From IMG/VR virus record IMGVR_UViG_3300032240_000787, positions 1-53,919 of that record: DNA of 53,919 nucleotides; one strand, given 5' to 3'. Within the stretch, counting starts at the first letter, position 1. The number at the start of each line of letters is the position of its first letter. Origin of the DNA: a virus. Taxonomy: Duplodnaviria > Caudoviricetes. Of the stretch, positions 1 through 53,919 are shown piece after piece. Both the position numbers and the translations under genes were made by a program. Under the pieces are notes generated by a model that was not told where the DNA came from, searched no databases, and was given only the letters and a program-made list of their open reading frames with translations.

Positions 1-836
1 CATCTGCCTTGGCTGGGGCTGGTCTGTTGGCAAGCGGCCTGACCCTCAACCAAGCGCTGAACATTACGGCCTACACGGTCAGCCAGACATTGACCTCTGC
101 GGCCCGGGCGCAGTTCAACGTGTGGAACGGTGGAGTCGGCTCATTTACCCTGCCGTCTGCGGCATCAGTTGGAAACAACTGGTTCACCATTTTCCGCAAC
201 AACGGATCTGGCATATTGACGCTCACGCCAATCGGCACTGACACCATTGATGGCAATGCAAATCAGCAACTGCAGTTGACCGAATCGCTGGTGCTGGTAT
301 CGAATGGATCATCCGGCTACAACTCGTATGCCTATGGCCGCTCCAACCAGTTCGCCTTCACGCAGTTGACCCAAACAGTCACCGGCGGCACATTGACTCT
401 CACGTCTGCCCAAGGCTCCAACATCATTCAGGAGTACTTTGGCACGCTGACATCCAACCAGATCGTCATCTTGCCCTCGACTGTGCAGTTGTATTCCTTG
501 CAGAATGCAACGACTGGTGCATACACAATGACGTTCAAAACGTCCGCAGTTGGCGGCTCAACTGTGGTTGTTGGCCAAGGCCAGACCGCATTTGTGGTGT
601 GTGACGGCACCAATGTGTACAGCACGACATCAAGTTCTGTTCTGGCACCAACGACTCTGACTCTTTCACCGGGTTCTGTGAGTACGCCGTCGATTAACTT
701 CACCGGCAGTACCAGCACCGGCATGTATCTGCCAGCGTCCAATCAGCTTGGTCTCGCCATCAACGGCGTTCAGCAATTCCTTTTGACGTCCAGTGGCCTG
801 ACGGTGGCAAGTGGCATCTCTGGGGGCACGTTCTAA
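1..836 (+). CDS. C-terminal part of a virion/tail structural protein (N-terminal part at 53559-53919)
   Basis: Frame open from base 3; T/S/G-rich beta-type sequence ending ISGGTF; TAATG overlap with next gene; joins in frame with the open ORF at the window end. Confidence 0.75.
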
Positions 837-3079
837 TGACAGCGAAGGTCATCCAGCTACAGGTTTTACCGGGCATCCAGCGTGATGGAACGCAGTTTGC
901 GGCCCCAACCTATGTGGATGGGGAGTGGGTGCGCTTTCAAAACAAACTGCCACGCAAAATAGGCGGTTACAAGGGCATCTTTTTGAATGCCAGCGGCATC
1001 TCTCGCGGCATGACCATGACCTCTGTCAACGGCCTGAACTACGTGGTTTCGGGCTATAGCCTTGGCCTTGAGCAGTGGTACACCGACAACGACGATGGCG
1101 TGGGCTACGGCCCGGTTTCGTATACGATTCTTGGCGGCGTGGTCACACTGCAGATCGTCAACAACGGTGGCGGCTCATATGTCTCTGGCACCTACACCGG
1201 TGTCACGCTGACCGGCGGCACGGGGTCTGGCGCGAAGGCGACTATCGTCATTACATCAGGCTCAATCACCAGCGCAACGATCACAACTGCAGGCACTGGG
1301 TATCAGGTCGGCGACTTGCTCAGTGCGTCTGCGGCGTCTCTTGGCGGTCTGGGCAGTGGCTTGTCCTTGCTGGTGTTGCAGAACACCATATGGACTGGCG
1401 GAAGCAGCACCCTCTGGCAGTTTGACATCGGTTATGACTCAACCGGCGGCTCGACCAACAACTTGGTGGCCCACCCCGGGCAGAACCTGACTGCCATCGA
1501 CTCAACGGTAAATTCACGCCCCCTGTATGGCGCTTTCCCGGGCACGTCCCTAACCCCGGTGGGCATCTTTACGCTCACTAGTTGCTACCTGAACGGGAGC
1601 ACCATTGCCATCAACGGCACCAACTACCTGATCGGCATTGGCCAGACCGTGTCCGGCACCGGCATCACGGCAGGAACCACTGTCACGGCTTCTTCGGTGA
1701 GCGTCGGAGCGGTGTTCTTGGGCTATATGTCTGGCACCACATTGACTGTCACGGCGGTCACCTCAGGGGTGCTGGTGGTCGGCCAGACCATCACAGGTGC
1801 ATCTGGGGTCACTGTGACCGCAGGAACGACCATTACAGCCCGGGGAACTGGCACGGGCGGGGTAGGCACCTACACCATCAACAACTCGCAGACAGTGGGC
1901 GGTACGACCAACCTGTTGCAGTTTGGCGGCAGTGGCACCACCTTGGTCACAACATCGGCCTCCATGACCACCGGCACGGTCGATGTCAGCTTTGACAACA
2001 ACATCAGCGTGTCTGGCGGCGTGGTGATGCTCCACCCGTACCTGTTCGTGTATGGCAACAACGGCCTGATCCAAAACTGCGCCGCTGGCAACTTCAACGA
2101 CTGGGTGTCGTCGGACGCCAACGCCAACAACTTGTCCACAGGCAAGATCGTCAAAGGCCTGCCTGTGCGAGGCGGCACGACCTCTCCCGCCGGTCTGTTC
2201 TGGTCGTTGGATTCCATCGTCCGAGTGACCTACACCCCGTCCACAGTCAATGGACTGAACTTCTATTGGAAGTACGACCTGATCACCAGCCAGTCGTCGA
2301 TCATGTCGTCGTCGTGCGTCATTGAGTACGACGGCATCTTCTACTGGATTGGCTCCGACCGATTCCTGTCGTACAACGGCGTGGTGCAGGAAATCCCAAA
2401 CAACCTGAACCAGAACTACTTTTTCGACAACCTGAACTATGCCCAGCGCCAAAAGGTCTGGGTAACAAAGGTTCCTCGATGGGGCGAGATCTGGTGGTTT
2501 TACCCCAAGGGAGACGCCACTGAATGCACGGACGCCATCATCTACAACGTGCGCGACAAGACATGGTACGACGCCGGAGAAGCCCCCGGAGCGCGTCGTT
2601 CTGCCGGGACGTTCTCCGAGGTGTTCCGCAAGCCTATCTGGGGCGGCAACGTGGCCAACACGACCGGCAAGTACACCCTCTGGCAACACGAGTCTGGCAC
2701 GGACGAGGTGTACACCACCAACGTCAACGCCATCCGTTCCTCGTTTGAGACTAACAACTTGGGCTGGGTCACTGGTGGCCCGGGAAACCCGCAACTGTCT
2801 GGCGACAACCGCTGGTTGCGTCTGGAGCGCGTCGAACCCGATTTTGTGCAGAGCGGCGACATGAACATGTACGTGACCGGCCAAGGCTATGCCGATGGCG
2901 AGGTGCAGACATCAGCGCCCTATGTGTTTTCGCCCACAACCCTTAAAATTGACCTGCGTGAGCAGCGCCGCTTGTTGCGTTTGAAGTTTGAGTCAAACAC
3001 ATACAACGGCGACTACTACATGGGAAAGATCCTGCTGAGTGCAGAGATTGGCGACGAACGCTCCACAGGCAATCCGTAA
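836..3079 (+). CDS. Tail tubular protein B / nozzle-like (P22 gp10-like) protein with inserted G/T-rich beta modules
   Basis: 747 aa; N-terminal [15 protein letters not shown], beta-propeller-like C-terminal half (EIWWFYP..IIYN..WY); lies just before the ejection genes. Confidence 0.65.
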
Positions 3080-3618
3080 TGATCCCAAAAACAGGAAAAG
3101 AAGCTCGTGCGCTAGGCGTTCCTCGCTATTTCACGGGGATTGCTTGCAAGCGAGGCCATCTATCGGAACGATATGCCGATGGCGGGCACTGTGTGGAGTG
3201 TGACAATCAAAGATTGCGCCCGGAAGGTCAGCACAAGCAAGCCACAAAACGGTATTACGATGCCAACAAAGAAAAGTGCTTTGCTGCAACAAAAGTCTGG
3301 AAAGAAAAATCCGGCATGGGCTACGAGTACACAAAACGCTCTAGAGCAAAAAATCCCAGTTTGATGCATTTTGCAAATGCAAAAAGACATGCGGCCAAGA
3401 TGAATCGAACGCCCGCATGGCTAAATGCCGGGCATTGGCTGGAGATAGAAAGCGTTTACAAGTATTGTTCCGCATTGAGAGTTGTGGGGTTAGACTACGA
3501 AGTCGATCACATAATTCCATTGCAAGGAAAGTTGGTTTCAGGCCTTCATGCGCCATGGAATCTTCAGGTATTGCCTGCCTCTGAAAACGCATCCAAGGGA
3601 AATCGAGTATGGCAATAA
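3079..3618 (+). CDS. Free-standing HNH homing endonuclease
   Basis: C-terminal EVDHIIPL..GLH..WNLQVL..EN..K.N HNH motif; N-terminal CKRGH..CVEC Zn-binding segment; AT-richer than flanks; overlaps both neighbours. Confidence 0.85.
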   Translation: MIPKTGKEARALGVPRYFTGIACKRGHLSERYADGGHCVECDNQRLRPEGQHKQATKRYYDANKEKCFAATKVWKEKSGMGYEYTKRSRAKNPSLMHFANAKRHAAKMNRTPAWLNAGHWLEIESVYKYCSALRVVGLDYEVDHIIPLQGKLVSGLHAPWNLQVLPASENASKGNRVWQ

Positions 3619-3845
3619 CATACGATCCTCGCAACATGGAATGGGACTTCTACTGCAGTCTGATGGCAGAGTTGTTCTCAGGAAACCAGATCGGTACAGT
3701 GCCCGAGGATCAGTGGCGCGAGTGGGTGGATGGCATCAACGGCATCGGGTTCTTTGTGCAGTCTGCTATCCCCGACCAGCGCACATGCGAGACATGGCAG
3801 GAGTGGGCCGAGCAGATGGTTGGCATTATGTCGATTGTGGCTTAA
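3609..3845 (+). CDS. Small Trp-rich virion-module protein
   Basis: 78 aa ORF in operon context. Confidence 0.7.
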   Translation: MAITYDPRNMEWDFYCSLMAELFSGNQIGTVPEDQWREWVDGINGIGFFVQSAIPDQRTCETWQEWAEQMVGIMSIVA

Positions 3846-3848
3846 AAA

Positions 3849-6800
3849 ATGGCATCTACTGATACAACCACATATGACCTTTCTTGGATCAATAATGGTC
3901 GAGGGTTGTGGAAAAACCCATACACAGGTGAGGTGGTATGGAACGGTTCAACTCCGCCATCAGAAGCGCTTGTTAAGCCTTCATACTCTTCAGTTGCAGA
4001 TCAAATCATGGCCCAAGGTCTTTCTGGCCAATGGCAAGGTCAGGGGTTTGGCTCGGCGTATGGAAATGCCATGGACATGGCAAAGATTCTTTCTGGAATC
4101 GGCATTACTGACATCAAGCAATTTGGAGAGATTCCAACATACACGCCTGTTCAAATGCGGTATGTGTACCAAGGAGAAACAGCAAAACAAAACCCCGATG
4201 GCACGTTTTCTGTAGATATTCCTGTAAACCCAGATTCAGATTATCCAAGCTATCAAACTGTTACCGTTCCAGCAAATGCAGTCACAAAACAATATGGAAC
4301 AACCCAGACTTCTGGGAATTACGATGCGTTTGTCAGTGAATTTGTTCCTGTAGACCCTTCAAAAGTCACCACTCAAAATGGGCAACTTGTTGCGCAAACA
4401 GGCACAACCTATGGGAACAAAGAAACAGGGCAGGTTGTCCCCAACACCTACAGCGAACGCCAGACTGGCAATGCTTGGGGTGGGACTTATGCTGGCGAAG
4501 GTAGCACTGGATACCGAGTCCAATTTGGCCCGGACGGCACGCCTTATTTTTATACCACGTATCAAGACACCAGTGACAAGGCAGATTTGCTTCCTCTTTT
4601 GGCGGTTGCTGGCGCGGCACTGACTGGTGGCACAAGTCTTGGTTTGCTTGGCGCAGAAGGCGCAATTGATGCAGGGGCAGGATTTTTACCAATTGGTGGA
4701 ACTGCTGGGACTGCACTTACACCTGCAGCAATTGAATCGGGACTTGGGACTGCGGGTTATGGAGTTAGTCAAGGCGCACTTGCATCCGGTCTTTTTGACG
4801 CATCAACAATAGGCGCGGGTGCTGGCGCTGCTGCTGGCGTGGGTGCTCTTGATGCGGCAGGCGCAGGGGCGGCAGGTACAGGAACTGCAAGCGCAGGGGC
4901 CGCGACAGGGTCTAGCGCTGCGGCAGGCTCCGGCGTAGTGGGTACATCTGGCCAATCATTGGCCATGAAGATTGGTACATCGCTGGGCTTCAGTGATCCT
5001 CTCGCGGCTAGGGTGGCTGGTAATGCTCTGTTGCAAGGCTCATTGTCTTCGGCCATGGGCGGCAACTTCGTCACCGGCGCAATCACGGGCGGCATCATGG
5101 GCGGGTTCCCTGCCCAGCAACTTGGCTCCATGGTCACTGATGGTCTGGCAAAAGTAGGTATTGACCTGCCTGTTGGCCAACTGGAACAAAAAGCTATTGG
5201 CAATGCCATCTATGGGACATTGCTCAATGGCGGTGATGTGAGCAAAGGCATCACCAACGCCATCGCAATGTATGGCGGCGAGAAGGTGGCTTACTCCGAC
5301 ACGGTGAACAACTGGCTCAAAAACAGTGACATCACCGGCGCGGCAGCATCCGCAATTCGCGGCGGCTTGGCCGGGGGCATTACTGCCGGGATCAAGGGCC
5401 AAGACATTCTGACGGGCACGGTCTCTGGTGCTGGTGCGTCTGCCGTGGCCACATTGGCCAAAGACTATTTGGTGTCGAAGGACATGGATCCGGCCAAGGC
5501 GGAGTCCCTGTCAAAGTCAGCCGCCGCATTTGCAGCGGCCAAACTGTCTGGCCAATCTGACCAAAATGCCTACATCGCCGCTGTTCTAGCTGGTGGTTCT
5601 GCGGCCAATGCACAGCAGGCCGTCAGCGACATCAACAAAATTTCCATAGCCAAACTTGGTGATCAAGCTGTCATTCAGTCCAGCCTCAGTGCTGATGCCC
5701 TGCAAAAGCAACTTGAGGCGGCTCCGATTGAAGAGAATGCCGCTCCGACACTCAACACCGGGACGGGCACAGATGTACCCCCTCCCGGAGGATTGCCAGA
5801 GGTTGTAGGCAGTTCTGGCTCGTCGTCAGGTTCTTCGGCGGGTTCCTCGACTTCAGAGTCGCCATTGTCAACTGCTGACACCACAAAATCAGCAGATGCG
5901 ACAACCGGCAAGTCTGGCTATTACGACGAAGTCACTGGCAAGTTCATTGAATCCCCTCTTGGCGGTCTACCGGCACCATTGACAAATGAGACATCTGGCA
6001 CTGGCACCGTTGGCGATTACACCAATGTGCAGAAGTTTGATGACGGAAGCACGATCATCACCGACAAAGATGGCAACATCATCGGGTCTACTCCTGCCAC
6101 AATTCAGATCAACGATACCGGCGCAAAGGTTGAGGCGTCTGCTGGTGCCGCGCCTGTTACAGCAGGGTCTCAGCCGCCACCTCCACCAGTAACCCCAGCG
6201 GCGGCAAAACCGCCTGCAACTCCGTCTGGCGGTCTCCCAACGACATCTGGCGGCGGGTACAAAGACCCAACATTCACCGTCACCCCGCAGTTTCTTGCGG
6301 CGGCACCTGTGACTGGGTCTCAATCACAAGAAGGGCAGGAAAAATTGCACCAACTATTCTCATCCCTTACCCCTGCCTTGGCTGCGGTCATGGCAGAGCG
6401 CGGCTTTGCCCCCAATCAACAACCGCAACAGATCAAGACGCCCAGCTTTGAAGAGCAAGCGGCCATGTACGGCTACAGGCCTGATGCACCCGAGTTTTTT
6501 GCTGGCGGCGGCGGAGTTTCAACTGGTCAAAAACTTTTTGATGAGACGCAGAATTTGATGAACAGCATGGCTCCAAAATTCACCGTAAAACCGGGAATGT
6601 TGGAGGCTGCTCCAGTGCAAGAAATGAAGTCCCGCCTGTCGGGCCTCACACACCTTGCACAAGGCCCACTGAAGGCCGCAAAGCCCCTTGGAGGGCTTGC
6701 CCATGGTGGACTGCCAGACAAGTACTCTGAGGCCGCTCCAAGGGGCCATAAGCCCGAATTCATCACCGGCCTGACTGGGTACTATGCTCAGGGCGACGGC

Positions 6801-7175
6801 ACCGGCCAGTCTGACGACATCCCCGCCATGCTCCATGATGGCGACTATGTGATGGATGCCGAGGCTGTTTCCGCCCTTGGGGATGGCTCCAGCAACGCTG
6901 GGGCGCAGGCTTTGGCCAAGTTCCAGCACGCCGTCCCTCACCGCGATGGTGGGCCGGTCTATGGACGCCCTGTCGCGGCCAAGATCGCTGATGGCGAGTA
7001 CGTGTTCCCGGAAGCATTTGTCACAGCGCTCGGGGGCGGCGACAATAGGCGTGGGTCACACATGCTTGACGCTATGCGCGAAGAGTTGCGGGAGCACAAA
7101 AGATCCGCTCCCAACAGTAAAATTCCTCCAAAGGCGAAAAGTCCTCTTGACTACCTCAGGATGGCGAAAGGTTAA
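3849..7175 (+). CDS. Large internal virion / DNA-ejection protein; C-terminal G(D)GTGQSDDIPAML-x-DGDYV domain
   Basis: 1108 aa; Ala/Gly-rich hydrophobic helices, Pro/Ser linker, C-terminal domain resembling tape-measure C-terminal segments; position after nozzle gene. Confidence 0.6.
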   Translation: MASTDTTTYDLSWINNGRGLWKNPYTGEVVWNGSTPPSEALVKPSYSSVADQIMAQGLSGQWQGQGFGSAYGNAMDMAKILSGIGITDIKQFGEIPTYTPVQMRYVYQGETAKQNPDGTFSVDIPVNPDSDYPSYQTVTVPANAVTKQYGTTQTSGNYDAFVSEFVPVDPSKVTTQNGQLVAQTGTTYGNKETGQVVPNTYSERQTGNAWGGTYAGEGSTGYRVQFGPDGTPYFYTTYQDTSDKADLLPLLAVAGAALTGGTSLGLLGAEGAIDAGAGFLPIGGTAGTALTPAAIESGLGTAGYGVSQGALASGLFDASTIGAGAGAAAGVGALDAAGAGAAGTGTASAGAATGSSAAAGSGVVGTSGQSLAMKIGTSLGFSDPLAARVAGNALLQGSLSSAMGGNFVTGAITGGIMGGFPAQQLGSMVTDGLAKVGIDLPVGQLEQKAIGNAIYGTLLNGGDVSKGITNAIAMYGGEKVAYSDTVNNWLKNSDITGAAASAIRGGLAGGITAGIKGQDILTGTVSGAGASAVATLAKDYLVSKDMDPAKAESLSKSAAAFAAAKLSGQSDQNAYIAAVLAGGSAANAQQAVSDINKISIAKLGDQAVIQSSLSADALQKQLEAAPIEENAAPTLNTGTGTDVPPPGGLPEVVGSSGSSSGSSAGSSTSESPLSTADTTKSADATTGKSGYYDEVTGKFIESPLGGLPAPLTNETSGTGTVGDYTNVQKFDDGSTIITDKDGNIIGSTPATIQINDTGAKVEASAGAAPVTAGSQPPPPPVTPAAAKPPATPSGGLPTTSGGGYKDPTFTVTPQFLAAAPVTGSQSQEGQEKLHQLFSSLTPALAAVMAERGFAPNQQPQQIKTPSFEEQAAMYGYRPDAPEFFAGGGGVSTGQKLFDETQNLMNSMAPKFTVKPGMLEAAPVQEMKSRLSGLTHLAQGPLKAAKPLGGLAHGGLPDKYSEAAPRGHKPEFITGLTGYYAQGDGTGQSDDIPAMLHDGDYVMDAEAVSALGDGSSNAGAQALAKFQHAVPHRDGGPVYGRPVAAKIADGEYVFPEAFVTALGGGDNRRGSHMLDAMREELREHKRSAPNSKIPPKAKSPLDYLRMAKG

Positions 7176-7178
7176 AAA

Positions 7179-8240
7179 ATGGCAAACCTCCTGCAAAGTT
7201 CAGAAAGTTCGGCAACAAAAGCGCCGGATTACTACAACACGTACCTAAGCGACCTTGCGACAAAGGGCGCTACGGCGGCGGGTAATGCCCAGTACATTGG
7301 TGCGCAACCACTCCAGCAACAGGCATTTGACCAAGTGGCTGGTGCGGCTTCTGCCTACAAGCCTACGCTGGAGTCCGCAGGGAACACCCTGCAGTCGGCG
7401 GCAGACTACACAAGCCCCCTGAGCGCGGCTCAAAGCTACCTGCAGTCGGCTGAAATGAACCCGGCGCAACGGGCATCTGGCTACATGAGTCCATATGTGG
7501 CCAACGTGGTCAATGCCATCGGTGATGCTGGCCAGCGCAACATCATGCAGAACTTGGCACCGCAGGCCACCGCAGGCGCTGTCGGATCTGGCCAGTTTGG
7601 CTCCAAGCGTGGTGCCGAGGTTCTTGGCCAGACCATTGCCAATGCCAACAAGGACATCCAGAACCAGCAGTACCAAGCCCTGAACAGCGGCTACAGCGAT
7701 GCCTTAAAGACCGCCATGGCGCAGAACCAACTGGAAAGCCAGTTGGGTAGCACTGCAGGCCAGCTTGAGTCCTATGGCCAGCAGAACCTCACAACTGCAG
7801 GCAAGGCCTTGTCCGATTTGGCATCGACCAACCAGAACCTGAGTCTGGCCGACATCAATGCCCTTTCCACTTTGGGTGGCCAGCAACAGACCATCCTGCA
7901 GAATCAACAGAACTACCCTCTGACCAACCTGTCCACATTGGCTGGCATGCTTCGTGGCTACAACGTGCCAACCACAACCACGAAGACCGCAACAGGCTCT
8001 CCGCTGTCAGCGCTGGCCACCATGGGTTCTATTGGTAATGCCGTTACCAACGGCGCTCTGGGAACTTTGTTGGGCGCAAAATTGACTGATTATTTCAATG
8101 GAACTGGCGGCAATACAGACACGACTTCCACTGGAAACACATATGGCAATGCTTCAAACGCTTGGGTGCAAGATCAATCGACTCAGATGCCCAGTTTGAA
8201 TCCCGCTAACATTGATCCTAATGCAGGTTGGAGTATCTAA
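7179..8240 (+). CDS. Internal virion / DNA-transfer (pilot) protein
   Basis: 353 aa Q/A/N-rich helical; GQFGSKR motif typical of podovirus ejection proteins; ejection-cluster position. Confidence 0.65.
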   Translation: MANLLQSSESSATKAPDYYNTYLSDLATKGATAAGNAQYIGAQPLQQQAFDQVAGAASAYKPTLESAGNTLQSAADYTSPLSAAQSYLQSAEMNPAQRASGYMSPYVANVVNAIGDAGQRNIMQNLAPQATAGAVGSGQFGSKRGAEVLGQTIANANKDIQNQQYQALNSGYSDALKTAMAQNQLESQLGSTAGQLESYGQQNLTTAGKALSDLASTNQNLSLADINALSTLGGQQQTILQNQQNYPLTNLSTLAGMLRGYNVPTTTTKTATGSPLSALATMGSIGNAVTNGALGTLLGAKLTDYFNGTGGNTDTTSTGNTYGNASNAWVQDQSTQMPSLNPANIDPNAGWSI

Positions 8241-8242
8241 TC

Positions 8243-9769
8243 ATGTTCGGAACAAAATCACCACTGTCTACATCTGGCCCTCCCGAATTGGATGTCAAGC
8301 CTGTAAACATCATTGGACAGATTAACCCTGCCGGTCAGGAAGAGCCTGAAATCAGAGATGCACAGCAGGCTGCTCTTGAAGCCCAATTGAAGTACGCCAA
8401 GTCGCTTGAAGAGCGCTATGCCCAGCCTAATTGGTACAGAATTGCTGCGGCCTTTGCAAAACCACAGCTTGGTGGCTTCATAGCGTCGCTTGGCTCTGCG
8501 GCAGATGTGGCTGGTGAAAATCTTGAAATGCAACGTGCAGTTGCTCCGACCATTGAAAGAATGCGTGCTGAAGTTGCCGCTGGTCAGGCTGGCCTGTCTC
8601 AACGCAACCTGCAAGAACGTCTTTCAAAAGAACTTGATTCTGAAGGATGGAAAGATCCTGTCAAGATGATGAGGGCATATCGCCTTGATCCGAAATCTGC
8701 AATTGGTGAAGCAATTGCAAAAAATCCAGCATTCCAACAAGAGCGACGAGCCGAAACTGGGTTCAATATTGGGCTGCAAGAAAAATTCTTGGACAAGCCT
8801 GCATTGATTACAGAGGATCCCGTTTACAAAAACATTTCCCCAACGCAAAAAGATAAAGAAGAGCATTTGAGAAATTTAAATGCTGTTGTGCCTCCCGGGG
8901 TAGATCCTAAGGCGTGGGCAACAATGCCCTACACAGATCGCCTTAATGCCGTTGCAAAATTCCAAGATGAAAAAGCAAAACAAGGCTTGTCAGAAGGAAC
9001 AGCATTTGGCATTGATGCTGAACGCGCACACAATGTCATTGACCAGCTTGCAGATCTTCGGCAGTTGGCTGCTGACAAGTCTTTGGAACCGGTGTTCTCA
9101 TTGGCGAAAAATGGCGACATCTTCTCCATGGTACGCGCTTACATGAACAAGAACCCGGGCAGTCCAAACGATGCAATTGAAGGTCTCGTTGAGGCCGCAA
9201 TGAAGAATGTCCAGAACCCCGACAATGCCACACGGGCAAAAGTTGATAAGTTGGTCAAGGGCATTTATTCACTTGAAATGCGCTTGCGCGGCTCCACCAT
9301 CAACCCAACAGATGCGGCATCTGCTTTGGTCGAAGCTGCCTCTCCGAGTCTTTCAAACTCCAAAGGAGGCTTCATTGGCATTTTGGATCAATTGGCCCTC
9401 AATGCAAGCCGCGATATTGGAAAAGCAAAGCTGTATCACCAATTGCGGGAAAAAGGACTTGTTTCTGGGCAGGCCGCATTCAATGACGCCATGGAAGGTT
9501 ATAGAAGTCAGATGCGGGATTTGTCTCGCCAGTACGCCACACAATACCCTTCGGAAAGTTTCCCTGAATGGTATGGCTTGCGCGGCAAGTCAGAAAAGAA
9601 AAATCCGCCAAATGCAGCGCCTGCACAGCAACCCTCCGCACGTCCAGCGTCTCAATCAAATGCGTCTAGTTCTCCGCCGGTTGTCATAGGTGATGACGAC
9701 CCAAAATATAAAGCACTGAGCGCTGGCCAGCAATACATTTACAACGGCATGGTGCGAACCAAAAAGTAA
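8243..9769 (+). CDS. Internal virion / ejection protein
   Basis: 508 aa from ATG 8243; helical, charged; lies between ejection genes. Confidence 0.55.
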   Translation: MFGTKSPLSTSGPPELDVKPVNIIGQINPAGQEEPEIRDAQQAALEAQLKYAKSLEERYAQPNWYRIAAAFAKPQLGGFIASLGSAADVAGENLEMQRAVAPTIERMRAEVAAGQAGLSQRNLQERLSKELDSEGWKDPVKMMRAYRLDPKSAIGEAIAKNPAFQQERRAETGFNIGLQEKFLDKPALITEDPVYKNISPTQKDKEEHLRNLNAVVPPGVDPKAWATMPYTDRLNAVAKFQDEKAKQGLSEGTAFGIDAERAHNVIDQLADLRQLAADKSLEPVFSLAKNGDIFSMVRAYMNKNPGSPNDAIEGLVEAAMKNVQNPDNATRAKVDKLVKGIYSLEMRLRGSTINPTDAASALVEAASPSLSNSKGGFIGILDQLALNASRDIGKAKLYHQLREKGLVSGQAAFNDAMEGYRSQMRDLSRQYATQYPSESFPEWYGLRGKSEKKNPPNAAPAQQPSARPASQSNASSSPPVVIGDDDPKYKALSAGQQYIYNGMVRTKK

Positions 9770-9778
9770 GGATCAATC

Positions 9779-11278
9779 ATGGCTATTGCTGATGATGAAG
9801 TTGTTGGCTCTGCCAAACCTCAAAATCCAACCGAGTTCGTCAAGGCCTATGGGGCTATTGCCGCCAAGGTTGGGCAAGAAATTGGCGTTGACCCTGCTGT
9901 GCTTTTGGCCAAGTGGGGCATGGAAACCGGGTGGGGGAAACACATCGTCGGTGAGCACAATCTCGGAAATATCAAGGATATGACCGGGCAGGGCAAGCGT
10001 GGGTATGACAAGCAAGAAAACTCCAATGACGCATATTTGTCGTTTGAAGACCCCGAGGGCTGGGCTAGGTACTACTCTGACTTTATCAAGCGTGGCTACC
10101 CCAATGCAATGAACACTGGGTCTGACATATCCAAGTTTGTCACTGGACTGTCCAATGGTGTTAATGGTTCATATTTTGGCCGCACAGACCCGCAAAAATA
10201 TCAGGATGCCGTGTCGGGAGCGCATCAGCTTGCATCAAAAATTTATGGGGCACCGCAAGAACATTCTTCTGAAGGGTCTAATCCGGGTGTTGGCGTTCCT
10301 CCATTGCCATCTGCCAGCAATCCCGTTAATGACCCCAAAGGAAGTCCTGAACCGGCGGAAATCAGCCCATTTTTAGGCCTTATTCCGGGCGCAAAATATG
10401 GCTCCCTTGCGGGAGCCGGGTTAGCTGTTGCTGATGCCAAATTCAATGCCGCATCTGGCGTGAAAGAGGCTTGGGACGCTTTGCGCGGAAGGAGTGCTCC
10501 TACCGTACCAACTCCAGCCGCACCAACTCCAGTTACCCCTGTTGCACCGCCAGTAGCCATAGAGCCAAGAGTTGCAGCCGCTACACCTAAGCATGGAGGT
10601 GAAAACTGGGTCAAAGCATTAACTTCGGTTGACATCCCAGATGCTCAAATGAGCAAAGCAGATCTGGACACGGCAAAAGGCATGAAAACAGCCGTTGGTC
10701 GAGCCGGAGAGCCGGGGTTCACTGGAGGAACCATTACCAAAGGGGGTGTGATCATCACCCCCCAAGCGGCTGCTGAATTAGAAAAAAGAGTTTCAGAGTC
10801 CGAAAGGCTTGCAAATAATGCTCGGTTGATGCGTGAAGCAAAGGCCAGAATCGCAAATCAAGCAGCAGAACAGTCTAGGGCCGCTGAGGCCGCAATGCTG
10901 GCTCGTGGAGAGGCTCAAGCAGCGCAAGCCGCTGCACATGCGCCTGTCCCATCTTCTCCGCTTTGGCAGTATGCAAAGCGGTTGGCCAGCTTTCCTGTCA
11001 GGGGCGCTTTGGCGGGTGCTGGCGCTGGTTTTAGCGCTCTTGATTTCATGAATAGATACAACCGCAAAGATATGTCTGGAGCAGCGATTGCTGGCCTTGG
11101 TGGGGTTGCAGGCACCATTGCTCCATTCGTGGCAAGTGCAGGTGCTTTGCCTGCTATATCTATGGCCGCGCCCTTGTACCTAATGGCTGAAGACCGAATC
11201 AGATACCTTAAAAAGCATCCAGAGGCTCAGACTGTCTCGGAAGATATCTATGACCCCATGGGGAACATTCAAAGGTAA
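9779..11278 (+). CDS. Ejection protein with N-terminal GH73/FlgJ-like peptidoglycan glucosaminidase domain
   Basis: LAKWGMETGWGK..HNLGNIK..YLSF..Y motif pattern; C-terminal hydrophobic segments. Confidence 0.7.
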   Translation: MAIADDEVVGSAKPQNPTEFVKAYGAIAAKVGQEIGVDPAVLLAKWGMETGWGKHIVGEHNLGNIKDMTGQGKRGYDKQENSNDAYLSFEDPEGWARYYSDFIKRGYPNAMNTGSDISKFVTGLSNGVNGSYFGRTDPQKYQDAVSGAHQLASKIYGAPQEHSSEGSNPGVGVPPLPSASNPVNDPKGSPEPAEISPFLGLIPGAKYGSLAGAGLAVADAKFNAASGVKEAWDALRGRSAPTVPTPAAPTPVTPVAPPVAIEPRVAAATPKHGGENWVKALTSVDIPDAQMSKADLDTAKGMKTAVGRAGEPGFTGGTITKGGVIITPQAAAELEKRVSESERLANNARLMREAKARIANQAAEQSRAAEAAMLARGEAQAAQAAAHAPVPSSPLWQYAKRLASFPVRGALAGAGAGFSALDFMNRYNRKDMSGAAIAGLGGVAGTIAPFVASAGALPAISMAAPLYLMAEDRIRYLKKHPEAQTVSEDIYDPMGNIQR

Positions 11279-11327
11279 CTTGATCACGACGGCTGTCTCC
11301 CCGCCGTGAACCCTGAGAGGGGTGATT

Positions 11328-11360
11328 GACCCCCCACTCACGAGGTGGGGGGTCTTTTTT
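11328..11360 (+). terminator. Rho-independent terminator ending the late operon
   Basis: GACCCCCCAC-7 nt-GTGGGGGGTC followed by TTTTTT, between convergent genes. Confidence 0.9.
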
Positions 11361-11414
11361 ATTTTGTTAATCCAATTAAAAAGCAGATCACAAAAACACA
11401 AAGAAAGAAGTGAA

Positions 11415-11645
11415 TCATGCCTTGTTTCGGATCTGCTGGATGCGCTCGGCCACCAGATGGTTGACTGAGCGTGCCACTTTGATGCACTCGGTGCGCTCGG
11501 CCTTTGCAATTGCTGGGGCACCGGCCTTTACAAATGCGTTTGCCAAGGCCACCAAATCGTCTTCAAGGAAGTTGTAGTTCTCTTCCAAGGTCACCCCCCG
11601 GAAGGCCTCGCCGACCTGCTCAGGCGTCAATGTGATGTCTTCCAT
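11415..11645 (-). CDS. Hypothetical protein (76 aa)
   Basis: MEDITLTPEQ.. ORF in the leftward operon. Confidence 0.7.
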   Translation of the reverse strand: MEDITLTPEQVGEAFRGVTLEENYNFLEDDLVALANAFVKAGAPAIAKAERTECIKVARSVNHLVAERIQQIRNKA

Positions 11646-11654
11646 GGTCACCCC

Positions 11655-11822
11655 TTACCACCAGCCAAACCAAATACCCGTGCCATGGATATTGGCAATT
11701 GGGAAAATGAGAGCGCCTGCGATCAGGAACCCCCACGCAGCAATCTTGATGCAGACCACTACGTGGGTAACCCACGAAAGAAGGAGCCATCCTCCAATTG
11801 CAAAAATTAAGAGTTCGTCCAT
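11655..11822 (-). CDS. Small two-TM membrane protein (55 aa; not in ORF track)
   Basis: Hand-translated MDELLIFAIGGWLLLSWVTHVVVCIKIAAWGFLIAGALIFPIANIHGTGIWFGWW; GGAG upstream; fills the gap in the operon. Confidence 0.7.
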   Translation of the reverse strand: MDELLIFAIGGWLLLSWVTHVVVCIKIAAWGFLIAGALIFPIANIHGTGIWFGWW

Positions 11823-11825
11823 GGC

Positions 11826-12032
11826 TTACTCCACTCCGGGCAGTTCGTTCTGCTCGGCTTGTTTGTAGTTCTCCACCTTCGCGCCAGCGGCCAGCAATTC
11901 CACCAGATCGGTCTGAGACGCCACATGGGCGTGGATGGTTGCATTGGCCACATGGGCGATGGCTTGGGCTTTGCTGGCGGCGTTCACCAGACGGATGCCG
12001 CTCGGGCCTCCAACGACGTAAATACGGGACAT
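11826..12032 (-). CDS. Hypothetical protein (68 aa)
   Basis: MSRIYVVG..RLVNAASKAQAIAHVA; GGAG RBS. Confidence 0.75.
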   Translation of the reverse strand: MSRIYVVGGPSGIRLVNAASKAQAIAHVANATIHAHVASQTDLVELLAAGAKVENYKQAEQNELPGVE

Positions 12033-12033
12033 A

Positions 12034-12825
12034 TCAGACTCCAAATTTGTTTTTCAATTGCCAGAAGGACAGCAGGGCTTGGAACATCTTCCAGCCGCGC
12101 TGAAGGTCTTCTTCGCTCCACTCTTTGACCTTCACGAGGCCCGGGTAAGAGACGGAAGCGAAGACGTTTGCGCACCGTGCATTGGGCATACCCACGCCGA
12201 CTCGATAGGCGGCAAGTTGCATCAGGTGCTCGTCGTATGCCGGGACATCGTCTTCGGGGCCAAACTCTTTCGTTTTGGCGTCCAGCATGATGCCCACGGG
12301 CGCGGACTCGTCGGGGCGGGTGAAGAGGTCAGTCTTCCCGCCAAAGCCCAGAGGGTGCGAGAACGAGATTTCGGTCTCCCACTTCTGGAAGGGATGCGTC
12401 TTGAAGTGCTCAAAAACAACCTCTTCAAACGACTTGGCAATCTCGTCATGCTCGACAGGGCGAACCCCACCGTACCATGCCTCAATCGACTCATGGACTC
12501 TCGTGCCGCGCTCTGCGGCGATCTTTGCGGTCGCTTTGGAGTCCAGCACCACCCGGTCGATGAATTGCTTCTCGGTCTCGCCCTCGACCTTTGGAAGGGT
12601 GAGCGCGGCCAGAAGCAATTGCTCGTTCTTCCAGACGTCCAGACCGGGCTTTGCGGCCACTTTGAGGATCGTGGTGACCGAGGGCACCAGATTCATCTTC
12701 CGGGCGTCCCTGAGGGTCGTAGGGCGGTCTGAGCCGTCCTTTGCCTTCACGGTGTACTGTGGCTTGCCGTCCTCACCGCGATACCAATGAACGGACTCTG
12801 CTGAACGAGCAATGATGGTAGTCAT
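12034..12825 (-). CDS. PD-(D/E)XK-family phage exonuclease
   Basis: PSVTTIL, RGTRVH, GGKTD, LDAKT, QLAAY motifs. Confidence 0.85.
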   Translation of the reverse strand: MTTIIARSAESVHWYRGEDGKPQYTVKAKDGSDRPTTLRDARKMNLVPSVTTILKVAAKPGLDVWKNEQLLLAALTLPKVEGETEKQFIDRVVLDSKATAKIAAERGTRVHESIEAWYGGVRPVEHDEIAKSFEEVVFEHFKTHPFQKWETEISFSHPLGFGGKTDLFTRPDESAPVGIMLDAKTKEFGPEDDVPAYDEHLMQLAAYRVGVGMPNARCANVFASVSYPGLVKVKEWSEEDLQRGWKMFQALLSFWQLKNKFGV

Positions 12826-13070
12826 GCGCTCACCCCTTTCTTCTTCTCCCAGCGCTTTTTGGCAAGGTCGGATTGACGTTCGCGTTGCTCGGGCGTCCAG
12901 ACCCGGCCCCGCTTTTTCTGGCCGATGGGCACGCCAAACAGAACTGGCTGCTCTTCAATTGAAACAACATGCTCTTGGAAGACCGGCGCAGAGATGATGT
13001 TGTCGATGGCCGACTCTAGACGAGCGATTCGGTCGAGCATGGACTGCTTTTCCGCTTTAGAAATAAACAT
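12822..13070 (-). CDS. Hypothetical protein with basic C-terminus (possible DNA binding)
   Basis: 82 aa; GGAG RBS; WTPEQRERQSDLAKKRW. Confidence 0.65.
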   Translation of the reverse strand: MFISKAEKQSMLDRIARLESAIDNIISAPVFQEHVVSIEEQPVLFGVPIGQKKRGRVWTPEQRERQSDLAKKRWEKKKGVSA

Positions 13071-13098
13071 GGTATTCTCCTGTTTTTAATACTTTTGT

Positions 13099-13734
13099 TT
13101 AAAAGGGGATGTCATCGTCTTCGTCAAATGCCGGGGCGGCTGGGGCGGCAGGTGCAGACTTGTTCAGTCGCTCCCACTCAGGGGTACCCATGATCTTTTT
13201 CTTCAGGTTGTCGCTGAAGGTCTCAAACATGGCCATGTCGGGTTCACCCAGCATGAAGATCTCGTTCTTGTTCACCGCAGTCGGCAGACCGGCCTGCTTG
13301 ATCATGGACGGCACCGGGGTGATGCCGTTGACGTTGACGTACATCTTGCCGTCGTTGCCCTGCTTCTCAATCACATTGAGCATGCACCATGCATCCAAAA
13401 TGGTCTTGAGGTCAAAACGGCGCATCTCCTCTTGCGAGAATGGCTTGCCTCGCCACGACTGCAAGTCGGCACGCAAATTGGCTTTGTCAGACCACGACAG
13501 GGTGTAGTTTTTGAACATGGCGAACGGGCGACCGTCCTGCATCTTCAACGCCTTGCCAGAGTCGTCTTGGCCGTGGATTTCCCAGCCCAGCATAATTTTG
13601 CGCAACATCTTGACTTGGCCAAGATACTCAGACTTTTGCGTGCCCAGATCAATGATCCGGTAACAACGAGCCAAGTGCAGGCCGGGGGGTGTGGACTCAA
13701 ACGATCCACCTTTGTTTTCAACGAAAAAACTCAT
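13099..13734 (-). CDS. Phage single-stranded DNA-binding protein
   Basis: Start MSFFVE with GGAGG RBS; ARCYRIIDLGTQ motif; acidic EDDDIPF C-terminal tail; adjacent to exonuclease. Confidence 0.7.
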   Translation of the reverse strand: MSFFVENKGGSFESTPPGLHLARCYRIIDLGTQKSEYLGQVKMLRKIMLGWEIHGQDDSGKALKMQDGRPFAMFKNYTLSWSDKANLRADLQSWRGKPFSQEEMRRFDLKTILDAWCMLNVIEKQGNDGKMYVNVNGITPVPSMIKQAGLPTAVNKNEIFMLGEPDMAMFETFSDNLKKKIMGTPEWERLNKSAPAAPAAPAFDEDDDIPF

Positions 13735-13826
13735 CAGAACCTCCAGATAAAAACGTCCGCAAGGACAACAGCAAGACCAACAACACACGCAAAAAACAGC
13801 ATCTTGTCTTGAAAGTCGTAATCCAT
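13734..13826 (-). CDS. 30-aa single-TM peptide (not in ORF track)
   Basis: MDYDFQDKMLFFACVVGLAVVLADVFIWRF; AGGAG RBS; TGATG overlap with the SSB gene. Confidence 0.6.
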   Translation of the reverse strand: MDYDFQDKMLFFACVVGLAVVLADVFIWRF

Positions 13827-13863
13827 AACTGACTCCTAAAACCGGCAACATCGCCGTGGACGA

Positions 13864-13923
13864 ACTATAACACAGAATTAAATCGTGCAACAACCTTGCT
13901 CAAACAAAAAGTTTTGTTAAACT
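13864..13923. promoter_or_regulatory. Divergent sigma70-type promoters
   Basis: Leftward TGtTATAGT extended -10 (hexamer 13864-13869); rightward TTGCTC-16-TAAACT with TGn; the rightward mRNA would be essentially leaderless (ATG 13932). Confidence 0.65.
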
Positions 13924-13931
13924 GCAACCGC

Positions 13932-14138
13932 ATGACACTGCTTGAATACTTCAGAGACGAACCGAGGGGAGCCAAGTCGGAGATGGCAGAGCACCTGCGC
14001 ATCACGCCGACGTGGCTTTCCCTGATCATGCGCGGACAACGAAAGGCGTCTGCAAACCTGTGCGCACGCATCGAAAAAGCCACACAAGGGCTGGTGACGA
14101 GGGAAGAACTTCGCCCAGACTTGTACGGAAAACTTTGA
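13932..14138 (+). CDS. Cro/YdaS-like HTH regulator
   Basis: 68 aa; SEMAEHLRITPTWLSLI HTH; IEKATQG.VTREELRPD C-terminal motif. Confidence 0.85.
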   Translation: MTLLEYFRDEPRGAKSEMAEHLRITPTWLSLIMRGQRKASANLCARIEKATQGLVTREELRPDLYGKL

Positions 14139-14141
14139 GCG

Positions 14142-14260
14142 TGTTATAGTTTTCACATCGCTTGGCGGCGATTTTTTGGGTAAACCGAGGCCGGGATTCT
14201 GGCAGTACCCACTGCTCCGCCAACACCGCAAGGTGAGAGTCCCGACCTCGGTTTTTTTTT
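14142..14260 (+). promoter_or_regulatory. Extended -10 plus structured attenuator-like leader of the parB-helicase-primase operon
   Basis: TGtTATAGT; hairpin with TTGGCG(G) loop; stem 14182-14200/14236-14254 followed by a T run; CCGCCAA complement. Confidence 0.6.
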
Positions 14261-14270
14261 GGAGATGACA

Positions 14271-15080
14271 ATGACAAGAATGGTAAAACTGGAGCACATT
14301 CGCCTTGATGGCGGCACGCAGTTTCGAGATCAGATTGACCAGAACACGGTCAAGCAATACACAGACTGCATGCGCAATGGCGCAAGTTTCCCCCCAATCC
14401 AATGCACCTACGACGGTGTGAATTACTGGATCTGGGACGGCTTCCACAGATACTTTGCGACCCAGTCCGTGGGCTTCAAAGAGATCTCTGTGGAGTACAA
14501 ACCGGGCACCATGGAGGACGCGCAGGACTTGGCCCTGAGCGCCAACGGCAAGCACGGCCTGCCACGCAACAACGCCACCAAGCGTAAGCAGGTTGAGACG
14601 GCTCTGGGCATGGAGCGCCATGCCAACAAATCTGACCGCGAAATCGCCAAGCTGTGCGACGTATCCCATCCCTTCGTGGCTTCAATCCGAAGCCCTGAAG
14701 TCAAGGAGAAGCAGGCCAAGAACCGCGACGCATCTGCGGCCAAGAAGGTGGAATCGGATTCCATCAAGGTTAGTGATGTCGTGCCGAGCACCCCGGTGGA
14801 ATCGGATTCCACGGACTCCAAGCCACCTGTCACGCAGGACTACGGCCCGGACGCTGAAGAACTCAAGGCCATGGAGTTGGCCGAGCAGTCCGACCGCGAC
14901 ACCATGCACAAGATGCTGGAGGCCGACGATGCCTTGGCCACTGCAGTCAAGGAAATCGAGCGCCTGAACTTCCTCAACGCTCAGATGGAGATCCGCATCG
15001 CGGCTCTGATGAACGAAAAAAATGCCGCCATCAAGATGGTGAAAGACCTTGAGAAGCAACTGAAGAAAGCCAAAAAATGA
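14271..15080 (+). CDS. parB: ParB-like protein (ParB/Srx N-domain + HTH + coiled coil)
   Basis: GTQFR..FPPI..WDGFHR motif; SDREIAKLCDVSHPFVASIR HTH; GGAG RBS. Confidence 0.75.
   Translation: MTRMVKLEHIRLDGGTQFRDQIDQNTVKQYTDCMRNGASFPPIQCTYDGVNYWIWDGFHRYFATQSVGFKEISVEYKPGTMEDAQDLALSANGKHGLPRNNATKRKQVETALGMERHANKSDREIAKLCDVSHPFVASIRSPEVKEKQAKNRDASAAKKVESDSIKVSDVVPSTPVESDSTDSKPPVTQDYGPDAEELKAMELAEQSDRDTMHKMLEADDALATAVKEIERLNFLNAQMEIRIAALMNEKNAAIKMVKDLEKQLKKAKK
14748..14764. repeat. 17-bp palindrome copy 1 (GTGGAATCGGATTCCAT, 16/17)
   Basis: Read directly; inside parB. Confidence 0.9.
14796..14812. repeat. 17-bp palindrome copy 2 (GTGGAATCGGATTCCAC)
   Basis: Read directly; inside parB. Confidence 0.95.
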
Positions 15081-16606
15081 CCGAAGTCCTAGCACAGCGA
15101 GTGTGTGATGATGGATCTACCTTTCCAACTCCACGCCCCTTCCAACTCGACGCCCATCAACAACTCCGTCAGGGGTTCCGCGATGGCCACAAGAACCAAC
15201 TGATCATGGCCCCTACGGGGGCTGGCAAGACCTACCTTGGCCTGCGCATTTGCAACGAGGCCATGCAAAAGGGCAAGCGTGCCGTGTTCCTGTGCGATCG
15301 CACCACGCTGATCAACCAGACCTCTGCCGCCGCCGACGGGTACGGCTTGAGTGAGCACGGCGTGATTCAGGCCAACCACTGGAGACGCCAGCCCGACAAA
15401 CTGCTCCAGATCGCATCTGCCCAGACCATCGCCAAGCGCGAGTACTGGCCGCAACTGGATGTGCTAGTGGTCGACGAGGCGCACACCCAGATGAAAGTCT
15501 GGACTGAGTTTGCCCAGACCACGCAAGCGGCTGTGATCGGCCTGTCGGCCACCCCGTTCTCGACAGGACTGGGCAAAATCTTCACCAACCTGATCAACGC
15601 CACCACCATGCACGAACTCACGCAGTCTGGCGTGCTGGTGCCCATGCGGATTTTTTCCTGCACCAAGCCCGACATGACTGGCGCGGCCACCGCCGGTGGT
15701 GAGTGGACGGACAAGGCCGCAGAAGAGCGCGGCATGGACATCGTGGGCGATGTGGTCACTGAGTGGATCAAGTTCTCCGAAGGCCGCAAGACCATCGTGT
15801 TTGGTGCCACCATAAAGCACTGCGAGGAGTTGGCCCAGCAGTTCATCAATCAGGGCATCATGGCCGCTGTGTTCACTTCGGAGACCACCGCCAAGGAGCG
15901 TGAAGCCCTGTTGCAGGACTACCGCCGCCCCGACAGCTACATCCGGGTGCTGATCAGCGTGGAAGCCCTTGCAAAGGGTTTTGACGTGCCTGACGTGGGT
16001 TGTGTGTGCGATGCCCGGCCACTGCGCAAGTCGTTGTCCACGGCCATCCAGATGTGGGGTCGTGGCCTGCGCTCGTCGCCTGAGACCGGCAAGAAAGACT
16101 GCTTCCTGCTGGACTTCAGCGGCAACATCATTCGTTTTGCCGAGGACTTCACCGACGTGTTTTTCAACGGGCTGGAATCGCTTGACTCCGGCGACAAGCT
16201 GGACAAAAAGATCCGCAAGGACGAGGACATCGAGGTGCGTGGGTGCCCCAAGTGCGGCTACACCCCGTTCCACAAGCGTTGCATGGCATGCGGCTACGAG
16301 CGCGTGCAGAAGAACGCATCCGAGGCACTGCCCGGGCACATGCAAGAGATCACCATCGGTGAGGGCAAAAACAAGAAGGTGCTGGCCAGCAACGCCGAGA
16401 ACCTCTGGCACCAACTGGTGGCCTATGCCAAGATTCATAGCGCCCCTGAAAAGCAACAGGGCAGAGCGTGGCATTTATTTAAGAAGATCACCGGCCAAGA
16501 GCCGACATGGCGCTTCACCACCGCCCCGCAGGTCGAGATCTCTCGCCACACGTACAACAAGATCACGCAACTAAACATGGCGTGGAAGAAGGGGATGCAA
16601 CGATGA
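15077..16606 (+). CDS. SF2 DEAH-box helicase (ResIII/SSL2-like) with C-terminal Zn ribbon
   Basis: APTGAGKT, VVDEAH, GLSATP, GFDVP, QMWGRGLR; CPKC..C..C. Confidence 0.92.
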   Translation: MTEVLAQRVCDDGSTFPTPRPFQLDAHQQLRQGFRDGHKNQLIMAPTGAGKTYLGLRICNEAMQKGKRAVFLCDRTTLINQTSAAADGYGLSEHGVIQANHWRRQPDKLLQIASAQTIAKREYWPQLDVLVVDEAHTQMKVWTEFAQTTQAAVIGLSATPFSTGLGKIFTNLINATTMHELTQSGVLVPMRIFSCTKPDMTGAATAGGEWTDKAAEERGMDIVGDVVTEWIKFSEGRKTIVFGATIKHCEELAQQFINQGIMAAVFTSETTAKEREALLQDYRRPDSYIRVLISVEALAKGFDVPDVGCVCDARPLRKSLSTAIQMWGRGLRSSPETGKKDCFLLDFSGNIIRFAEDFTDVFFNGLESLDSGDKLDKKIRKDEDIEVRGCPKCGYTPFHKRCMACGYERVQKNASEALPGHMQEITIGEGKNKKVLASNAENLWHQLVAYAKIHSAPEKQQGRAWHLFKKITGQEPTWRFTTAPQVEISRHTYNKITQLNMAWKKGMQR

Positions 16607-17472
16607 CATTCATTGACTTTGCACGCGCTCATGGCGTGGACATCGACCCGGGCAAGCTGTACGCATCCGACAAGATCCGCCGCACCGGGACGGTGGATAA
16701 GCCCCGCTCGGGCAACGGCGCGTACTGGTGGGACGGCAAGCGCGGCTGGGCATTCAACTGGTCTGGAGAAGCCCGGACGATTTGGTACGAAGACCCCAAT
16801 GCCCAGCCATGGACAGATCAGGAAAAGCGCGACTGGATGCTCAAGCGCCAGACGGCCAATGCCCAGAAGGATCGCTCCTACGAGGTGGCCGCACAGAAGG
16901 CCGACATCATCCTGCGCTCGGCCAAAAAGTCCAAGCACAACTACCTGCACTTGAAGGGCTTCCCAGACCTTGAGGCGCTGGTGCTGGACGAGACCCTGCT
17001 GGTGCCCATGCGCAATGTCGTGACCAACAAGCTGCAGGGTTACCAGCAAATTTTTTGGAACATGGACGAGCGCAAGTGGGAAAAGAAAATGCTCACCGGA
17101 ATGCGTGCCAAGAACGCAGTGCTGTTTATGGGCGATAGGAAGGCCGAGGAGGCGTGGTTGGTCGAAGGGTATGCCACAGGCCTATCCGTCCACGCCGCGC
17201 TCCGTAGCGCCGGTTTAAGCGCGTCTGTGGTGGTCTGCTTCAGTGCTGGGAATCTCGTGCAGGTGGCCGACCAGATCCCCGGGCGCAAGTTTTGTTTTGC
17301 GGACAATGACGAGAGCCAGACGGGCGAGAAGGCGGCAAAGTCTGCTGAATTGCCCTATGCCATGGCGGACACCGTCGGGTGGGATGCCAATGATCTGCAC
17401 AAGGCCAAGGGGCAATACGCTGTGATGGCCAAGATCATGGAGTGCCGACTGAAATCCCTTGTACACTCCTGA
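16603..17472 (+). CDS. TOPRIM-domain primase (P4 alpha/TraC-like)
   Basis: YLHLKGF, LLVPM, VEGYATG, FSAGNL, ADND motifs; ATGA overlap with helicase. Confidence 0.85.
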   Translation: MTFIDFARAHGVDIDPGKLYASDKIRRTGTVDKPRSGNGAYWWDGKRGWAFNWSGEARTIWYEDPNAQPWTDQEKRDWMLKRQTANAQKDRSYEVAAQKADIILRSAKKSKHNYLHLKGFPDLEALVLDETLLVPMRNVVTNKLQGYQQIFWNMDERKWEKKMLTGMRAKNAVLFMGDRKAEEAWLVEGYATGLSVHAALRSAGLSASVVVCFSAGNLVQVADQIPGRKFCFADNDESQTGEKAAKSAELPYAMADTVGWDANDLHKAKGQYAVMAKIMECRLKSLVHS

Positions 17473-17487
17473 GCCTCTGAGGGTCGT

Positions 17488-17704
17488 GCTGGTGGACTGA
17501 AAACACCAGCGCCAACACGCATGGGGATTGCAGCGATAGGCATGGAGCGGGTTTACGCTATCAGTCGCGGATCGGACAAGGCCTACTAAGCCCTAGCCCC
17601 TTTCCACGCAGTCCCCAGCCGTGTTGGTGGCGCAGCGGGTTAGCGCCGCTGTCTTCTGCTTGTGCATGAATTGCAAAAAACACTGCTTTATGTGGGCCAC
17701 CAAC
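17488..17704 (+). ncRNA. Candidate structured RNA element
   Basis: Several long complementary stems in a 300-nt intergenic gap (see findings). Confidence 0.4.
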
Positions 17705-17778
17705 TTCACCTATTGACAAAGTTGCCCTGACAGGCTTTTTCTGTAAAATGGCCCCAGCCCATACACAAAAGGATTGTC

Positions 17779-18699
17779 ATGGCCAACATGCTCACCAGCA
17801 GCACCAACACGGGTGCCCTGCCACAGACTCCCGCTCAACAGCCCAGTACGACTAACTCCACGACGACGTACAACCCGTCGCAGGACATGTATAGCGTCGG
17901 CTCGGCCAACAACCCATTTGGAGCGCAACAGGGCGGTATGTATGGCTCCCCGCCGCCATCCACGCCGACTGGCATGACGGGCATGGGCGCAATGGCCCCC
18001 CAGCTTGCTCAGAATTTTGGTAATGTGATGGCGTCCAACATGAGCAACCCATTTGGTGGTTCACCGACAACATCAACAACTACTACCCCGGCCACTGGCA
18101 TGACTGGAATCGGGGCGGCAGCAGGTCAAGTCGGTGCAGGACTTGGGAACGCGCTTCTGGGCAACACGACCACCATTTCGCCTGACTTGCAGAGACTGAT
18201 GGCGATGTATCAAGGCAATCCGCAACCAACAGGTGAGACATTTATTGAAGGTCTTGGCTTTGTTCCGTCCATGGCACCACCAACGACAATCTCGCCCGAA
18301 GTCATCCAGAAGTATTTGGCAAGCGGGATGACGCCCCCCAGCCAATTGCCTACTTCACAGCCCGGGCCTGTGCAGACATACAACCCCGACTTTGACTACA
18401 ACTCTGGTGGATTTAATCCAAGCAAACCTATCGAAAGCGTGATCCCGCAGTACACCCCCACGCCAGCGCAGTACCCCGGTGCGCCTATCGGCATGCCGCA
18501 GCAAATGCCCTTCCCCGGCATGATGGGCAACCCCATGGGGCCAAAGGGCTTCCACCAGCCTCCTATGCGCCCCAATCGCGCTCAGATGCTGATGGAGATG
18601 CGCAATCGTGGAAACCGTCCAAACGGTGTTTTTGGCATCAACCCCAATCCCGGGATGCAACGCCAAGACTTTGGGTTTGGGCCTGATTTCAACAATTAA
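17779..18699 (+). CDS. Orphan P/G/M/Q/N/T-rich low-complexity protein
   Basis: 306 aa; AAGGA RBS; candidate TTGCCC-16-TAAAAT promoter at 17722-17749. Confidence 0.7.
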   Translation: MANMLTSSTNTGALPQTPAQQPSTTNSTTTYNPSQDMYSVGSANNPFGAQQGGMYGSPPPSTPTGMTGMGAMAPQLAQNFGNVMASNMSNPFGGSPTTSTTTTPATGMTGIGAAAGQVGAGLGNALLGNTTTISPDLQRLMAMYQGNPQPTGETFIEGLGFVPSMAPPTTISPEVIQKYLASGMTPPSQLPTSQPGPVQTYNPDFDYNSGGFNPSKPIESVIPQYTPTPAQYPGAPIGMPQQMPFPGMMGNPMGPKGFHQPPMRPNRAQMLMEMRNRGNRPNGVFGINPNPGMQRQDFGFGPDFNN

Positions 18700-18704
18700 T
18701 CCCC

Positions 18705-18727
18705 AAATGCGACATAGTGTCGCATTT
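18705..18727. promoter_or_regulatory. Perfect inverted repeat (operator or terminator)
   Basis: AAATGCGACA-TAG-TGTCGCATTT, 8 bp upstream of a -35 box. Confidence 0.6.
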
Positions 18728-18735
18728 CAAAAATG

Positions 18736-18765
18736 TTGACATGCTTTAAAGCGTGTTGATACAAT
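18736..18765 (+). promoter_or_regulatory. Strong sigma70 promoter
   Basis: TTGACA-18-TACAAT with extended TGn. Confidence 0.85.
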
Positions 18766-18771
18766 CCGCAA

Positions 18772-19190
18772 AACAGCAGGAATGGAAGCCCTGCTGAAAA
18801 GCTGTTAGGTCAGACTCCGACCCCTAGTGGGTTTGTTGCATCGAAAGGTGTGGCGCTTCCAACGGGGTCTGTCTTAACAGCTTTTTTTTCGTCCAGAACT
18901 TCTCGTACTCCGCACGACAGCAGGGGCCGCAAGTGGGGCCGCTCGGAAGAAAACCGCGACACGGTATGACTTCGGTCTAGGGGGCAGTTCCCGAACAATC
19001 CGTGCGGCTGGTCGAATCGTCAAGCCGGGGGCATACGGTATCCAATCCGTAGCATGACGATCCCGTTCATCGGGGGTGAAGCACCTTTCTCCTTCCTTAC
19101 TCCACCGCCGTGGGGTAGGGGGGGTCTTTGGGTGAAAGGATTGAGAGGGGGGACAAGGGAGCAAAAAAAAAGGGACACGACCCAGTTTTT
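18772..19190 (+). ncRNA. Candidate long structured non-coding RNA (attenuator-like 5' part, multi-stem 3' part)
   Basis: No credible ORF after a strong promoter; many stems, GAAA and UUCG tetraloops, G-tract. Confidence 0.5.
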
Positions 19191-19261
19191 TTTGACCACA
19201 AACTCTAATTTGAAGTTAAACTGCACAGACCACAAAATCGTGGGGATTACAGGAAAAAATC

Positions 19262-19540
19262 ATGACCGAAGCAGAAGAGATGGAAGAGTTGATCTGGAAG
19301 CGCCGCAAGGACAAGTTTGTCTCCGAGGGGTGCCCGGAGCCACAGGCACACGAGTTGGCAGCGACGATGATGCTCCGCGACCGCGAGGACGACCCTGACT
19401 GCCTGCGCACTTGCTTTGAGTGCAAGCACCTGAAGGGCAGGCACTGCGAGGGCATCACAGACCGTTTTGGCAAGCCCACCACGCAGATGCGGTTCATCCT
19501 GCAACGCTGCCCCACATTCGTTTTGAAGGGAAAGAAATGA
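19262..19540 (+). CDS. Hypothetical Cys-rich (Zn-binding) protein
   Basis: 92 aa; CFECKHL..C..RCP; AGGA RBS. Confidence 0.75.
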   Translation: MTEAEEMEELIWKRRKDKFVSEGCPEPQAHELAATMMLRDREDDPDCLRTCFECKHLKGRHCEGITDRFGKPTTQMRFILQRCPTFVLKGKK

Positions 19541-19992
19541 GAGTCCTTGGAATTGACCCCGGTGCGTCTGGCGCACTGGTGCTGTTGGAGAACGGCCAGC
19601 CCATCGAGTGGACAGAGATGCCCACGCTCAAGATCGGCAAGGCCACGCGAGTCAACGCCGCCGCGCTGGCCGACTGGATTGCATCGGTGTGTTGCACGCA
19701 GGTGTATGTCGAGCAGGTGCATGCGATGCCCGGGCAGGGTGTGGTGTCCATGTTCAACTTTGGGCACTCGTGCGGCACCGTTATGGGCGTGCTGGGGGCT
19801 ATGTGCCTGCCCTACGCCATGGTGACGCCACAGGAGTGGAAGAAGGCCGCAGGGCTGATCGGCACCGACAAGGACGCCGCCCGGTCACGCGCAATTCAGA
19901 TCTGGCCGAAGTGGCGTGATCTGGACAAAAAAGGCAAAGGACAAGCACTGGCTGACGCCGCCCTGATCGCGGCGTATGGAGAACTGACATGA
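19537..19992 (+). CDS. RuvC-like Holliday junction resolvase
   Basis: LGIDPG, VYVEQV, FNFG, PQEWK, ADAALIA. Confidence 0.88.
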   Translation: MRVLGIDPGASGALVLLENGQPIEWTEMPTLKIGKATRVNAAALADWIASVCCTQVYVEQVHAMPGQGVVSMFNFGHSCGTVMGVLGAMCLPYAMVTPQEWKKAAGLIGTDKDAARSRAIQIWPKWRDLDKKGKGQALADAALIAAYGELT

Positions 19993-20615
19993 CAAAAAAC
20001 GAAGCATTGAAGCAGGCGCTGGAGGCGATACAAAGCGACCTCGGCACTTACAACATTCCACCAACTTCTAAGATGCTGGAAGCCATCACCGCCATCAAGC
20101 AAGCCCTTGAGCAGCCTGTGCAGGAGCCTGTGGCTTGGGCGGATATGGGCACTCGTGATGTGGATAACGATGTTGGTCTTTCGTGGACTCCGGGTTACTT
20201 TCACACGCAACCCCTCTATACCACCCCACCCGCACAGCGTCCTTGGGTTGGTCTGACGGATGAGGAGACGGAGACGCTGATTCACCGATTTGGCGGTGAC
20301 CCGTGGACACTGTTGGACGAGGTTACAGCAAGGCTTGAAAAGAGGAACACAATGGATAAAGACGGATACCACGGCCATGACACCAATGCTTGGCGCAAAG
20401 ACGCAAGTGAATACGAGCGCGGGTTCATTGACGGTATGCAAAAGCAGATGCAGTCAAGCGTGGACAAGGCGGTCAACGCAATGTCACAGCGGCAATGGGC
20501 TGGGCTGACGGACGAGGAGATTCAAACCATCGTTAACAAGGTGGCAAGTGATTACCAAACTAGCGACACATTTGCCCGAGCCATTGAGCAAGCCTTGAAG
20601 GAGAAGAACACATGA
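19989..20615 (+). CDS. Modular hypothetical protein with two W(V/A)GLTDEE repeats
   Basis: 208 aa; internal RBS plus in-frame ATG at 20352. Confidence 0.7.
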   Translation: MTKNEALKQALEAIQSDLGTYNIPPTSKMLEAITAIKQALEQPVQEPVAWADMGTRDVDNDVGLSWTPGYFHTQPLYTTPPAQRPWVGLTDEETETLIHRFGGDPWTLLDEVTARLEKRNTMDKDGYHGHDTNAWRKDASEYERGFIDGMQKQMQSSVDKAVNAMSQRQWAGLTDEEIQTIVNKVASDYQTSDTFARAIEQALKEKNT

Positions 20616-20782
20616 CGCTTGACGAACAGATCATGAGATTGTCCGCAGGCAGGATGCACCTTGGCTGGTTTATGGACTGGTTCGATCAAGATGAAAAGTG
20701 GGAAAGCTACCTGCGATGCGCAGTGCTGTTTCACGCCTACGACGAACTGTTGAAAAAGAAAATGAAGGAGAAAAACAAATGA
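20612..20782 (+). CDS. Hypothetical protein (56 aa; not in ORF track)
   Basis: MTLDEQIMRL..KKKMKEKNK; AAGGAG RBS; ATGA overlaps at both ends. Confidence 0.65.
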   Translation: MTLDEQIMRLSAGRMHLGWFMDWFDQDEKWESYLRCAVLFHAYDELLKKKMKEKNK

Positions 20783-21120
20783 CCGTATCGCAAACTGACA
20801 TCAATAATGCCGTGGACTACATCTACAGCCATGGCCAGAAGTATGCCCAAGCAAAGGGGCACCTGACCTACTTGGAAGAATTCCGCAAGAGCAAGAAGTC
20901 GATGCTCATGAAGACCGCCATGGCCAACGGCATCAAGACCGCCGCCGCCGCCGAGATGGAGGCCTACGCCGATGTGGAGTATGTGGAGTTGCTCAAGGGC
21001 ATTGCCGCCGCCACAGAGGCCGCAGAAGGCCTGCGCTGGGGGTTGGTAGCGGCACAAGCCCGGGTGGACGTCTGGCGCTCTCTGGAGGCCTCCAATCGCT
21101 CGATGGATAGGCTGGGATGA
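20779..21120 (+). CDS. Hypothetical helical protein (113 aa)
   Basis: AAGGAG RBS; YLEEFRKSKK..VDVWRS. Confidence 0.75.
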   Translation: MTVSQTDINNAVDYIYSHGQKYAQAKGHLTYLEEFRKSKKSMLMKTAMANGIKTAAAAEMEAYADVEYVELLKGIAAATEAAEGLRWGLVAAQARVDVWRSLEASNRSMDRLG

Positions 21121-21389
21121 ACAACAAATTGACCAAAACCGAGCGCCTGCATCTGGCCCGGGTGAAGGAACTGCCCTGCAGTGTCTGTGACGCCCCCGGG
21201 CCGTCCGATGCTCACCATGTCAAACAGCACCGCCAGTACACCTGCGTGGCCCTGTGCAAGTCCTGCCACCAAGGCGCTCTCATGGGCCTGCATGGCCAGC
21301 GCAGGGCATGGGCCATCGCCAAGATGGACGAGATGGACGCCTTGAATGTGACCATCCAGAGGCTCGTGGAATCGGATTCCACACATTAG
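21117..21389 (+). CDS. Ref/DUF968-like HNH-type nuclease
   Basis: LPCSVC..DAHH..LCKSCH..GLHG. Confidence 0.7.
   Translation: MNNKLTKTERLHLARVKELPCSVCDAPGPSDAHHVKQHRQYTCVALCKSCHQGALMGLHGQRRAWAIAKMDEMDALNVTIQRLVESDSTH
21366..21382. repeat. 17-bp palindrome copy 3
   Basis: GTGGAATCGGATTCCAC at the 3' end of the nuclease gene. Confidence 0.95.
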
Positions 21390-21488
21390 GGAAAGTACCT
21401 AGAAAAATATTTTGAAAAAGTGTTGTGTTGGTTCTTTAACTTCGTGTTAAAATTCATGCACGGTCAACGAGACCGGGATTACCAAGGA
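21387..21488 (+). promoter_or_regulatory. Promoter with AGGG-N5-ACCT, TAAC-N5-GTTA and GGGATTAC motifs
   Basis: TGtTAAAAT extended -10 (hexamer 21448-21453); motifs shared with other promoters. Confidence 0.65.
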
Positions 21489-21493
21489 TTAAC

Positions 21494-21787
21494 ATGACCA
21501 CCATCACCACCACCCCCGCTTCTGCTGACGAATTGGGCACTTTGCTGGCTCAAATCGCCAGTCTGACCAAGCAGGCTGACGCCATCAAGGACGCCATGAA
21601 GGATGTGGCCACCCGTAGCGACACCAAAGTTTTTGAGGGTTCGCTCTTCAAAGCGACCTTCATCGAGGCCAACCGTAATGTCGTTGACTACAGCGCCCTG
21701 ATCGCCGAGTTGGGTTGCACCGACGAGCAACTGGCTCGTTTCACCAAGACCACTGCGGTCTTCAGCATCAAGACAACCGCACGCTGA
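21494..21787 (+). CDS. Hypothetical protein (97 aa)
   Basis: AAGGA RBS; ADELGTLLAQIA coiled segment. Confidence 0.75.
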   Translation: MTTITTTPASADELGTLLAQIASLTKQADAIKDAMKDVATRSDTKVFEGSLFKATFIEANRNVVDYSALIAELGCTDEQLARFTKTTAVFSIKTTAR

Positions 21788-21794
21788 TCAACCC

Positions 21795-21810
21795 GGGGGC
21801 TTCGGCCCCC
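21795..21810 (+). other. UUCG-capped hairpin (terminator-like, no U tract)
   Basis: GGGGGC-TTCG-GCCCCC. Confidence 0.6.
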
Positions 21811-21819
21811 ACAAGAAAT

Positions 21820-22167
21820 ATGTTCCAAAACACTTTTTGTTCACAATGCGGCCAGTCATTTGGCACAGGCAACAGCGGCTACAGCCACTGCAAAGATCAC
21901 AAGGAAAAAACAATGAAACGCAATTTCCGGCTTGCTTTCAATGCACTCAAGAAGCTGGGCGTGCCAGTGTATGAGCGGGACGACATGGACGGTCGATTCC
22001 AGATCAGCGCGGAGGATCCTGAGTCGTACAAGTGGTGCAACTACTACGCCATCAATCACGACAACTGGATCTTTGGCGTGAACCCTCAGGTCGAGGGAAC
22101 TCTTGCCAAGTACGGCCTGTTCAGCGAATGGATCAACCCGGGTGAACTGGGCGTTTATAAACTTTGA
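21820..22167 (+). CDS. Hypothetical protein: N-terminal C2-HC Zn-finger peptide fused in frame to an 84-aa protein with its own start at 21913
   Basis: CSQCG..HCKDH then AAGGA-N-ATG MKRNF. Confidence 0.6.
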   Translation: MFQNTFCSQCGQSFGTGNSGYSHCKDHKEKTMKRNFRLAFNALKKLGVPVYERDDMDGRFQISAEDPESYKWCNYYAINHDNWIFGVNPQVEGTLAKYGLFSEWINPGELGVYKL

Positions 22168-22177
22168 GGAGAAAATC

Positions 22178-22372
22178 ATGGAAGACATCGTCATCAAAAC
22201 CAAATCACAATACGACAAGGTCAGCGTGACCGAGTTCGATGGGTGCCTGTGGTTGCACCTGACCATCCGCAATGGCACCTGCCACGTCACGCTCACCAAG
22301 GAGCAGGCCAATGACTTGATCATGGGCCTGCAAACAGTCGTCGCAGTTCTGGAGGAACAACATCATGACTGA
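22178..22372 (+). CDS. Hypothetical protein (64 aa)
   Basis: GAGGAG RBS. Confidence 0.7.
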   Translation: MEDIVIKTKSQYDKVSVTEFDGCLWLHLTIRNGTCHVTLTKEQANDLIMGLQTVVAVLEEQHHD

Positions 22373-22652
22373 GAAAAAAGAACTGTCGGGCTTGGCCCGT
22401 CAAATCCTTGGCGGCTCCGGGGCCGTCGACTTCTATACCCAACAGGAATTCGACGCCGCCCTGACGGTGGCCAAGGCCGAGATCATGACGGTGGCCATCC
22501 AGACCAGCAGGCAGGCCATCTTTATTGAGCGTCAGGCCTGCGCAGAACTTGTCGCAAAGCTGGCGGACGAAGAGGATGAGGGTTCGGTAGCCACGGCCCT
22601 CAGGAGCGCCTCTGAGGCCATCCTAGACCGCATCCCATCGCAGAGGCAGTGA
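22365..22652 (+). CDS. Hypothetical protein (95 aa)
   Basis: GGAGG RBS; ERQACA motif. Confidence 0.7.
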   Translation: MTEKKELSGLARQILGGSGAVDFYTQQEFDAALTVAKAEIMTVAIQTSRQAIFIERQACAELVAKLADEEDEGSVATALRSASEAILDRIPSQRQ

Positions 22653-22653
22653 C

Positions 22654-22839
22654 ATGCGATTCATCTCAAATACCCTGCTGGCGGCTTTGCTGATCGTGGC
22701 ATGGCTCGGCTTGATCGACCTGTCGAGCCGTCTTGCAAAATCCGAGCACCGAGTGGACTGTTCAATTTCTGAGTTCCACCCGGACATCACCCCAAAAGAA
22801 CGTGAAGCATGCAGAGAACGCAGGAGAAATAAATCATGA
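22654..22839 (+). CDS. Small membrane-anchored protein
   Basis: N-terminal TM; DCSISEFHPD..REAC. Confidence 0.6.
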   Translation: MRFISNTLLAALLIVAWLGLIDLSSRLAKSEHRVDCSISEFHPDITPKEREACRERRRNKS

Positions 22840-24194
22840 GATTCGGTTCTGTCTGCTCTGGTATCGAAGCCGCCAGCGTGGCGTGGCATCCGCTTGGATG
22901 GCGTGCCGCTTGGCTGTCCGAGATTGAGCCTTTCCCTAGCGCCGTGCTGGCGCATCATTACCCGGATGTCCCCAACCTTGGCGATATGACTTTGTTGCCC
23001 GAGCGCATCTTGTCTGGAGAGGTTGAAGCACCTGATGTTTTTTGTGGAGGAACACCGTGCCAAGCATTTAGCGTCGCAGGTCTTCGCAAGTCCCTTGAGG
23101 ATGCTCGGGGGAATCTTTCACTCACTTTTGTAGGAATCGCAAATGCAATTGACCATGTTCGATCTATTCGATCAACTCCTCCAGCAATCGTCTTCTGGGA
23201 AAACGTGCCCGGAGTCCTCAGCACTAAGGACAATGCCTTCGGCTGCTTTCTTGGAGCACTTGCCGGGGAAGATGATCCGCTCATCCCATCAAGGGAAAAA
23301 TGGACGAACGCAGGTTGTGTGTATGGCCCCCAAAGAACAGTCGCGTGGCGAGTCCTTGACGCCCAATATTTCGGAGTGGCCCAACGCCGCCGACGTGTGT
23401 TCGTTGTCGCAAGTGCTAGAGACGGGTTCGATCCCGCAGCGGTTCTTTTTGAGTTCGGTGGCGTGCGCCGGGATACTGCGCCGAGCCGAGAAGCGGGGCA
23501 AGGATTTACCCCCGGCGCTACAAGCAGCCCTTCAAGCAGTAGCTGGTGGGATGGCGGCGATGTAGATGCAACACTGACAACCAAAAGCGATGACCAGCGA
23601 ATGCCCGACAAGGCGAACGCGCAGTTGGTGATGCAGCCCATTGCTTTCCACCCAACGCAAGACCCGATCAGCAGCAAGGATGGCAGCACCCACGCAATGG
23701 GCACGGGCAATGGTCAAGGGTGCGCCACAGTGGCGGTGATGCAGCCCATCCCAATCGACACAATGAATCACATTGGTCGGGGCGATAACCACAGCATGGG
23801 TGACTTTGTGCCCGGCGCTCCAAGTTTCACCCTGACCAAGGGGCACAGCCATGCGGTGGCGACGCCGATGGATTTCGACCTTGCTCAAATCACCAGCGCG
23901 GCAAACCGCTCACGGGTCAGCCCCGAACTGCCAGCCAGCACAATCACCAAGGGCAGCGACATGCATGTGGCCAACACAATGGCCGTGCGCCGCCTGACGC
24001 CAGTGGAGTGCGAACGCCTGCAGGGCTTTCCTGACCAGTACACGGCTATCAGTTGGCGCAAGAAGCCTGTCGATGAGTGCCCAGACGGCCCGCGCTACAA
24101 GGCGCTGGGCAATAGCTGGGCCGTCCCGAATGTCCGATGGATTGGCCAAAGAATTCAAAATGAAATTGAAAAAAGCAAAAAGCAAAACAAATGA
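22836..24194 (+). CDS. DNA (cytosine-5) methyltransferase
   Basis: SVCSGIEA (I), GGTPCQAFS (IV), WENVPG (VI), QRRRRVF (VIII), RRLTPVECERLQGFPD (IX), YKALGNS (X). Confidence 0.95.
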   Translation: MRFGSVCSGIEAASVAWHPLGWRAAWLSEIEPFPSAVLAHHYPDVPNLGDMTLLPERILSGEVEAPDVFCGGTPCQAFSVAGLRKSLEDARGNLSLTFVGIANAIDHVRSIRSTPPAIVFWENVPGVLSTKDNAFGCFLGALAGEDDPLIPSREKWTNAGCVYGPQRTVAWRVLDAQYFGVAQRRRRVFVVASARDGFDPAAVLFEFGGVRRDTAPSREAGQGFTPGATSSPSSSSWWDGGDVDATLTTKSDDQRMPDKANAQLVMQPIAFHPTQDPISSKDGSTHAMGTGNGQGCATVAVMQPIPIDTMNHIGRGDNHSMGDFVPGAPSFTLTKGHSHAVATPMDFDLAQITSAANRSRVSPELPASTITKGSDMHVANTMAVRRLTPVECERLQGFPDQYTAISWRKKPVDECPDGPRYKALGNSWAVPNVRWIGQRIQNEIEKSKKQNK

Positions 24195-24643
24195 GTCACG
24201 AAGCAAAACAGTTTTATCTTGACCAGATCAGTCGCAAGCCAAAGTCCAACCGATTCGTCGAGCAGTTGATGATGCGGCACTTCCCGGTGTCTGGCATCCA
24301 GATCCGCACCCAGTTGCTGGAAGAGGGCTACATCGTAGTGGTGGAACAGGAAGCCGCAAAGGATGGCCGGATCTATTCCAAAGTCATGGCCACCGGCAAG
24401 AAGCTACCCAAGCCAGAGATGGAGCAGGCCTACAGCGCCACATGGGAGGACGGCACCCCGAAGTCCCATGGCAATGCATTCGACTGGCGCAACTACGGGA
24501 GCGCCATCCTAAATGACCGTGCATTCCGAATGGCCGAGATGGCCAAAAAGAACTCCACCGGCACTGGTGTGGACGCACGCAAGCAATTCACGATCTACAG
24601 TCGATCGCGGCCAGATGCACGCCGGGGCGCTTCTCCGGCATAA
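24191..24643 (+). CDS. Hypothetical protein (150 aa)
   Basis: ATGA overlap with the MTase gene. Confidence 0.65.
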   Translation: MSHEAKQFYLDQISRKPKSNRFVEQLMMRHFPVSGIQIRTQLLEEGYIVVVEQEAAKDGRIYSKVMATGKKLPKPEMEQAYSATWEDGTPKSHGNAFDWRNYGSAILNDRAFRMAEMAKKNSTGTGVDARKQFTIYSRSRPDARRGASPA

Positions 24644-24721
24644 GGGTTTGTCCCTATTTGCTATATTCCTGTAATTCCGTGTTAGAATTCACGTACTGCG
24701 AAATTAGCAGGGATTACAGGA
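24641..24721 (+). promoter_or_regulatory. Promoter with AGGG-N5-CCCT, TAAT-N5-GTTA and GGGATTACAGGA motifs
   Basis: TGtTAGAAT extended -10 (hexamer 24683-24688). Confidence 0.65.
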
Positions 24722-24728
24722 GATTCAA

Positions 24729-24935
24729 ATGACAAGATTCACAGACCGCACGATCCGCAAAGCAGGCCAGTGGGTGAAGATTACCCGAGACAACAAGATG
24801 AAGACCTTCACTCTCGCTCGTGGCTACGAGGGCGACTGGAAGTCCATTGAACTGGAAACCCTTTCTTTCAAGTGGGTTGCCAACTGGGCTGAAGCCACCG
24901 AGCGTGCGCTCCGTTCTATGTCCACATACGCCTGA
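24729..24935 (+). CDS. Hypothetical protein (68 aa)
   Basis: AGGAG RBS. Confidence 0.7.
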   Translation: MTRFTDRTIRKAGQWVKITRDNKMKTFTLARGYEGDWKSIELETLSFKWVANWAEATERALRSMSTYA

Positions 24936-24945
24936 GGAGAGCACC

Positions 24946-25182
24946 ATGGAAGGAAGAGTCATTCAACGCGCATACCAAGGCGGTGCCCGTCCCACGGTGG
25001 AAACTTACCGTTACCCCAAGGCCGAGTTCGGCCCCATAGATTGGGACTGGTCAAAGGGCTTCCCGATGCCCGTGCAAACCGTCACTGTGGCCGGGTACTA
25101 CGACGTCGAGGGCCACGAGCAGTGGCTTGAGGCCAAGTGGCAAATCATCAACGAGTGCCGTGTCAACAGGGTGGCGGCATGA
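24946..25182 (+). CDS. Hypothetical protein (78 aa)
   Basis: GAGGAG RBS. Confidence 0.7.
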   Translation: MEGRVIQRAYQGGARPTVETYRYPKAEFGPIDWDWSKGFPMPVQTVTVAGYYDVEGHEQWLEAKWQIINECRVNRVAA

Positions 25183-25286
25183 TGTGGCCATTCCCACCAC
25201 CCGGAGGGCCAACGCCATGGACTCCGGCCCAAGAGCAGGCCTACCAGCAAAAACGCCTGAGCGAAGCACCTGAGGCACCCCTATGA
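25179..25286 (+). CDS. 35-aa WPFP-motif peptide (not in ORF track)
   Basis: MMWPFPPPGGPTPWTPAQEQAYQQKRLSEAPEAPL; ATGA overlaps at both ends. Confidence 0.65.
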   Translation: MMWPFPPPGGPTPWTPAQEQAYQQKRLSEAPEAPL

Positions 25287-25984
25287 CCACACAGCTTGTG
25301 CGCGACATCATGAAGGCCGTCATTGAGACTGGCTTTGATCCCACTGAAGTGCAGTGGTTTGACGTCTCCAAAGCCTATGGCGGCGAGAACTCCGTCAACA
25401 TCAAACACCTTGCGACGCATCGCCCACCGTTTGAAAAAAACTTTGTGGTCTACGGCGGCTCCAGCAAAAATCACCCGTATTACGAGGTGATGATGCTGAT
25501 TGTCGGCACGGATCCAGAAGAGGGAATCGTCATTGACATCAGCAAGGGCACGCCCGGAAAGTTCAACACATTCCCGCCACTGGTCTACGCCGTCGATGAT
25601 GGCCAGATCCGATATGGCCCCGCAGATGAAAACCACGATGTCCCGCAGGACGTGGCCGAGTTGATGCTATCGCTTGTGGCCATGTGGTTTGAATCCATGG
25701 ACACTGGGTGCGATTCATACAGGCCCAGTGTGGCGCAGACATTCACCAACCGGCGCAAAATTGCGCAGGGCAAGACGCCCAGCTACGACTGGACTACAGT
25801 CGTGGTGACTGCAACCCCACCAAGGGCAGAGCCAAAGGGCGGCACACACGCCAGCCCACGATTGCACGACCGCAGGGGCCATATCAGGCGATTGCGCTCA
25901 GGCAAAAATGTGTGGGTAAAGGCCCATAAAGTGGGTGATGCCACACTCGGAACGATCTTTCACGACTACCAGATTGGAGAATGA
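25283..25984 (+). CDS. Hypothetical protein with C-terminal SPRLHDRRGHIR motif
   Basis: 233 aa; basic His-rich C-terminal motif. Confidence 0.75.
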   Translation: MTTQLVRDIMKAVIETGFDPTEVQWFDVSKAYGGENSVNIKHLATHRPPFEKNFVVYGGSSKNHPYYEVMMLIVGTDPEEGIVIDISKGTPGKFNTFPPLVYAVDDGQIRYGPADENHDVPQDVAELMLSLVAMWFESMDTGCDSYRPSVAQTFTNRRKIAQGKTPSYDWTTVVVTATPPRAEPKGGTHASPRLHDRRGHIRRLRSGKNVWVKAHKVGDATLGTIFHDYQIGE

Positions 25985-25985
25985 C

Positions 25986-26252
25986 ATGGCAACAGCCAAA
26001 AAAGCGCCTGCAAAGGCCTTAAAACCCGCCGCCAAGGCCAAGGTACCAGCAACAGCGAAAAAGCCCTCCACGGCCCCAAAAAAGGACGAGGAGTTCCGCA
26101 TGCCCACGGAGGTCAAGGATTGGATTGATCAGGCCATGAGCCGCATGAAGAGCATGCAAGGCAAGATCGACCGGCTGGAGACCGAGAACAAGGAACTCAA
26201 ATCCTACAAAAAGTGGGCGGAGCACCGCATTCTGGGGAGCAGCCGTGAGTGA
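25986..26252 (+). CDS. Protein with histone-H1-like K/A/P-rich N-terminus and coiled coil
   Basis: MATAKKAPAKALKPAAKAK; GGAG RBS. Confidence 0.7.
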   Translation: MATAKKAPAKALKPAAKAKVPATAKKPSTAPKKDEEFRMPTEVKDWIDQAMSRMKSMQGKIDRLETENKELKSYKKWAEHRILGSSRE

Positions 26253-26448
26253 AGGCATCGAAATCTATCACGGCGATGTCGTGTATCTGGAGGGCACCTA
26301 CACCCGGGAGCACTTCAGCCGCATCATGGCCACGCTGGAGCGCATCGACAACGCGAACAAGGATCTGGCCGCAGATCACAAGACCATGGACAAGACCGCT
26401 CCCGCCATGGAAGACGAGTGGAAGCAAAGCCCCAAGTCCATTGGCTGA
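26245..26448 (+). CDS. Hypothetical protein (67 aa)
   Basis: GTG start with GGGAG RBS. Confidence 0.55.
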   Translation: MSEGIEIYHGDVVYLEGTYTREHFSRIMATLERIDNANKDLAADHKTMDKTAPAMEDEWKQSPKSIG

Positions 26449-26509
26449 AATCCAACTGAGAGTTACACTTCGCACCATGCACTGAAAGATCGTGCGAAGG
26501 GAACAGACA

Positions 26510-27034
26510 ATGACCGAGAAAAAGCAAGCCGCGCCAAAAAAACCAACGGGTAGGCCGTCCACATACGACCCTGCTATCGCAAAGCAGATGTGTGAGCAAC
26601 TCAGTGAGGGAATTCCACTGAGGGAGATATGCAGACAAGAAGGCTTCCCGCTGTGGAGGACGGTGTACAACTGGATGGCGAAAGACCCAGATCTTTCTTC
26701 AGCCATCGCACACGCACGTGACGTGGGCTACGACGCCATGGCCGAGGACTGCCTGACCATCGCGGACACCCCGATGCTGGGCGAGGAGATCAGCGAGAGC
26801 GAGGACGAGGATGGCGTCAAGCGCATCACCATCAAGAAGGTGGATATGCTTGGCCACCGCAAGCTGCAGATCGAGACGCGCCTGAAGTTATTGGCCAAGT
26901 TCAATCCCAAGCGCTACGGAGACAAGATCACCCATGCCGGTGATGACGTCAACCCGGTGGTCATTGAGCAAAACCACAACATCTTTGGCGAACTGCTGAA
27001 GAACCTGAAGATGCAACGCCAAGCTGAGAAATGA
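26510..27034 (+). CDS. terS: Terminase small subunit (Sf6-like)
   Basis: GRPSTY..G..LREIC..P..TVYNW; RKLQIETR.KLLAK.NPKRYG; directly before terL. Confidence 0.9.
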   Translation: MTEKKQAAPKKPTGRPSTYDPAIAKQMCEQLSEGIPLREICRQEGFPLWRTVYNWMAKDPDLSSAIAHARDVGYDAMAEDCLTIADTPMLGEEISESEDEDGVKRITIKKVDMLGHRKLQIETRLKLLAKFNPKRYGDKITHAGDDVNPVVIEQNHNIFGELLKNLKMQRQAEK

Positions 27035-28470
27035 CGCTGGCGCTGGACATCCTGCTGGACGACAAGACCCAGCGCGAATACAGCGCCATGACGCCTTATG
27101 GGCAGGCGGCATTCAACTGGCAGTTCAAGTGGCTCAACGAGCAGGCGCTCAAGCACCAGATCGAGCCGTCGGGCGACTGGTGGAACATTTGGCTGTTGCT
27201 GGCTGGCCGTGGAGCCGGTAAGACCCGGGCCGCTGCTGAGACGCTGGCCGCATGGGCATGGGAGCAACCGGGCACTCGATGGCTCGTCTCCGCCCCCACG
27301 AGCGGCGACTTGAAGTCCACATGCTTTGAGGGCGACTCAGGCCTAATCAAAGTGATTCCACCCCTGCTGGTGGCAAAGTACAACTCGTCCCTGCACGAGA
27401 TCACACTGGTCAACGGGAGCCTGATCAAAGGGATTCCAGCGTCGGAGCCTGACCGCTTCCGGGGGCCGCAGTTCCATGGCGGCTGGCTGGACGAACTGGC
27501 GGCTTGGGAGTACCTGCGCGAGTCGTGGGACATGATTCAATTCGGCATCCGTCTGGGCACGCGCACCAAGCTGATCTGCTCGACGACGCCCAAGCCCAAG
27601 GAAGTGGTGCTGGAACTCATTGGCCGCGAGGGCGACGACGTGGCGATCACCCGCGCCAGCACATACAGCAACATCAAGAACCTTGCGCCGTCGTTCCAGA
27701 AGCAGATCCTGCAGTATGAGGGGACGAACCTCGGGCGGCAGGAGATCCATGCGGAGATCATCGACCCGGAGGAGGGCGGCATCGTCAAGCGCGACTGGTT
27801 CCGCCTGTGGCCATCGAACAAGCCGTTTCCCAAGCTGGAGTACATCATCCAGTCCTACGACTGCGCCACGAGCGACAAGACGATCAACGACCCGACAGGG
27901 TGCATCACGCTGGGTGCATTCAAGCCGCTGGATGGCGGTATGTGCGTCATGGTGCTGGACTGCTGGCAGGAGCACCTGCAGTACCCAGACCTGCGCCCCA
28001 AGGTGATCGACGAGTACGAGGTGGTCTACGGCGAAGGCAAGGACAAGAAGCGGGTCGACCTACTGCTGGTGGAGGACAAGAGCGCTGGCATCTCGCTGAT
28101 ACAGGACTTGCAACGCGCCCACCTGCCTGTGCACGCCTACAACCCGGGCCGCGCCGACAAGATCCAGCGCCTGTCCATCGTGGCCAACATCATCAAGGCC
28201 GGTCGAGTCTGGGTGCCGGAGAGCAGCAACAAGAAGGGCTATGTCAAGGACTGGGCCGAGGGCATGGTCAGCCAGATCTGCAGCTTCCCAGAGGGCACGG
28301 TGCATGACGAGTTCGTGGACTGCATCAGCCAAGGCCTGCGGTACATGCGCGACGCCGGGTGGATCAGCATCGACGCACCACCCCGGGACGATCTCGACGA
28401 GGACGACATCTTCGACGCCGACGAGTACAACCAACGGGCACGGGCCATGACGAACCCGTACTCGCAGTGA
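27031..28470 (+). CDS. terL: Terminase large subunit
   Basis: AGRGAGKT Walker A, WLDE Walker B, STTP, SYD, VEDKSAG, HDEFVD nuclease motifs. Confidence 0.95.
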   Translation: MTLALDILLDDKTQREYSAMTPYGQAAFNWQFKWLNEQALKHQIEPSGDWWNIWLLLAGRGAGKTRAAAETLAAWAWEQPGTRWLVSAPTSGDLKSTCFEGDSGLIKVIPPLLVAKYNSSLHEITLVNGSLIKGIPASEPDRFRGPQFHGGWLDELAAWEYLRESWDMIQFGIRLGTRTKLICSTTPKPKEVVLELIGREGDDVAITRASTYSNIKNLAPSFQKQILQYEGTNLGRQEIHAEIIDPEEGGIVKRDWFRLWPSNKPFPKLEYIIQSYDCATSDKTINDPTGCITLGAFKPLDGGMCVMVLDCWQEHLQYPDLRPKVIDEYEVVYGEGKDKKRVDLLLVEDKSAGISLIQDLQRAHLPVHAYNPGRADKIQRLSIVANIIKAGRVWVPESSNKKGYVKDWAEGMVSQICSFPEGTVHDEFVDCISQGLRYMRDAGWISIDAPPRDDLDEDDIFDADEYNQRARAMTNPYSQ

Positions 28471-28487
28471 GTGGAATCGGATTCCAC
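28471..28487. repeat. 17-bp palindrome copy 4
   Basis: GTGGAATCGGATTCCAC immediately after the terL stop, intergenic. Confidence 0.95.
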
Positions 28488-28569
28488 CTGACTGGAAACT
28501 GACTCAGGCCGGGTGTGGACTGAGTCAGCGGGGGAAGGCATAATCGGTCAACATCCCACGAGGGCACCC

Positions 28570-31500
28570 ATGGCAAAGAAACCTTACCGCGACCCGAAGA
28601 CCACCAAGATTGAGGACTGGAAGTGGAAGGAACTGCCTGCCGTTCTCAAATCTGTGCCGCTGACGGCAATTCCCGACTACATCCAGAAGGGGTATGGCGG
28701 CTTCATGAACGAGCAACTGTCGCGTGCCAAGGCCGGAGAGTTGACTCCCCGGGATCTGCTCAAGGCATACACCATCACCCAGTCGAGCATTGGCCGTGGT
28801 GGACTGTCACATGCGACGGCCACCAAGACTGGCATGCGCCTGCCAAACACCGGCGAAGAAATCAGGCCGGAAGGTGCGTTCGCTGAGTGGCTTGGGTCGC
28901 CCATGGGCCAAAAGTATTTGGACATGGCGTCGCGTGGTGAAGTTGACCCACGGGTGCTGAGTGACATCCAGCAGAAGTTCGCCCCGTTTGGCAAGCAGAA
29001 CCAACTGGCCGAGCAGATGACATATGCGGTGCAAAACATGCCGGGCATGGCCAAGACATTAAACAGCGCCATTACCGGGCCGACTGAAGACTACCGGGAC
29101 TGGGCGGAGCAGATGAAGGGCATTGCAGGGGCCAAATCGGGCTTTGTAGGCTCGATGTTGGGCCGGGGTGACTTACCTACACTGGACGCCCGTCAATTGA
29201 ACCTACACGCCCTTCCGGCCAATGTGGGCATCTCGTCGATCATGAACCGTGGCAAGGGCAAGGGCGCTCGTGAGGCTGTTGACCGCCTAATTGCGCGGCA
29301 GAATGCCATGGGGTTATCAATTGACCCGTCTCTCAAGCCGCACTACCAGCATTTGGCGCATCATGCTGTGTGGGATGCTGTGGGCAACAACCAGACAACG
29401 CACGGCGACATCATCAAAGCTATGCGCGGGTATGACAAAGGCGGACGAGCAGAGCCAACGCAAGAGCAGATGCTTGCAGAACTCCAGCAAGCCAACCGCC
29501 CATACTTCGGTGGTGCTGGCACCAAAAAGTACGCTGGAGCCAAGAAACGCGCAGAGCAGGCTGACGTGAACCTGTTGCCCGATCCCAAGACTTATGCGGC
29601 GGTGCAGGGCTTCCTTGGCACGCCACCCAACGAGCAGGGCTTCAGCGTCCTGCACCCCGACGCGGCAGGCATCCGGCAGGCAGGCGAGGCAGGCTTCTAC
29701 GGCGGCATCGGAACGCAGTTGTTGCCCCTTGCAAGCGCCCTAAAGACTCGTGTTGGACAGTTGCCCCCAGCCGACCCACGCATGCGTCAGGCTGGCGTCA
29801 TCAAGCTGCCGGGAGGCAACTGGCTGAGTGGTAGCGTAGAAAAGTCATTGGCTGATCTAAAGCGCCCTGACCGTGCAACTGGTGGTCGAAGTGACCCCAA
29901 AGCAAGTATGGCTGAGATGAAGGCTACATACACGCCAGAAGTCCTTGCAACTATGTCGCCTGAGACAAAAGCGCATGTTGCAACAGCCATGCAGGATTTA
30001 GAGCGCAAGATTGCTTTGAATGATTGGGTCGACCGCAACCTGACCAACTACGTCAAGAAGCAGATGGCCACGCCGGACGACCCGGTGCGCAAGCTGGCCG
30101 AGCAAGGCATATTGCATAAACCTCAGGCACCATATTCCTATCAAAACGCCACTGAAGCCGCAAAGAAAAGAGAAGCCTATGGCGGCAGTAGGCAAGCACA
30201 ATCCAATTTGGCAAGGCAATGGGAAGATGAGTCCGACTTAGCCATCAATGCGCCGACTGCAAGTACCATCAGGACAAATGAATCCCTGTATCGGGACAAC
30301 CCATGGATTGAGAAACTGTCGCCGGAAGATCGCGTTTATGTGTTGAACAAACCGGGTTATCGAGAGCCTGAAATCAATAGCCTTGGCTTCGACCACATCA
30401 TGGACGTACTCCGCGAAGATGTCGCCGCTGGGCGCATCCGCCCTGAGCAGTTGAACAAGGTCAGCATGGAGCAGGCAGTGCGCCGTACCCATGAGTACGA
30501 CCAAGAGATAGCCAAGAGGATGCGTGAAGCCGCCATCAAGAACACTGAGGGCATGCCCGTCCACAAGGAGTACCCAGAGGGCTACAAGTGGATTGAATTA
30601 AAGTTGCCAGAAGCCAAAGTGCCAGAGGGGGCAACATGGGAAGAGTACAACGGCATTCAACGTCTTTTTGGCCCTAAAGGCGAGTCACTTAGTTTGGGCG
30701 CTACCAAAGATGAGGCAATCAAATTATTGAATCGGGAAGAGCGTGAAAAGGTTCTTGAGGACGCCTTGAAGTACGAAGGCGAGACCATGGGCCACTGCGT
30801 TGGCGGGTACTGCCCTGACGTGCTGGAAGGCCGCTCCCGCATTTATTCCCTGCGTGATGCCAAGGGTGAGCCGCATGTGACAATTGAGACCGAGCCAAAC
30901 CCACAACCATATCCTGTCAGCGGAGAAGCGTTTGCCATGCTTCCGCAGGCAACCAAGGCTCAGTATGGGCAACATGTGCGCGAGTGGCGGCAACGCAACC
31001 CTCACATTCAAGAGTTGACAGACGAGCACACAGCGCAGGCTTTACGTGAAGCTGGTGTGCCGCCTTTGCCTGATCGCATCGTCCAGATCAAGGGCAAGCA
31101 GAATGCCGCACCCAAAGAAGACTACCTGCCGTTCGTGCAGGACTTTGTGAGGGGCGGTAACTGGTCTAAAGTTGGTGACTTCCATAACACTGGCCTAATT
31201 CGCAAGAGTGACTTGATTGACAAGTTTTCGCCAGATGAGTTGGACGCAATTGGCGCTGGAGAATACTTAACTAAAGCCGAGCATGATGATTTATTGCTCA
31301 AGGCATTGCAGCCACCACTTGAAGGCAAGAAGCGTGGCGGCGTGGTTAAGATGGTCAAGGGCAGCGACCAGATGGCAATTGACGCGATGAATTTGGCCAC
31401 ATGCGGCTGCAACGTACAACACAAAGCCGATGGAGGCACCGTGAAACCATTCGATTACGAGAACCCCAGTCACGTTCAAAACGTGGCGAACATTGCGGCC

Positions 31501-34308
31501 AAGCACCGCGACTTCAACAAGATCCCTGATGTGGCCAAGCACTTGGCCGGATCCCTGTCGCAGGGCAGCTACAAGATCATTGAAGACCCCCGCATTCAGA
31601 GCGCCATCAAGCAGGCTGGCCACAGCGGTTACTTCATTAACCACAAGAACGGCAAACAGCAAATTGTCCAGAAGGCTGACGGCGGCATGGTGAGTTCAAT
31701 TGAGCAAATGAAGGCTCAAATGATGGCACGTCGGGCACCGGCTTCACTGAGCCAACTGCAGTCCATTGGCGTAAACGAAGCCCCAAGCCTTGGCGTGAAG
31801 GCTTATGTGCCCCCTCGTGGCCAATCCATGGATGGCACGATGCCTTTTGGCGGCGTGGACATGAGCAGACTCAACCCCGGGCAACAACTGATGTCTGCAC
31901 AGCCGCCTCAGCAGCCCCAAGGCGCTCCCGGTGGCCCTCAGGCTGGCCCCAGCGGCCCTACGCCGCCCATGGGCAACATGTTGCAGATGACCCCACAGGG
32001 CCAAGCAATGGCCGCTATGGGCGGCAACCAGCCACCACAGCAGCCTCCCCAGCAACCCCCGCAGGGCATGGCCGATGGTGGCGGCGTGAATGGCAACATC
32101 CAGTTGAATGTGCCCTTCTCGACCGGCGGGAACAACAATCAATCCAGTCAGTCTGGTCAGGTGACATCACTGAGCGACATGGTGGGAAGCAACTCACTAA
32201 TGCCCCAGCCGTACCAACAGCCATCTTCCAATGACCAGCAGTCGTCCCAACAGAACGACCAGCAGTCCTACCAGCAGGACGCACAGCAAAGCGACCAAAT
32301 CCCGCAGTCGGGCATGGATCGCACGCCCATTGGCGACAAGACGGGTGGCCCCATCGGATATGCAGGCGGTGGCCGCACAAGGATGCCATCTGTTGACCAG
32401 ATGAAAATGGAGTTGTCCAACAAAAAAAAAGTTCCGTGCATGACGGACAGTCATGGCTACGCTGATGGTGGTCAAGTGTTTGAAGAGACCGAGCCGCCCA
32501 AGCAGACCGTGAAGGCGTACAAGCTGTTCCGTGCCGACAAAAAGAAGCCCGGGAAACTGTTTCCGTTGTTTGTGGACGCCAACACGCCCGTTGAGATGGG
32601 CAAATGGCTGGCCGCAAAAGAAGGCGAGATGCGCGGCAACAAGGTCAAATCCAAGATCGGCGACCTCGCGTACCGTCCGGGCTGGCATGCAGGCGACCTG
32701 CCCATTGCCACCCACATCGGCGAGAAGTCTCACCCCAAGCTGACCGCTCCTGACGCTCGTCCTGAGCACCATGTGTGGGCCGAAGTGGAGATGCCCCACG
32801 ATGTTGACTGGCAGTCAGAAGCCAACAAGCGCGGAACAAACACCCGTGGAAACATTATCCCGGTGAAGGCGCACATCACTGACCAGATCCCTCACGGTGG
32901 CCACTACCGTTACAAGACCAACCCCAACATGACCGGCAATTGGCTGATCGGTGGGGCAATGAAGGTCAATCGCGTGCTGTCGGACGCCGAAGTCAAGAAG
33001 ATCAACAAAGCCGCTGGCACTGCAGACCTGCCCCGCTTGAAAAAGCAAAAGCTGTCCGACTTTGGATTTTCCAATGGCGGTAGCACCACCAAGGGGTATG
33101 TCACTCACACTCCGCTCAATCCGCACCCGGAGGTCGGAAATCGCTTTGTGGCAACGCCTCAAGGCAACCTTGCAAACCGCAAAAATTTCAACATTGAAAA
33201 ATACGAGAACAAAGGTTCAATTGTTCCAATCCCATACGATGCGACGACCCGCGACATGCTGGTGTCGGAAATCTCCGGCCACCAACTGCAACGCCCCTTG
33301 TTGACCGAGGGCGGTTTTGATTACTCGCTGGACAAGGGAAACATGGCTCAAAACATTGGCGGAGCATCTAATCTTGGGATTGCCAGCCGTGTGCAAAAGC
33401 GTGTTGACCAAGCCGCACAAGAGCATCCCGGTGATGTTTTTCTTGTGCCAAACACAATGAGCGACAGCGATTTGGTGAAGAACTATCCAGAGAACTTTTC
33501 TCACCACCCCGTCCACATCATCATGGACTTGATGGAACAACGCCAACTGAACAAAAAAACCCTTGACGCTTTGACCAAAGACCTGCGCAGTCAAGTTGAA
33601 CTTGTCAGAACGCCAAAGGGGATTGTCAAAACCCAGCCGTACAAAAACTTTGTCGGCTTCGGTCATCCTGAAATGCACGACCAGATCAGGTTTGGCGGCA
33701 GAAATTTGGAAACAACCGCTGGCAATTTGCGCAAAAAGATTGTGGAGCGACTGGGTCAAGTCAACATGCAAAAGCTGTTGGACTACAACATTGGCGACGT
33801 GCGTGCTGGCATCCTTGATCCCAACATCATGACCGACCCCAAGGCATACATGGGCCACACATTTGTGAAGGCAAAACCCGGAGCGCCACTGCGTCTGAGC
33901 AAACATGGCTCTTACGACACCGACTACACCGGCAAGAATATGGGCGGCATGGGAGGCAACCGCCCTCTCGAAATTATGATGCCTGATGTGTATGAGGACA
34001 TTGAAAAAGAACTTTTGCAACGTCCAAAAAAGAGCGAAAAATCATCTTTACAGCAACGTGCTCAGGTGGTTGGCGCACTGGAAAAGCGCAAAGAGCGTTT
34101 TGCCCAGCCAATCAATGCCCGTGTTATCAACAACGCTGGCCTGTACGAGGAAGGGTTACGCAACGGCGAGTTCGACCCAAAGAGCATTGAATCTGTTTTG
34201 GCGTATTTCAAACGCAAGGGCGGATACAAAAAGGGCGGAAAGGTTAAACTTCACGCCAATCAAGACACCATGGCCCTTGAACTGAGCCGTAAGAAGAAAG
34301 CCAAATGA
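28570..34308 (+). CDS. Large polyvalent protein (~1912 aa): HhH-GPD-like, PcfJ-like, Q/P-rich, ART-like and unknown domains separated by xxxGG motifs
   Basis: KGIAGAKSGF..GDLPTLD; EGETMGHCVGGY..IYSLRD..VTIE..QIKG; AYKLFR..RPGWH..VWAEVE; between terL and portal. Confidence 0.7.
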   Translation: MAKKPYRDPKTTKIEDWKWKELPAVLKSVPLTAIPDYIQKGYGGFMNEQLSRAKAGELTPRDLLKAYTITQSSIGRGGLSHATATKTGMRLPNTGEEIRPEGAFAEWLGSPMGQKYLDMASRGEVDPRVLSDIQQKFAPFGKQNQLAEQMTYAVQNMPGMAKTLNSAITGPTEDYRDWAEQMKGIAGAKSGFVGSMLGRGDLPTLDARQLNLHALPANVGISSIMNRGKGKGAREAVDRLIARQNAMGLSIDPSLKPHYQHLAHHAVWDAVGNNQTTHGDIIKAMRGYDKGGRAEPTQEQMLAELQQANRPYFGGAGTKKYAGAKKRAEQADVNLLPDPKTYAAVQGFLGTPPNEQGFSVLHPDAAGIRQAGEAGFYGGIGTQLLPLASALKTRVGQLPPADPRMRQAGVIKLPGGNWLSGSVEKSLADLKRPDRATGGRSDPKASMAEMKATYTPEVLATMSPETKAHVATAMQDLERKIALNDWVDRNLTNYVKKQMATPDDPVRKLAEQGILHKPQAPYSYQNATEAAKKREAYGGSRQAQSNLARQWEDESDLAINAPTASTIRTNESLYRDNPWIEKLSPEDRVYVLNKPGYREPEINSLGFDHIMDVLREDVAAGRIRPEQLNKVSMEQAVRRTHEYDQEIAKRMREAAIKNTEGMPVHKEYPEGYKWIELKLPEAKVPEGATWEEYNGIQRLFGPKGESLSLGATKDEAIKLLNREEREKVLEDALKYEGETMGHCVGGYCPDVLEGRSRIYSLRDAKGEPHVTIETEPNPQPYPVSGEAFAMLPQATKAQYGQHVREWRQRNPHIQELTDEHTAQALREAGVPPLPDRIVQIKGKQNAAPKEDYLPFVQDFVRGGNWSKVGDFHNTGLIRKSDLIDKFSPDELDAIGAGEYLTKAEHDDLLLKALQPPLEGKKRGGVVKMVKGSDQMAIDAMNLATCGCNVQHKADGGTVKPFDYENPSHVQNVANIAAKHRDFNKIPDVAKHLAGSLSQGSYKIIEDPRIQSAIKQAGHSGYFINHKNGKQQIVQKADGGMVSSIEQMKAQMMARRAPASLSQLQSIGVNEAPSLGVKAYVPPRGQSMDGTMPFGGVDMSRLNPGQQLMSAQPPQQPQGAPGGPQAGPSGPTPPMGNMLQMTPQGQAMAAMGGNQPPQQPPQQPPQGMADGGGVNGNIQLNVPFSTGGNNNQSSQSGQVTSLSDMVGSNSLMPQPYQQPSSNDQQSSQQNDQQSYQQDAQQSDQIPQSGMDRTPIGDKTGGPIGYAGGGRTRMPSVDQMKMELSNKKKVPCMTDSHGYADGGQVFEETEPPKQTVKAYKLFRADKKKPGKLFPLFVDANTPVEMGKWLAAKEGEMRGNKVKSKIGDLAYRPGWHAGDLPIATHIGEKSHPKLTAPDARPEHHVWAEVEMPHDVDWQSEANKRGTNTRGNIIPVKAHITDQIPHGGHYRYKTNPNMTGNWLIGGAMKVNRVLSDAEVKKINKAAGTADLPRLKKQKLSDFGFSNGGSTTKGYVTHTPLNPHPEVGNRFVATPQGNLANRKNFNIEKYENKGSIVPIPYDATTRDMLVSEISGHQLQRPLLTEGGFDYSLDKGNMAQNIGGASNLGIASRVQKRVDQAAQEHPGDVFLVPNTMSDSDLVKNYPENFSHHPVHIIMDLMEQRQLNKKTLDALTKDLRSQVELVRTPKGIVKTQPYKNFVGFGHPEMHDQIRFGGRNLETTAGNLRKKIVERLGQVNMQKLLDYNIGDVRAGILDPNIMTDPKAYMGHTFVKAKPGAPLRLSKHGSYDTDYTGKNMGGMGGNRPLEIMMPDVYEDIEKELLQRPKKSEKSSLQQRAQVVGALEKRKERFAQPINARVINNAGLYEEGLRNGEFDPKSIESVLAYFKRKGGYKKGGKVKLHANQDTMALELSRKKKAK

Positions 34309-36827
34309 TGGACGAACTCGACCCAACTTTGGAGCCTCAGGTCGCCGAGCAGGACGATGGCAGTGCCATTGTCGATCTGCCCGAAATCCAGATGGAAGAG
34401 CAGCCCGACGGGTCTGCCATTGTCACCTTGGACGACGGCCCGGAGGAGAACCCGGACTTTTACTCCAACATGGCCGAATCGTATGACGACTACGAACTGG
34501 GCCGACTAGCGATGCGCTACCTCGACCTCTTGGAAAAAGACAAGAGTGCTCGACAGCAACGCGACAAGCAGTACGAAGAGGGCATCAAGCGCACTGGCAT
34601 GGGCAATGACGCCCCGGGTGGCGCTACCTTCATGGGCGCGTCCAAGGTGGTTCACCCAGCCATGGCAGAGGGCTGTGTGGACTTTGCGGCCAAAGCCATC
34701 AAAGAGATGTTCCCGCCTGATGGCCCTGTCCGCACCAAAGTGCTGGGCAAGATGGACGAGTTGAAGCAGGAGAAATCAGAGCGCAAGCGTGATTTCCTGA
34801 ACTGGCAGATCACCGAGCAGATTGAAGAGTTCCGTGACGAGCAAGAGCAACTGCTGACTCAACTGCCTCTGGGCGGCTCACAGTACTTCAAGCTGTGGTT
34901 TGACGAGCAGAAGAAGCGCCCATGCGTGGAGTTTTTGCCAATCGACCGGGTGATCCTACCGTTCGCCGCCACCAACTTCTACACCGCCCAGCGTGCGGCT
35001 GAAGTCCACGAGATCACCGAGTACGAGTTCAAGCGTCGGGTATCTGGCGGCATGTACCGTGACATCAATCTAGTGTCTTCGACCATGGAGCCGGAGCAGA
35101 CCAAGTCACAAAAAGCCAACGACAAAATTGAAGGCAAAAAGTGGGAAGACAACGAGGACGGCCTGCGCGAGGTCTACCACGTCTATACCCATCTGGAGTT
35201 GGGGTACGACAAGTACAGCAAGGGTGAGATGGCCCCGTACATCCTCATGATTGACAAGTTGGATCAAGAGGTGGTTGGCCTGTACCGCAACTGGGAAGAA
35301 GAAGACGAGACCATGTCCAAGCTGGACTGGATTGTGGAGTTCAAGTTCATCCCATGGCGCGGTGTCTATGCCATCGGCCTGCCCCATCTGATCGGTGGCC
35401 TGAGCGCGGCCTTGACCGGCTCCCTGCGTGCTTTGCTGGACAGCGCACACATCAACAACGCCGCCACGATGCTGAAGTTGAAGGGCGCAAAGATGTCTGG
35501 CCAGAGCCAGCAGGTTGATGTGACCCAGATCGTGGAGATCGAAGGCGCACCCGGCGTGCAAGACATCCGCCAGATCGCTATGCCCATGCCGTTCAACCCG
35601 CCCAGCGAGGTGCTTTTTAAGCTGCTGGGCTGGCTTGATCAAGCGGCCAAGGGGGTTGTGTCCACCAGCGAGGAAAAGATCGCTGACGTGAACTCCAATG
35701 CACCTGTGGGCACCACTCAGGCTTTGATTGAGCAGGGCGCGGCGGTGTTCTCGTCAATCCACGCCCGTCTGCATGAGTCGCAAGCCCGTGTGCTGAAGAT
35801 CTTGTGCCGCCTCAACCGCTGGCACTTTGAAGAGATGCGCAAGGGCGACATAGTTGCCGATCTGGAAATCAACCGAGAAGACTTTCAGAAGAACACCGAC
35901 GTCATCCCGGTGTCTGACCCTCACATCTTCAGCGAAACCCAGCGCATGGCCCAAATGCAGGCCGTGCTGGCGCTGGCTGAGAAGCATCCCGAAAACTTTG
36001 ACATGAATGCTGTGTTGAGCCGTTCGCTCAAGCAGATGAAGATCCCCAACATCAACGAGTTGATGAAGGACGTGCCAGCCCCCGAGCAACGCACCTCTGC
36101 GGACGAGAACGCCGCCATGCTGATTGGCCAGCCGTCCTATGCGTATATGCAACAGGATCACATTGCGCACATTCAGGATCACCTGCAGTTCGCCATGAAC
36201 CCGTTCTTGGGCCAGTCGCCATTTGCGGATCCCAACTACCTGAACAACCTGATCGAGCACCTGAAACAGCACATGACGCTTTGGTACCTGAACCGAAGCA
36301 ACGGCTATGTGGCTCAGACTCGCGGTGGAAAACCTGTGGACAACTACGACAACCCAGTTTTGACTGGCACCATCGACCAGTTGTACACCACGGTCGGCGC
36401 TCACGTTCTGCTGGACACCAAAGATGTGTTCCAACAGTTCCAGCCAGCGTTCCAGCAACTCATTCAGCAGGCTCAACAGCGCAAACAGCAGCCCCAGCCA
36501 CTGCCGCCGGACGCACAGGTGGTCAAGGACACCAGCATGGCCGAAACCCAGCGCAAAGCGCAGGCAGACCAGCAACGTGCCCAAGAGGCGCAGGCCAAGA
36601 TTGCCGCACAGGCCGCAGAGCACGACAAAGAAATATCGGCCAAAATTGCCATTGAGAATGCCAAACTCACCGGGCAAGTGATTCAAGAGAATGTTGCCCA
36701 GCAAAACGCCATGCAGATGCACAGTGTGGAGCAAAACAACGACATGCAAAAGCATATGATGGATGCTATGCAACAACCCGCAGCACCTGCTGCACAACCT
36801 CAAGGAGTGCCAAATGGCAGTGTCTGA
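34305..36827 (+). CDS. Portal protein
   Basis: 840 aa; VVHPAMAE, GSQYFKLWFD, GLPHLIGGL, APVGTT; Q-rich C-terminal barrel; position. Confidence 0.88.
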   Translation: MMDELDPTLEPQVAEQDDGSAIVDLPEIQMEEQPDGSAIVTLDDGPEENPDFYSNMAESYDDYELGRLAMRYLDLLEKDKSARQQRDKQYEEGIKRTGMGNDAPGGATFMGASKVVHPAMAEGCVDFAAKAIKEMFPPDGPVRTKVLGKMDELKQEKSERKRDFLNWQITEQIEEFRDEQEQLLTQLPLGGSQYFKLWFDEQKKRPCVEFLPIDRVILPFAATNFYTAQRAAEVHEITEYEFKRRVSGGMYRDINLVSSTMEPEQTKSQKANDKIEGKKWEDNEDGLREVYHVYTHLELGYDKYSKGEMAPYILMIDKLDQEVVGLYRNWEEEDETMSKLDWIVEFKFIPWRGVYAIGLPHLIGGLSAALTGSLRALLDSAHINNAATMLKLKGAKMSGQSQQVDVTQIVEIEGAPGVQDIRQIAMPMPFNPPSEVLFKLLGWLDQAAKGVVSTSEEKIADVNSNAPVGTTQALIEQGAAVFSSIHARLHESQARVLKILCRLNRWHFEEMRKGDIVADLEINREDFQKNTDVIPVSDPHIFSETQRMAQMQAVLALAEKHPENFDMNAVLSRSLKQMKIPNINELMKDVPAPEQRTSADENAAMLIGQPSYAYMQQDHIAHIQDHLQFAMNPFLGQSPFADPNYLNNLIEHLKQHMTLWYLNRSNGYVAQTRGGKPVDNYDNPVLTGTIDQLYTTVGAHVLLDTKDVFQQFQPAFQQLIQQAQQRKQQPQPLPPDAQVVKDTSMAETQRKAQADQQRAQEAQAKIAAQAAEHDKEISAKIAIENAKLTGQVIQENVAQQNAMQMHSVEQNNDMQKHMMDAMQQPAAPAAQPQGVPNGSV

Positions 36828-36963
36828 ACAAGAGCAAAAGAGCATCAACGTGCCCCAGCACAAGCGTCTCGCCATGGGTGAGAAGCTGACCGGCCAGAGC
36901 ATGAAGTCGGGCAACAACGGATCCAAGCCGCAAGGCGGTTTGGCTCAAGCCAAGAAAAAATGA
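36814..36963 (+). CDS. Small basic protein (49 aa)
   Basis: AAGGAG RBS; NVPQHKRLAMG. Confidence 0.65.
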   Translation: MAVSEQEQKSINVPQHKRLAMGEKLTGQSMKSGNNGSKPQGGLAQAKKK

Positions 36964-37139
36964 TTCCATTGGTTATCCATGTGATTAAACTGCGACAGGC
37001 AGAGATTGCGCATTCCCTCGCCTTGGGAACCGCATTCAACTGGGAGTCGTACCAGCGCATGGTCGGTGAGCATCAGGGACTGCAGTACGTCCTTGACTCC
37101 ATTGACAAGATGCTGGATGAAGAACGAAATCAAGAATAA
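36960..37139 (+). CDS. Small head-module protein (59 aa; not in ORF track)
   Basis: MIPLVIHVIKLRQAEIAHSLALG..WESYQRMVGEHQGL; ATGA overlap. Confidence 0.7.
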   Translation: MIPLVIHVIKLRQAEIAHSLALGTAFNWESYQRMVGEHQGLQYVLDSIDKMLDEERNQE

Positions 37140-37217
37140 GCCCCACTCCGGGGCCGAGGCCGCACTGCAAAGTGCTTTAACGATGCACCTGAAATATGGT
37201 GTTTTAGGAGAGTGAGT

Positions 37218-37673
37218 ATGAGTGAGAAAGAACCGATTCCGACGATTGACGGAGCCGCAGGTATGTCTGATCCAGTTGAACTGGCTTGGGCATTCCCGGA
37301 AGTCAACCCGGGTCAAAGTCCGTTTGGTGGGCGAGTGATCGTCCAGTTGCGCCGCATCAAGAAAAAGGCGGGGCGCATCATCATCGTTGATGAGACCAAA
37401 GAGGCTGAAAAGTGGAACAACATGATCGGCAAGGTGGTTTCGATTGGCCCGTTGGCCTTCAAAAACCGCGAAACCATGTCGTCATGGCCGGAAGGTAGCT
37501 GGGCGCAAGTCGGCGACTTCGTGCGTGTGCCTCGATGGGGCGGCGACCGATGGGAGCGCAAGGCACCAGACACCGAAGAGGGCGAAGATCCCGTGCTTTT
37601 CATGACCCTGAATGACCACGAACTGATTGCAAAGGTCACTGATGACCCGCTTTCGTTCAAGGCTTACGTTTAA
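37218..37673 (+). CDS. groES: Co-chaperonin GroES (Cpn10)-like
   Basis: PFGGRVIV, IIIVDETKE mobile loop, GKVVSIGP, QVGDFV..GG, LNDHELIA. Confidence 0.85.
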   Translation: MSEKEPIPTIDGAAGMSDPVELAWAFPEVNPGQSPFGGRVIVQLRRIKKKAGRIIIVDETKEAEKWNNMIGKVVSIGPLAFKNRETMSSWPEGSWAQVGDFVRVPRWGGDRWERKAPDTEEGEDPVLFMTLNDHELIAKVTDDPLSFKAYV

Positions 37674-37685
37674 TTGGAGGAAAAC

Positions 37686-38642
37686 ATGTCCACAGAAGAC
37701 AAAAAAGACATTGAATTGACCATTGAAGAGGAAAAAGACGGTTCTGCGCTGGTGGAACTGCCCGAAGGCGTTGAATTGCCCGAGGAAGACCTCTCAAGAG
37801 CCTCTGGTGGCGACGAAGATGACCATCCAGACGACTCAGACGCTGTCCGAGCGGCCAAAAGAGCGCGTCGCAGGGCCAAAAAAGACCTGATTCGCAAGAC
37901 GAATGAGGAAAAAGACATCCGCTTGCAGCAACTGCAGCGCGAAAACGAAGAATTCAAGCGCCGCCTGTCCAGCGTGGAGCGGGAGACCAAGCACGGTCAG
38001 ATCGCACGCATTGACAAGGGCATTGAAGACCAGAATGTGCGGCTGGAATACGCCAAAATGAAGCTGTCCGAGGCCGTTCAGGCTGGGGATGGCGATGCCA
38101 TGGTGGAGGCGCAAGCCCTCTGGAATGAGGCTCAGAACGCCGCCCGGGAATTGGCGCACCTGCGCCAGCGTGTTGAGCATGATGCCCAACAGCCCCAACG
38201 TGAAGTGCCCCAGATTGACCCGGACGTTCAGCGCAATGCCGCCGACTGGATGCGCCGCAATAGCTGGTATCGCCCAGACACATCAGACAAGGACAGCAAG
38301 ATCGCCAAAAAGGTTGATGAACTGCTTGTCACCGAAGGCTGGAACCCAACGGATCCCGATTATTGGGACGAATTGGACTCCCGCTTGCAAAAAGCATTGC
38401 CCCATCGCTACAATGGGGCATCAGGCAGTGATTCCACTGTCAGGAAACCGAGGAACGTAGTGGGAAGTTCAGGTCGTGAGGCTTCGGCCGCATATGGTGG
38501 TAACAACCGCACACAGTTCGTGCTTTCACCCGAGCGGGTCAAGGCAATGAAGGAAGTGGGCGCTTGGGACAACCCTGCGCGTAAAAAAGCCATGATTGAC
38601 AACTTTATCAAATACGACCGCGAAAACGCTGGTCGCCGCTAA
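37686..38642 (+). CDS. Capsid scaffolding protein
   Basis: Acidic N-terminus, coiled coil, WMRRNSWY, DYWDELD.RL; upstream of the capsid gene. Confidence 0.7.
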   Translation: MSTEDKKDIELTIEEEKDGSALVELPEGVELPEEDLSRASGGDEDDHPDDSDAVRAAKRARRRAKKDLIRKTNEEKDIRLQQLQRENEEFKRRLSSVERETKHGQIARIDKGIEDQNVRLEYAKMKLSEAVQAGDGDAMVEAQALWNEAQNAARELAHLRQRVEHDAQQPQREVPQIDPDVQRNAADWMRRNSWYRPDTSDKDSKIAKKVDELLVTEGWNPTDPDYWDELDSRLQKALPHRYNGASGSDSTVRKPRNVVGSSGREASAAYGGNNRTQFVLSPERVKAMKEVGAWDNPARKKAMIDNFIKYDRENAGRR

Positions 38643-38663
38643 TCAATACTTGGAGAACTGACA

Positions 38664-39212
38664 ATGACCGAATCACGCCTTAAAAAATCCCTGAATGCTG
38701 GCGGACGCCATGATCGCGCAAGCGAGGACGCAAGCCGAGCAGCACCAGAAGATAAGTTCATTTCAAATCAGGAACGTCGCAAGATGTGGAGTGAGGAATG
38801 GACGCAATCAGCCTTGCCAAAACTGCCCAACATGGATGGGTGGCACCTTTGCTGGCTTTCGACAACCAACAGCTACGACTCCATCGACAAGCGGATTCGC
38901 CTTGGGTACGTTCCAGTTAAATCTGAAGAGTTACCGGGCTATGAAGACTATCGAGTGAAGGCCGGAGAGCATGTTGGCTACATCTCATGCAACGAGATGT
39001 TGCTGTTCAAACTCCCCATGGACATCTACCAAGAGGTCATGCTCTATCAGCACCACGAGAAGCCTCGTGAGGAAGCTGACAAGATCCGTGTCCAAATTGA
39101 GAGCCTCCAAGGGCAGCGTGACAGCAACGGCAAGTCGCTGGTGAACGTCGAGGGTGAAGGTCTTGGTAATTTTGATCAGCATGCACCCAAACTGCCGGTA
39201 TTCTCCGGCTAA
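38664..39212 (+). CDS. Head-module protein
   Basis: 182 aa; GGAG RBS; operon position. Confidence 0.7.
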   Translation: MTESRLKKSLNAGGRHDRASEDASRAAPEDKFISNQERRKMWSEEWTQSALPKLPNMDGWHLCWLSTTNSYDSIDKRIRLGYVPVKSEELPGYEDYRVKAGEHVGYISCNEMLLFKLPMDIYQEVMLYQHHEKPREEADKIRVQIESLQGQRDSNGKSLVNVEGEGLGNFDQHAPKLPVFSG

Positions 39213-39227
39213 CCCAAGGAGTTTCAA

Positions 39228-39842
39228 ATGAGTTCTACCTCTGCTCCGTTTGGCTTGCGTCCTGCGTTCCATCCTTCTGGTCTGGATCGCGCACAGGCGC
39301 TTGCTGGCGGTATCGTGTCGGGCTATAGCACCGACATCCTCAAGGGCGCACCCGTGCGCTACAACAGCACTGCCGGTACATCCGTCGCCGCTGGCACCAT
39401 CACCAACGCAGCCTCTGGCGGCGCATGGTCTGGCGCTTTCGCTGGCGTTGAGTGGACTGACACCACTGGCCGTCGTCGTATCAGCAACTACTGGCCTGCC
39501 AGTACCACGTACCAGACTGGTTCGTGCGTTGCCTACTTCTACAACGACGCCAACATCGTGTACGAAATCCAGTCTGACGCGACCATCGCTCAGACCTCGC
39601 TGGGTGGCGAATACGACTTCAGCGCCGGTACAGGCTTCACCGTGACCTCTGGCTCGACCACTACTGGCCTGTCTTCGACAGCGTTGGGCGTGTCCACCGC
39701 CAAGTCCAACGGCTCTCAGGGTCAGATGCGTGTCGTTGACATCGCTCCCTACCCGGACAATAACTGGGGCGATTCCTATGTGATCGTCCGTGTCGTCAAC
39801 GCTCAGTCTCAGTACTTCGGTTCTGTGACCGCTATCGTTTAA
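39228..39842 (+). CDS. Head decoration/cement-like protein
   Basis: APFGLRP..GAFAGVEW..YEIQ; directly before the capsid gene. Confidence 0.6.
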   Translation: MSSTSAPFGLRPAFHPSGLDRAQALAGGIVSGYSTDILKGAPVRYNSTAGTSVAAGTITNAASGGAWSGAFAGVEWTDTTGRRRISNYWPASTTYQTGSCVAYFYNDANIVYEIQSDATIAQTSLGGEYDFSAGTGFTVTSGSTTTGLSSTALGVSTAKSNGSQGQMRVVDIAPYPDNNWGDSYVIVRVVNAQSQYFGSVTAIV

Positions 39843-39855
39843 GGAGGGCTAAACC

Positions 39856-40770
39856 ATGGCAGCCCCAATGCGCAGTACAGACTTTCGCTCAATCGTTGAG
39901 CCTATCCTCAACGAATGTTTCGACGGAGTCTATGACCAACGTGCCGACGAATGGAGCCGTGTGTTCCGCGAGGAAGACGGCATCCCCCGCAACTACCACG
40001 AAGAACCCGTCCTGTACGGTTTCGGCGCGGCTCCTCAGTTGCCCGACGGCACCCCAGTGACCTACCAACAAGGTGGCGTCCTGTTCCTCAAGCGCTACGT
40101 GTACAAGGTGTATGGCTTGGCCTTCGCCCTGACCAAAGTGCTGGTGGAAGACGGTGACCACATCCGTATCGGCCAAGTGTACGCACGCCATCTGGCACAG
40201 TCTCTGGTGGAAACCAAAGAACTGTTGTCGGCCAACGTGTTGAACACCGCCTTCAACAGCAGCTACCCCGGTGGCGACAACGTGCCCCTGATCAGCACTG
40301 CCCACCCCATCGTGAACGGCACTTTCAGCAACCAGTTGGCCACCGCCGCTGTGCTGTCCCAGACCTCTCTGGAGCAGATGCTGATTCAGGTTCGCCAAGC
40401 TGTGGACAACAACGGCAAGAAGATCCGTCTGGTGCCCCGCCAACTGGTGGTCGCCCCCGGCAACATTTTCCAAGCTGAAGTTCTGTTGAAGTCGGTGCTC
40501 CGTACCGGCAACGCCAACAACGACATCAACCCCGTCAAGTCCATCGGCTTGCTGGACGAAGGTGCCGCTGTTCTGTCGCGTCTGACCTCTTCCACCGCAT
40601 GGTGGGTGCAGACTGACGCCCCAGAAGGCTTCAAGCTGCTGATGCGCCGTCGTCTGGAGAAGACCATGGAAGGTGACTTCGAAACCGACTCGATGCGCTA
40701 CAAGGCCACCGAGCGTTACGATGTCGGCTATACCGACCCACGCTGCGCTTACGGTACCCCCGGTATCTAA
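39856..40770 (+). CDS. Major capsid protein (Mu gpT-like, HK97 fold)
   Basis: 304 aa; strong codon bias; AAGGAGG RBS; GDNVPLISTAHP, PRQLVV.P, YKATERY; terminator follows. Confidence 0.9.
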   Translation: MAAPMRSTDFRSIVEPILNECFDGVYDQRADEWSRVFREEDGIPRNYHEEPVLYGFGAAPQLPDGTPVTYQQGGVLFLKRYVYKVYGLAFALTKVLVEDGDHIRIGQVYARHLAQSLVETKELLSANVLNTAFNSSYPGGDNVPLISTAHPIVNGTFSNQLATAAVLSQTSLEQMLIQVRQAVDNNGKKIRLVPRQLVVAPGNIFQAEVLLKSVLRTGNANNDINPVKSIGLLDEGAAVLSRLTSSTAWWVQTDAPEGFKLLMRRRLEKTMEGDFETDSMRYKATERYDVGYTDPRCAYGTPGI

Positions 40771-40783
40771 GCAAAGCAGGATG

Positions 40784-40812
40784 GGGGTGAAGTTAAACTT
40801 CACCCCTTTTTT
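40784..40812 (+). terminator. Rho-independent terminator after the capsid gene
   Basis: GGGGTGAAG-ttaaa-CTTCACCCC-TTTTTT. Confidence 0.9.
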
Positions 40813-40845
40813 CTAACCTCGTCAAACTTTTCATGGAGAACGACG

Positions 40846-41829
40846 ATGCCTCAATTTTCTGATGATCTTTTCATGGGCGCAGGCGCTACGTACATGGGTA
40901 CGGGCAATGCTGCCGCCACTTCTGTTTTCACTGGTACCATCGCCAGCACCACGCTGACAGTCGTCTCGACTCAGTCTGGTGAACCTTTGGTTGTTGGCCA
41001 GTACATCACGGGTTCCAGCGTTACCGCCAACTCGTACATCACTGCAGCCACCGGCCAAAACTCCAGCGGCCAGAACACCTATACGCTGTCTCAGTCGTCC
41101 ACCGTGTCGTCCAACACGACCATGTACGCCGCTGGCAATGCGTTGCTGGGTGATCCCTCCCCGATGTCTTTGGGTGTTGGCCCTCTGGGTCGCATCTATG
41201 TGTACGACATCATTCCCCAGACCTTGCAAGCCGCCAACATCGCAGCATCGCAGACACCCGCAGCCGCTGGTGCCCTGACGCTGACTGCTGGCACTTCGGC
41301 ACGATCTGTGGTGCGTGCTGATGGCACAACTGTGATCCAGTTGGACGTTCCTCGCGCTGTGTCGATCTTCCTGACCTCTGGCGGTACTGCTCGTACCTAC
41401 ACTGTTTCCGGCTATGACTACTATGGTCAAGCAATGACGGAAAACATCACCACTGTGGCCAACGCAACCACTGCAGGCAAGAAAGCCTTCTACCAAGTGA
41501 CCTCTGTCACTGGTGCTGGTGGCGGCTCGACAACCGCTGTGACTGTTGGTACCACTGACGTGCTGGGTTTGCCTGTGCGCGTGATTGATGCTGGTTACAT
41601 CATCAAGGTCAGCTTCGCTGGTGCTCTGTTGCAGAACGCCGGTACCCTGACTGTGGCAGACATGACTGCGACTGCAACCTCTACTACTGGCGACGTGCGC
41701 GGCACCTTCTTGCCTACCACGAGCGCATCAAACGGCTCCAACCGCTTGGTCGTGGCTATCGCAGTTCCCGGCATTGCCGTCGGCCCCAACGCTACCCGCG
41801 CTGGTGCTCTTGGCGTAACTCAAGCCTAA
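40846..41829 (+). CDS. Virion structural protein (head accessory/fibre-like)
   Basis: 327 aa T/G/A-rich; LDVPRAV..GKKAF. Confidence 0.6.
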   Translation: MPQFSDDLFMGAGATYMGTGNAAATSVFTGTIASTTLTVVSTQSGEPLVVGQYITGSSVTANSYITAATGQNSSGQNTYTLSQSSTVSSNTTMYAAGNALLGDPSPMSLGVGPLGRIYVYDIIPQTLQAANIAASQTPAAAGALTLTAGTSARSVVRADGTTVIQLDVPRAVSIFLTSGGTARTYTVSGYDYYGQAMTENITTVANATTAGKKAFYQVTSVTGAGGGSTTAVTVGTTDVLGLPVRVIDAGYIIKVSFAGALLQNAGTLTVADMTATATSTTGDVRGTFLPTTSASNGSNRLVVAIAVPGIAVGPNATRAGALGVTQA

Positions 41830-41841
41830 TAGGAGGCCATC

Positions 41842-43083
41842 ATGGGTCAATTCAAACCAATGGTCAAAATGATGACCGACGAGCCTTCAGTCATTCTGAA
41901 GCTCAAAAAAGGCGGCAAAGTTGCCAAGAAGGCCGATGGCGGCTTCATGCCTATGGCCACTCCGCAGCCTGCTCCCATGGGCATGCCTGCTCGTGGTGGC
42001 GATATGCAAGGCGCTGCTCCTATGCGCCCCGGCATGATGGATCGCATTCGTGCGATGCGTGCGGCTCGTCCTCCCCGTTCCCCAGCGGCTATTGGCGCAA
42101 TGGGCGGCATGAACCCCAACATGATGAAAAAGGGTGGCAAGGCCATGGCCAAGCATGAGGATGCTGCCCAAGACCGCGCCATGATCAAGAAGGCTCTGGC
42201 TGGCAAGAAATTTGCCACTGGCGGCAAGATTGATGCAGTCATGGACAAGACCACCATCAAGGGCAATGCAGGCAAGTTCTTGAATACCAAGGTGATGGAC
42301 GGCGACAAGAATGACGGCGCCAAGGGCACCAAGGGCGTTAAGTCTGGCAATGCTGGTGGTTACGCTAATGGCGGCACCATCTCTGGCAATGCTGGCAAGT
42401 TCTTGAACACCAAAGTCATGGACGGTGACAAAAACGACTCGGCCAAATCCACTGGCAAAGGCGTCAAAATGGGCAATAACGGCGGCTATGCCAAGGGTGG
42501 CACCATTGGTGGCAGCAACTGGGAAAACCGGCCTGCTGACACCGCAAAACCCGGCAAATCGGGTGGTGCAACTGGTGGTGTGCGCAATGGCAATGCTGGC
42601 GGCTACAAGAAAGGTGGCGCAGCAAAAAAAGCCTATGCCACGGGGGGTAACGTCGTAGACGATGGCCGCGCCGTGGCAATGCCCAAAAAGCATGTCTCTT
42701 GTCCTGTAGCAAACAGCCTGCAGTCTGGCACTTTCAAAAAGGGTGGCAATGTGGGCCGCTATCGTGATGGCGACAGTGTGGAATCCGATTCCACCCCATC
42801 CAATTCCTCAAACATGAGGAGTTTGGCTCGGGGCGGCAAGGCAAAGAAGTATGAGGCTGGTGGATCCACCAACCCCAATGACAAACTCATTGTGAAAGAT
42901 CCAAAAGCCGTTGCTGACAAGGCCAGCCGTGAACTTGAAGATGCTTTGAACCCGTTGTCGTTCATCCAAGAGATGTATGGCAAAGCCAAAGACTATCTCA
43001 AGCCAGCGCCAAACAGCGTGACAAAAATCGAGAAATCGACGACAGTCACTCCACCCGCAAAAAAGCGCGGCGGTAGCTGCTAA
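41842..43083 (+). CDS. K/G-rich protein built from about 12 xxxGG-delimited peptides
   Basis: LKKGG, KADGG, MKKGG, FATGG, YANGG, YAKGG, YKKGG, YATGG, FKKGG, LARGG, YEAGG, KKRGG; AGGAGG RBS. Confidence 0.75.
   Translation: MGQFKPMVKMMTDEPSVILKLKKGGKVAKKADGGFMPMATPQPAPMGMPARGGDMQGAAPMRPGMMDRIRAMRAARPPRSPAAIGAMGGMNPNMMKKGGKAMAKHEDAAQDRAMIKKALAGKKFATGGKIDAVMDKTTIKGNAGKFLNTKVMDGDKNDGAKGTKGVKSGNAGGYANGGTISGNAGKFLNTKVMDGDKNDSAKSTGKGVKMGNNGGYAKGGTIGGSNWENRPADTAKPGKSGGATGGVRNGNAGGYKKGGAAKKAYATGGNVVDDGRAVAMPKKHVSCPVANSLQSGTFKKGGNVGRYRDGDSVESDSTPSNSSNMRSLARGGKAKKYEAGGSTNPNDKLIVKDPKAVADKASRELEDALNPLSFIQEMYGKAKDYLKPAPNSVTKIEKSTTVTPPAKKRGGSC
42254..42438 (+). repeat. Imperfect tandem duplication (~123-nt period) encoding GNAGKFLNTKVMDGDKND twice
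   Basis: Read directly; identical peptide with synonymous differences. Confidence 0.85.
42778..42794. repeat. 17-bp palindrome copy 5 (central C, opposite orientation)
   Basis: GTGGAATCCGATTCCAC. Confidence 0.95.
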
Positions 43084-43087
43084 ACAA

Positions 43088-43112
43088 GTAGGGGCTTCGG
43101 CCCCTGCTTTTT
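43088..43112 (+). terminator. Rho-independent terminator
   Basis: GTAGGGGC-TTCG-GCCCCTGC-TTTTT. Confidence 0.9.
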
Positions 43113-43127
43113 ATTCATAGGTGAATC

Positions 43128-45722
43128 ATGTCCCAACTCGTCGTCTACACAGGCCCAAGCAGCCAATCTGACAATCAACTGCGCACGCAGACTTCTCAAC
43201 GCTCTGCTGGCTATGACCCGGTTGACAAACTGCGCATTTCCGCGCCTCAAGCGCTGATCGACACTGACTTTGAATATGGCCAACAGCCAACAAAGTGGGA
43301 GTCGATCGCCCTTCAAAATTCTCGCCAAAGCTGCTACTACATTCCCCAGCAGCCCTTGACAATCACTGGCGTCACTGGCGCTGGCACCACCACCGTGACC
43401 ATCACAGGCACTTTTGTCGTCGCGGCAAACTCACTGATCTACGTGCAAAACGCCTCTGATGCCAACGCAAACGGATGGTGGTACACCGTCGCAGGTGGCA
43501 CTAATACCATGACGGTGATCACCACCAACACGGTGGCATCTGGCAACCAGTACAACGCTGCCCTGACCTATGTGTATCTGGGATACTTCTATTCCTCGTG
43601 TGGTATGCCTGTTGGCGTGAACGCCATCACCAACGTGGGCACCACTTGCACGGCCACCACCACCAACCCGCATGGTTTGTCTGCTGGATCGTTTGTCTAT
43701 GTGACCAACACCACAGCAACCACCAACGCCCCCAACGGCGCATGGGTTGTGGCGACTGTTCCAACGGCCAACACATTCACTTTCACTGTGGCCGTAGCCC
43801 CGACTGGCACGATTGCCAACTCTGCGGCTTCCAACGTGATCTATGCCCGTCCCGCTGGTTATGTTGAGTCCCGTTCGTTTGACGGCGGCGTGGCTTTCTC
43901 TGCTGGCGCAACTGTGCCCAACAGCCAACTAATCCGCCAGACTCGCCGGTATTTCCGCTACCAGTCTGGCAAGGGCATTCAGTTCTCGACCGGCACTTCA
44001 ATGTGCCCAGCGCTGTTCACCACCAGCTTGACCTCATCTGGCACCACCGTGACCGTCAGCACCCGGTTTGCGCACAACCTTGCTGTTGGTTGCACGATTG
44101 TGGTCACTGGGGCTGATCAAACAGCCTATAACGGCACTTTTACCATTGCGACGGTACCAAGCCCTACCACCTTCACATACACGGCCTTGACGACCCCTTC
44201 TGCGTCTCCTGCAACGGGTTTGATCATCAAGGTGAGTCCGACCAACTGGTATGGCTCGTCCAACCGAGTTGGCATGTTCGACCAGCAGAACGGCATGTTC
44301 TTTGAGTACGACGGCCAAACCCTGTATGCAGTGTGGCGCAACAGTGTTAATCAGATTAACGGAACCGTGTCTGTAACCCAAGGTTCATCTGCTGTGACCG
44401 GCGCCGGCACGCAATTCAGCACTCAACTGCAACCCGGTAGCTTCATTGTGATCCGTGGCCAGTCGTATCGCGTGGTGAGCATCGCAAGCGACACGTCGAT
44501 GTATATCAGCCCTGAGTACCGTGGCACGACTTTGGCTGGTGCTTTGGTCTCCAAGACGATTGATACCCGTGTCGCTCAGTCTCAATGGTTTGACCCTCTG
44601 AATGGCCTTGGCCCATCGGGGTATAGCCTTGATCTGACCAAGATGCAGATGTGGTTCATCGACTTCTCGTGGTATGGCGCTGGCGTGATTCGTTGGGGTG
44701 TTCGTACAACAGGCGGAGCAATTGCCTATGTGTACACCCAGCAGAACAACAACCAGCGTTTTGAAGCCTACATGCGCTCCGGCAACATGGCTTCGCACTA
44801 TGAGTCAAGCGGCCTTACACCAGTCACTTACCTGACTGCCACATTGGCTTCCGGCACTGGATCTGGCGGCACCATCAACGTGGCCGATACGTCTGGTTTC
44901 GCACCGTCGGGCAACATCAAAGTGCAGGCGGCAGGTCAGACTGGCGTGGTGGAATACATCAGTTATTCGTCTAAAACTTCGACGACGTTGACCATCAATG
45001 CTCGTGCGCAAACTGGCGGTACTGGCTCTGCACAGATTTTCACCTACAGCGCCACGGCTCCGATTGGCGTTGAATATGCATCGCCAGACACTGCGGCGTC
45101 CCTGTCGCACTGGGGTTCTTCGGTGATCATGGATGGCCGATTCGACGACGACAAGTCGCTGATCTTCAACTATGGCACGACCACTGCTGTTTCGACGTCC
45201 AGCACGACGCCTGTTGTGCTGTTGGCCATTCGAATTGCTCCTGCCGTGGACAACGGCCAGACCGGCTTGTTAGGAGCCAAAGAAATCATCAACCGCATGC
45301 AACTGCAGTTGGACTCTCTGGGTATCGTGACCACCGGCAACACCTACCTGATCAACCTGATCCTGAACGGTTACGCTTCTGGCGCTCTGTCTGGCGGTTT
45401 TATCGCTCCAATTCAGCAGGCCAACGGCATCACCTCTTCGTTGGCGCAGATTGCTGTGAACACCAATGCCGTGAACGTGACTGGCGGCGAGTCGGTGGCG
45501 GCGGCTTATTGCAACGCAAACGGTGTGACCACCTTGGATTTGTCCGGCGTGCGCGATCTGGGCAACTCCATCTTGGGTGGCGGCACCAGCAATACGGTGC
45601 CTACCTCGCAGGCTGGTTTCTACCCTGACGGCCCGGACATCATGTATGTGGTGGCCCAAGCGGTGAGCGCAACAGCAGGCACCATCTTGGCCCGTTTGTC
45701 TTGGAAAGAAGCGCAGGCATAA
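43128..45722 (+). CDS. Large beta-rich virion structural protein
   Basis: 864 aa; repeated T..HGL/HNL..V.V beta modules; QTRRYFRYQSGKG; WYGAG.IRWG. Confidence 0.65.
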   Translation: MSQLVVYTGPSSQSDNQLRTQTSQRSAGYDPVDKLRISAPQALIDTDFEYGQQPTKWESIALQNSRQSCYYIPQQPLTITGVTGAGTTTVTITGTFVVAANSLIYVQNASDANANGWWYTVAGGTNTMTVITTNTVASGNQYNAALTYVYLGYFYSSCGMPVGVNAITNVGTTCTATTTNPHGLSAGSFVYVTNTTATTNAPNGAWVVATVPTANTFTFTVAVAPTGTIANSAASNVIYARPAGYVESRSFDGGVAFSAGATVPNSQLIRQTRRYFRYQSGKGIQFSTGTSMCPALFTTSLTSSGTTVTVSTRFAHNLAVGCTIVVTGADQTAYNGTFTIATVPSPTTFTYTALTTPSASPATGLIIKVSPTNWYGSSNRVGMFDQQNGMFFEYDGQTLYAVWRNSVNQINGTVSVTQGSSAVTGAGTQFSTQLQPGSFIVIRGQSYRVVSIASDTSMYISPEYRGTTLAGALVSKTIDTRVAQSQWFDPLNGLGPSGYSLDLTKMQMWFIDFSWYGAGVIRWGVRTTGGAIAYVYTQQNNNQRFEAYMRSGNMASHYESSGLTPVTYLTATLASGTGSGGTINVADTSGFAPSGNIKVQAAGQTGVVEYISYSSKTSTTLTINARAQTGGTGSAQIFTYSATAPIGVEYASPDTAASLSHWGSSVIMDGRFDDDKSLIFNYGTTTAVSTSSTTPVVLLAIRIAPAVDNGQTGLLGAKEIINRMQLQLDSLGIVTTGNTYLINLILNGYASGALSGGFIAPIQQANGITSSLAQIAVNTNAVNVTGGESVAAAYCNANGVTTLDLSGVRDLGNSILGGGTSNTVPTSQAGFYPDGPDIMYVVAQAVSATAGTILARLSWKEAQA

Positions 45723-45723
45723 C

Positions 45724-46476
45724 ATGGGAACGTACTCTTCCGTAACTCGCTCGGGGGCTTTTGAGCCTTTTGAGTTGCAGGTGGCTCGTGGCCAAATTCA
45801 AGGTCACACAGCGGTCAACATTTTTGGCTTCAGCACCACAGTCGGATCGACTGCACTTGGGCCGTTATGGGAGGGTTTGACGCTATCTGGGGGGTCTTAT
45901 GCATACCCCGGCGCCGCAGCCCAGTTGGTGCTGGCCAGTGATTCGGCTTCCGACACGTCGGCTCTCAGCATCCGCATTGATGGCCTTGGTGCTGGCTTTG
46001 TTCCGTTGACTGAGACTATTGCGCTGAATGGCACCTCCAACGTCACCACCACAAATTCGTTTTTGCGCATCAATCAGATGTCAACAACGAACGGTTTGAA
46101 CGTCGGCAACATTACCGCAAAGATCAGTAGCACCACTTACGCCAAGATCAGCGCAGGCATTGGCCAAACGCAGATGTCCATTTACACCGTCCCGGCAGGA
46201 TATACGTTTTATTTGTCATATCTGCAGGCAGACGCAAGTATTGGCTTCACGTCAAGCAACTACATGAAGTTTGCTGAGTACAACAAGGACAACACCACTG
46301 GTGAAATCAATTTGTTAAACCAGTCGACCTTTGTGCAAGCGTTCCAGTTCCCATTCACCTGCCCAGTCCCGCACTTGGAAAAGACTGACATTCAATTTCA
46401 GGTTGTGTCAAACACTGGAAGCCCGTTCACCGCCAACATTTATGCTGGCGGCATTTTGATCAAAAACCCGGACTAA
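45724..46476 (+). CDS. Virion structural protein
   Basis: 250 aa; LQVARGQI.GH, IYTVPAGYTFY, EKTDIQ. Confidence 0.6.
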   Translation: MGTYSSVTRSGAFEPFELQVARGQIQGHTAVNIFGFSTTVGSTALGPLWEGLTLSGGSYAYPGAAAQLVLASDSASDTSALSIRIDGLGAGFVPLTETIALNGTSNVTTTNSFLRINQMSTTNGLNVGNITAKISSTTYAKISAGIGQTQMSIYTVPAGYTFYLSYLQADASIGFTSSNYMKFAEYNKDNTTGEINLLNQSTFVQAFQFPFTCPVPHLEKTDIQFQVVSNTGSPFTANIYAGGILIKNPD

Positions 46477-46480
46477 GACT

Positions 46481-47083
46481 ATGCCAGCAAAATCTCAAGC
46501 CCAGTTCCGCCTCATGAAGGCAATTGAACACAACCCTAAAGTCGCCAAGAAGGTCGGCATGTCTTCGGCCAAAGCAGCCGAGTTCACCGAGTCCAACAAG
46601 GGCAAGAAGGCCTACAGCAAGCTGCCGGTCAAGAAGGCTTATGGCGGATCCATGGATGATGATGGGTATAGCCGAGCAGGCACTTCACGCAATCGCTTGG
46701 CTCGTGATGCTCGTGATTACGACAGCGACATTGATTATTACAACGATGTCAATGGCCGTGACGATGATGACGATCAACAACAAACCCCTTCTCCTAAAAA
46801 ACGACTTTTTGATCGCATAGGCAAACAATACGTTGCTGCCAACAAAAAAATCCAAAAGCAAAAAAACGAAGCAAAAGAGGCCAAAGACGAAGACGCCTTG
46901 AAAAGGCTCAAAGATCGAGAAGAAAGAATTGGTATTGGATATGTCACAAGGATTGCTCCAATAAGCCATGCTAATAATTCCCAAATGCTCGAAAAAAGAA
47001 GAAAAGAGTGGTCTGAAAAAATTGGCAATGGCAAGCCTGCACCGTTCAAATCTGGTGGCAGTTCAAAAAAAACTTGCTGGTGA
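46481..47083 (+). CDS. Small basic protein (MPAKSQAQ..) carrying an AT-rich insert between two xxxGG motifs
   Basis: KAYGG 46634-46648 and FKSGG 47045-47059 bracket an A-rich segment. Confidence 0.7.
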   Translation: MPAKSQAQFRLMKAIEHNPKVAKKVGMSSAKAAEFTESNKGKKAYSKLPVKKAYGGSMDDDGYSRAGTSRNRLARDARDYDSDIDYYNDVNGRDDDDDQQQTPSPKKRLFDRIGKQYVAANKKIQKQKNEAKEAKDEDALKRLKDREERIGIGYVTRIAPISHANNSQMLEKRRKEWSEKIGNGKPAPFKSGGSSKKTCW

Positions 47084-47086
47084 AAT

Positions 47087-47476
47087 ATGAAAAACGGTCT
47101 GTACGCCAACATCCACGCCAAGCAGGAGCGCATCAAGAATGGCTCCGGCGAGAAGATGCGCAAGCCCGGAACCAAGGGTGCGCCCACCGCCAAGGCTTTC
47201 AAAGAGTCGGCCAAGACCGTCAAAATGAAGGACGGTGGCCCAAGTCTGGCCATTGGTCGTGGCGAGAAGTTGCCTGCAGATCAGGGCGCTGGCTTGACCG
47301 CCAAAGGTCGCGCCAAGTACAACCGCGAGACTGGATCGCACTTGAAGGCTCCACAGCCTGAGGGCGGTGCTCGGCGTGACTCTTTTTGCGCGAGAATGGA
47401 GCCTGTGGCTCAGAAGAGCGAAAAAGGCAGTCGAGCGCGTGCGTCCATGCAGCGTTGGAACTGCCCCGGATGGTAA
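47087..47476 (+). CDS. Fusion of two small basic phage proteins joined at MKDGG
   Basis: GLYANIHAK..KGAPT module, then GLTAKGRAKYN..RRDSFCARM..RWNC module. Confidence 0.7.
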   Translation: MKNGLYANIHAKQERIKNGSGEKMRKPGTKGAPTAKAFKESAKTVKMKDGGPSLAIGRGEKLPADQGAGLTAKGRAKYNRETGSHLKAPQPEGGARRDSFCARMEPVAQKSEKGSRARASMQRWNCPGW

Positions 47477-47485
47477 GGGAACAAC

Positions 47486-48556
47486 ATGGCGTACTCAGGA
47501 ACAGTCGGTCAAACGGTCATCACGGTTCAAAACCTGATTGACAACGGAGCACGCCGGTGCGGAAAGCTGGCGGAAGAACTCACGTCTGAGCAAGTCCTGA
47601 GCGCCAAGCAGTCGCTGTTCTTTGTCTTGAGCAACCTGATCAACCAAGGCATCCAGTACTTCGCCATCAAAAAGCAAGTCTATGGCCTGAACCCTAACCA
47701 GTATGAGTATCTGCTACCCGTGGGTGGCAATGACGTCCTAAATGCCCTCTACCGCTGGATGACAAGGCCTACAGGCTCGTATACGTCATCGGCTGGGGGT
47801 ACGGTGGCCAATGTGGCCGATAGCGACACCACGACCTACTGCCAACAGACCAGCGCCAACGGCAATATCGTGGTTGACTATGGGGCAAACAACCAGTACA
47901 TCGGCTCAATTGGCATCATGCCCTACGTGTCCGGCGGGGGTACGGCCACATGGAGTTACAGCTTCCAGTCATCGCCAGACAACATCAATTGGACAACCCT
48001 GTACACCGCCACCAGCGTGACCGTGACAGACGGCCAGTGGATCTGGCAGGACATCGACCCGGGTGCCAATGTGGAGTTCTACCGCATTGTGGCTTCTGGG
48101 GGCACCACCTTGGCCCTGCGCGAGTGGTACCTTGGGGTGAACTCCACCGAGATCACCATGGCTCGTCTGAACCGAGACGACTACACCAACCTGCCCAACA
48201 AGAACTTCACAGCCAACCAGCCTTTCCAGTTTTGGCTAAACCGCACCATCCCGCAGGCCACCATCACCCTGTGGCCAACGCCCCAGAATGCGTTTTACCA
48301 GATGACCGTGTGGTATTCCAGCCAGATTCAGGACGTCGGCGCTCTGAGCGGCCAATTGGCCATTCCCGACCGCTGGTTGCTGGCCATCCAGAACATGCTG
48401 GCTCACCAGATGAGCCTTGAGTTGCCTGCGGTTGATATGGCTCGGATCCAATACCTTGAGGCTCAGGCCGAGAAGTACTTCATCATGGCCGAGCAGGAAG
48501 AGCGCGACAAGTCACCAATCTACTTCGCACCCAACATCGGCGTGTACACGAGGTAA
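47486..48556 (+). CDS. Head-tail adaptor-like protein with inserted discoidin-like beta domain
   Basis: Helical ends (ARRCG..; AEQEERD), YTNLPNK..P.QFW..R..LWPTP; central FQSS.D.INW. Confidence 0.55.
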   Translation: MAYSGTVGQTVITVQNLIDNGARRCGKLAEELTSEQVLSAKQSLFFVLSNLINQGIQYFAIKKQVYGLNPNQYEYLLPVGGNDVLNALYRWMTRPTGSYTSSAGGTVANVADSDTTTYCQQTSANGNIVVDYGANNQYIGSIGIMPYVSGGGTATWSYSFQSSPDNINWTTLYTATSVTVTDGQWIWQDIDPGANVEFYRIVASGGTTLALREWYLGVNSTEITMARLNRDDYTNLPNKNFTANQPFQFWLNRTIPQATITLWPTPQNAFYQMTVWYSSQIQDVGALSGQLAIPDRWLLAIQNMLAHQMSLELPAVDMARIQYLEAQAEKYFIMAEQEERDKSPIYFAPNIGVYTR

Positions 48557-48559
48557 GCC

Positions 48560-48838
48560 ATGCCACGCTTCCTCAATACCGAAGGCAATGCGTCCATCGC
48601 CATCTTTGTGTGCGACCGATGCAAGATGAAGCGCCCCATCATTGAGGCTATGCCAGACCCCAACTTCCCGGGGCTGAAGGTCTGCCAACAGGGGTGCGCC
48701 GACGACAAGGATCCGTACCGACTTCCAGCGCGTAAAACAGAGCGAATCACGCTCCAATATCCACGCCCGGATGTATCATTGGACGACCTCAGTGGTGCCG
48801 AAATCCCCTATGGTGGGTATGTGGACAAGACCCCTTGA
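48560..48838 (+). CDS. Small Zn-binding virion-module protein
   Basis: CDRC..GLKVC..C.D..DP..PRPD. Confidence 0.7.
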   Translation: MPRFLNTEGNASIAIFVCDRCKMKRPIIEAMPDPNFPGLKVCQQGCADDKDPYRLPARKTERITLQYPRPDVSLDDLSGAEIPYGGYVDKTP

Positions 48839-48862
48839 TGGGCACATTGACAAAGGAAAATC

Positions 48863-49864
48863 ATGGCTCAGATAGGCTACACCCCAATCCAGATTTACTA
48901 CAGTTCCACCACCACCAATGCGCCGGTGGCTGGCAACTTGGCCTATGGTGAGTTGGCCATCAACATCACCGACGGCAAGCTGTTCTACAAGGACAATGCA
49001 AACGCGATTCAGGTGATCGGCTACAAGCTGTGGCCCATGACATCGGTGACCGGCACACTTGCCATCGCCAACGGCGGAACGAACGCCACAACAGCCTCTG
49101 GAGCGCGTACCAGCTTGGGTGCGACCACGGTCGGTAGCAACTTCTTCACGCTGACCAACCCAAGCGCAGTTACCTACCTGCAGGTCAATGCCGACAACAC
49201 AATCACCACAATGAACGCGGCGACGTTCCGCTCGGCGATTGGTGCTGGCACTGGATCTGGATCTGTGACTTCTGTCGGCGGCACGGGCACTGTCAACGGG
49301 ATCACCCTGACAGGCACCGTAACCTCATCGGGCAATTTGACTTTGGGCGGCACCCTGAGCGGTGTCAGCCTGACCACTCAGGTCACTGGAACTTTGCCGG
49401 TGGCCAATGGCGGCACGAACCTAACTTCCTACACCGCAAACGGCATCGTCTATGCATCTGGAATTGGAACTCTGGCGACCAGTTCTTCGTTCACATATGA
49501 CGGAACCAACTTTGCTGTTGGCGGATATATTCGCGGCGCGTCCGTCACCATCACTGGAGCGGCAGGTGGCACGATCACGCCAACTTCTGGCACGACCAAC
49601 CAGTACACCGTCACCGCCTTGGGTGCCGCCGCTACCTTTGCAATCCCTTCTGGAACGCCTATTGATGGCCAGAAGTTGACTTTGCGCATCAAGGACAACG
49701 GCACAGCGCGAGGATTGACATGGACGACATCGGCTGGCGGATATCGAGTTGTTGGTTCTGTTTTGCCCACCACCACGGTCGCAAACAAGACCATTTATGT
49801 CGGCTGTATCTACAACAGTGCTGACAGCTATTGGGATGTCGTGGCGGTTACCCAAGAGGTCTAA
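48863..49864 (+). CDS. Tail fibre protein
   Basis: LAYGELAIN.TDGKLFYKD, TGTL.(I/V)ANGGT repeats, C-terminal GQKL.LRIKD..WDVVAV domain. Confidence 0.75.
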   Translation: MAQIGYTPIQIYYSSTTTNAPVAGNLAYGELAINITDGKLFYKDNANAIQVIGYKLWPMTSVTGTLAIANGGTNATTASGARTSLGATTVGSNFFTLTNPSAVTYLQVNADNTITTMNAATFRSAIGAGTGSGSVTSVGGTGTVNGITLTGTVTSSGNLTLGGTLSGVSLTTQVTGTLPVANGGTNLTSYTANGIVYASGIGTLATSSSFTYDGTNFAVGGYIRGASVTITGAAGGTITPTSGTTNQYTVTALGAAATFAIPSGTPIDGQKLTLRIKDNGTARGLTWTTSAGGYRVVGSVLPTTTVANKTIYVGCIYNSADSYWDVVAVTQEV

Positions 49865-50869
49865 ATGGCAACCAAAACCATATTCATCACCACTACGGGG
49901 ACAAGCACATTCACTGTCCCTTCGGACTTCCTGTCGCTTGTTTCTGTTGAAACAATTGGCGCTGGTGGTGGATCGGCTGCAAACAACCAAGGTGGTGGTG
50001 GTGGAGCGTATGCCGCTTCAACTGCTGTCACTGGGCTTTCCCCCGGTAGCACTGCGTACTACAGTTTGGCTGCTGGTGGCGCAGCCTCTGGAGCAGGTAA
50101 CGCAAACGATACTTGGTTCAACTCTTACGCAAACACCAACCCAACCACTTTCAGCACCACTGGAACCATTGCGGGAACAACACTGACTGTCACCAGTGGT
50201 ACTGGCGTTCAAATTGGTCAAGTAATTACTGGTACAGGCGTTACTGCTGGCACAGTGATTACTGCTGGTTCTGGCCTTTCTTGGACTGTTAGCCCATCTC
50301 AAACTGTTGCATCAACCACCATCAGTTCCACTGGAACCACGCTTGGGGTTTGGGTTAAAGGCGCTCAAAACTCCGGCCCCGGAGGTACACCAAGAGTTGG
50401 CACCACACAATTTAGCGGCGGTGATGGCGGCGCAAAATCAGGTGGTGGCACTTCTTCTGGGGGTGGTGGCGGTGGCGCTGCTGGCCCCGGCGGTGCTGGT
50501 GGCAACGGCGCTGCTGGCGGCGTAAGTATTGGCGGCGGCGGTGGCTCGGGCGCTGGTACATCTTCAGCAGGCGTGGCGGGTTCAGGCTCAACTGGCGGCA
50601 CTGCTCCAACTGGAGGCGGTAACGGCGGCACGGGTACAAATACTGCAAGTTCATCAAACGCTGGCAGTCCCGGCGCTATATGGACTCAAACTTCCAATGG
50701 AGCGACTGCTGGCCCGGGCGGTGGTAGCGGCGGCATTACCAACGGAACAACAGGCGGCAGTGTTGGTTTGTATGGCGCTGGTTCAGGTTCTGGTAACACT
50801 GGCGGTCAGGGCATCATCATCTTCACGTACACCGCCGCAAATGCAGGCAACTTTTTCTTGATGTTTTGA
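49865..50869 (+). CDS. Glycine-rich tail-fibre/adhesin-like protein
   Basis: FTVP..VETIGAGGG, poly-Gly tracts, GGQGIIIFTY. Confidence 0.7.
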   Translation: MATKTIFITTTGTSTFTVPSDFLSLVSVETIGAGGGSAANNQGGGGGAYAASTAVTGLSPGSTAYYSLAAGGAASGAGNANDTWFNSYANTNPTTFSTTGTIAGTTLTVTSGTGVQIGQVITGTGVTAGTVITAGSGLSWTVSPSQTVASTTISSTGTTLGVWVKGAQNSGPGGTPRVGTTQFSGGDGGAKSGGGTSSGGGGGGAAGPGGAGGNGAAGGVSIGGGGGSGAGTSSAGVAGSGSTGGTAPTGGGNGGTGTNTASSSNAGSPGAIWTQTSNGATAGPGGGSGGITNGTTGGSVGLYGAGSGSGNTGGQGIIIFTYTAANAGNFFLMF

Positions 50870-50891
50870 AGAAATTATTGGGGCAGTACAA

Positions 50892-51113
50892 ATGGAAAAT
50901 CAGCAAATTTTTAACATGGTTGTGAGCATTGCGGCATTCTTTGGCGGCTGGGTTCTCAACAACATTACTCGGTCGATTGAGCGTCTGGACAGGGATGTGC
51001 GCAACATGCCCATGAATTACATCTCCAAGTCTGATTACCACCGAGACATCGACGAGATCAAAAACATCTGCAAGCAGATCTTCGACAAACTGGACAACAA
51101 GGCGGACAAGTAA
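50892..51113 (+). CDS. Small membrane protein (holin-region)
   Basis: One N-terminal TM plus coiled coil ending FDKLDNKADK. Confidence 0.65.
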   Translation: MENQQIFNMVVSIAAFFGGWVLNNITRSIERLDRDVRNMPMNYISKSDYHRDIDEIKNICKQIFDKLDNKADK

Positions 51114-51616
51114 TGGAGCCGATTACTACCGCCCTCGCTGCTTTTGCCGCAGTTCAGAAGGCGGTGGAAGTCATCAAAGAGGCCAAAAAAACTGTCACCG
51201 ATGTGGCCAGCCTTGGCCCCATGATTGGCGGCTACTTTGAAGCCAAGCACACAACAGTCAAAGCATTGAAAGAGGCCAAGAAGGCCGGAGGCTCCAACCT
51301 TGGCAAGGCCGTTGAAATCGAACTGGCTTTGCTTGGGCAGGCCGAATTTGAAGAAGAGTTGAAGAATCTGTTCTGGCCGCACTACATGGATGTCTGGGAG
51401 AAGATCCAGCAACGTGTGGCGCAGATGAATCAGGAAGACAAGATCGCCGCCCGTGCAGCCCGTGACAGGGCCAAGCGATTGCAAGAGGAAAAAGACGAGA
51501 TGTTTGAAATCGTCATTGTCGTTCTTGCGATTGTTCTGTTGTTTGGCATGGTCGGCTTTGGCATGTACATGATTTACGACTACCGGCAACCTGTTAAATG
51601 GAGTGCAAAAAAATGA
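51113..51616 (+). CDS. Membrane-anchored hypothetical protein
   Basis: MEPIT start; coiled coil; C-terminal TM. Confidence 0.65.
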   Translation: MEPITTALAAFAAVQKAVEVIKEAKKTVTDVASLGPMIGGYFEAKHTTVKALKEAKKAGGSNLGKAVEIELALLGQAEFEEELKNLFWPHYMDVWEKIQQRVAQMNQEDKIAARAARDRAKRLQEEKDEMFEIVIVVLAIVLLFGMVGFGMYMIYDYRQPVKWSAKK

Positions 51617-51885
51617 ACCAGCCTGAGATCAAAGAAAATTTTCTGTATCACTTTGCCTACCTGTGGTCGGTATCCACAATCGGGTATCTGTTCTTGGTTA
51701 CCTTTGTGACCATCCCGGACAAGAATCAGCGCACGGTGGACACCGCCTTGGGTTTCTTGCTGGGAACAATTATTGCTGGCCTGATCGGGTACTTCTATGG
51801 CTCTAGCCACGGAAGCAAAGAGAAGGACGCAACTCTCAAGGATGTGGTCGAGCATGACTTAGAGGAACGCGATGCCAATCCCTAA
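51613..51885 (+). CDS. Holin-like two-TM protein
   Basis: Two TMs; GYFYGSS.GSKEK; lysis cassette. Confidence 0.7.
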   Translation: MNQPEIKENFLYHFAYLWSVSTIGYLFLVTFVTIPDKNQRTVDTALGFLLGTIIAGLIGYFYGSSHGSKEKDATLKDVVEHDLEERDANP

Positions 51886-52336
51886 CCCGTGGGTCATCCT
51901 CGCTTTTGTGTTGGCGTTGGCTGGCGCTTTCGGATCGGGCTATTGGCGCGGAGGGCACGAAGAGCGCCTCAAACAGCAAGCTGAAATCGCCAAGCTGAAT
52001 GCCGAAGCGCGTGAGGTTGAGCATGTGATGACGGGCAAGGTAAACGCACTGGCCCAAAAACTGGAGCAAGCAAATGAGACTGCCAAAACTGAAAGCGCTA
52101 AACGCAACGCTGCTATTGCCGATGGCACTCTGCGGTTGTCAATCCCCAGCACCGTATGTGCCGCCGCAGGCTCCACCTCTGCCCCCGCAGATAATGAAAC
52201 AAGAGCCTATCTTGACCCAGAGACTGCTCAGGCTCTTGTCGCCATCACCGACGCCGGTGACGAAGCAATCAGGAAACTGAACGCTTGCATCGACACTTAT
52301 GATTCAGTTTTTAATTCACAGAAAGGCCAAAAATGA
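51872..52336 (+). CDS. Rz: Rz-like inner-membrane spanin
   Basis: N-terminal TM, coiled coil, G.LRLSI, GDEAIRKLNAC..Y. Confidence 0.85.
   Translation: MPIPNPWVILAFVLALAGAFGSGYWRGGHEERLKQQAEIAKLNAEAREVEHVMTGKVNALAQKLEQANETAKTESAKRNAAIADGTLRLSIPSTVCAAAGSTSAPADNETRAYLDPETAQALVAITDAGDEAIRKLNACIDTYDSVFNSQKGQK
52074..52280 (+). CDS. Rz1: Rz1-like outer-membrane lipoprotein spanin embedded in Rz
   Basis: Signal peptide with ALCGC lipobox, Pro-rich mature part, alternative frame inside Rz. Confidence 0.75.
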   Translation: MRLPKLKALNATLLLPMALCGCQSPAPYVPPQAPPLPPQIMKQEPILTQRLLRLLSPSPTPVTKQSGN

Positions 52337-52860
52337 AAGACAACTGGACAAAATCCTGCGACTTGGTCATTGAGTCTGAGGGCGGCTACAAGCTAACCAC
52401 GATCCCCGGCGACCTTGGTGGCCAGACTTATGCTGGCATCGCCCGTGTTCCCAACCCCCACTGGGAAGGCTGGGCACTGATTGACAAGGGCGACATGCCG
52501 CCCAAGGAGATGGTTTGGGCTTTCTACAAAACCCAAGTCTGGGACAAAGTGCGCGGTGATGAACTGCCGGTGGGCGTGGACTATATGGTGTACGACTTTG
52601 CGGTCAATGCAGGCATCTCCAGAGCCGTCAAAACGCTCCAGCAGGCCGTCGGAGCGGTCGCCGATGGGGCACTAGGCCCAGCCACGCTCAAGGCCATTGA
52701 AGGCTATCCTGCCGAGGAACTGATCAAGAAGTACAGCGAGGTCAAAGAGGCGTTCTACCATGGCATCGTGGCCTCCAAGCCCGAGCAAGTGAAGTTTCTC
52801 AAGGGCTGGCTGAACCGAGTGGCTCATGTAGGGATCGTGGCCGACACCATGCTGGCCTAA
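52333..52860 (+). CDS. Endolysin, GH108 lysozyme with C-terminal peptidoglycan-binding domain
   Basis: EGGY..D.GGQT.AGI, YDFAVNAG, DGALGP.T, KFLKGWLNR. Confidence 0.92.
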   Translation: MKDNWTKSCDLVIESEGGYKLTTIPGDLGGQTYAGIARVPNPHWEGWALIDKGDMPPKEMVWAFYKTQVWDKVRGDELPVGVDYMVYDFAVNAGISRAVKTLQQAVGAVADGALGPATLKAIEGYPAEELIKKYSEVKEAFYHGIVASKPEQVKFLKGWLNRVAHVGIVADTMLA

Positions 52861-52914
52861 AACCCTATCCATTTGGCCCGGTCGGTGGGACAATACTGAC
52901 AACTGAGGACTGAA

Positions 52915-53556
52915 ATGACGACCACAAACTCATGGGTCATGACTTACGACTCGCTGACAAGTTCGGTGCTCCAGTATCTGGAGCGCTCGGACACGGCTGT
53001 GGTCAACGCCATCCCCACCTTCATCACCCTGTGCGAGTTTGAGATCGCCCAGAACATCAAGACGCTTGGCCAGATGGAGGTCTTGGACTCCACCATGCAG
53101 ATCAACAACCCGATCATTCCCAAGCCTGCTCGGTGGCGCAAAACAACCTCAATGACGCTGACAAACAGTGGAAGCAAACAGCCCATGTTCGTGCGCAAAC
53201 TGGAGTACCTGAACAACTATGCTCAGGACGTCACGGCCACAGGCATCCCGCTGTATTACGCAGACTACGACTTTGACCATTGGCTGGTGGCCCCGACCCC
53301 GGACAAGGCATATGCTTTTGAGGCGTTGTGCTACACCCGCCTCCAGCCCCTGTCATCAACCAATCAGACCAACTGGCTGACCCAGAATGCGCCTAACGCC
53401 ATGCTGTTTGGCACGCTCAAGCAGACCGCGCCATTCCTGAAGAACGACGCCCGTCTGGCGCTGTGGAAGCAGATGTTTGATGAGTCGCTAGCCGCTTTGA
53501 AAACCGAGGACACTCTGCGCATTGCAGACCGTTCTGCTGTTGCTGTGGATAACTGA
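52915..53556 (+). CDS. Tail tubular protein A / adaptor-like protein
   Basis: MTYDSL..YLER.D..IP.FI..E; P.YYA..VAPTPD; TNWLT..AP..L.GTL. Confidence 0.65.
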   Translation: MTTTNSWVMTYDSLTSSVLQYLERSDTAVVNAIPTFITLCEFEIAQNIKTLGQMEVLDSTMQINNPIIPKPARWRKTTSMTLTNSGSKQPMFVRKLEYLNNYAQDVTATGIPLYYADYDFDHWLVAPTPDKAYAFEALCYTRLQPLSSTNQTNWLTQNAPNAMLFGTLKQTAPFLKNDARLALWKQMFDESLAALKTEDTLRIADRSAVAVDN

Positions 53557-53558
53557 TC

Positions 53559-53919
53559 ATGACTACATACACCAACCCCTTCACTGGCCAGACCATCAAC
53601 CCATCGGCAGTTGGGTATCAGTCTCTGTCCCTGACAGCAAACACTGTCTTGCAGTGGCCCATCAACGGCATCACAGGCACCCCGGCCAGCAACATCATTG
53701 ATGTGACAGCCACTTCGTCTGGCACAGGCACGGGGTGGCTCTTGGAGTTGCCACCGGCCCCACAGGTGTCCACGGGCCAGTCATTGATTGTGCGCAACAT
53801 TGGGTCAAACACCTTCACGGTGACCGACACATCGGGCAACACCATTGTGGCTGTGACTTCCGGGGTGGCCGAGTTCATCTTTTTGACCGACAACAGCACC
53901 ACCAACGGCACATGGGCCA
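53559..53919 (+). CDS. N-terminal part of a tail structural protein, open at the window end (continues at base 1)
   Basis: MTTYTNPFTGQTINPS..TDNSTTNGTWA, 120 codons plus 1 base without a stop. Confidence 0.8.
   Translation, partial: MTTYTNPFTGQTINPSAVGYQSLSLTANTVLQWPINGITGTPASNIIDVTATSSGTGTGWLLELPPAPQVSTGQSLIVRNIGSNTFTVTDTSGNTIVAVTSGVAEFIFLTDNSTTNGTWA

What the first reader, a model, noticed from the sequence alone, without database searches (positions are those of the whole stretch)
28570..47476. Genome-wide xxxGG motif delimiting domains in late proteins: candidate polyprotein-processing or virion-cargo system
In the 1912-aa protein the motif falls at apparent domain borders: YDKGG 29431, KKRGG 31327, KADGG 31423 and 31672, MADGG 32068, YAGGG 32359, YADGG 32458, FSNGG 33067, YKKGG 34225. 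It is often followed by a second motif (EQMLAEL, EQMKAQM, DQMKMEL, DTMALEL). It recurs about 12 times in 41842-43083, twice in 46481-47083, once in 47087-47476 and three times in ejection protein 3849-7175, while I see no such pattern in portal, capsid or replication proteins. Di-glycine boundaries recall adenovirus protease, papain-like viral protease and Ubl-protease sites. Model: effectors are strung as GG-delimited cassettes, loaded into the head and cut into ejectable units.
Basis: partly seen in the sequence, partly recalled or inferred. Interest (0 to 1): 0.88.

Follow-up and report, generated by a model that had tools for sequence, protein, structure and literature searches.

The report
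Gly-Gly junction peptide in phage cargo proteins
A short peptide ending in two glycines really does mark the joints between swappable modules of a giant late protein of this uncultured phage and fills a second lysine- and glycine-rich protein, but whether the joints are cut, bound or only flexible is still not known.

Summary
The other 43 ORFs are at chance.

All nine listed sites are exact. They sit where homology blocks with 120 metagenomic relatives end, and those relatives carry the same blocks in permuted order. All nine lie in low-confidence linkers of two AlphaFold models.

The unbiased consensus is [K/M/Y/F/L]-A-x-G-G-[S/A]-[V/I]. Codons differ between sites, so selection acts on the peptide. 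Relatives carry domains named for polyvalent proteins: ART-PolyVal, LPD23 and PBECR5.

Cutting is not shown. No peptidase was found by Pfam, PHROGs or six six-frame family searches. Two leads from earlier scan notes held partly:
- Phage T5's tape-measure cut lies in PR|AEGGMM.
- The crAss001 virion cargo protein gp45 has four such motifs.

This scan reported the same motif before on other DNA (e1-5956398, e1-5956385).

Verdict: a real junction peptide of a polyvalent cargo protein and a new variant of a known kind. A processing site is the leading reading, at about 0.4.

The parts
28570..34308 (+). Polyvalent (multi-cassette) late protein, 1912 aa from ATG 28570 (1931 aa from GTG 28513). The stop overlaps the portal ATG (ATGA).
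   Evidence: ORF list. Pfam PcfJ at aa 751-795. phrog_30118 at aa 1332-1520. 536 relatives at E<=0.001. Start and overlap read.
29431..29445 (+). Junction site YDKGG (aa 307-311), between cassette A and the helix EQMLAEL
   Evidence: Lies in a pLDDT<50 segment of model 2.
31327..31341 (+). Junction site KKRGG (aa 939-943), at the end of cassette B
31423..31437 (+). Junction site KADGG (aa 971-975), at the start of cassette C
31672..31686 (+). Junction site KADGG (aa 1054-1058), at the start of cassette D
32068..32082 (+). Junction site MADGG (aa 1186-1190), at the end of cassette D
   Evidence: 40 HSP ends fall in the 20-residue bin holding it.
32359..32373 (+). Junction site YAGGG (aa 1283-1287), before the helix DQMKMEL
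   Evidence: It lies at the end of the model, so the pLDDT evidence is weak here.
32458..32472 (+). Junction site YADGG (aa 1316-1320), at the start of cassette F
   Evidence: (HSPs start at 1317)
33067..33081 (+). Junction site FSNGG (aa 1519-1523), between cassettes F and G
   Evidence: (HSPs end or start at 1523)
34225..34239 (+). Junction site YKKGG (aa 1905-1909), before the C-terminal tail
34240..34305 (+). Conserved C-terminal tail KVKLHANQDTMALELSRKKKAK: a short helix plus a basic end
   Evidence: The same tail ends many relatives that differ upstream. Helix predicted at aa 1917-1926.
29797..31317 (+). Cassette B (aa 429-935), PcfJ-like, confidently folded
   Evidence: pLDDT mostly above 80. 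Pfam PcfJ. No fold match.
32473..33066 (+). Cassette F (aa 1321-1518), phrog_30118 domain
   Evidence: The domain stands alone without the motif in other lineages.
33082..34224 (+). Cassette G (aa 1524-1904), folded, weakly YTH/ASCH-like
   Evidence: pLDDT mostly about 80-90. VIA-align Z 6.1, rmsd 4.4, 144 aligned to a YTH domain, which is below the tool's noise guide.
41842..43083 (+). 413-aa Lys/Gly-rich protein with 12 motif copies, a conserved N-terminal 25-mer and the C-terminal end KKRGGSC
46481..47083 (+). 200-aa small late protein with KAYGG (46634-46648) and FKSGG near its C-terminus (47045-47059)
   Evidence: Both sites recur in the relatives' homologues in MW202545.1 and L012.
47087..47476 (+). 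129-aa small late protein with MKDGG (47225-47239) between an N-terminal module and DUF6321
   Evidence: site kept in 9 of 9 homologues found in the loci
34305..36827 (+). Portal protein, the downstream neighbour whose start overlaps the polyvalent stop
   Evidence: phrog_1216
27031..28470 (+). Terminase large subunit, the upstream neighbour

Best explanation
SHOWN
- The gene between terminase and portal encodes a phage 'polyvalent' protein. It is a string of at least seven independently folding cassettes, which relatives shuffle and permute.
- The cassettes are joined by a lineage-specific peptide, [K/M/Y/F/L]-A-x-G-G-[S/A]-[V/I]-x-P. It is often followed by a short amphipathic helix (..QMKxEL..).
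- The same peptide punctuates a Lys/Gly-rich, probably disordered (inferred from composition) 413-aa protein 12 times. It also sits at module joints or ends of two small late proteins.
- It is conserved as a peptide, not as DNA.

INFERRED
- These proteins are cargo carried in the head.
- The peptide is a recognition signal read by a protein, most likely an endopeptidase.
- Cutting at or next to it would separate the cassettes, trim short terminal tags and chop the 413-aa protein into small basic peptides.
- The enzyme is unknown. It could be a phage protein of unrecognised fold or a host enzyme.
For: - Enrichment in two proteins only, and in 120 relatives of each: 1158 vs 357 sites and 1350 vs 296 sites, 120 of 120 enriched.
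- 56% of 441 internal BLAST block ends lie within 10 aa of the nine sites, which cover 9% of the sequence.
- Cassette order is permuted. In P0002, F lies at 7-207 and A at 205-511; in P0011, A lies at the C-terminal end.
- 9 of 9 sites lie in pLDDT<50 segments, which make up 28% and 34% of the two models.
- 0 of 31 motifs lie inside Pfam envelopes in six relatives. ART-PolyVal, PBECR5 and GDSL domains start 5-43 aa after a motif.
- Unbiased logo anchored on A.GG (n=491): position -3 is K/M/Y/F/L in 83%, position +3 is V/I in 61%.
- Synonymous codons differ between sites.
- In locus L019 a fusion joins two small modules through MASGG. The part after GG begins where the window's free-standing 129-aa protein begins.
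- Eight GG pairs are invariant in 26 413-like proteins, while mean column identity is only 42%.
- Phage T5 pb2 is cut after R1127 (passage in PMC10038345). That is ..VPR|AEGGMM.., the only A.GG in pb2.
- crAss001 virion cargo gp45 has 4 motifs against 0.4 expected, and 0 occur in the 18 other proteins checked.
Against: - No cut has been observed in any protein of this lineage.
- No peptidase was found. Pfam covered 44 of 45 ORFs and PHROGs covered 37 ORFs.
- Six-frame searches for JAB, M23, C48, S78, C5 and C39 gave 0 hits.
- The only 'protease' label is a PHROG of fused protease-capsid proteins, matched over its capsid half by the capsid gene.
- The capsid protein is small (304 aa) and a separate scaffold-like gene is present. 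That fits assembly without a protease (inference).
- The T5 cut is before Ala, not after GG. T5's capsid protein reads K|A at residues 159-160 (that residue 160 starts the mature protein is recalled). T5 may therefore simply cut basic|Ala.
- The crAss001 papers I read in passages report no cleavage of gp45.
- Motifs 2-8 residues from C-termini make little sense as cut sites unless a tag is being removed.
- The record is estimated 93% complete.
Confidence: 0.4

Rival explanations
1. Docking or handling tag. The peptide is not cut. It is bound by a virion part such as the capsid inner wall, portal or tail channel. Cargo would be recruited into the procapsid or held and threaded out in order, much as encapsulin cargo-loading peptides or the T4 capsid-targeting sequence work (both recalled).
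For: - The motif also stands at protein ends: KKRGGSC*, FKSGGSSKKTCW*, and YKKGG plus a 22-aa tail.
- The 413-aa family carries 9-15 copies, which would make it a multivalent binder.
- The large protein and the motif-rich protein occur together. A sister clade (L024, L026, L029) has neither, and no motif in any listed ORF.
- In crAss001, gp45 segments next to the motifs are seen bound to portal and tail barrel, with no cleavage reported.
Against: - No partner is known.
- Position x is acidic or basic at will.
- Cassette permutation shows no positional need.
- The sister-clade contrast is probably one evolutionary event.
Confidence: 0.25
2. Passive hinge and swap joint. The peptide is only a flexible, protease-resistant connector. 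It is kept because recombinants joined at linkers stay folded, and it may ease domain-by-domain unfolding during ejection. No protein reads it.
For: - It always lies in linkers and at the exact breakpoints of cassette exchange.
- Other phage lineages in this scan use different junction words (unchecked notes).
- Domain F works without the motif in other lineages: 36 of 43 free-standing proteins on contigs of 5 kb or more lack it, as does CRP-212 gp38.
Against: - A mere hinge should not keep Ala at -2, a hydrophobic or Lys residue at -3 and Val at +3 across hundreds of diverged proteins.
- Codons differ, so DNA homology cannot be what is kept.
- It does not explain 9-15 conserved copies in a protein that has hardly any domains to join.
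Confidence: 0.2
3. A phage-encoded di-glycine cysteine protease of the adenain, Ulp1, papain-like or C39 kind cuts exactly after GG.
For: GG is followed by a small residue (S/A 38%). The layout resembles polyubiquitin: repeated units plus a short cap after the last GG, often ending in Cys (79 of 120 proteins). The comparison with polyubiquitin is recalled.
Against: - No Peptidase_C5, C48 or C39 signal in six frames, and none in the hmmscan runs.
- The hydrophobic residue is at P5 with Ala at P4. The adenain consensus (M/I/L)XGG-X (recalled) has it at P4.
- The one mapped cut in a motif-like site (T5) lies four residues upstream of that position.
Confidence: 0.05
4. Chance or composition artefact of glycine-rich proteins.
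For: Both proteins are fairly Gly-rich (9.8% and 16%). The tighter patterns I used were chosen after seeing the data.
Against:
- The still more Gly-rich ORF 49865-50869 (27.8% G) shows 2 sites against 2.3 expected.
- Flanking positions that were not part of the anchor are strongly biased.
Confidence: 0.01

Closest known systems
Polyvalent proteins of phages and conjugative elements (Iyer, Burroughs, Anand, de Souza, Aravind 2017, PMC5512222; passages read)
   Same: One polypeptide holds many unrelated domains. It is encoded among late or virion genes of a phage and is heavily shuffled. Relatives carry ART-PolyVal, LPD23, PBECR5, ASCH, SLT and GDSL domains. Processing into units has been proposed for the class.
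   Different: That paper has no occurrence of 'linker' or 'glycine', so it describes no junction peptide. Its proposed processing enzyme (the zincin-like MPTase) was not found here. This gene precedes the portal instead of following it.
Cargo protein C1 (gp45) of Bacteroides phage crAss001 (Bayfield et al. 2023, PMC10172136; passages read)
   Same: It was detected in virions by mass spectrometry. It carries four motif copies (FAEGG 260, KAFGG 329, FAYGG 559, KAKGG 825). Two follow the structured segments 214-245 and 425-552. The last lies 13 residues before a basic C-terminus, as in the window's protein.
   Different: No sequence homology was tested or seen. It has a predicted transmembrane helix and a proposed channel-forming role. 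It is not a string of enzymes. No cleavage is reported.
Cleavage of the phage T5 tape-measure protein pb2 (Linares et al. 2023, PMC10038345; passage read)
   Same: The mapped cut lies in a motif-like word (R|AEGGMM.P) at a border between two functional parts of a virion protein. The catalyst is unknown.
   Different: The cut is before Ala, not after GG. There is a single site, in a tail protein rather than a head protein. T5 has its own prohead protease gene.
Di-glycine processing of virion precursors in adenovirus and African swine fever virus, and of polyubiquitin (recalled, not tested)
   Same: Precursors are cut at GG-x. Small basic DNA-associated peptides are released. A short cap follows the last GG.
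   Different: No related protease is present here. The register of the hydrophobic residue differs. The virus realm is unrelated.
Demarcation motifs of polymorphic toxins, such as VENN in CdiA and DPxGL in Rhs (recalled, not tested)
   Same: A short conserved word marks where variable cassettes are exchanged.
   Different: Those mark a single constant-to-variable border. Here every joint of a permutable string carries the word, and so does a cassette-poor repeat protein.

Membership tests
Polyvalent proteins (Iyer et al. 2017) | Many (2-15) unrelated domains in one polypeptide | tested here: met
   At least seven homology blocks. Separately folded parts in two AlphaFold models.
Polyvalent proteins (Iyer et al. 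2017) | Carries domains characteristic of the class (LPD, ART-PolyVal, PBECR and others) | tested here: inconclusive
   The window's own protein hits only PcfJ. Relatives that share its cassettes carry LPD23, ART-PolyVal, PBECR5, ASCH, SLT and GDSL.
Polyvalent proteins (Iyer et al. 2017) | Encoded by a phage or conjugative element, in phages beside virion genes | tested here: met
   The gene lies between terminase and portal in a 53.9-kb virus record.
Polyvalent proteins (Iyer et al. 2017) | Rampant domain shuffling between relatives | tested here: met
   Order and content are permuted among 120 relatives.
Polyvalent proteins (Iyer et al. 2017) | Packaged and delivered into the host | not testable with these tools
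   Inferred from gene position and from the crAss001 gp45 parallel only.
Di-glycine protease polyprotein systems (adenain C5, Ulp1 C48, C39) | A cognate cysteine protease is encoded | tested here: not met
   0 hits at E<=1 in six frames for PF00770, PF02902 and PF03412. None in the Pfam scans of 44 of 45 ORFs. A protease of novel fold is not excluded.
Di-glycine protease polyprotein systems (adenain C5, Ulp1 C48, C39) | Site consensus with a hydrophobic residue at P4 and G-G at P2-P1 | tested here: not met
   Here Ala occupies P4 and the hydrophobic or Lys residue P5. The consensus itself is recalled.
Di-glycine protease polyprotein systems (adenain C5, Ulp1 C48, C39) | Precursors are cut at the motif | not testable with these tools
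   Needs virion proteomics.
Prohead-protease maturation with a capsid-targeting sequence (T4 gp21 or HK97 gp4 type) | A prohead protease gene in the head module | tested here: not met
   PF04586 gave 0 hits in six frames. No protease family among the head-module ORFs. PF03420 was not searched on its own.

The most novel reading that the evidence does not exclude
Tailed phages with no recognisable maturation protease run a precursor system laid out like polyubiquitin. Strings of effector cassettes, and a dedicated repeat protein found in several thousand sequence clusters, would be written with one junction word. An as yet unknown endopeptidase, either a novel-fold phage protein or a conserved host enzyme, would cut them inside the head or on entry. 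The products would be separate effectors plus a set of small basic, DNA-associated peptides. The same word in crAss001 gp45 and at the T5 pb2 cut would then reflect a shared processing code, not yet described, across distant phage groups.
Probability: 0.25. Interest if true: 0.85.

Novelty: new variant of a known kind. Interest (0 to 1): 0.6.

Why it matters
Polyvalent proteins were proposed in 2017 to be cut into separate effectors, but no cut sites are known. Here the joints are written in one exact peptide. It recurs in hundreds of shuffled relatives, in a 413-aa protein family of at least 4829 sequence clusters, and in a cargo protein of a cultured crass-like phage.

That gives residue-level predictions that a single virion mass-spectrometry experiment, or a re-search of existing crAss001 spectra, could confirm or refute. 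If the peptide is cut, a new phage or host protease is waiting to be found. If it is bound, this would be a cargo-loading code for tailed phages. Either way the word is a practical marker for cassette borders when annotating such giant proteins.

Tried and rejected
- Complex prediction of the capsid protein with residues 1-60 of the 413-aa protein gave no verdict (score 0.00, controls not run). It says nothing either way.
- Foldseek against PDB found nothing at E<=0.001 for either model.
- VIA-align gave only a weak YTH/ASCH-like match for cassette G (Z 6.1, under the tool's noise guide). I found no protease-like fold, but single cassettes were not modelled alone.
- phmmer against PDB sequences found nothing for the large protein or for the 182-aa ORF.
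- The ESM Atlas gave only unnamed viral clusters for the 182-aa ORF.
- Single-linkage clustering of inter-motif segments merged families and was dropped.
- Ideas I rejected on sequence grounds alone, each a comparison with a recalled consensus:
  - The motif mimics the GroES mobile loop that binds GroEL: only GGxV fits.
  - A GlyGly-CTERM sorting signal: the tail is not hydrophobic.
  - SEA-type G|SVVV self-cleavage: the first residue after GG (the presumed P1') is Ser in only 21%.
  - A double-glycine bacteriocin leader: the spacing is wrong.
- The N-terminal GG site of the scaffold-like protein is not kept in more distant relatives.
- Literature searches:
  - Six motif strings returned 31 papers; none of the 20 listed titles concerned phage.
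  - A search on polyvalent-protein cleavage found nothing on such a junction.
  - A marine phage proteomics paper has nothing on processing.
- Band assignments for crAss001 virion proteins are in a figure and supplements that I could not see. They might show whether gp45 runs at full length.
Full report
**What the window is.** The 53,919-base window is a whole virus record, estimated 93% complete. Nearly all genes are on the + strand.

The late region reads, in order:
- small and large terminase (26492-27034, 27031-28470);
- the large gene in question (28513/28570-34308);
- portal (34305-36827);
- a GroES-like gene and a coiled-coil scaffold-like gene;
- two small ORFs;
- a 304-aa capsid protein (Pfam Phage_capsid_4);
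- a 327-aa ORF;
- the 413-aa ORF (41842-43083);
- an 864-aa virion protein, then small ORFs and adaptor-like genes.

The likely start of the large gene is ATG 28570, with GAGG 8 nt upstream. Its stop overlaps the portal start as ATGA. My residue numbers count from GTG 28513.

- It is enriched in the 413-aa protein (12 vs 2.76, p=0.0005).
- The remaining 43 ORFs together have 28 sites against about 27 expected.
- The 'ejection protein' 3849-7175 has 6 vs 4.3 (p=0.26).
- 46481-47083 has 2 vs 0.23 (p=0.019, one nominal hit among 45 tests).

So the motif is not genome-wide. A still more glycine-rich ORF (27.8% Gly) shows no excess. The second motif is present four times against 0.013 expected.

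**Relatives.** A search of the large protein returned 536 proteins at E<=0.001 among 8000 scored. I worked with the best 120.
- They hold 1158 pattern sites against 357 expected.
- Anchoring only on A.GG (491 distinct sites) leaves the flanks free. Position -3 is K .29, M .22, Y .15, F .09, L .08. Position +2 is S/A. Position +3 is V .50, I .11. Position +5 is often P.
- The word is therefore about [K/M/Y/F/L]-A-x-G-G-[S/A]-[V/I]-x-P.
- Within the window the codons for Ala, Tyr and both Gly differ from site to site. What is kept is the peptide, not a stretch of DNA.

**Does it delimit domains?** Three independent lines say yes.
- *Homology-block ends.* Of 441 internal ends of BLAST alignments between the window's protein and the 120 relatives, 56% lie within 10 residues of the nine sites. 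Those windows cover 9% of the sequence. None of 2000 random placements of nine sites did as well. The alignments are not independent of each other.
- *Permutation.* The blocks are reordered. In P0002, block F is at 7-207, A at 205-511, B at 531-1049 and D at 1301-1559. In P0011 and P0046, block A is at the C-terminal end. Many alignments begin at 1317 or end at 1523, which is at the motif itself.
- *Structure models.* Two AlphaFold models (aa 1283-1931 with 18 rows, aa 280-1200 with 22 rows) place all nine sites in segments with pLDDT under 50. Such segments make up 184 of 649 and 316 of 921 residues. The blocks between them, B (aa 429-935) and G (aa 1545-1907), score mostly above 80. Two sites lie near model ends and the alignments are shallow, so low confidence is not proof of disorder.

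All four 'EQMxxEL'-type motifs are predicted as short lone helices inside these linkers.

In six relatives, 0 of 31 motifs fall inside a Pfam envelope. Envelopes cover 10% of residues, so this alone is weak. ART-PolyVal, PBECR5 and GDSL domains begin 5-43 residues after a motif.

**The motif is not part of the domains.**
- Domain F occurs in Roseobacter phage CRP-212 gp38 with no motif beside it.
- Of 43 short F-domain proteins on contigs of at least 5 kb, 36 have no motif on either side. The 7 that have one include the window's closest kin among them, and several carry short tails after the last GG. I dropped the other 77 of the 120 listed proteins because their contigs were short and the proteins may be truncated.

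**The 413-aa protein.** Its search returned 4829 proteins at E<=0.001 among 7999 scored.
- In the best 120, the pattern occurs 9-15 times (median 11) against 2.4 expected, and all 120 are enriched.
- The first 25 residues are almost invariant.
- 79 of 120 end in GG plus up to six residues and Cys.
- In an alignment of 26 members with 42% mean column identity, eight GG pairs are invariant.
- Spacers change length and even composition, from Lys-rich to His-rich. One relative has an extra module of about 85 residues inserted exactly between two motifs.

**Small proteins.**
- The site in the 129-aa protein lies between an N-terminal module and DUF6321. It is kept in 9 of 9 homologues found in the loci.
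- In locus L019 a 182-aa protein joins a module like the N-terminus of the 200-aa protein to the 129-aa protein through MASGG. The sequence after GG starts where the free-standing protein starts.

**Distribution.** In 29 loci found through the portal, the clade with portal identity of 55% or more has a large gene between terminase and portal. Wherever the region was covered, it also has a motif-rich protein after the capsid gene. Three loci of a sister clade (L024, L026, L029; capsid about 70% identical) have neither, and no motif in any listed ORF. This is probably one evolutionary event, so it is only a hint that the two proteins belong together.

**Class.** Relatives sharing cassettes with the window's protein carry LPD23 ('large polyvalent protein associated domain'), ART-PolyVal, PBECR5, PcfJ, ASCH, SLT and GDSL domains. 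The protein therefore belongs with the polyvalent proteins of Iyer et al. 2017. In that paper 'linker' and 'glycine' do not occur, and processing is discussed only through a zincin-like peptidase.

**Is it cut?** Nothing here shows a cut, and I found no enzyme.
- Pfam scans of 44 of 45 ORFs found no peptidase.
- PHROGs scans of 37 ORFs found none.
- Six-frame searches for Prok-JAB, M23, C48, S78, C5 and C39 gave no hit at E<=1.
- The capsid ORF matches a PHROG labelled 'head maturation protease', but only over positions 380-593 of a 668-position profile. I read this as the capsid half of fusion proteins.

**Leads from earlier scan notes, tested here.**
- *Phage T5.* A passage of Linares et al. 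2023 places the pb2 cut after R1127. In the T5 record this is ..NSFVPR|AEGGMMYP.., the only A.GG in the 1219-residue protein. The match to the word is fair, but the cut lies before Ala, not after GG. T5's capsid protein reads K|A at 159-160. I recall, but did not check, that residue 160 is the mature N-terminus. T5 may therefore simply cut basic|Ala.
- *crAss001.* Bayfield et al. 2023 detected gp45 in virions. They saw residues 214-245 in the tail barrel and 425-552 on the portal. gp45 has FAEGG 260, KAFGG 329, FAYGG 559 and KAKGG 825, which is 4 against 0.4 expected (p=0.001, with a pattern fixed beforehand on other data). The 18 other crAss001 proteins I checked have none. That paper has no occurrence of 'cleav', 'proteoly' or 'protease'. 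The 2018 gel bands are listed without assignments in the text I could see.

**Weighing.** A strictly conserved seven-to-nine-residue word in otherwise variable linkers argues for a reader protein. The layout fits a processing site best: independent, permutable units, a repeat protein with conserved words and free spacers, short caps after the last word, and fusion joints that coincide with free N-termini.

Three things keep a docking or threading tag and a passive hinge alive: no enzyme was found, words occur a few residues from C-termini, and crAss001 shows no reported cleavage. I put processing at about 0.4, docking at 0.25 and a passive joint at 0.2.

**Novelty.** The class is known. The junction word is not in the papers I could search. 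This scan has already reported the same word in two other genomes (e1-5956398, e1-5956385). This window adds another genome of that lineage, the permutation evidence, the codon evidence, the sister-clade contrast and direct checks of both leads.

Noticed in passing
37212-37673: A GroES-like (Cpn10) gene lies directly after the portal in a 54-kb podovirus-like genome (Pfam E=6.5e-4, below the gathering score; phrog_3188 E=1.4e-6). It is conserved in all related loci, including the sister clade.
   Followed up: partly
3849-7175: The 1108-aa Gly/Ala-rich protein has a tape-measure-like stretch near its C-terminus (phrog_6090, aa 968-1012) and two copies of a ..FTV.P..L.AAPV.. repeat around aa 808-830 and 910-925. 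It is probably an ejection or internal protein. Its GG count is at chance.
   Followed up: partly
34240-34305 and relatives' C-termini (P0001-P0120, L003-L027): A conserved C-terminal tail (..D-T-M-x-L-E-L-S-R-K-x-K-K-A-K) ends many relatives whatever cassette precedes it, sometimes without a GG word before it. Alternative tails also occur (..IEERPL, ..PLLPKFKE). The Lys-rich end overlaps the portal ribosome-binding region, so part of the conservation could act at the DNA level.
   Followed up: partly
L003:8023-9732 (413-like protein): One subclade has replaced Lys by His in the spacers (KHGGK.HKMHHKATGG) while keeping every GG word. It also carries an inserted module of about 85 residues flanked by two words.
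   Followed up: no
49865-50869: A 334-aa ORF has 27.8% glycine and long GGxGG runs. It sits in the tail-fibre region and matches no family.
   Followed up: no
47486-48556 and 52915-53556: Two ORFs match the SU10 adaptor family: the second strongly (E=8.7e-23), the first weakly (E=3.2e-4) after an F5/8 type C-like part. The record is circularly permuted, so the tail genes run across its ends.
   Followed up: no
3079-3618: A 179-aa ORF carries YADGGHC inside a Cys/His-rich N-terminal part. It has no Pfam hit and was not scanned against PHROGs. I take the motif match here as chance.
   Followed up: no
L032 (phage T5 pb2, residues 1120-1160): The T5 pb2 cut site word (PR|AEGGMMYPGV) directly precedes the small C-terminal peptidase part, pb2C. 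Lambda gpH is also cut in a glycine-rich region, at an unknown site and by an unknown catalyst (passage in PMC12617516).
   Followed up: partly
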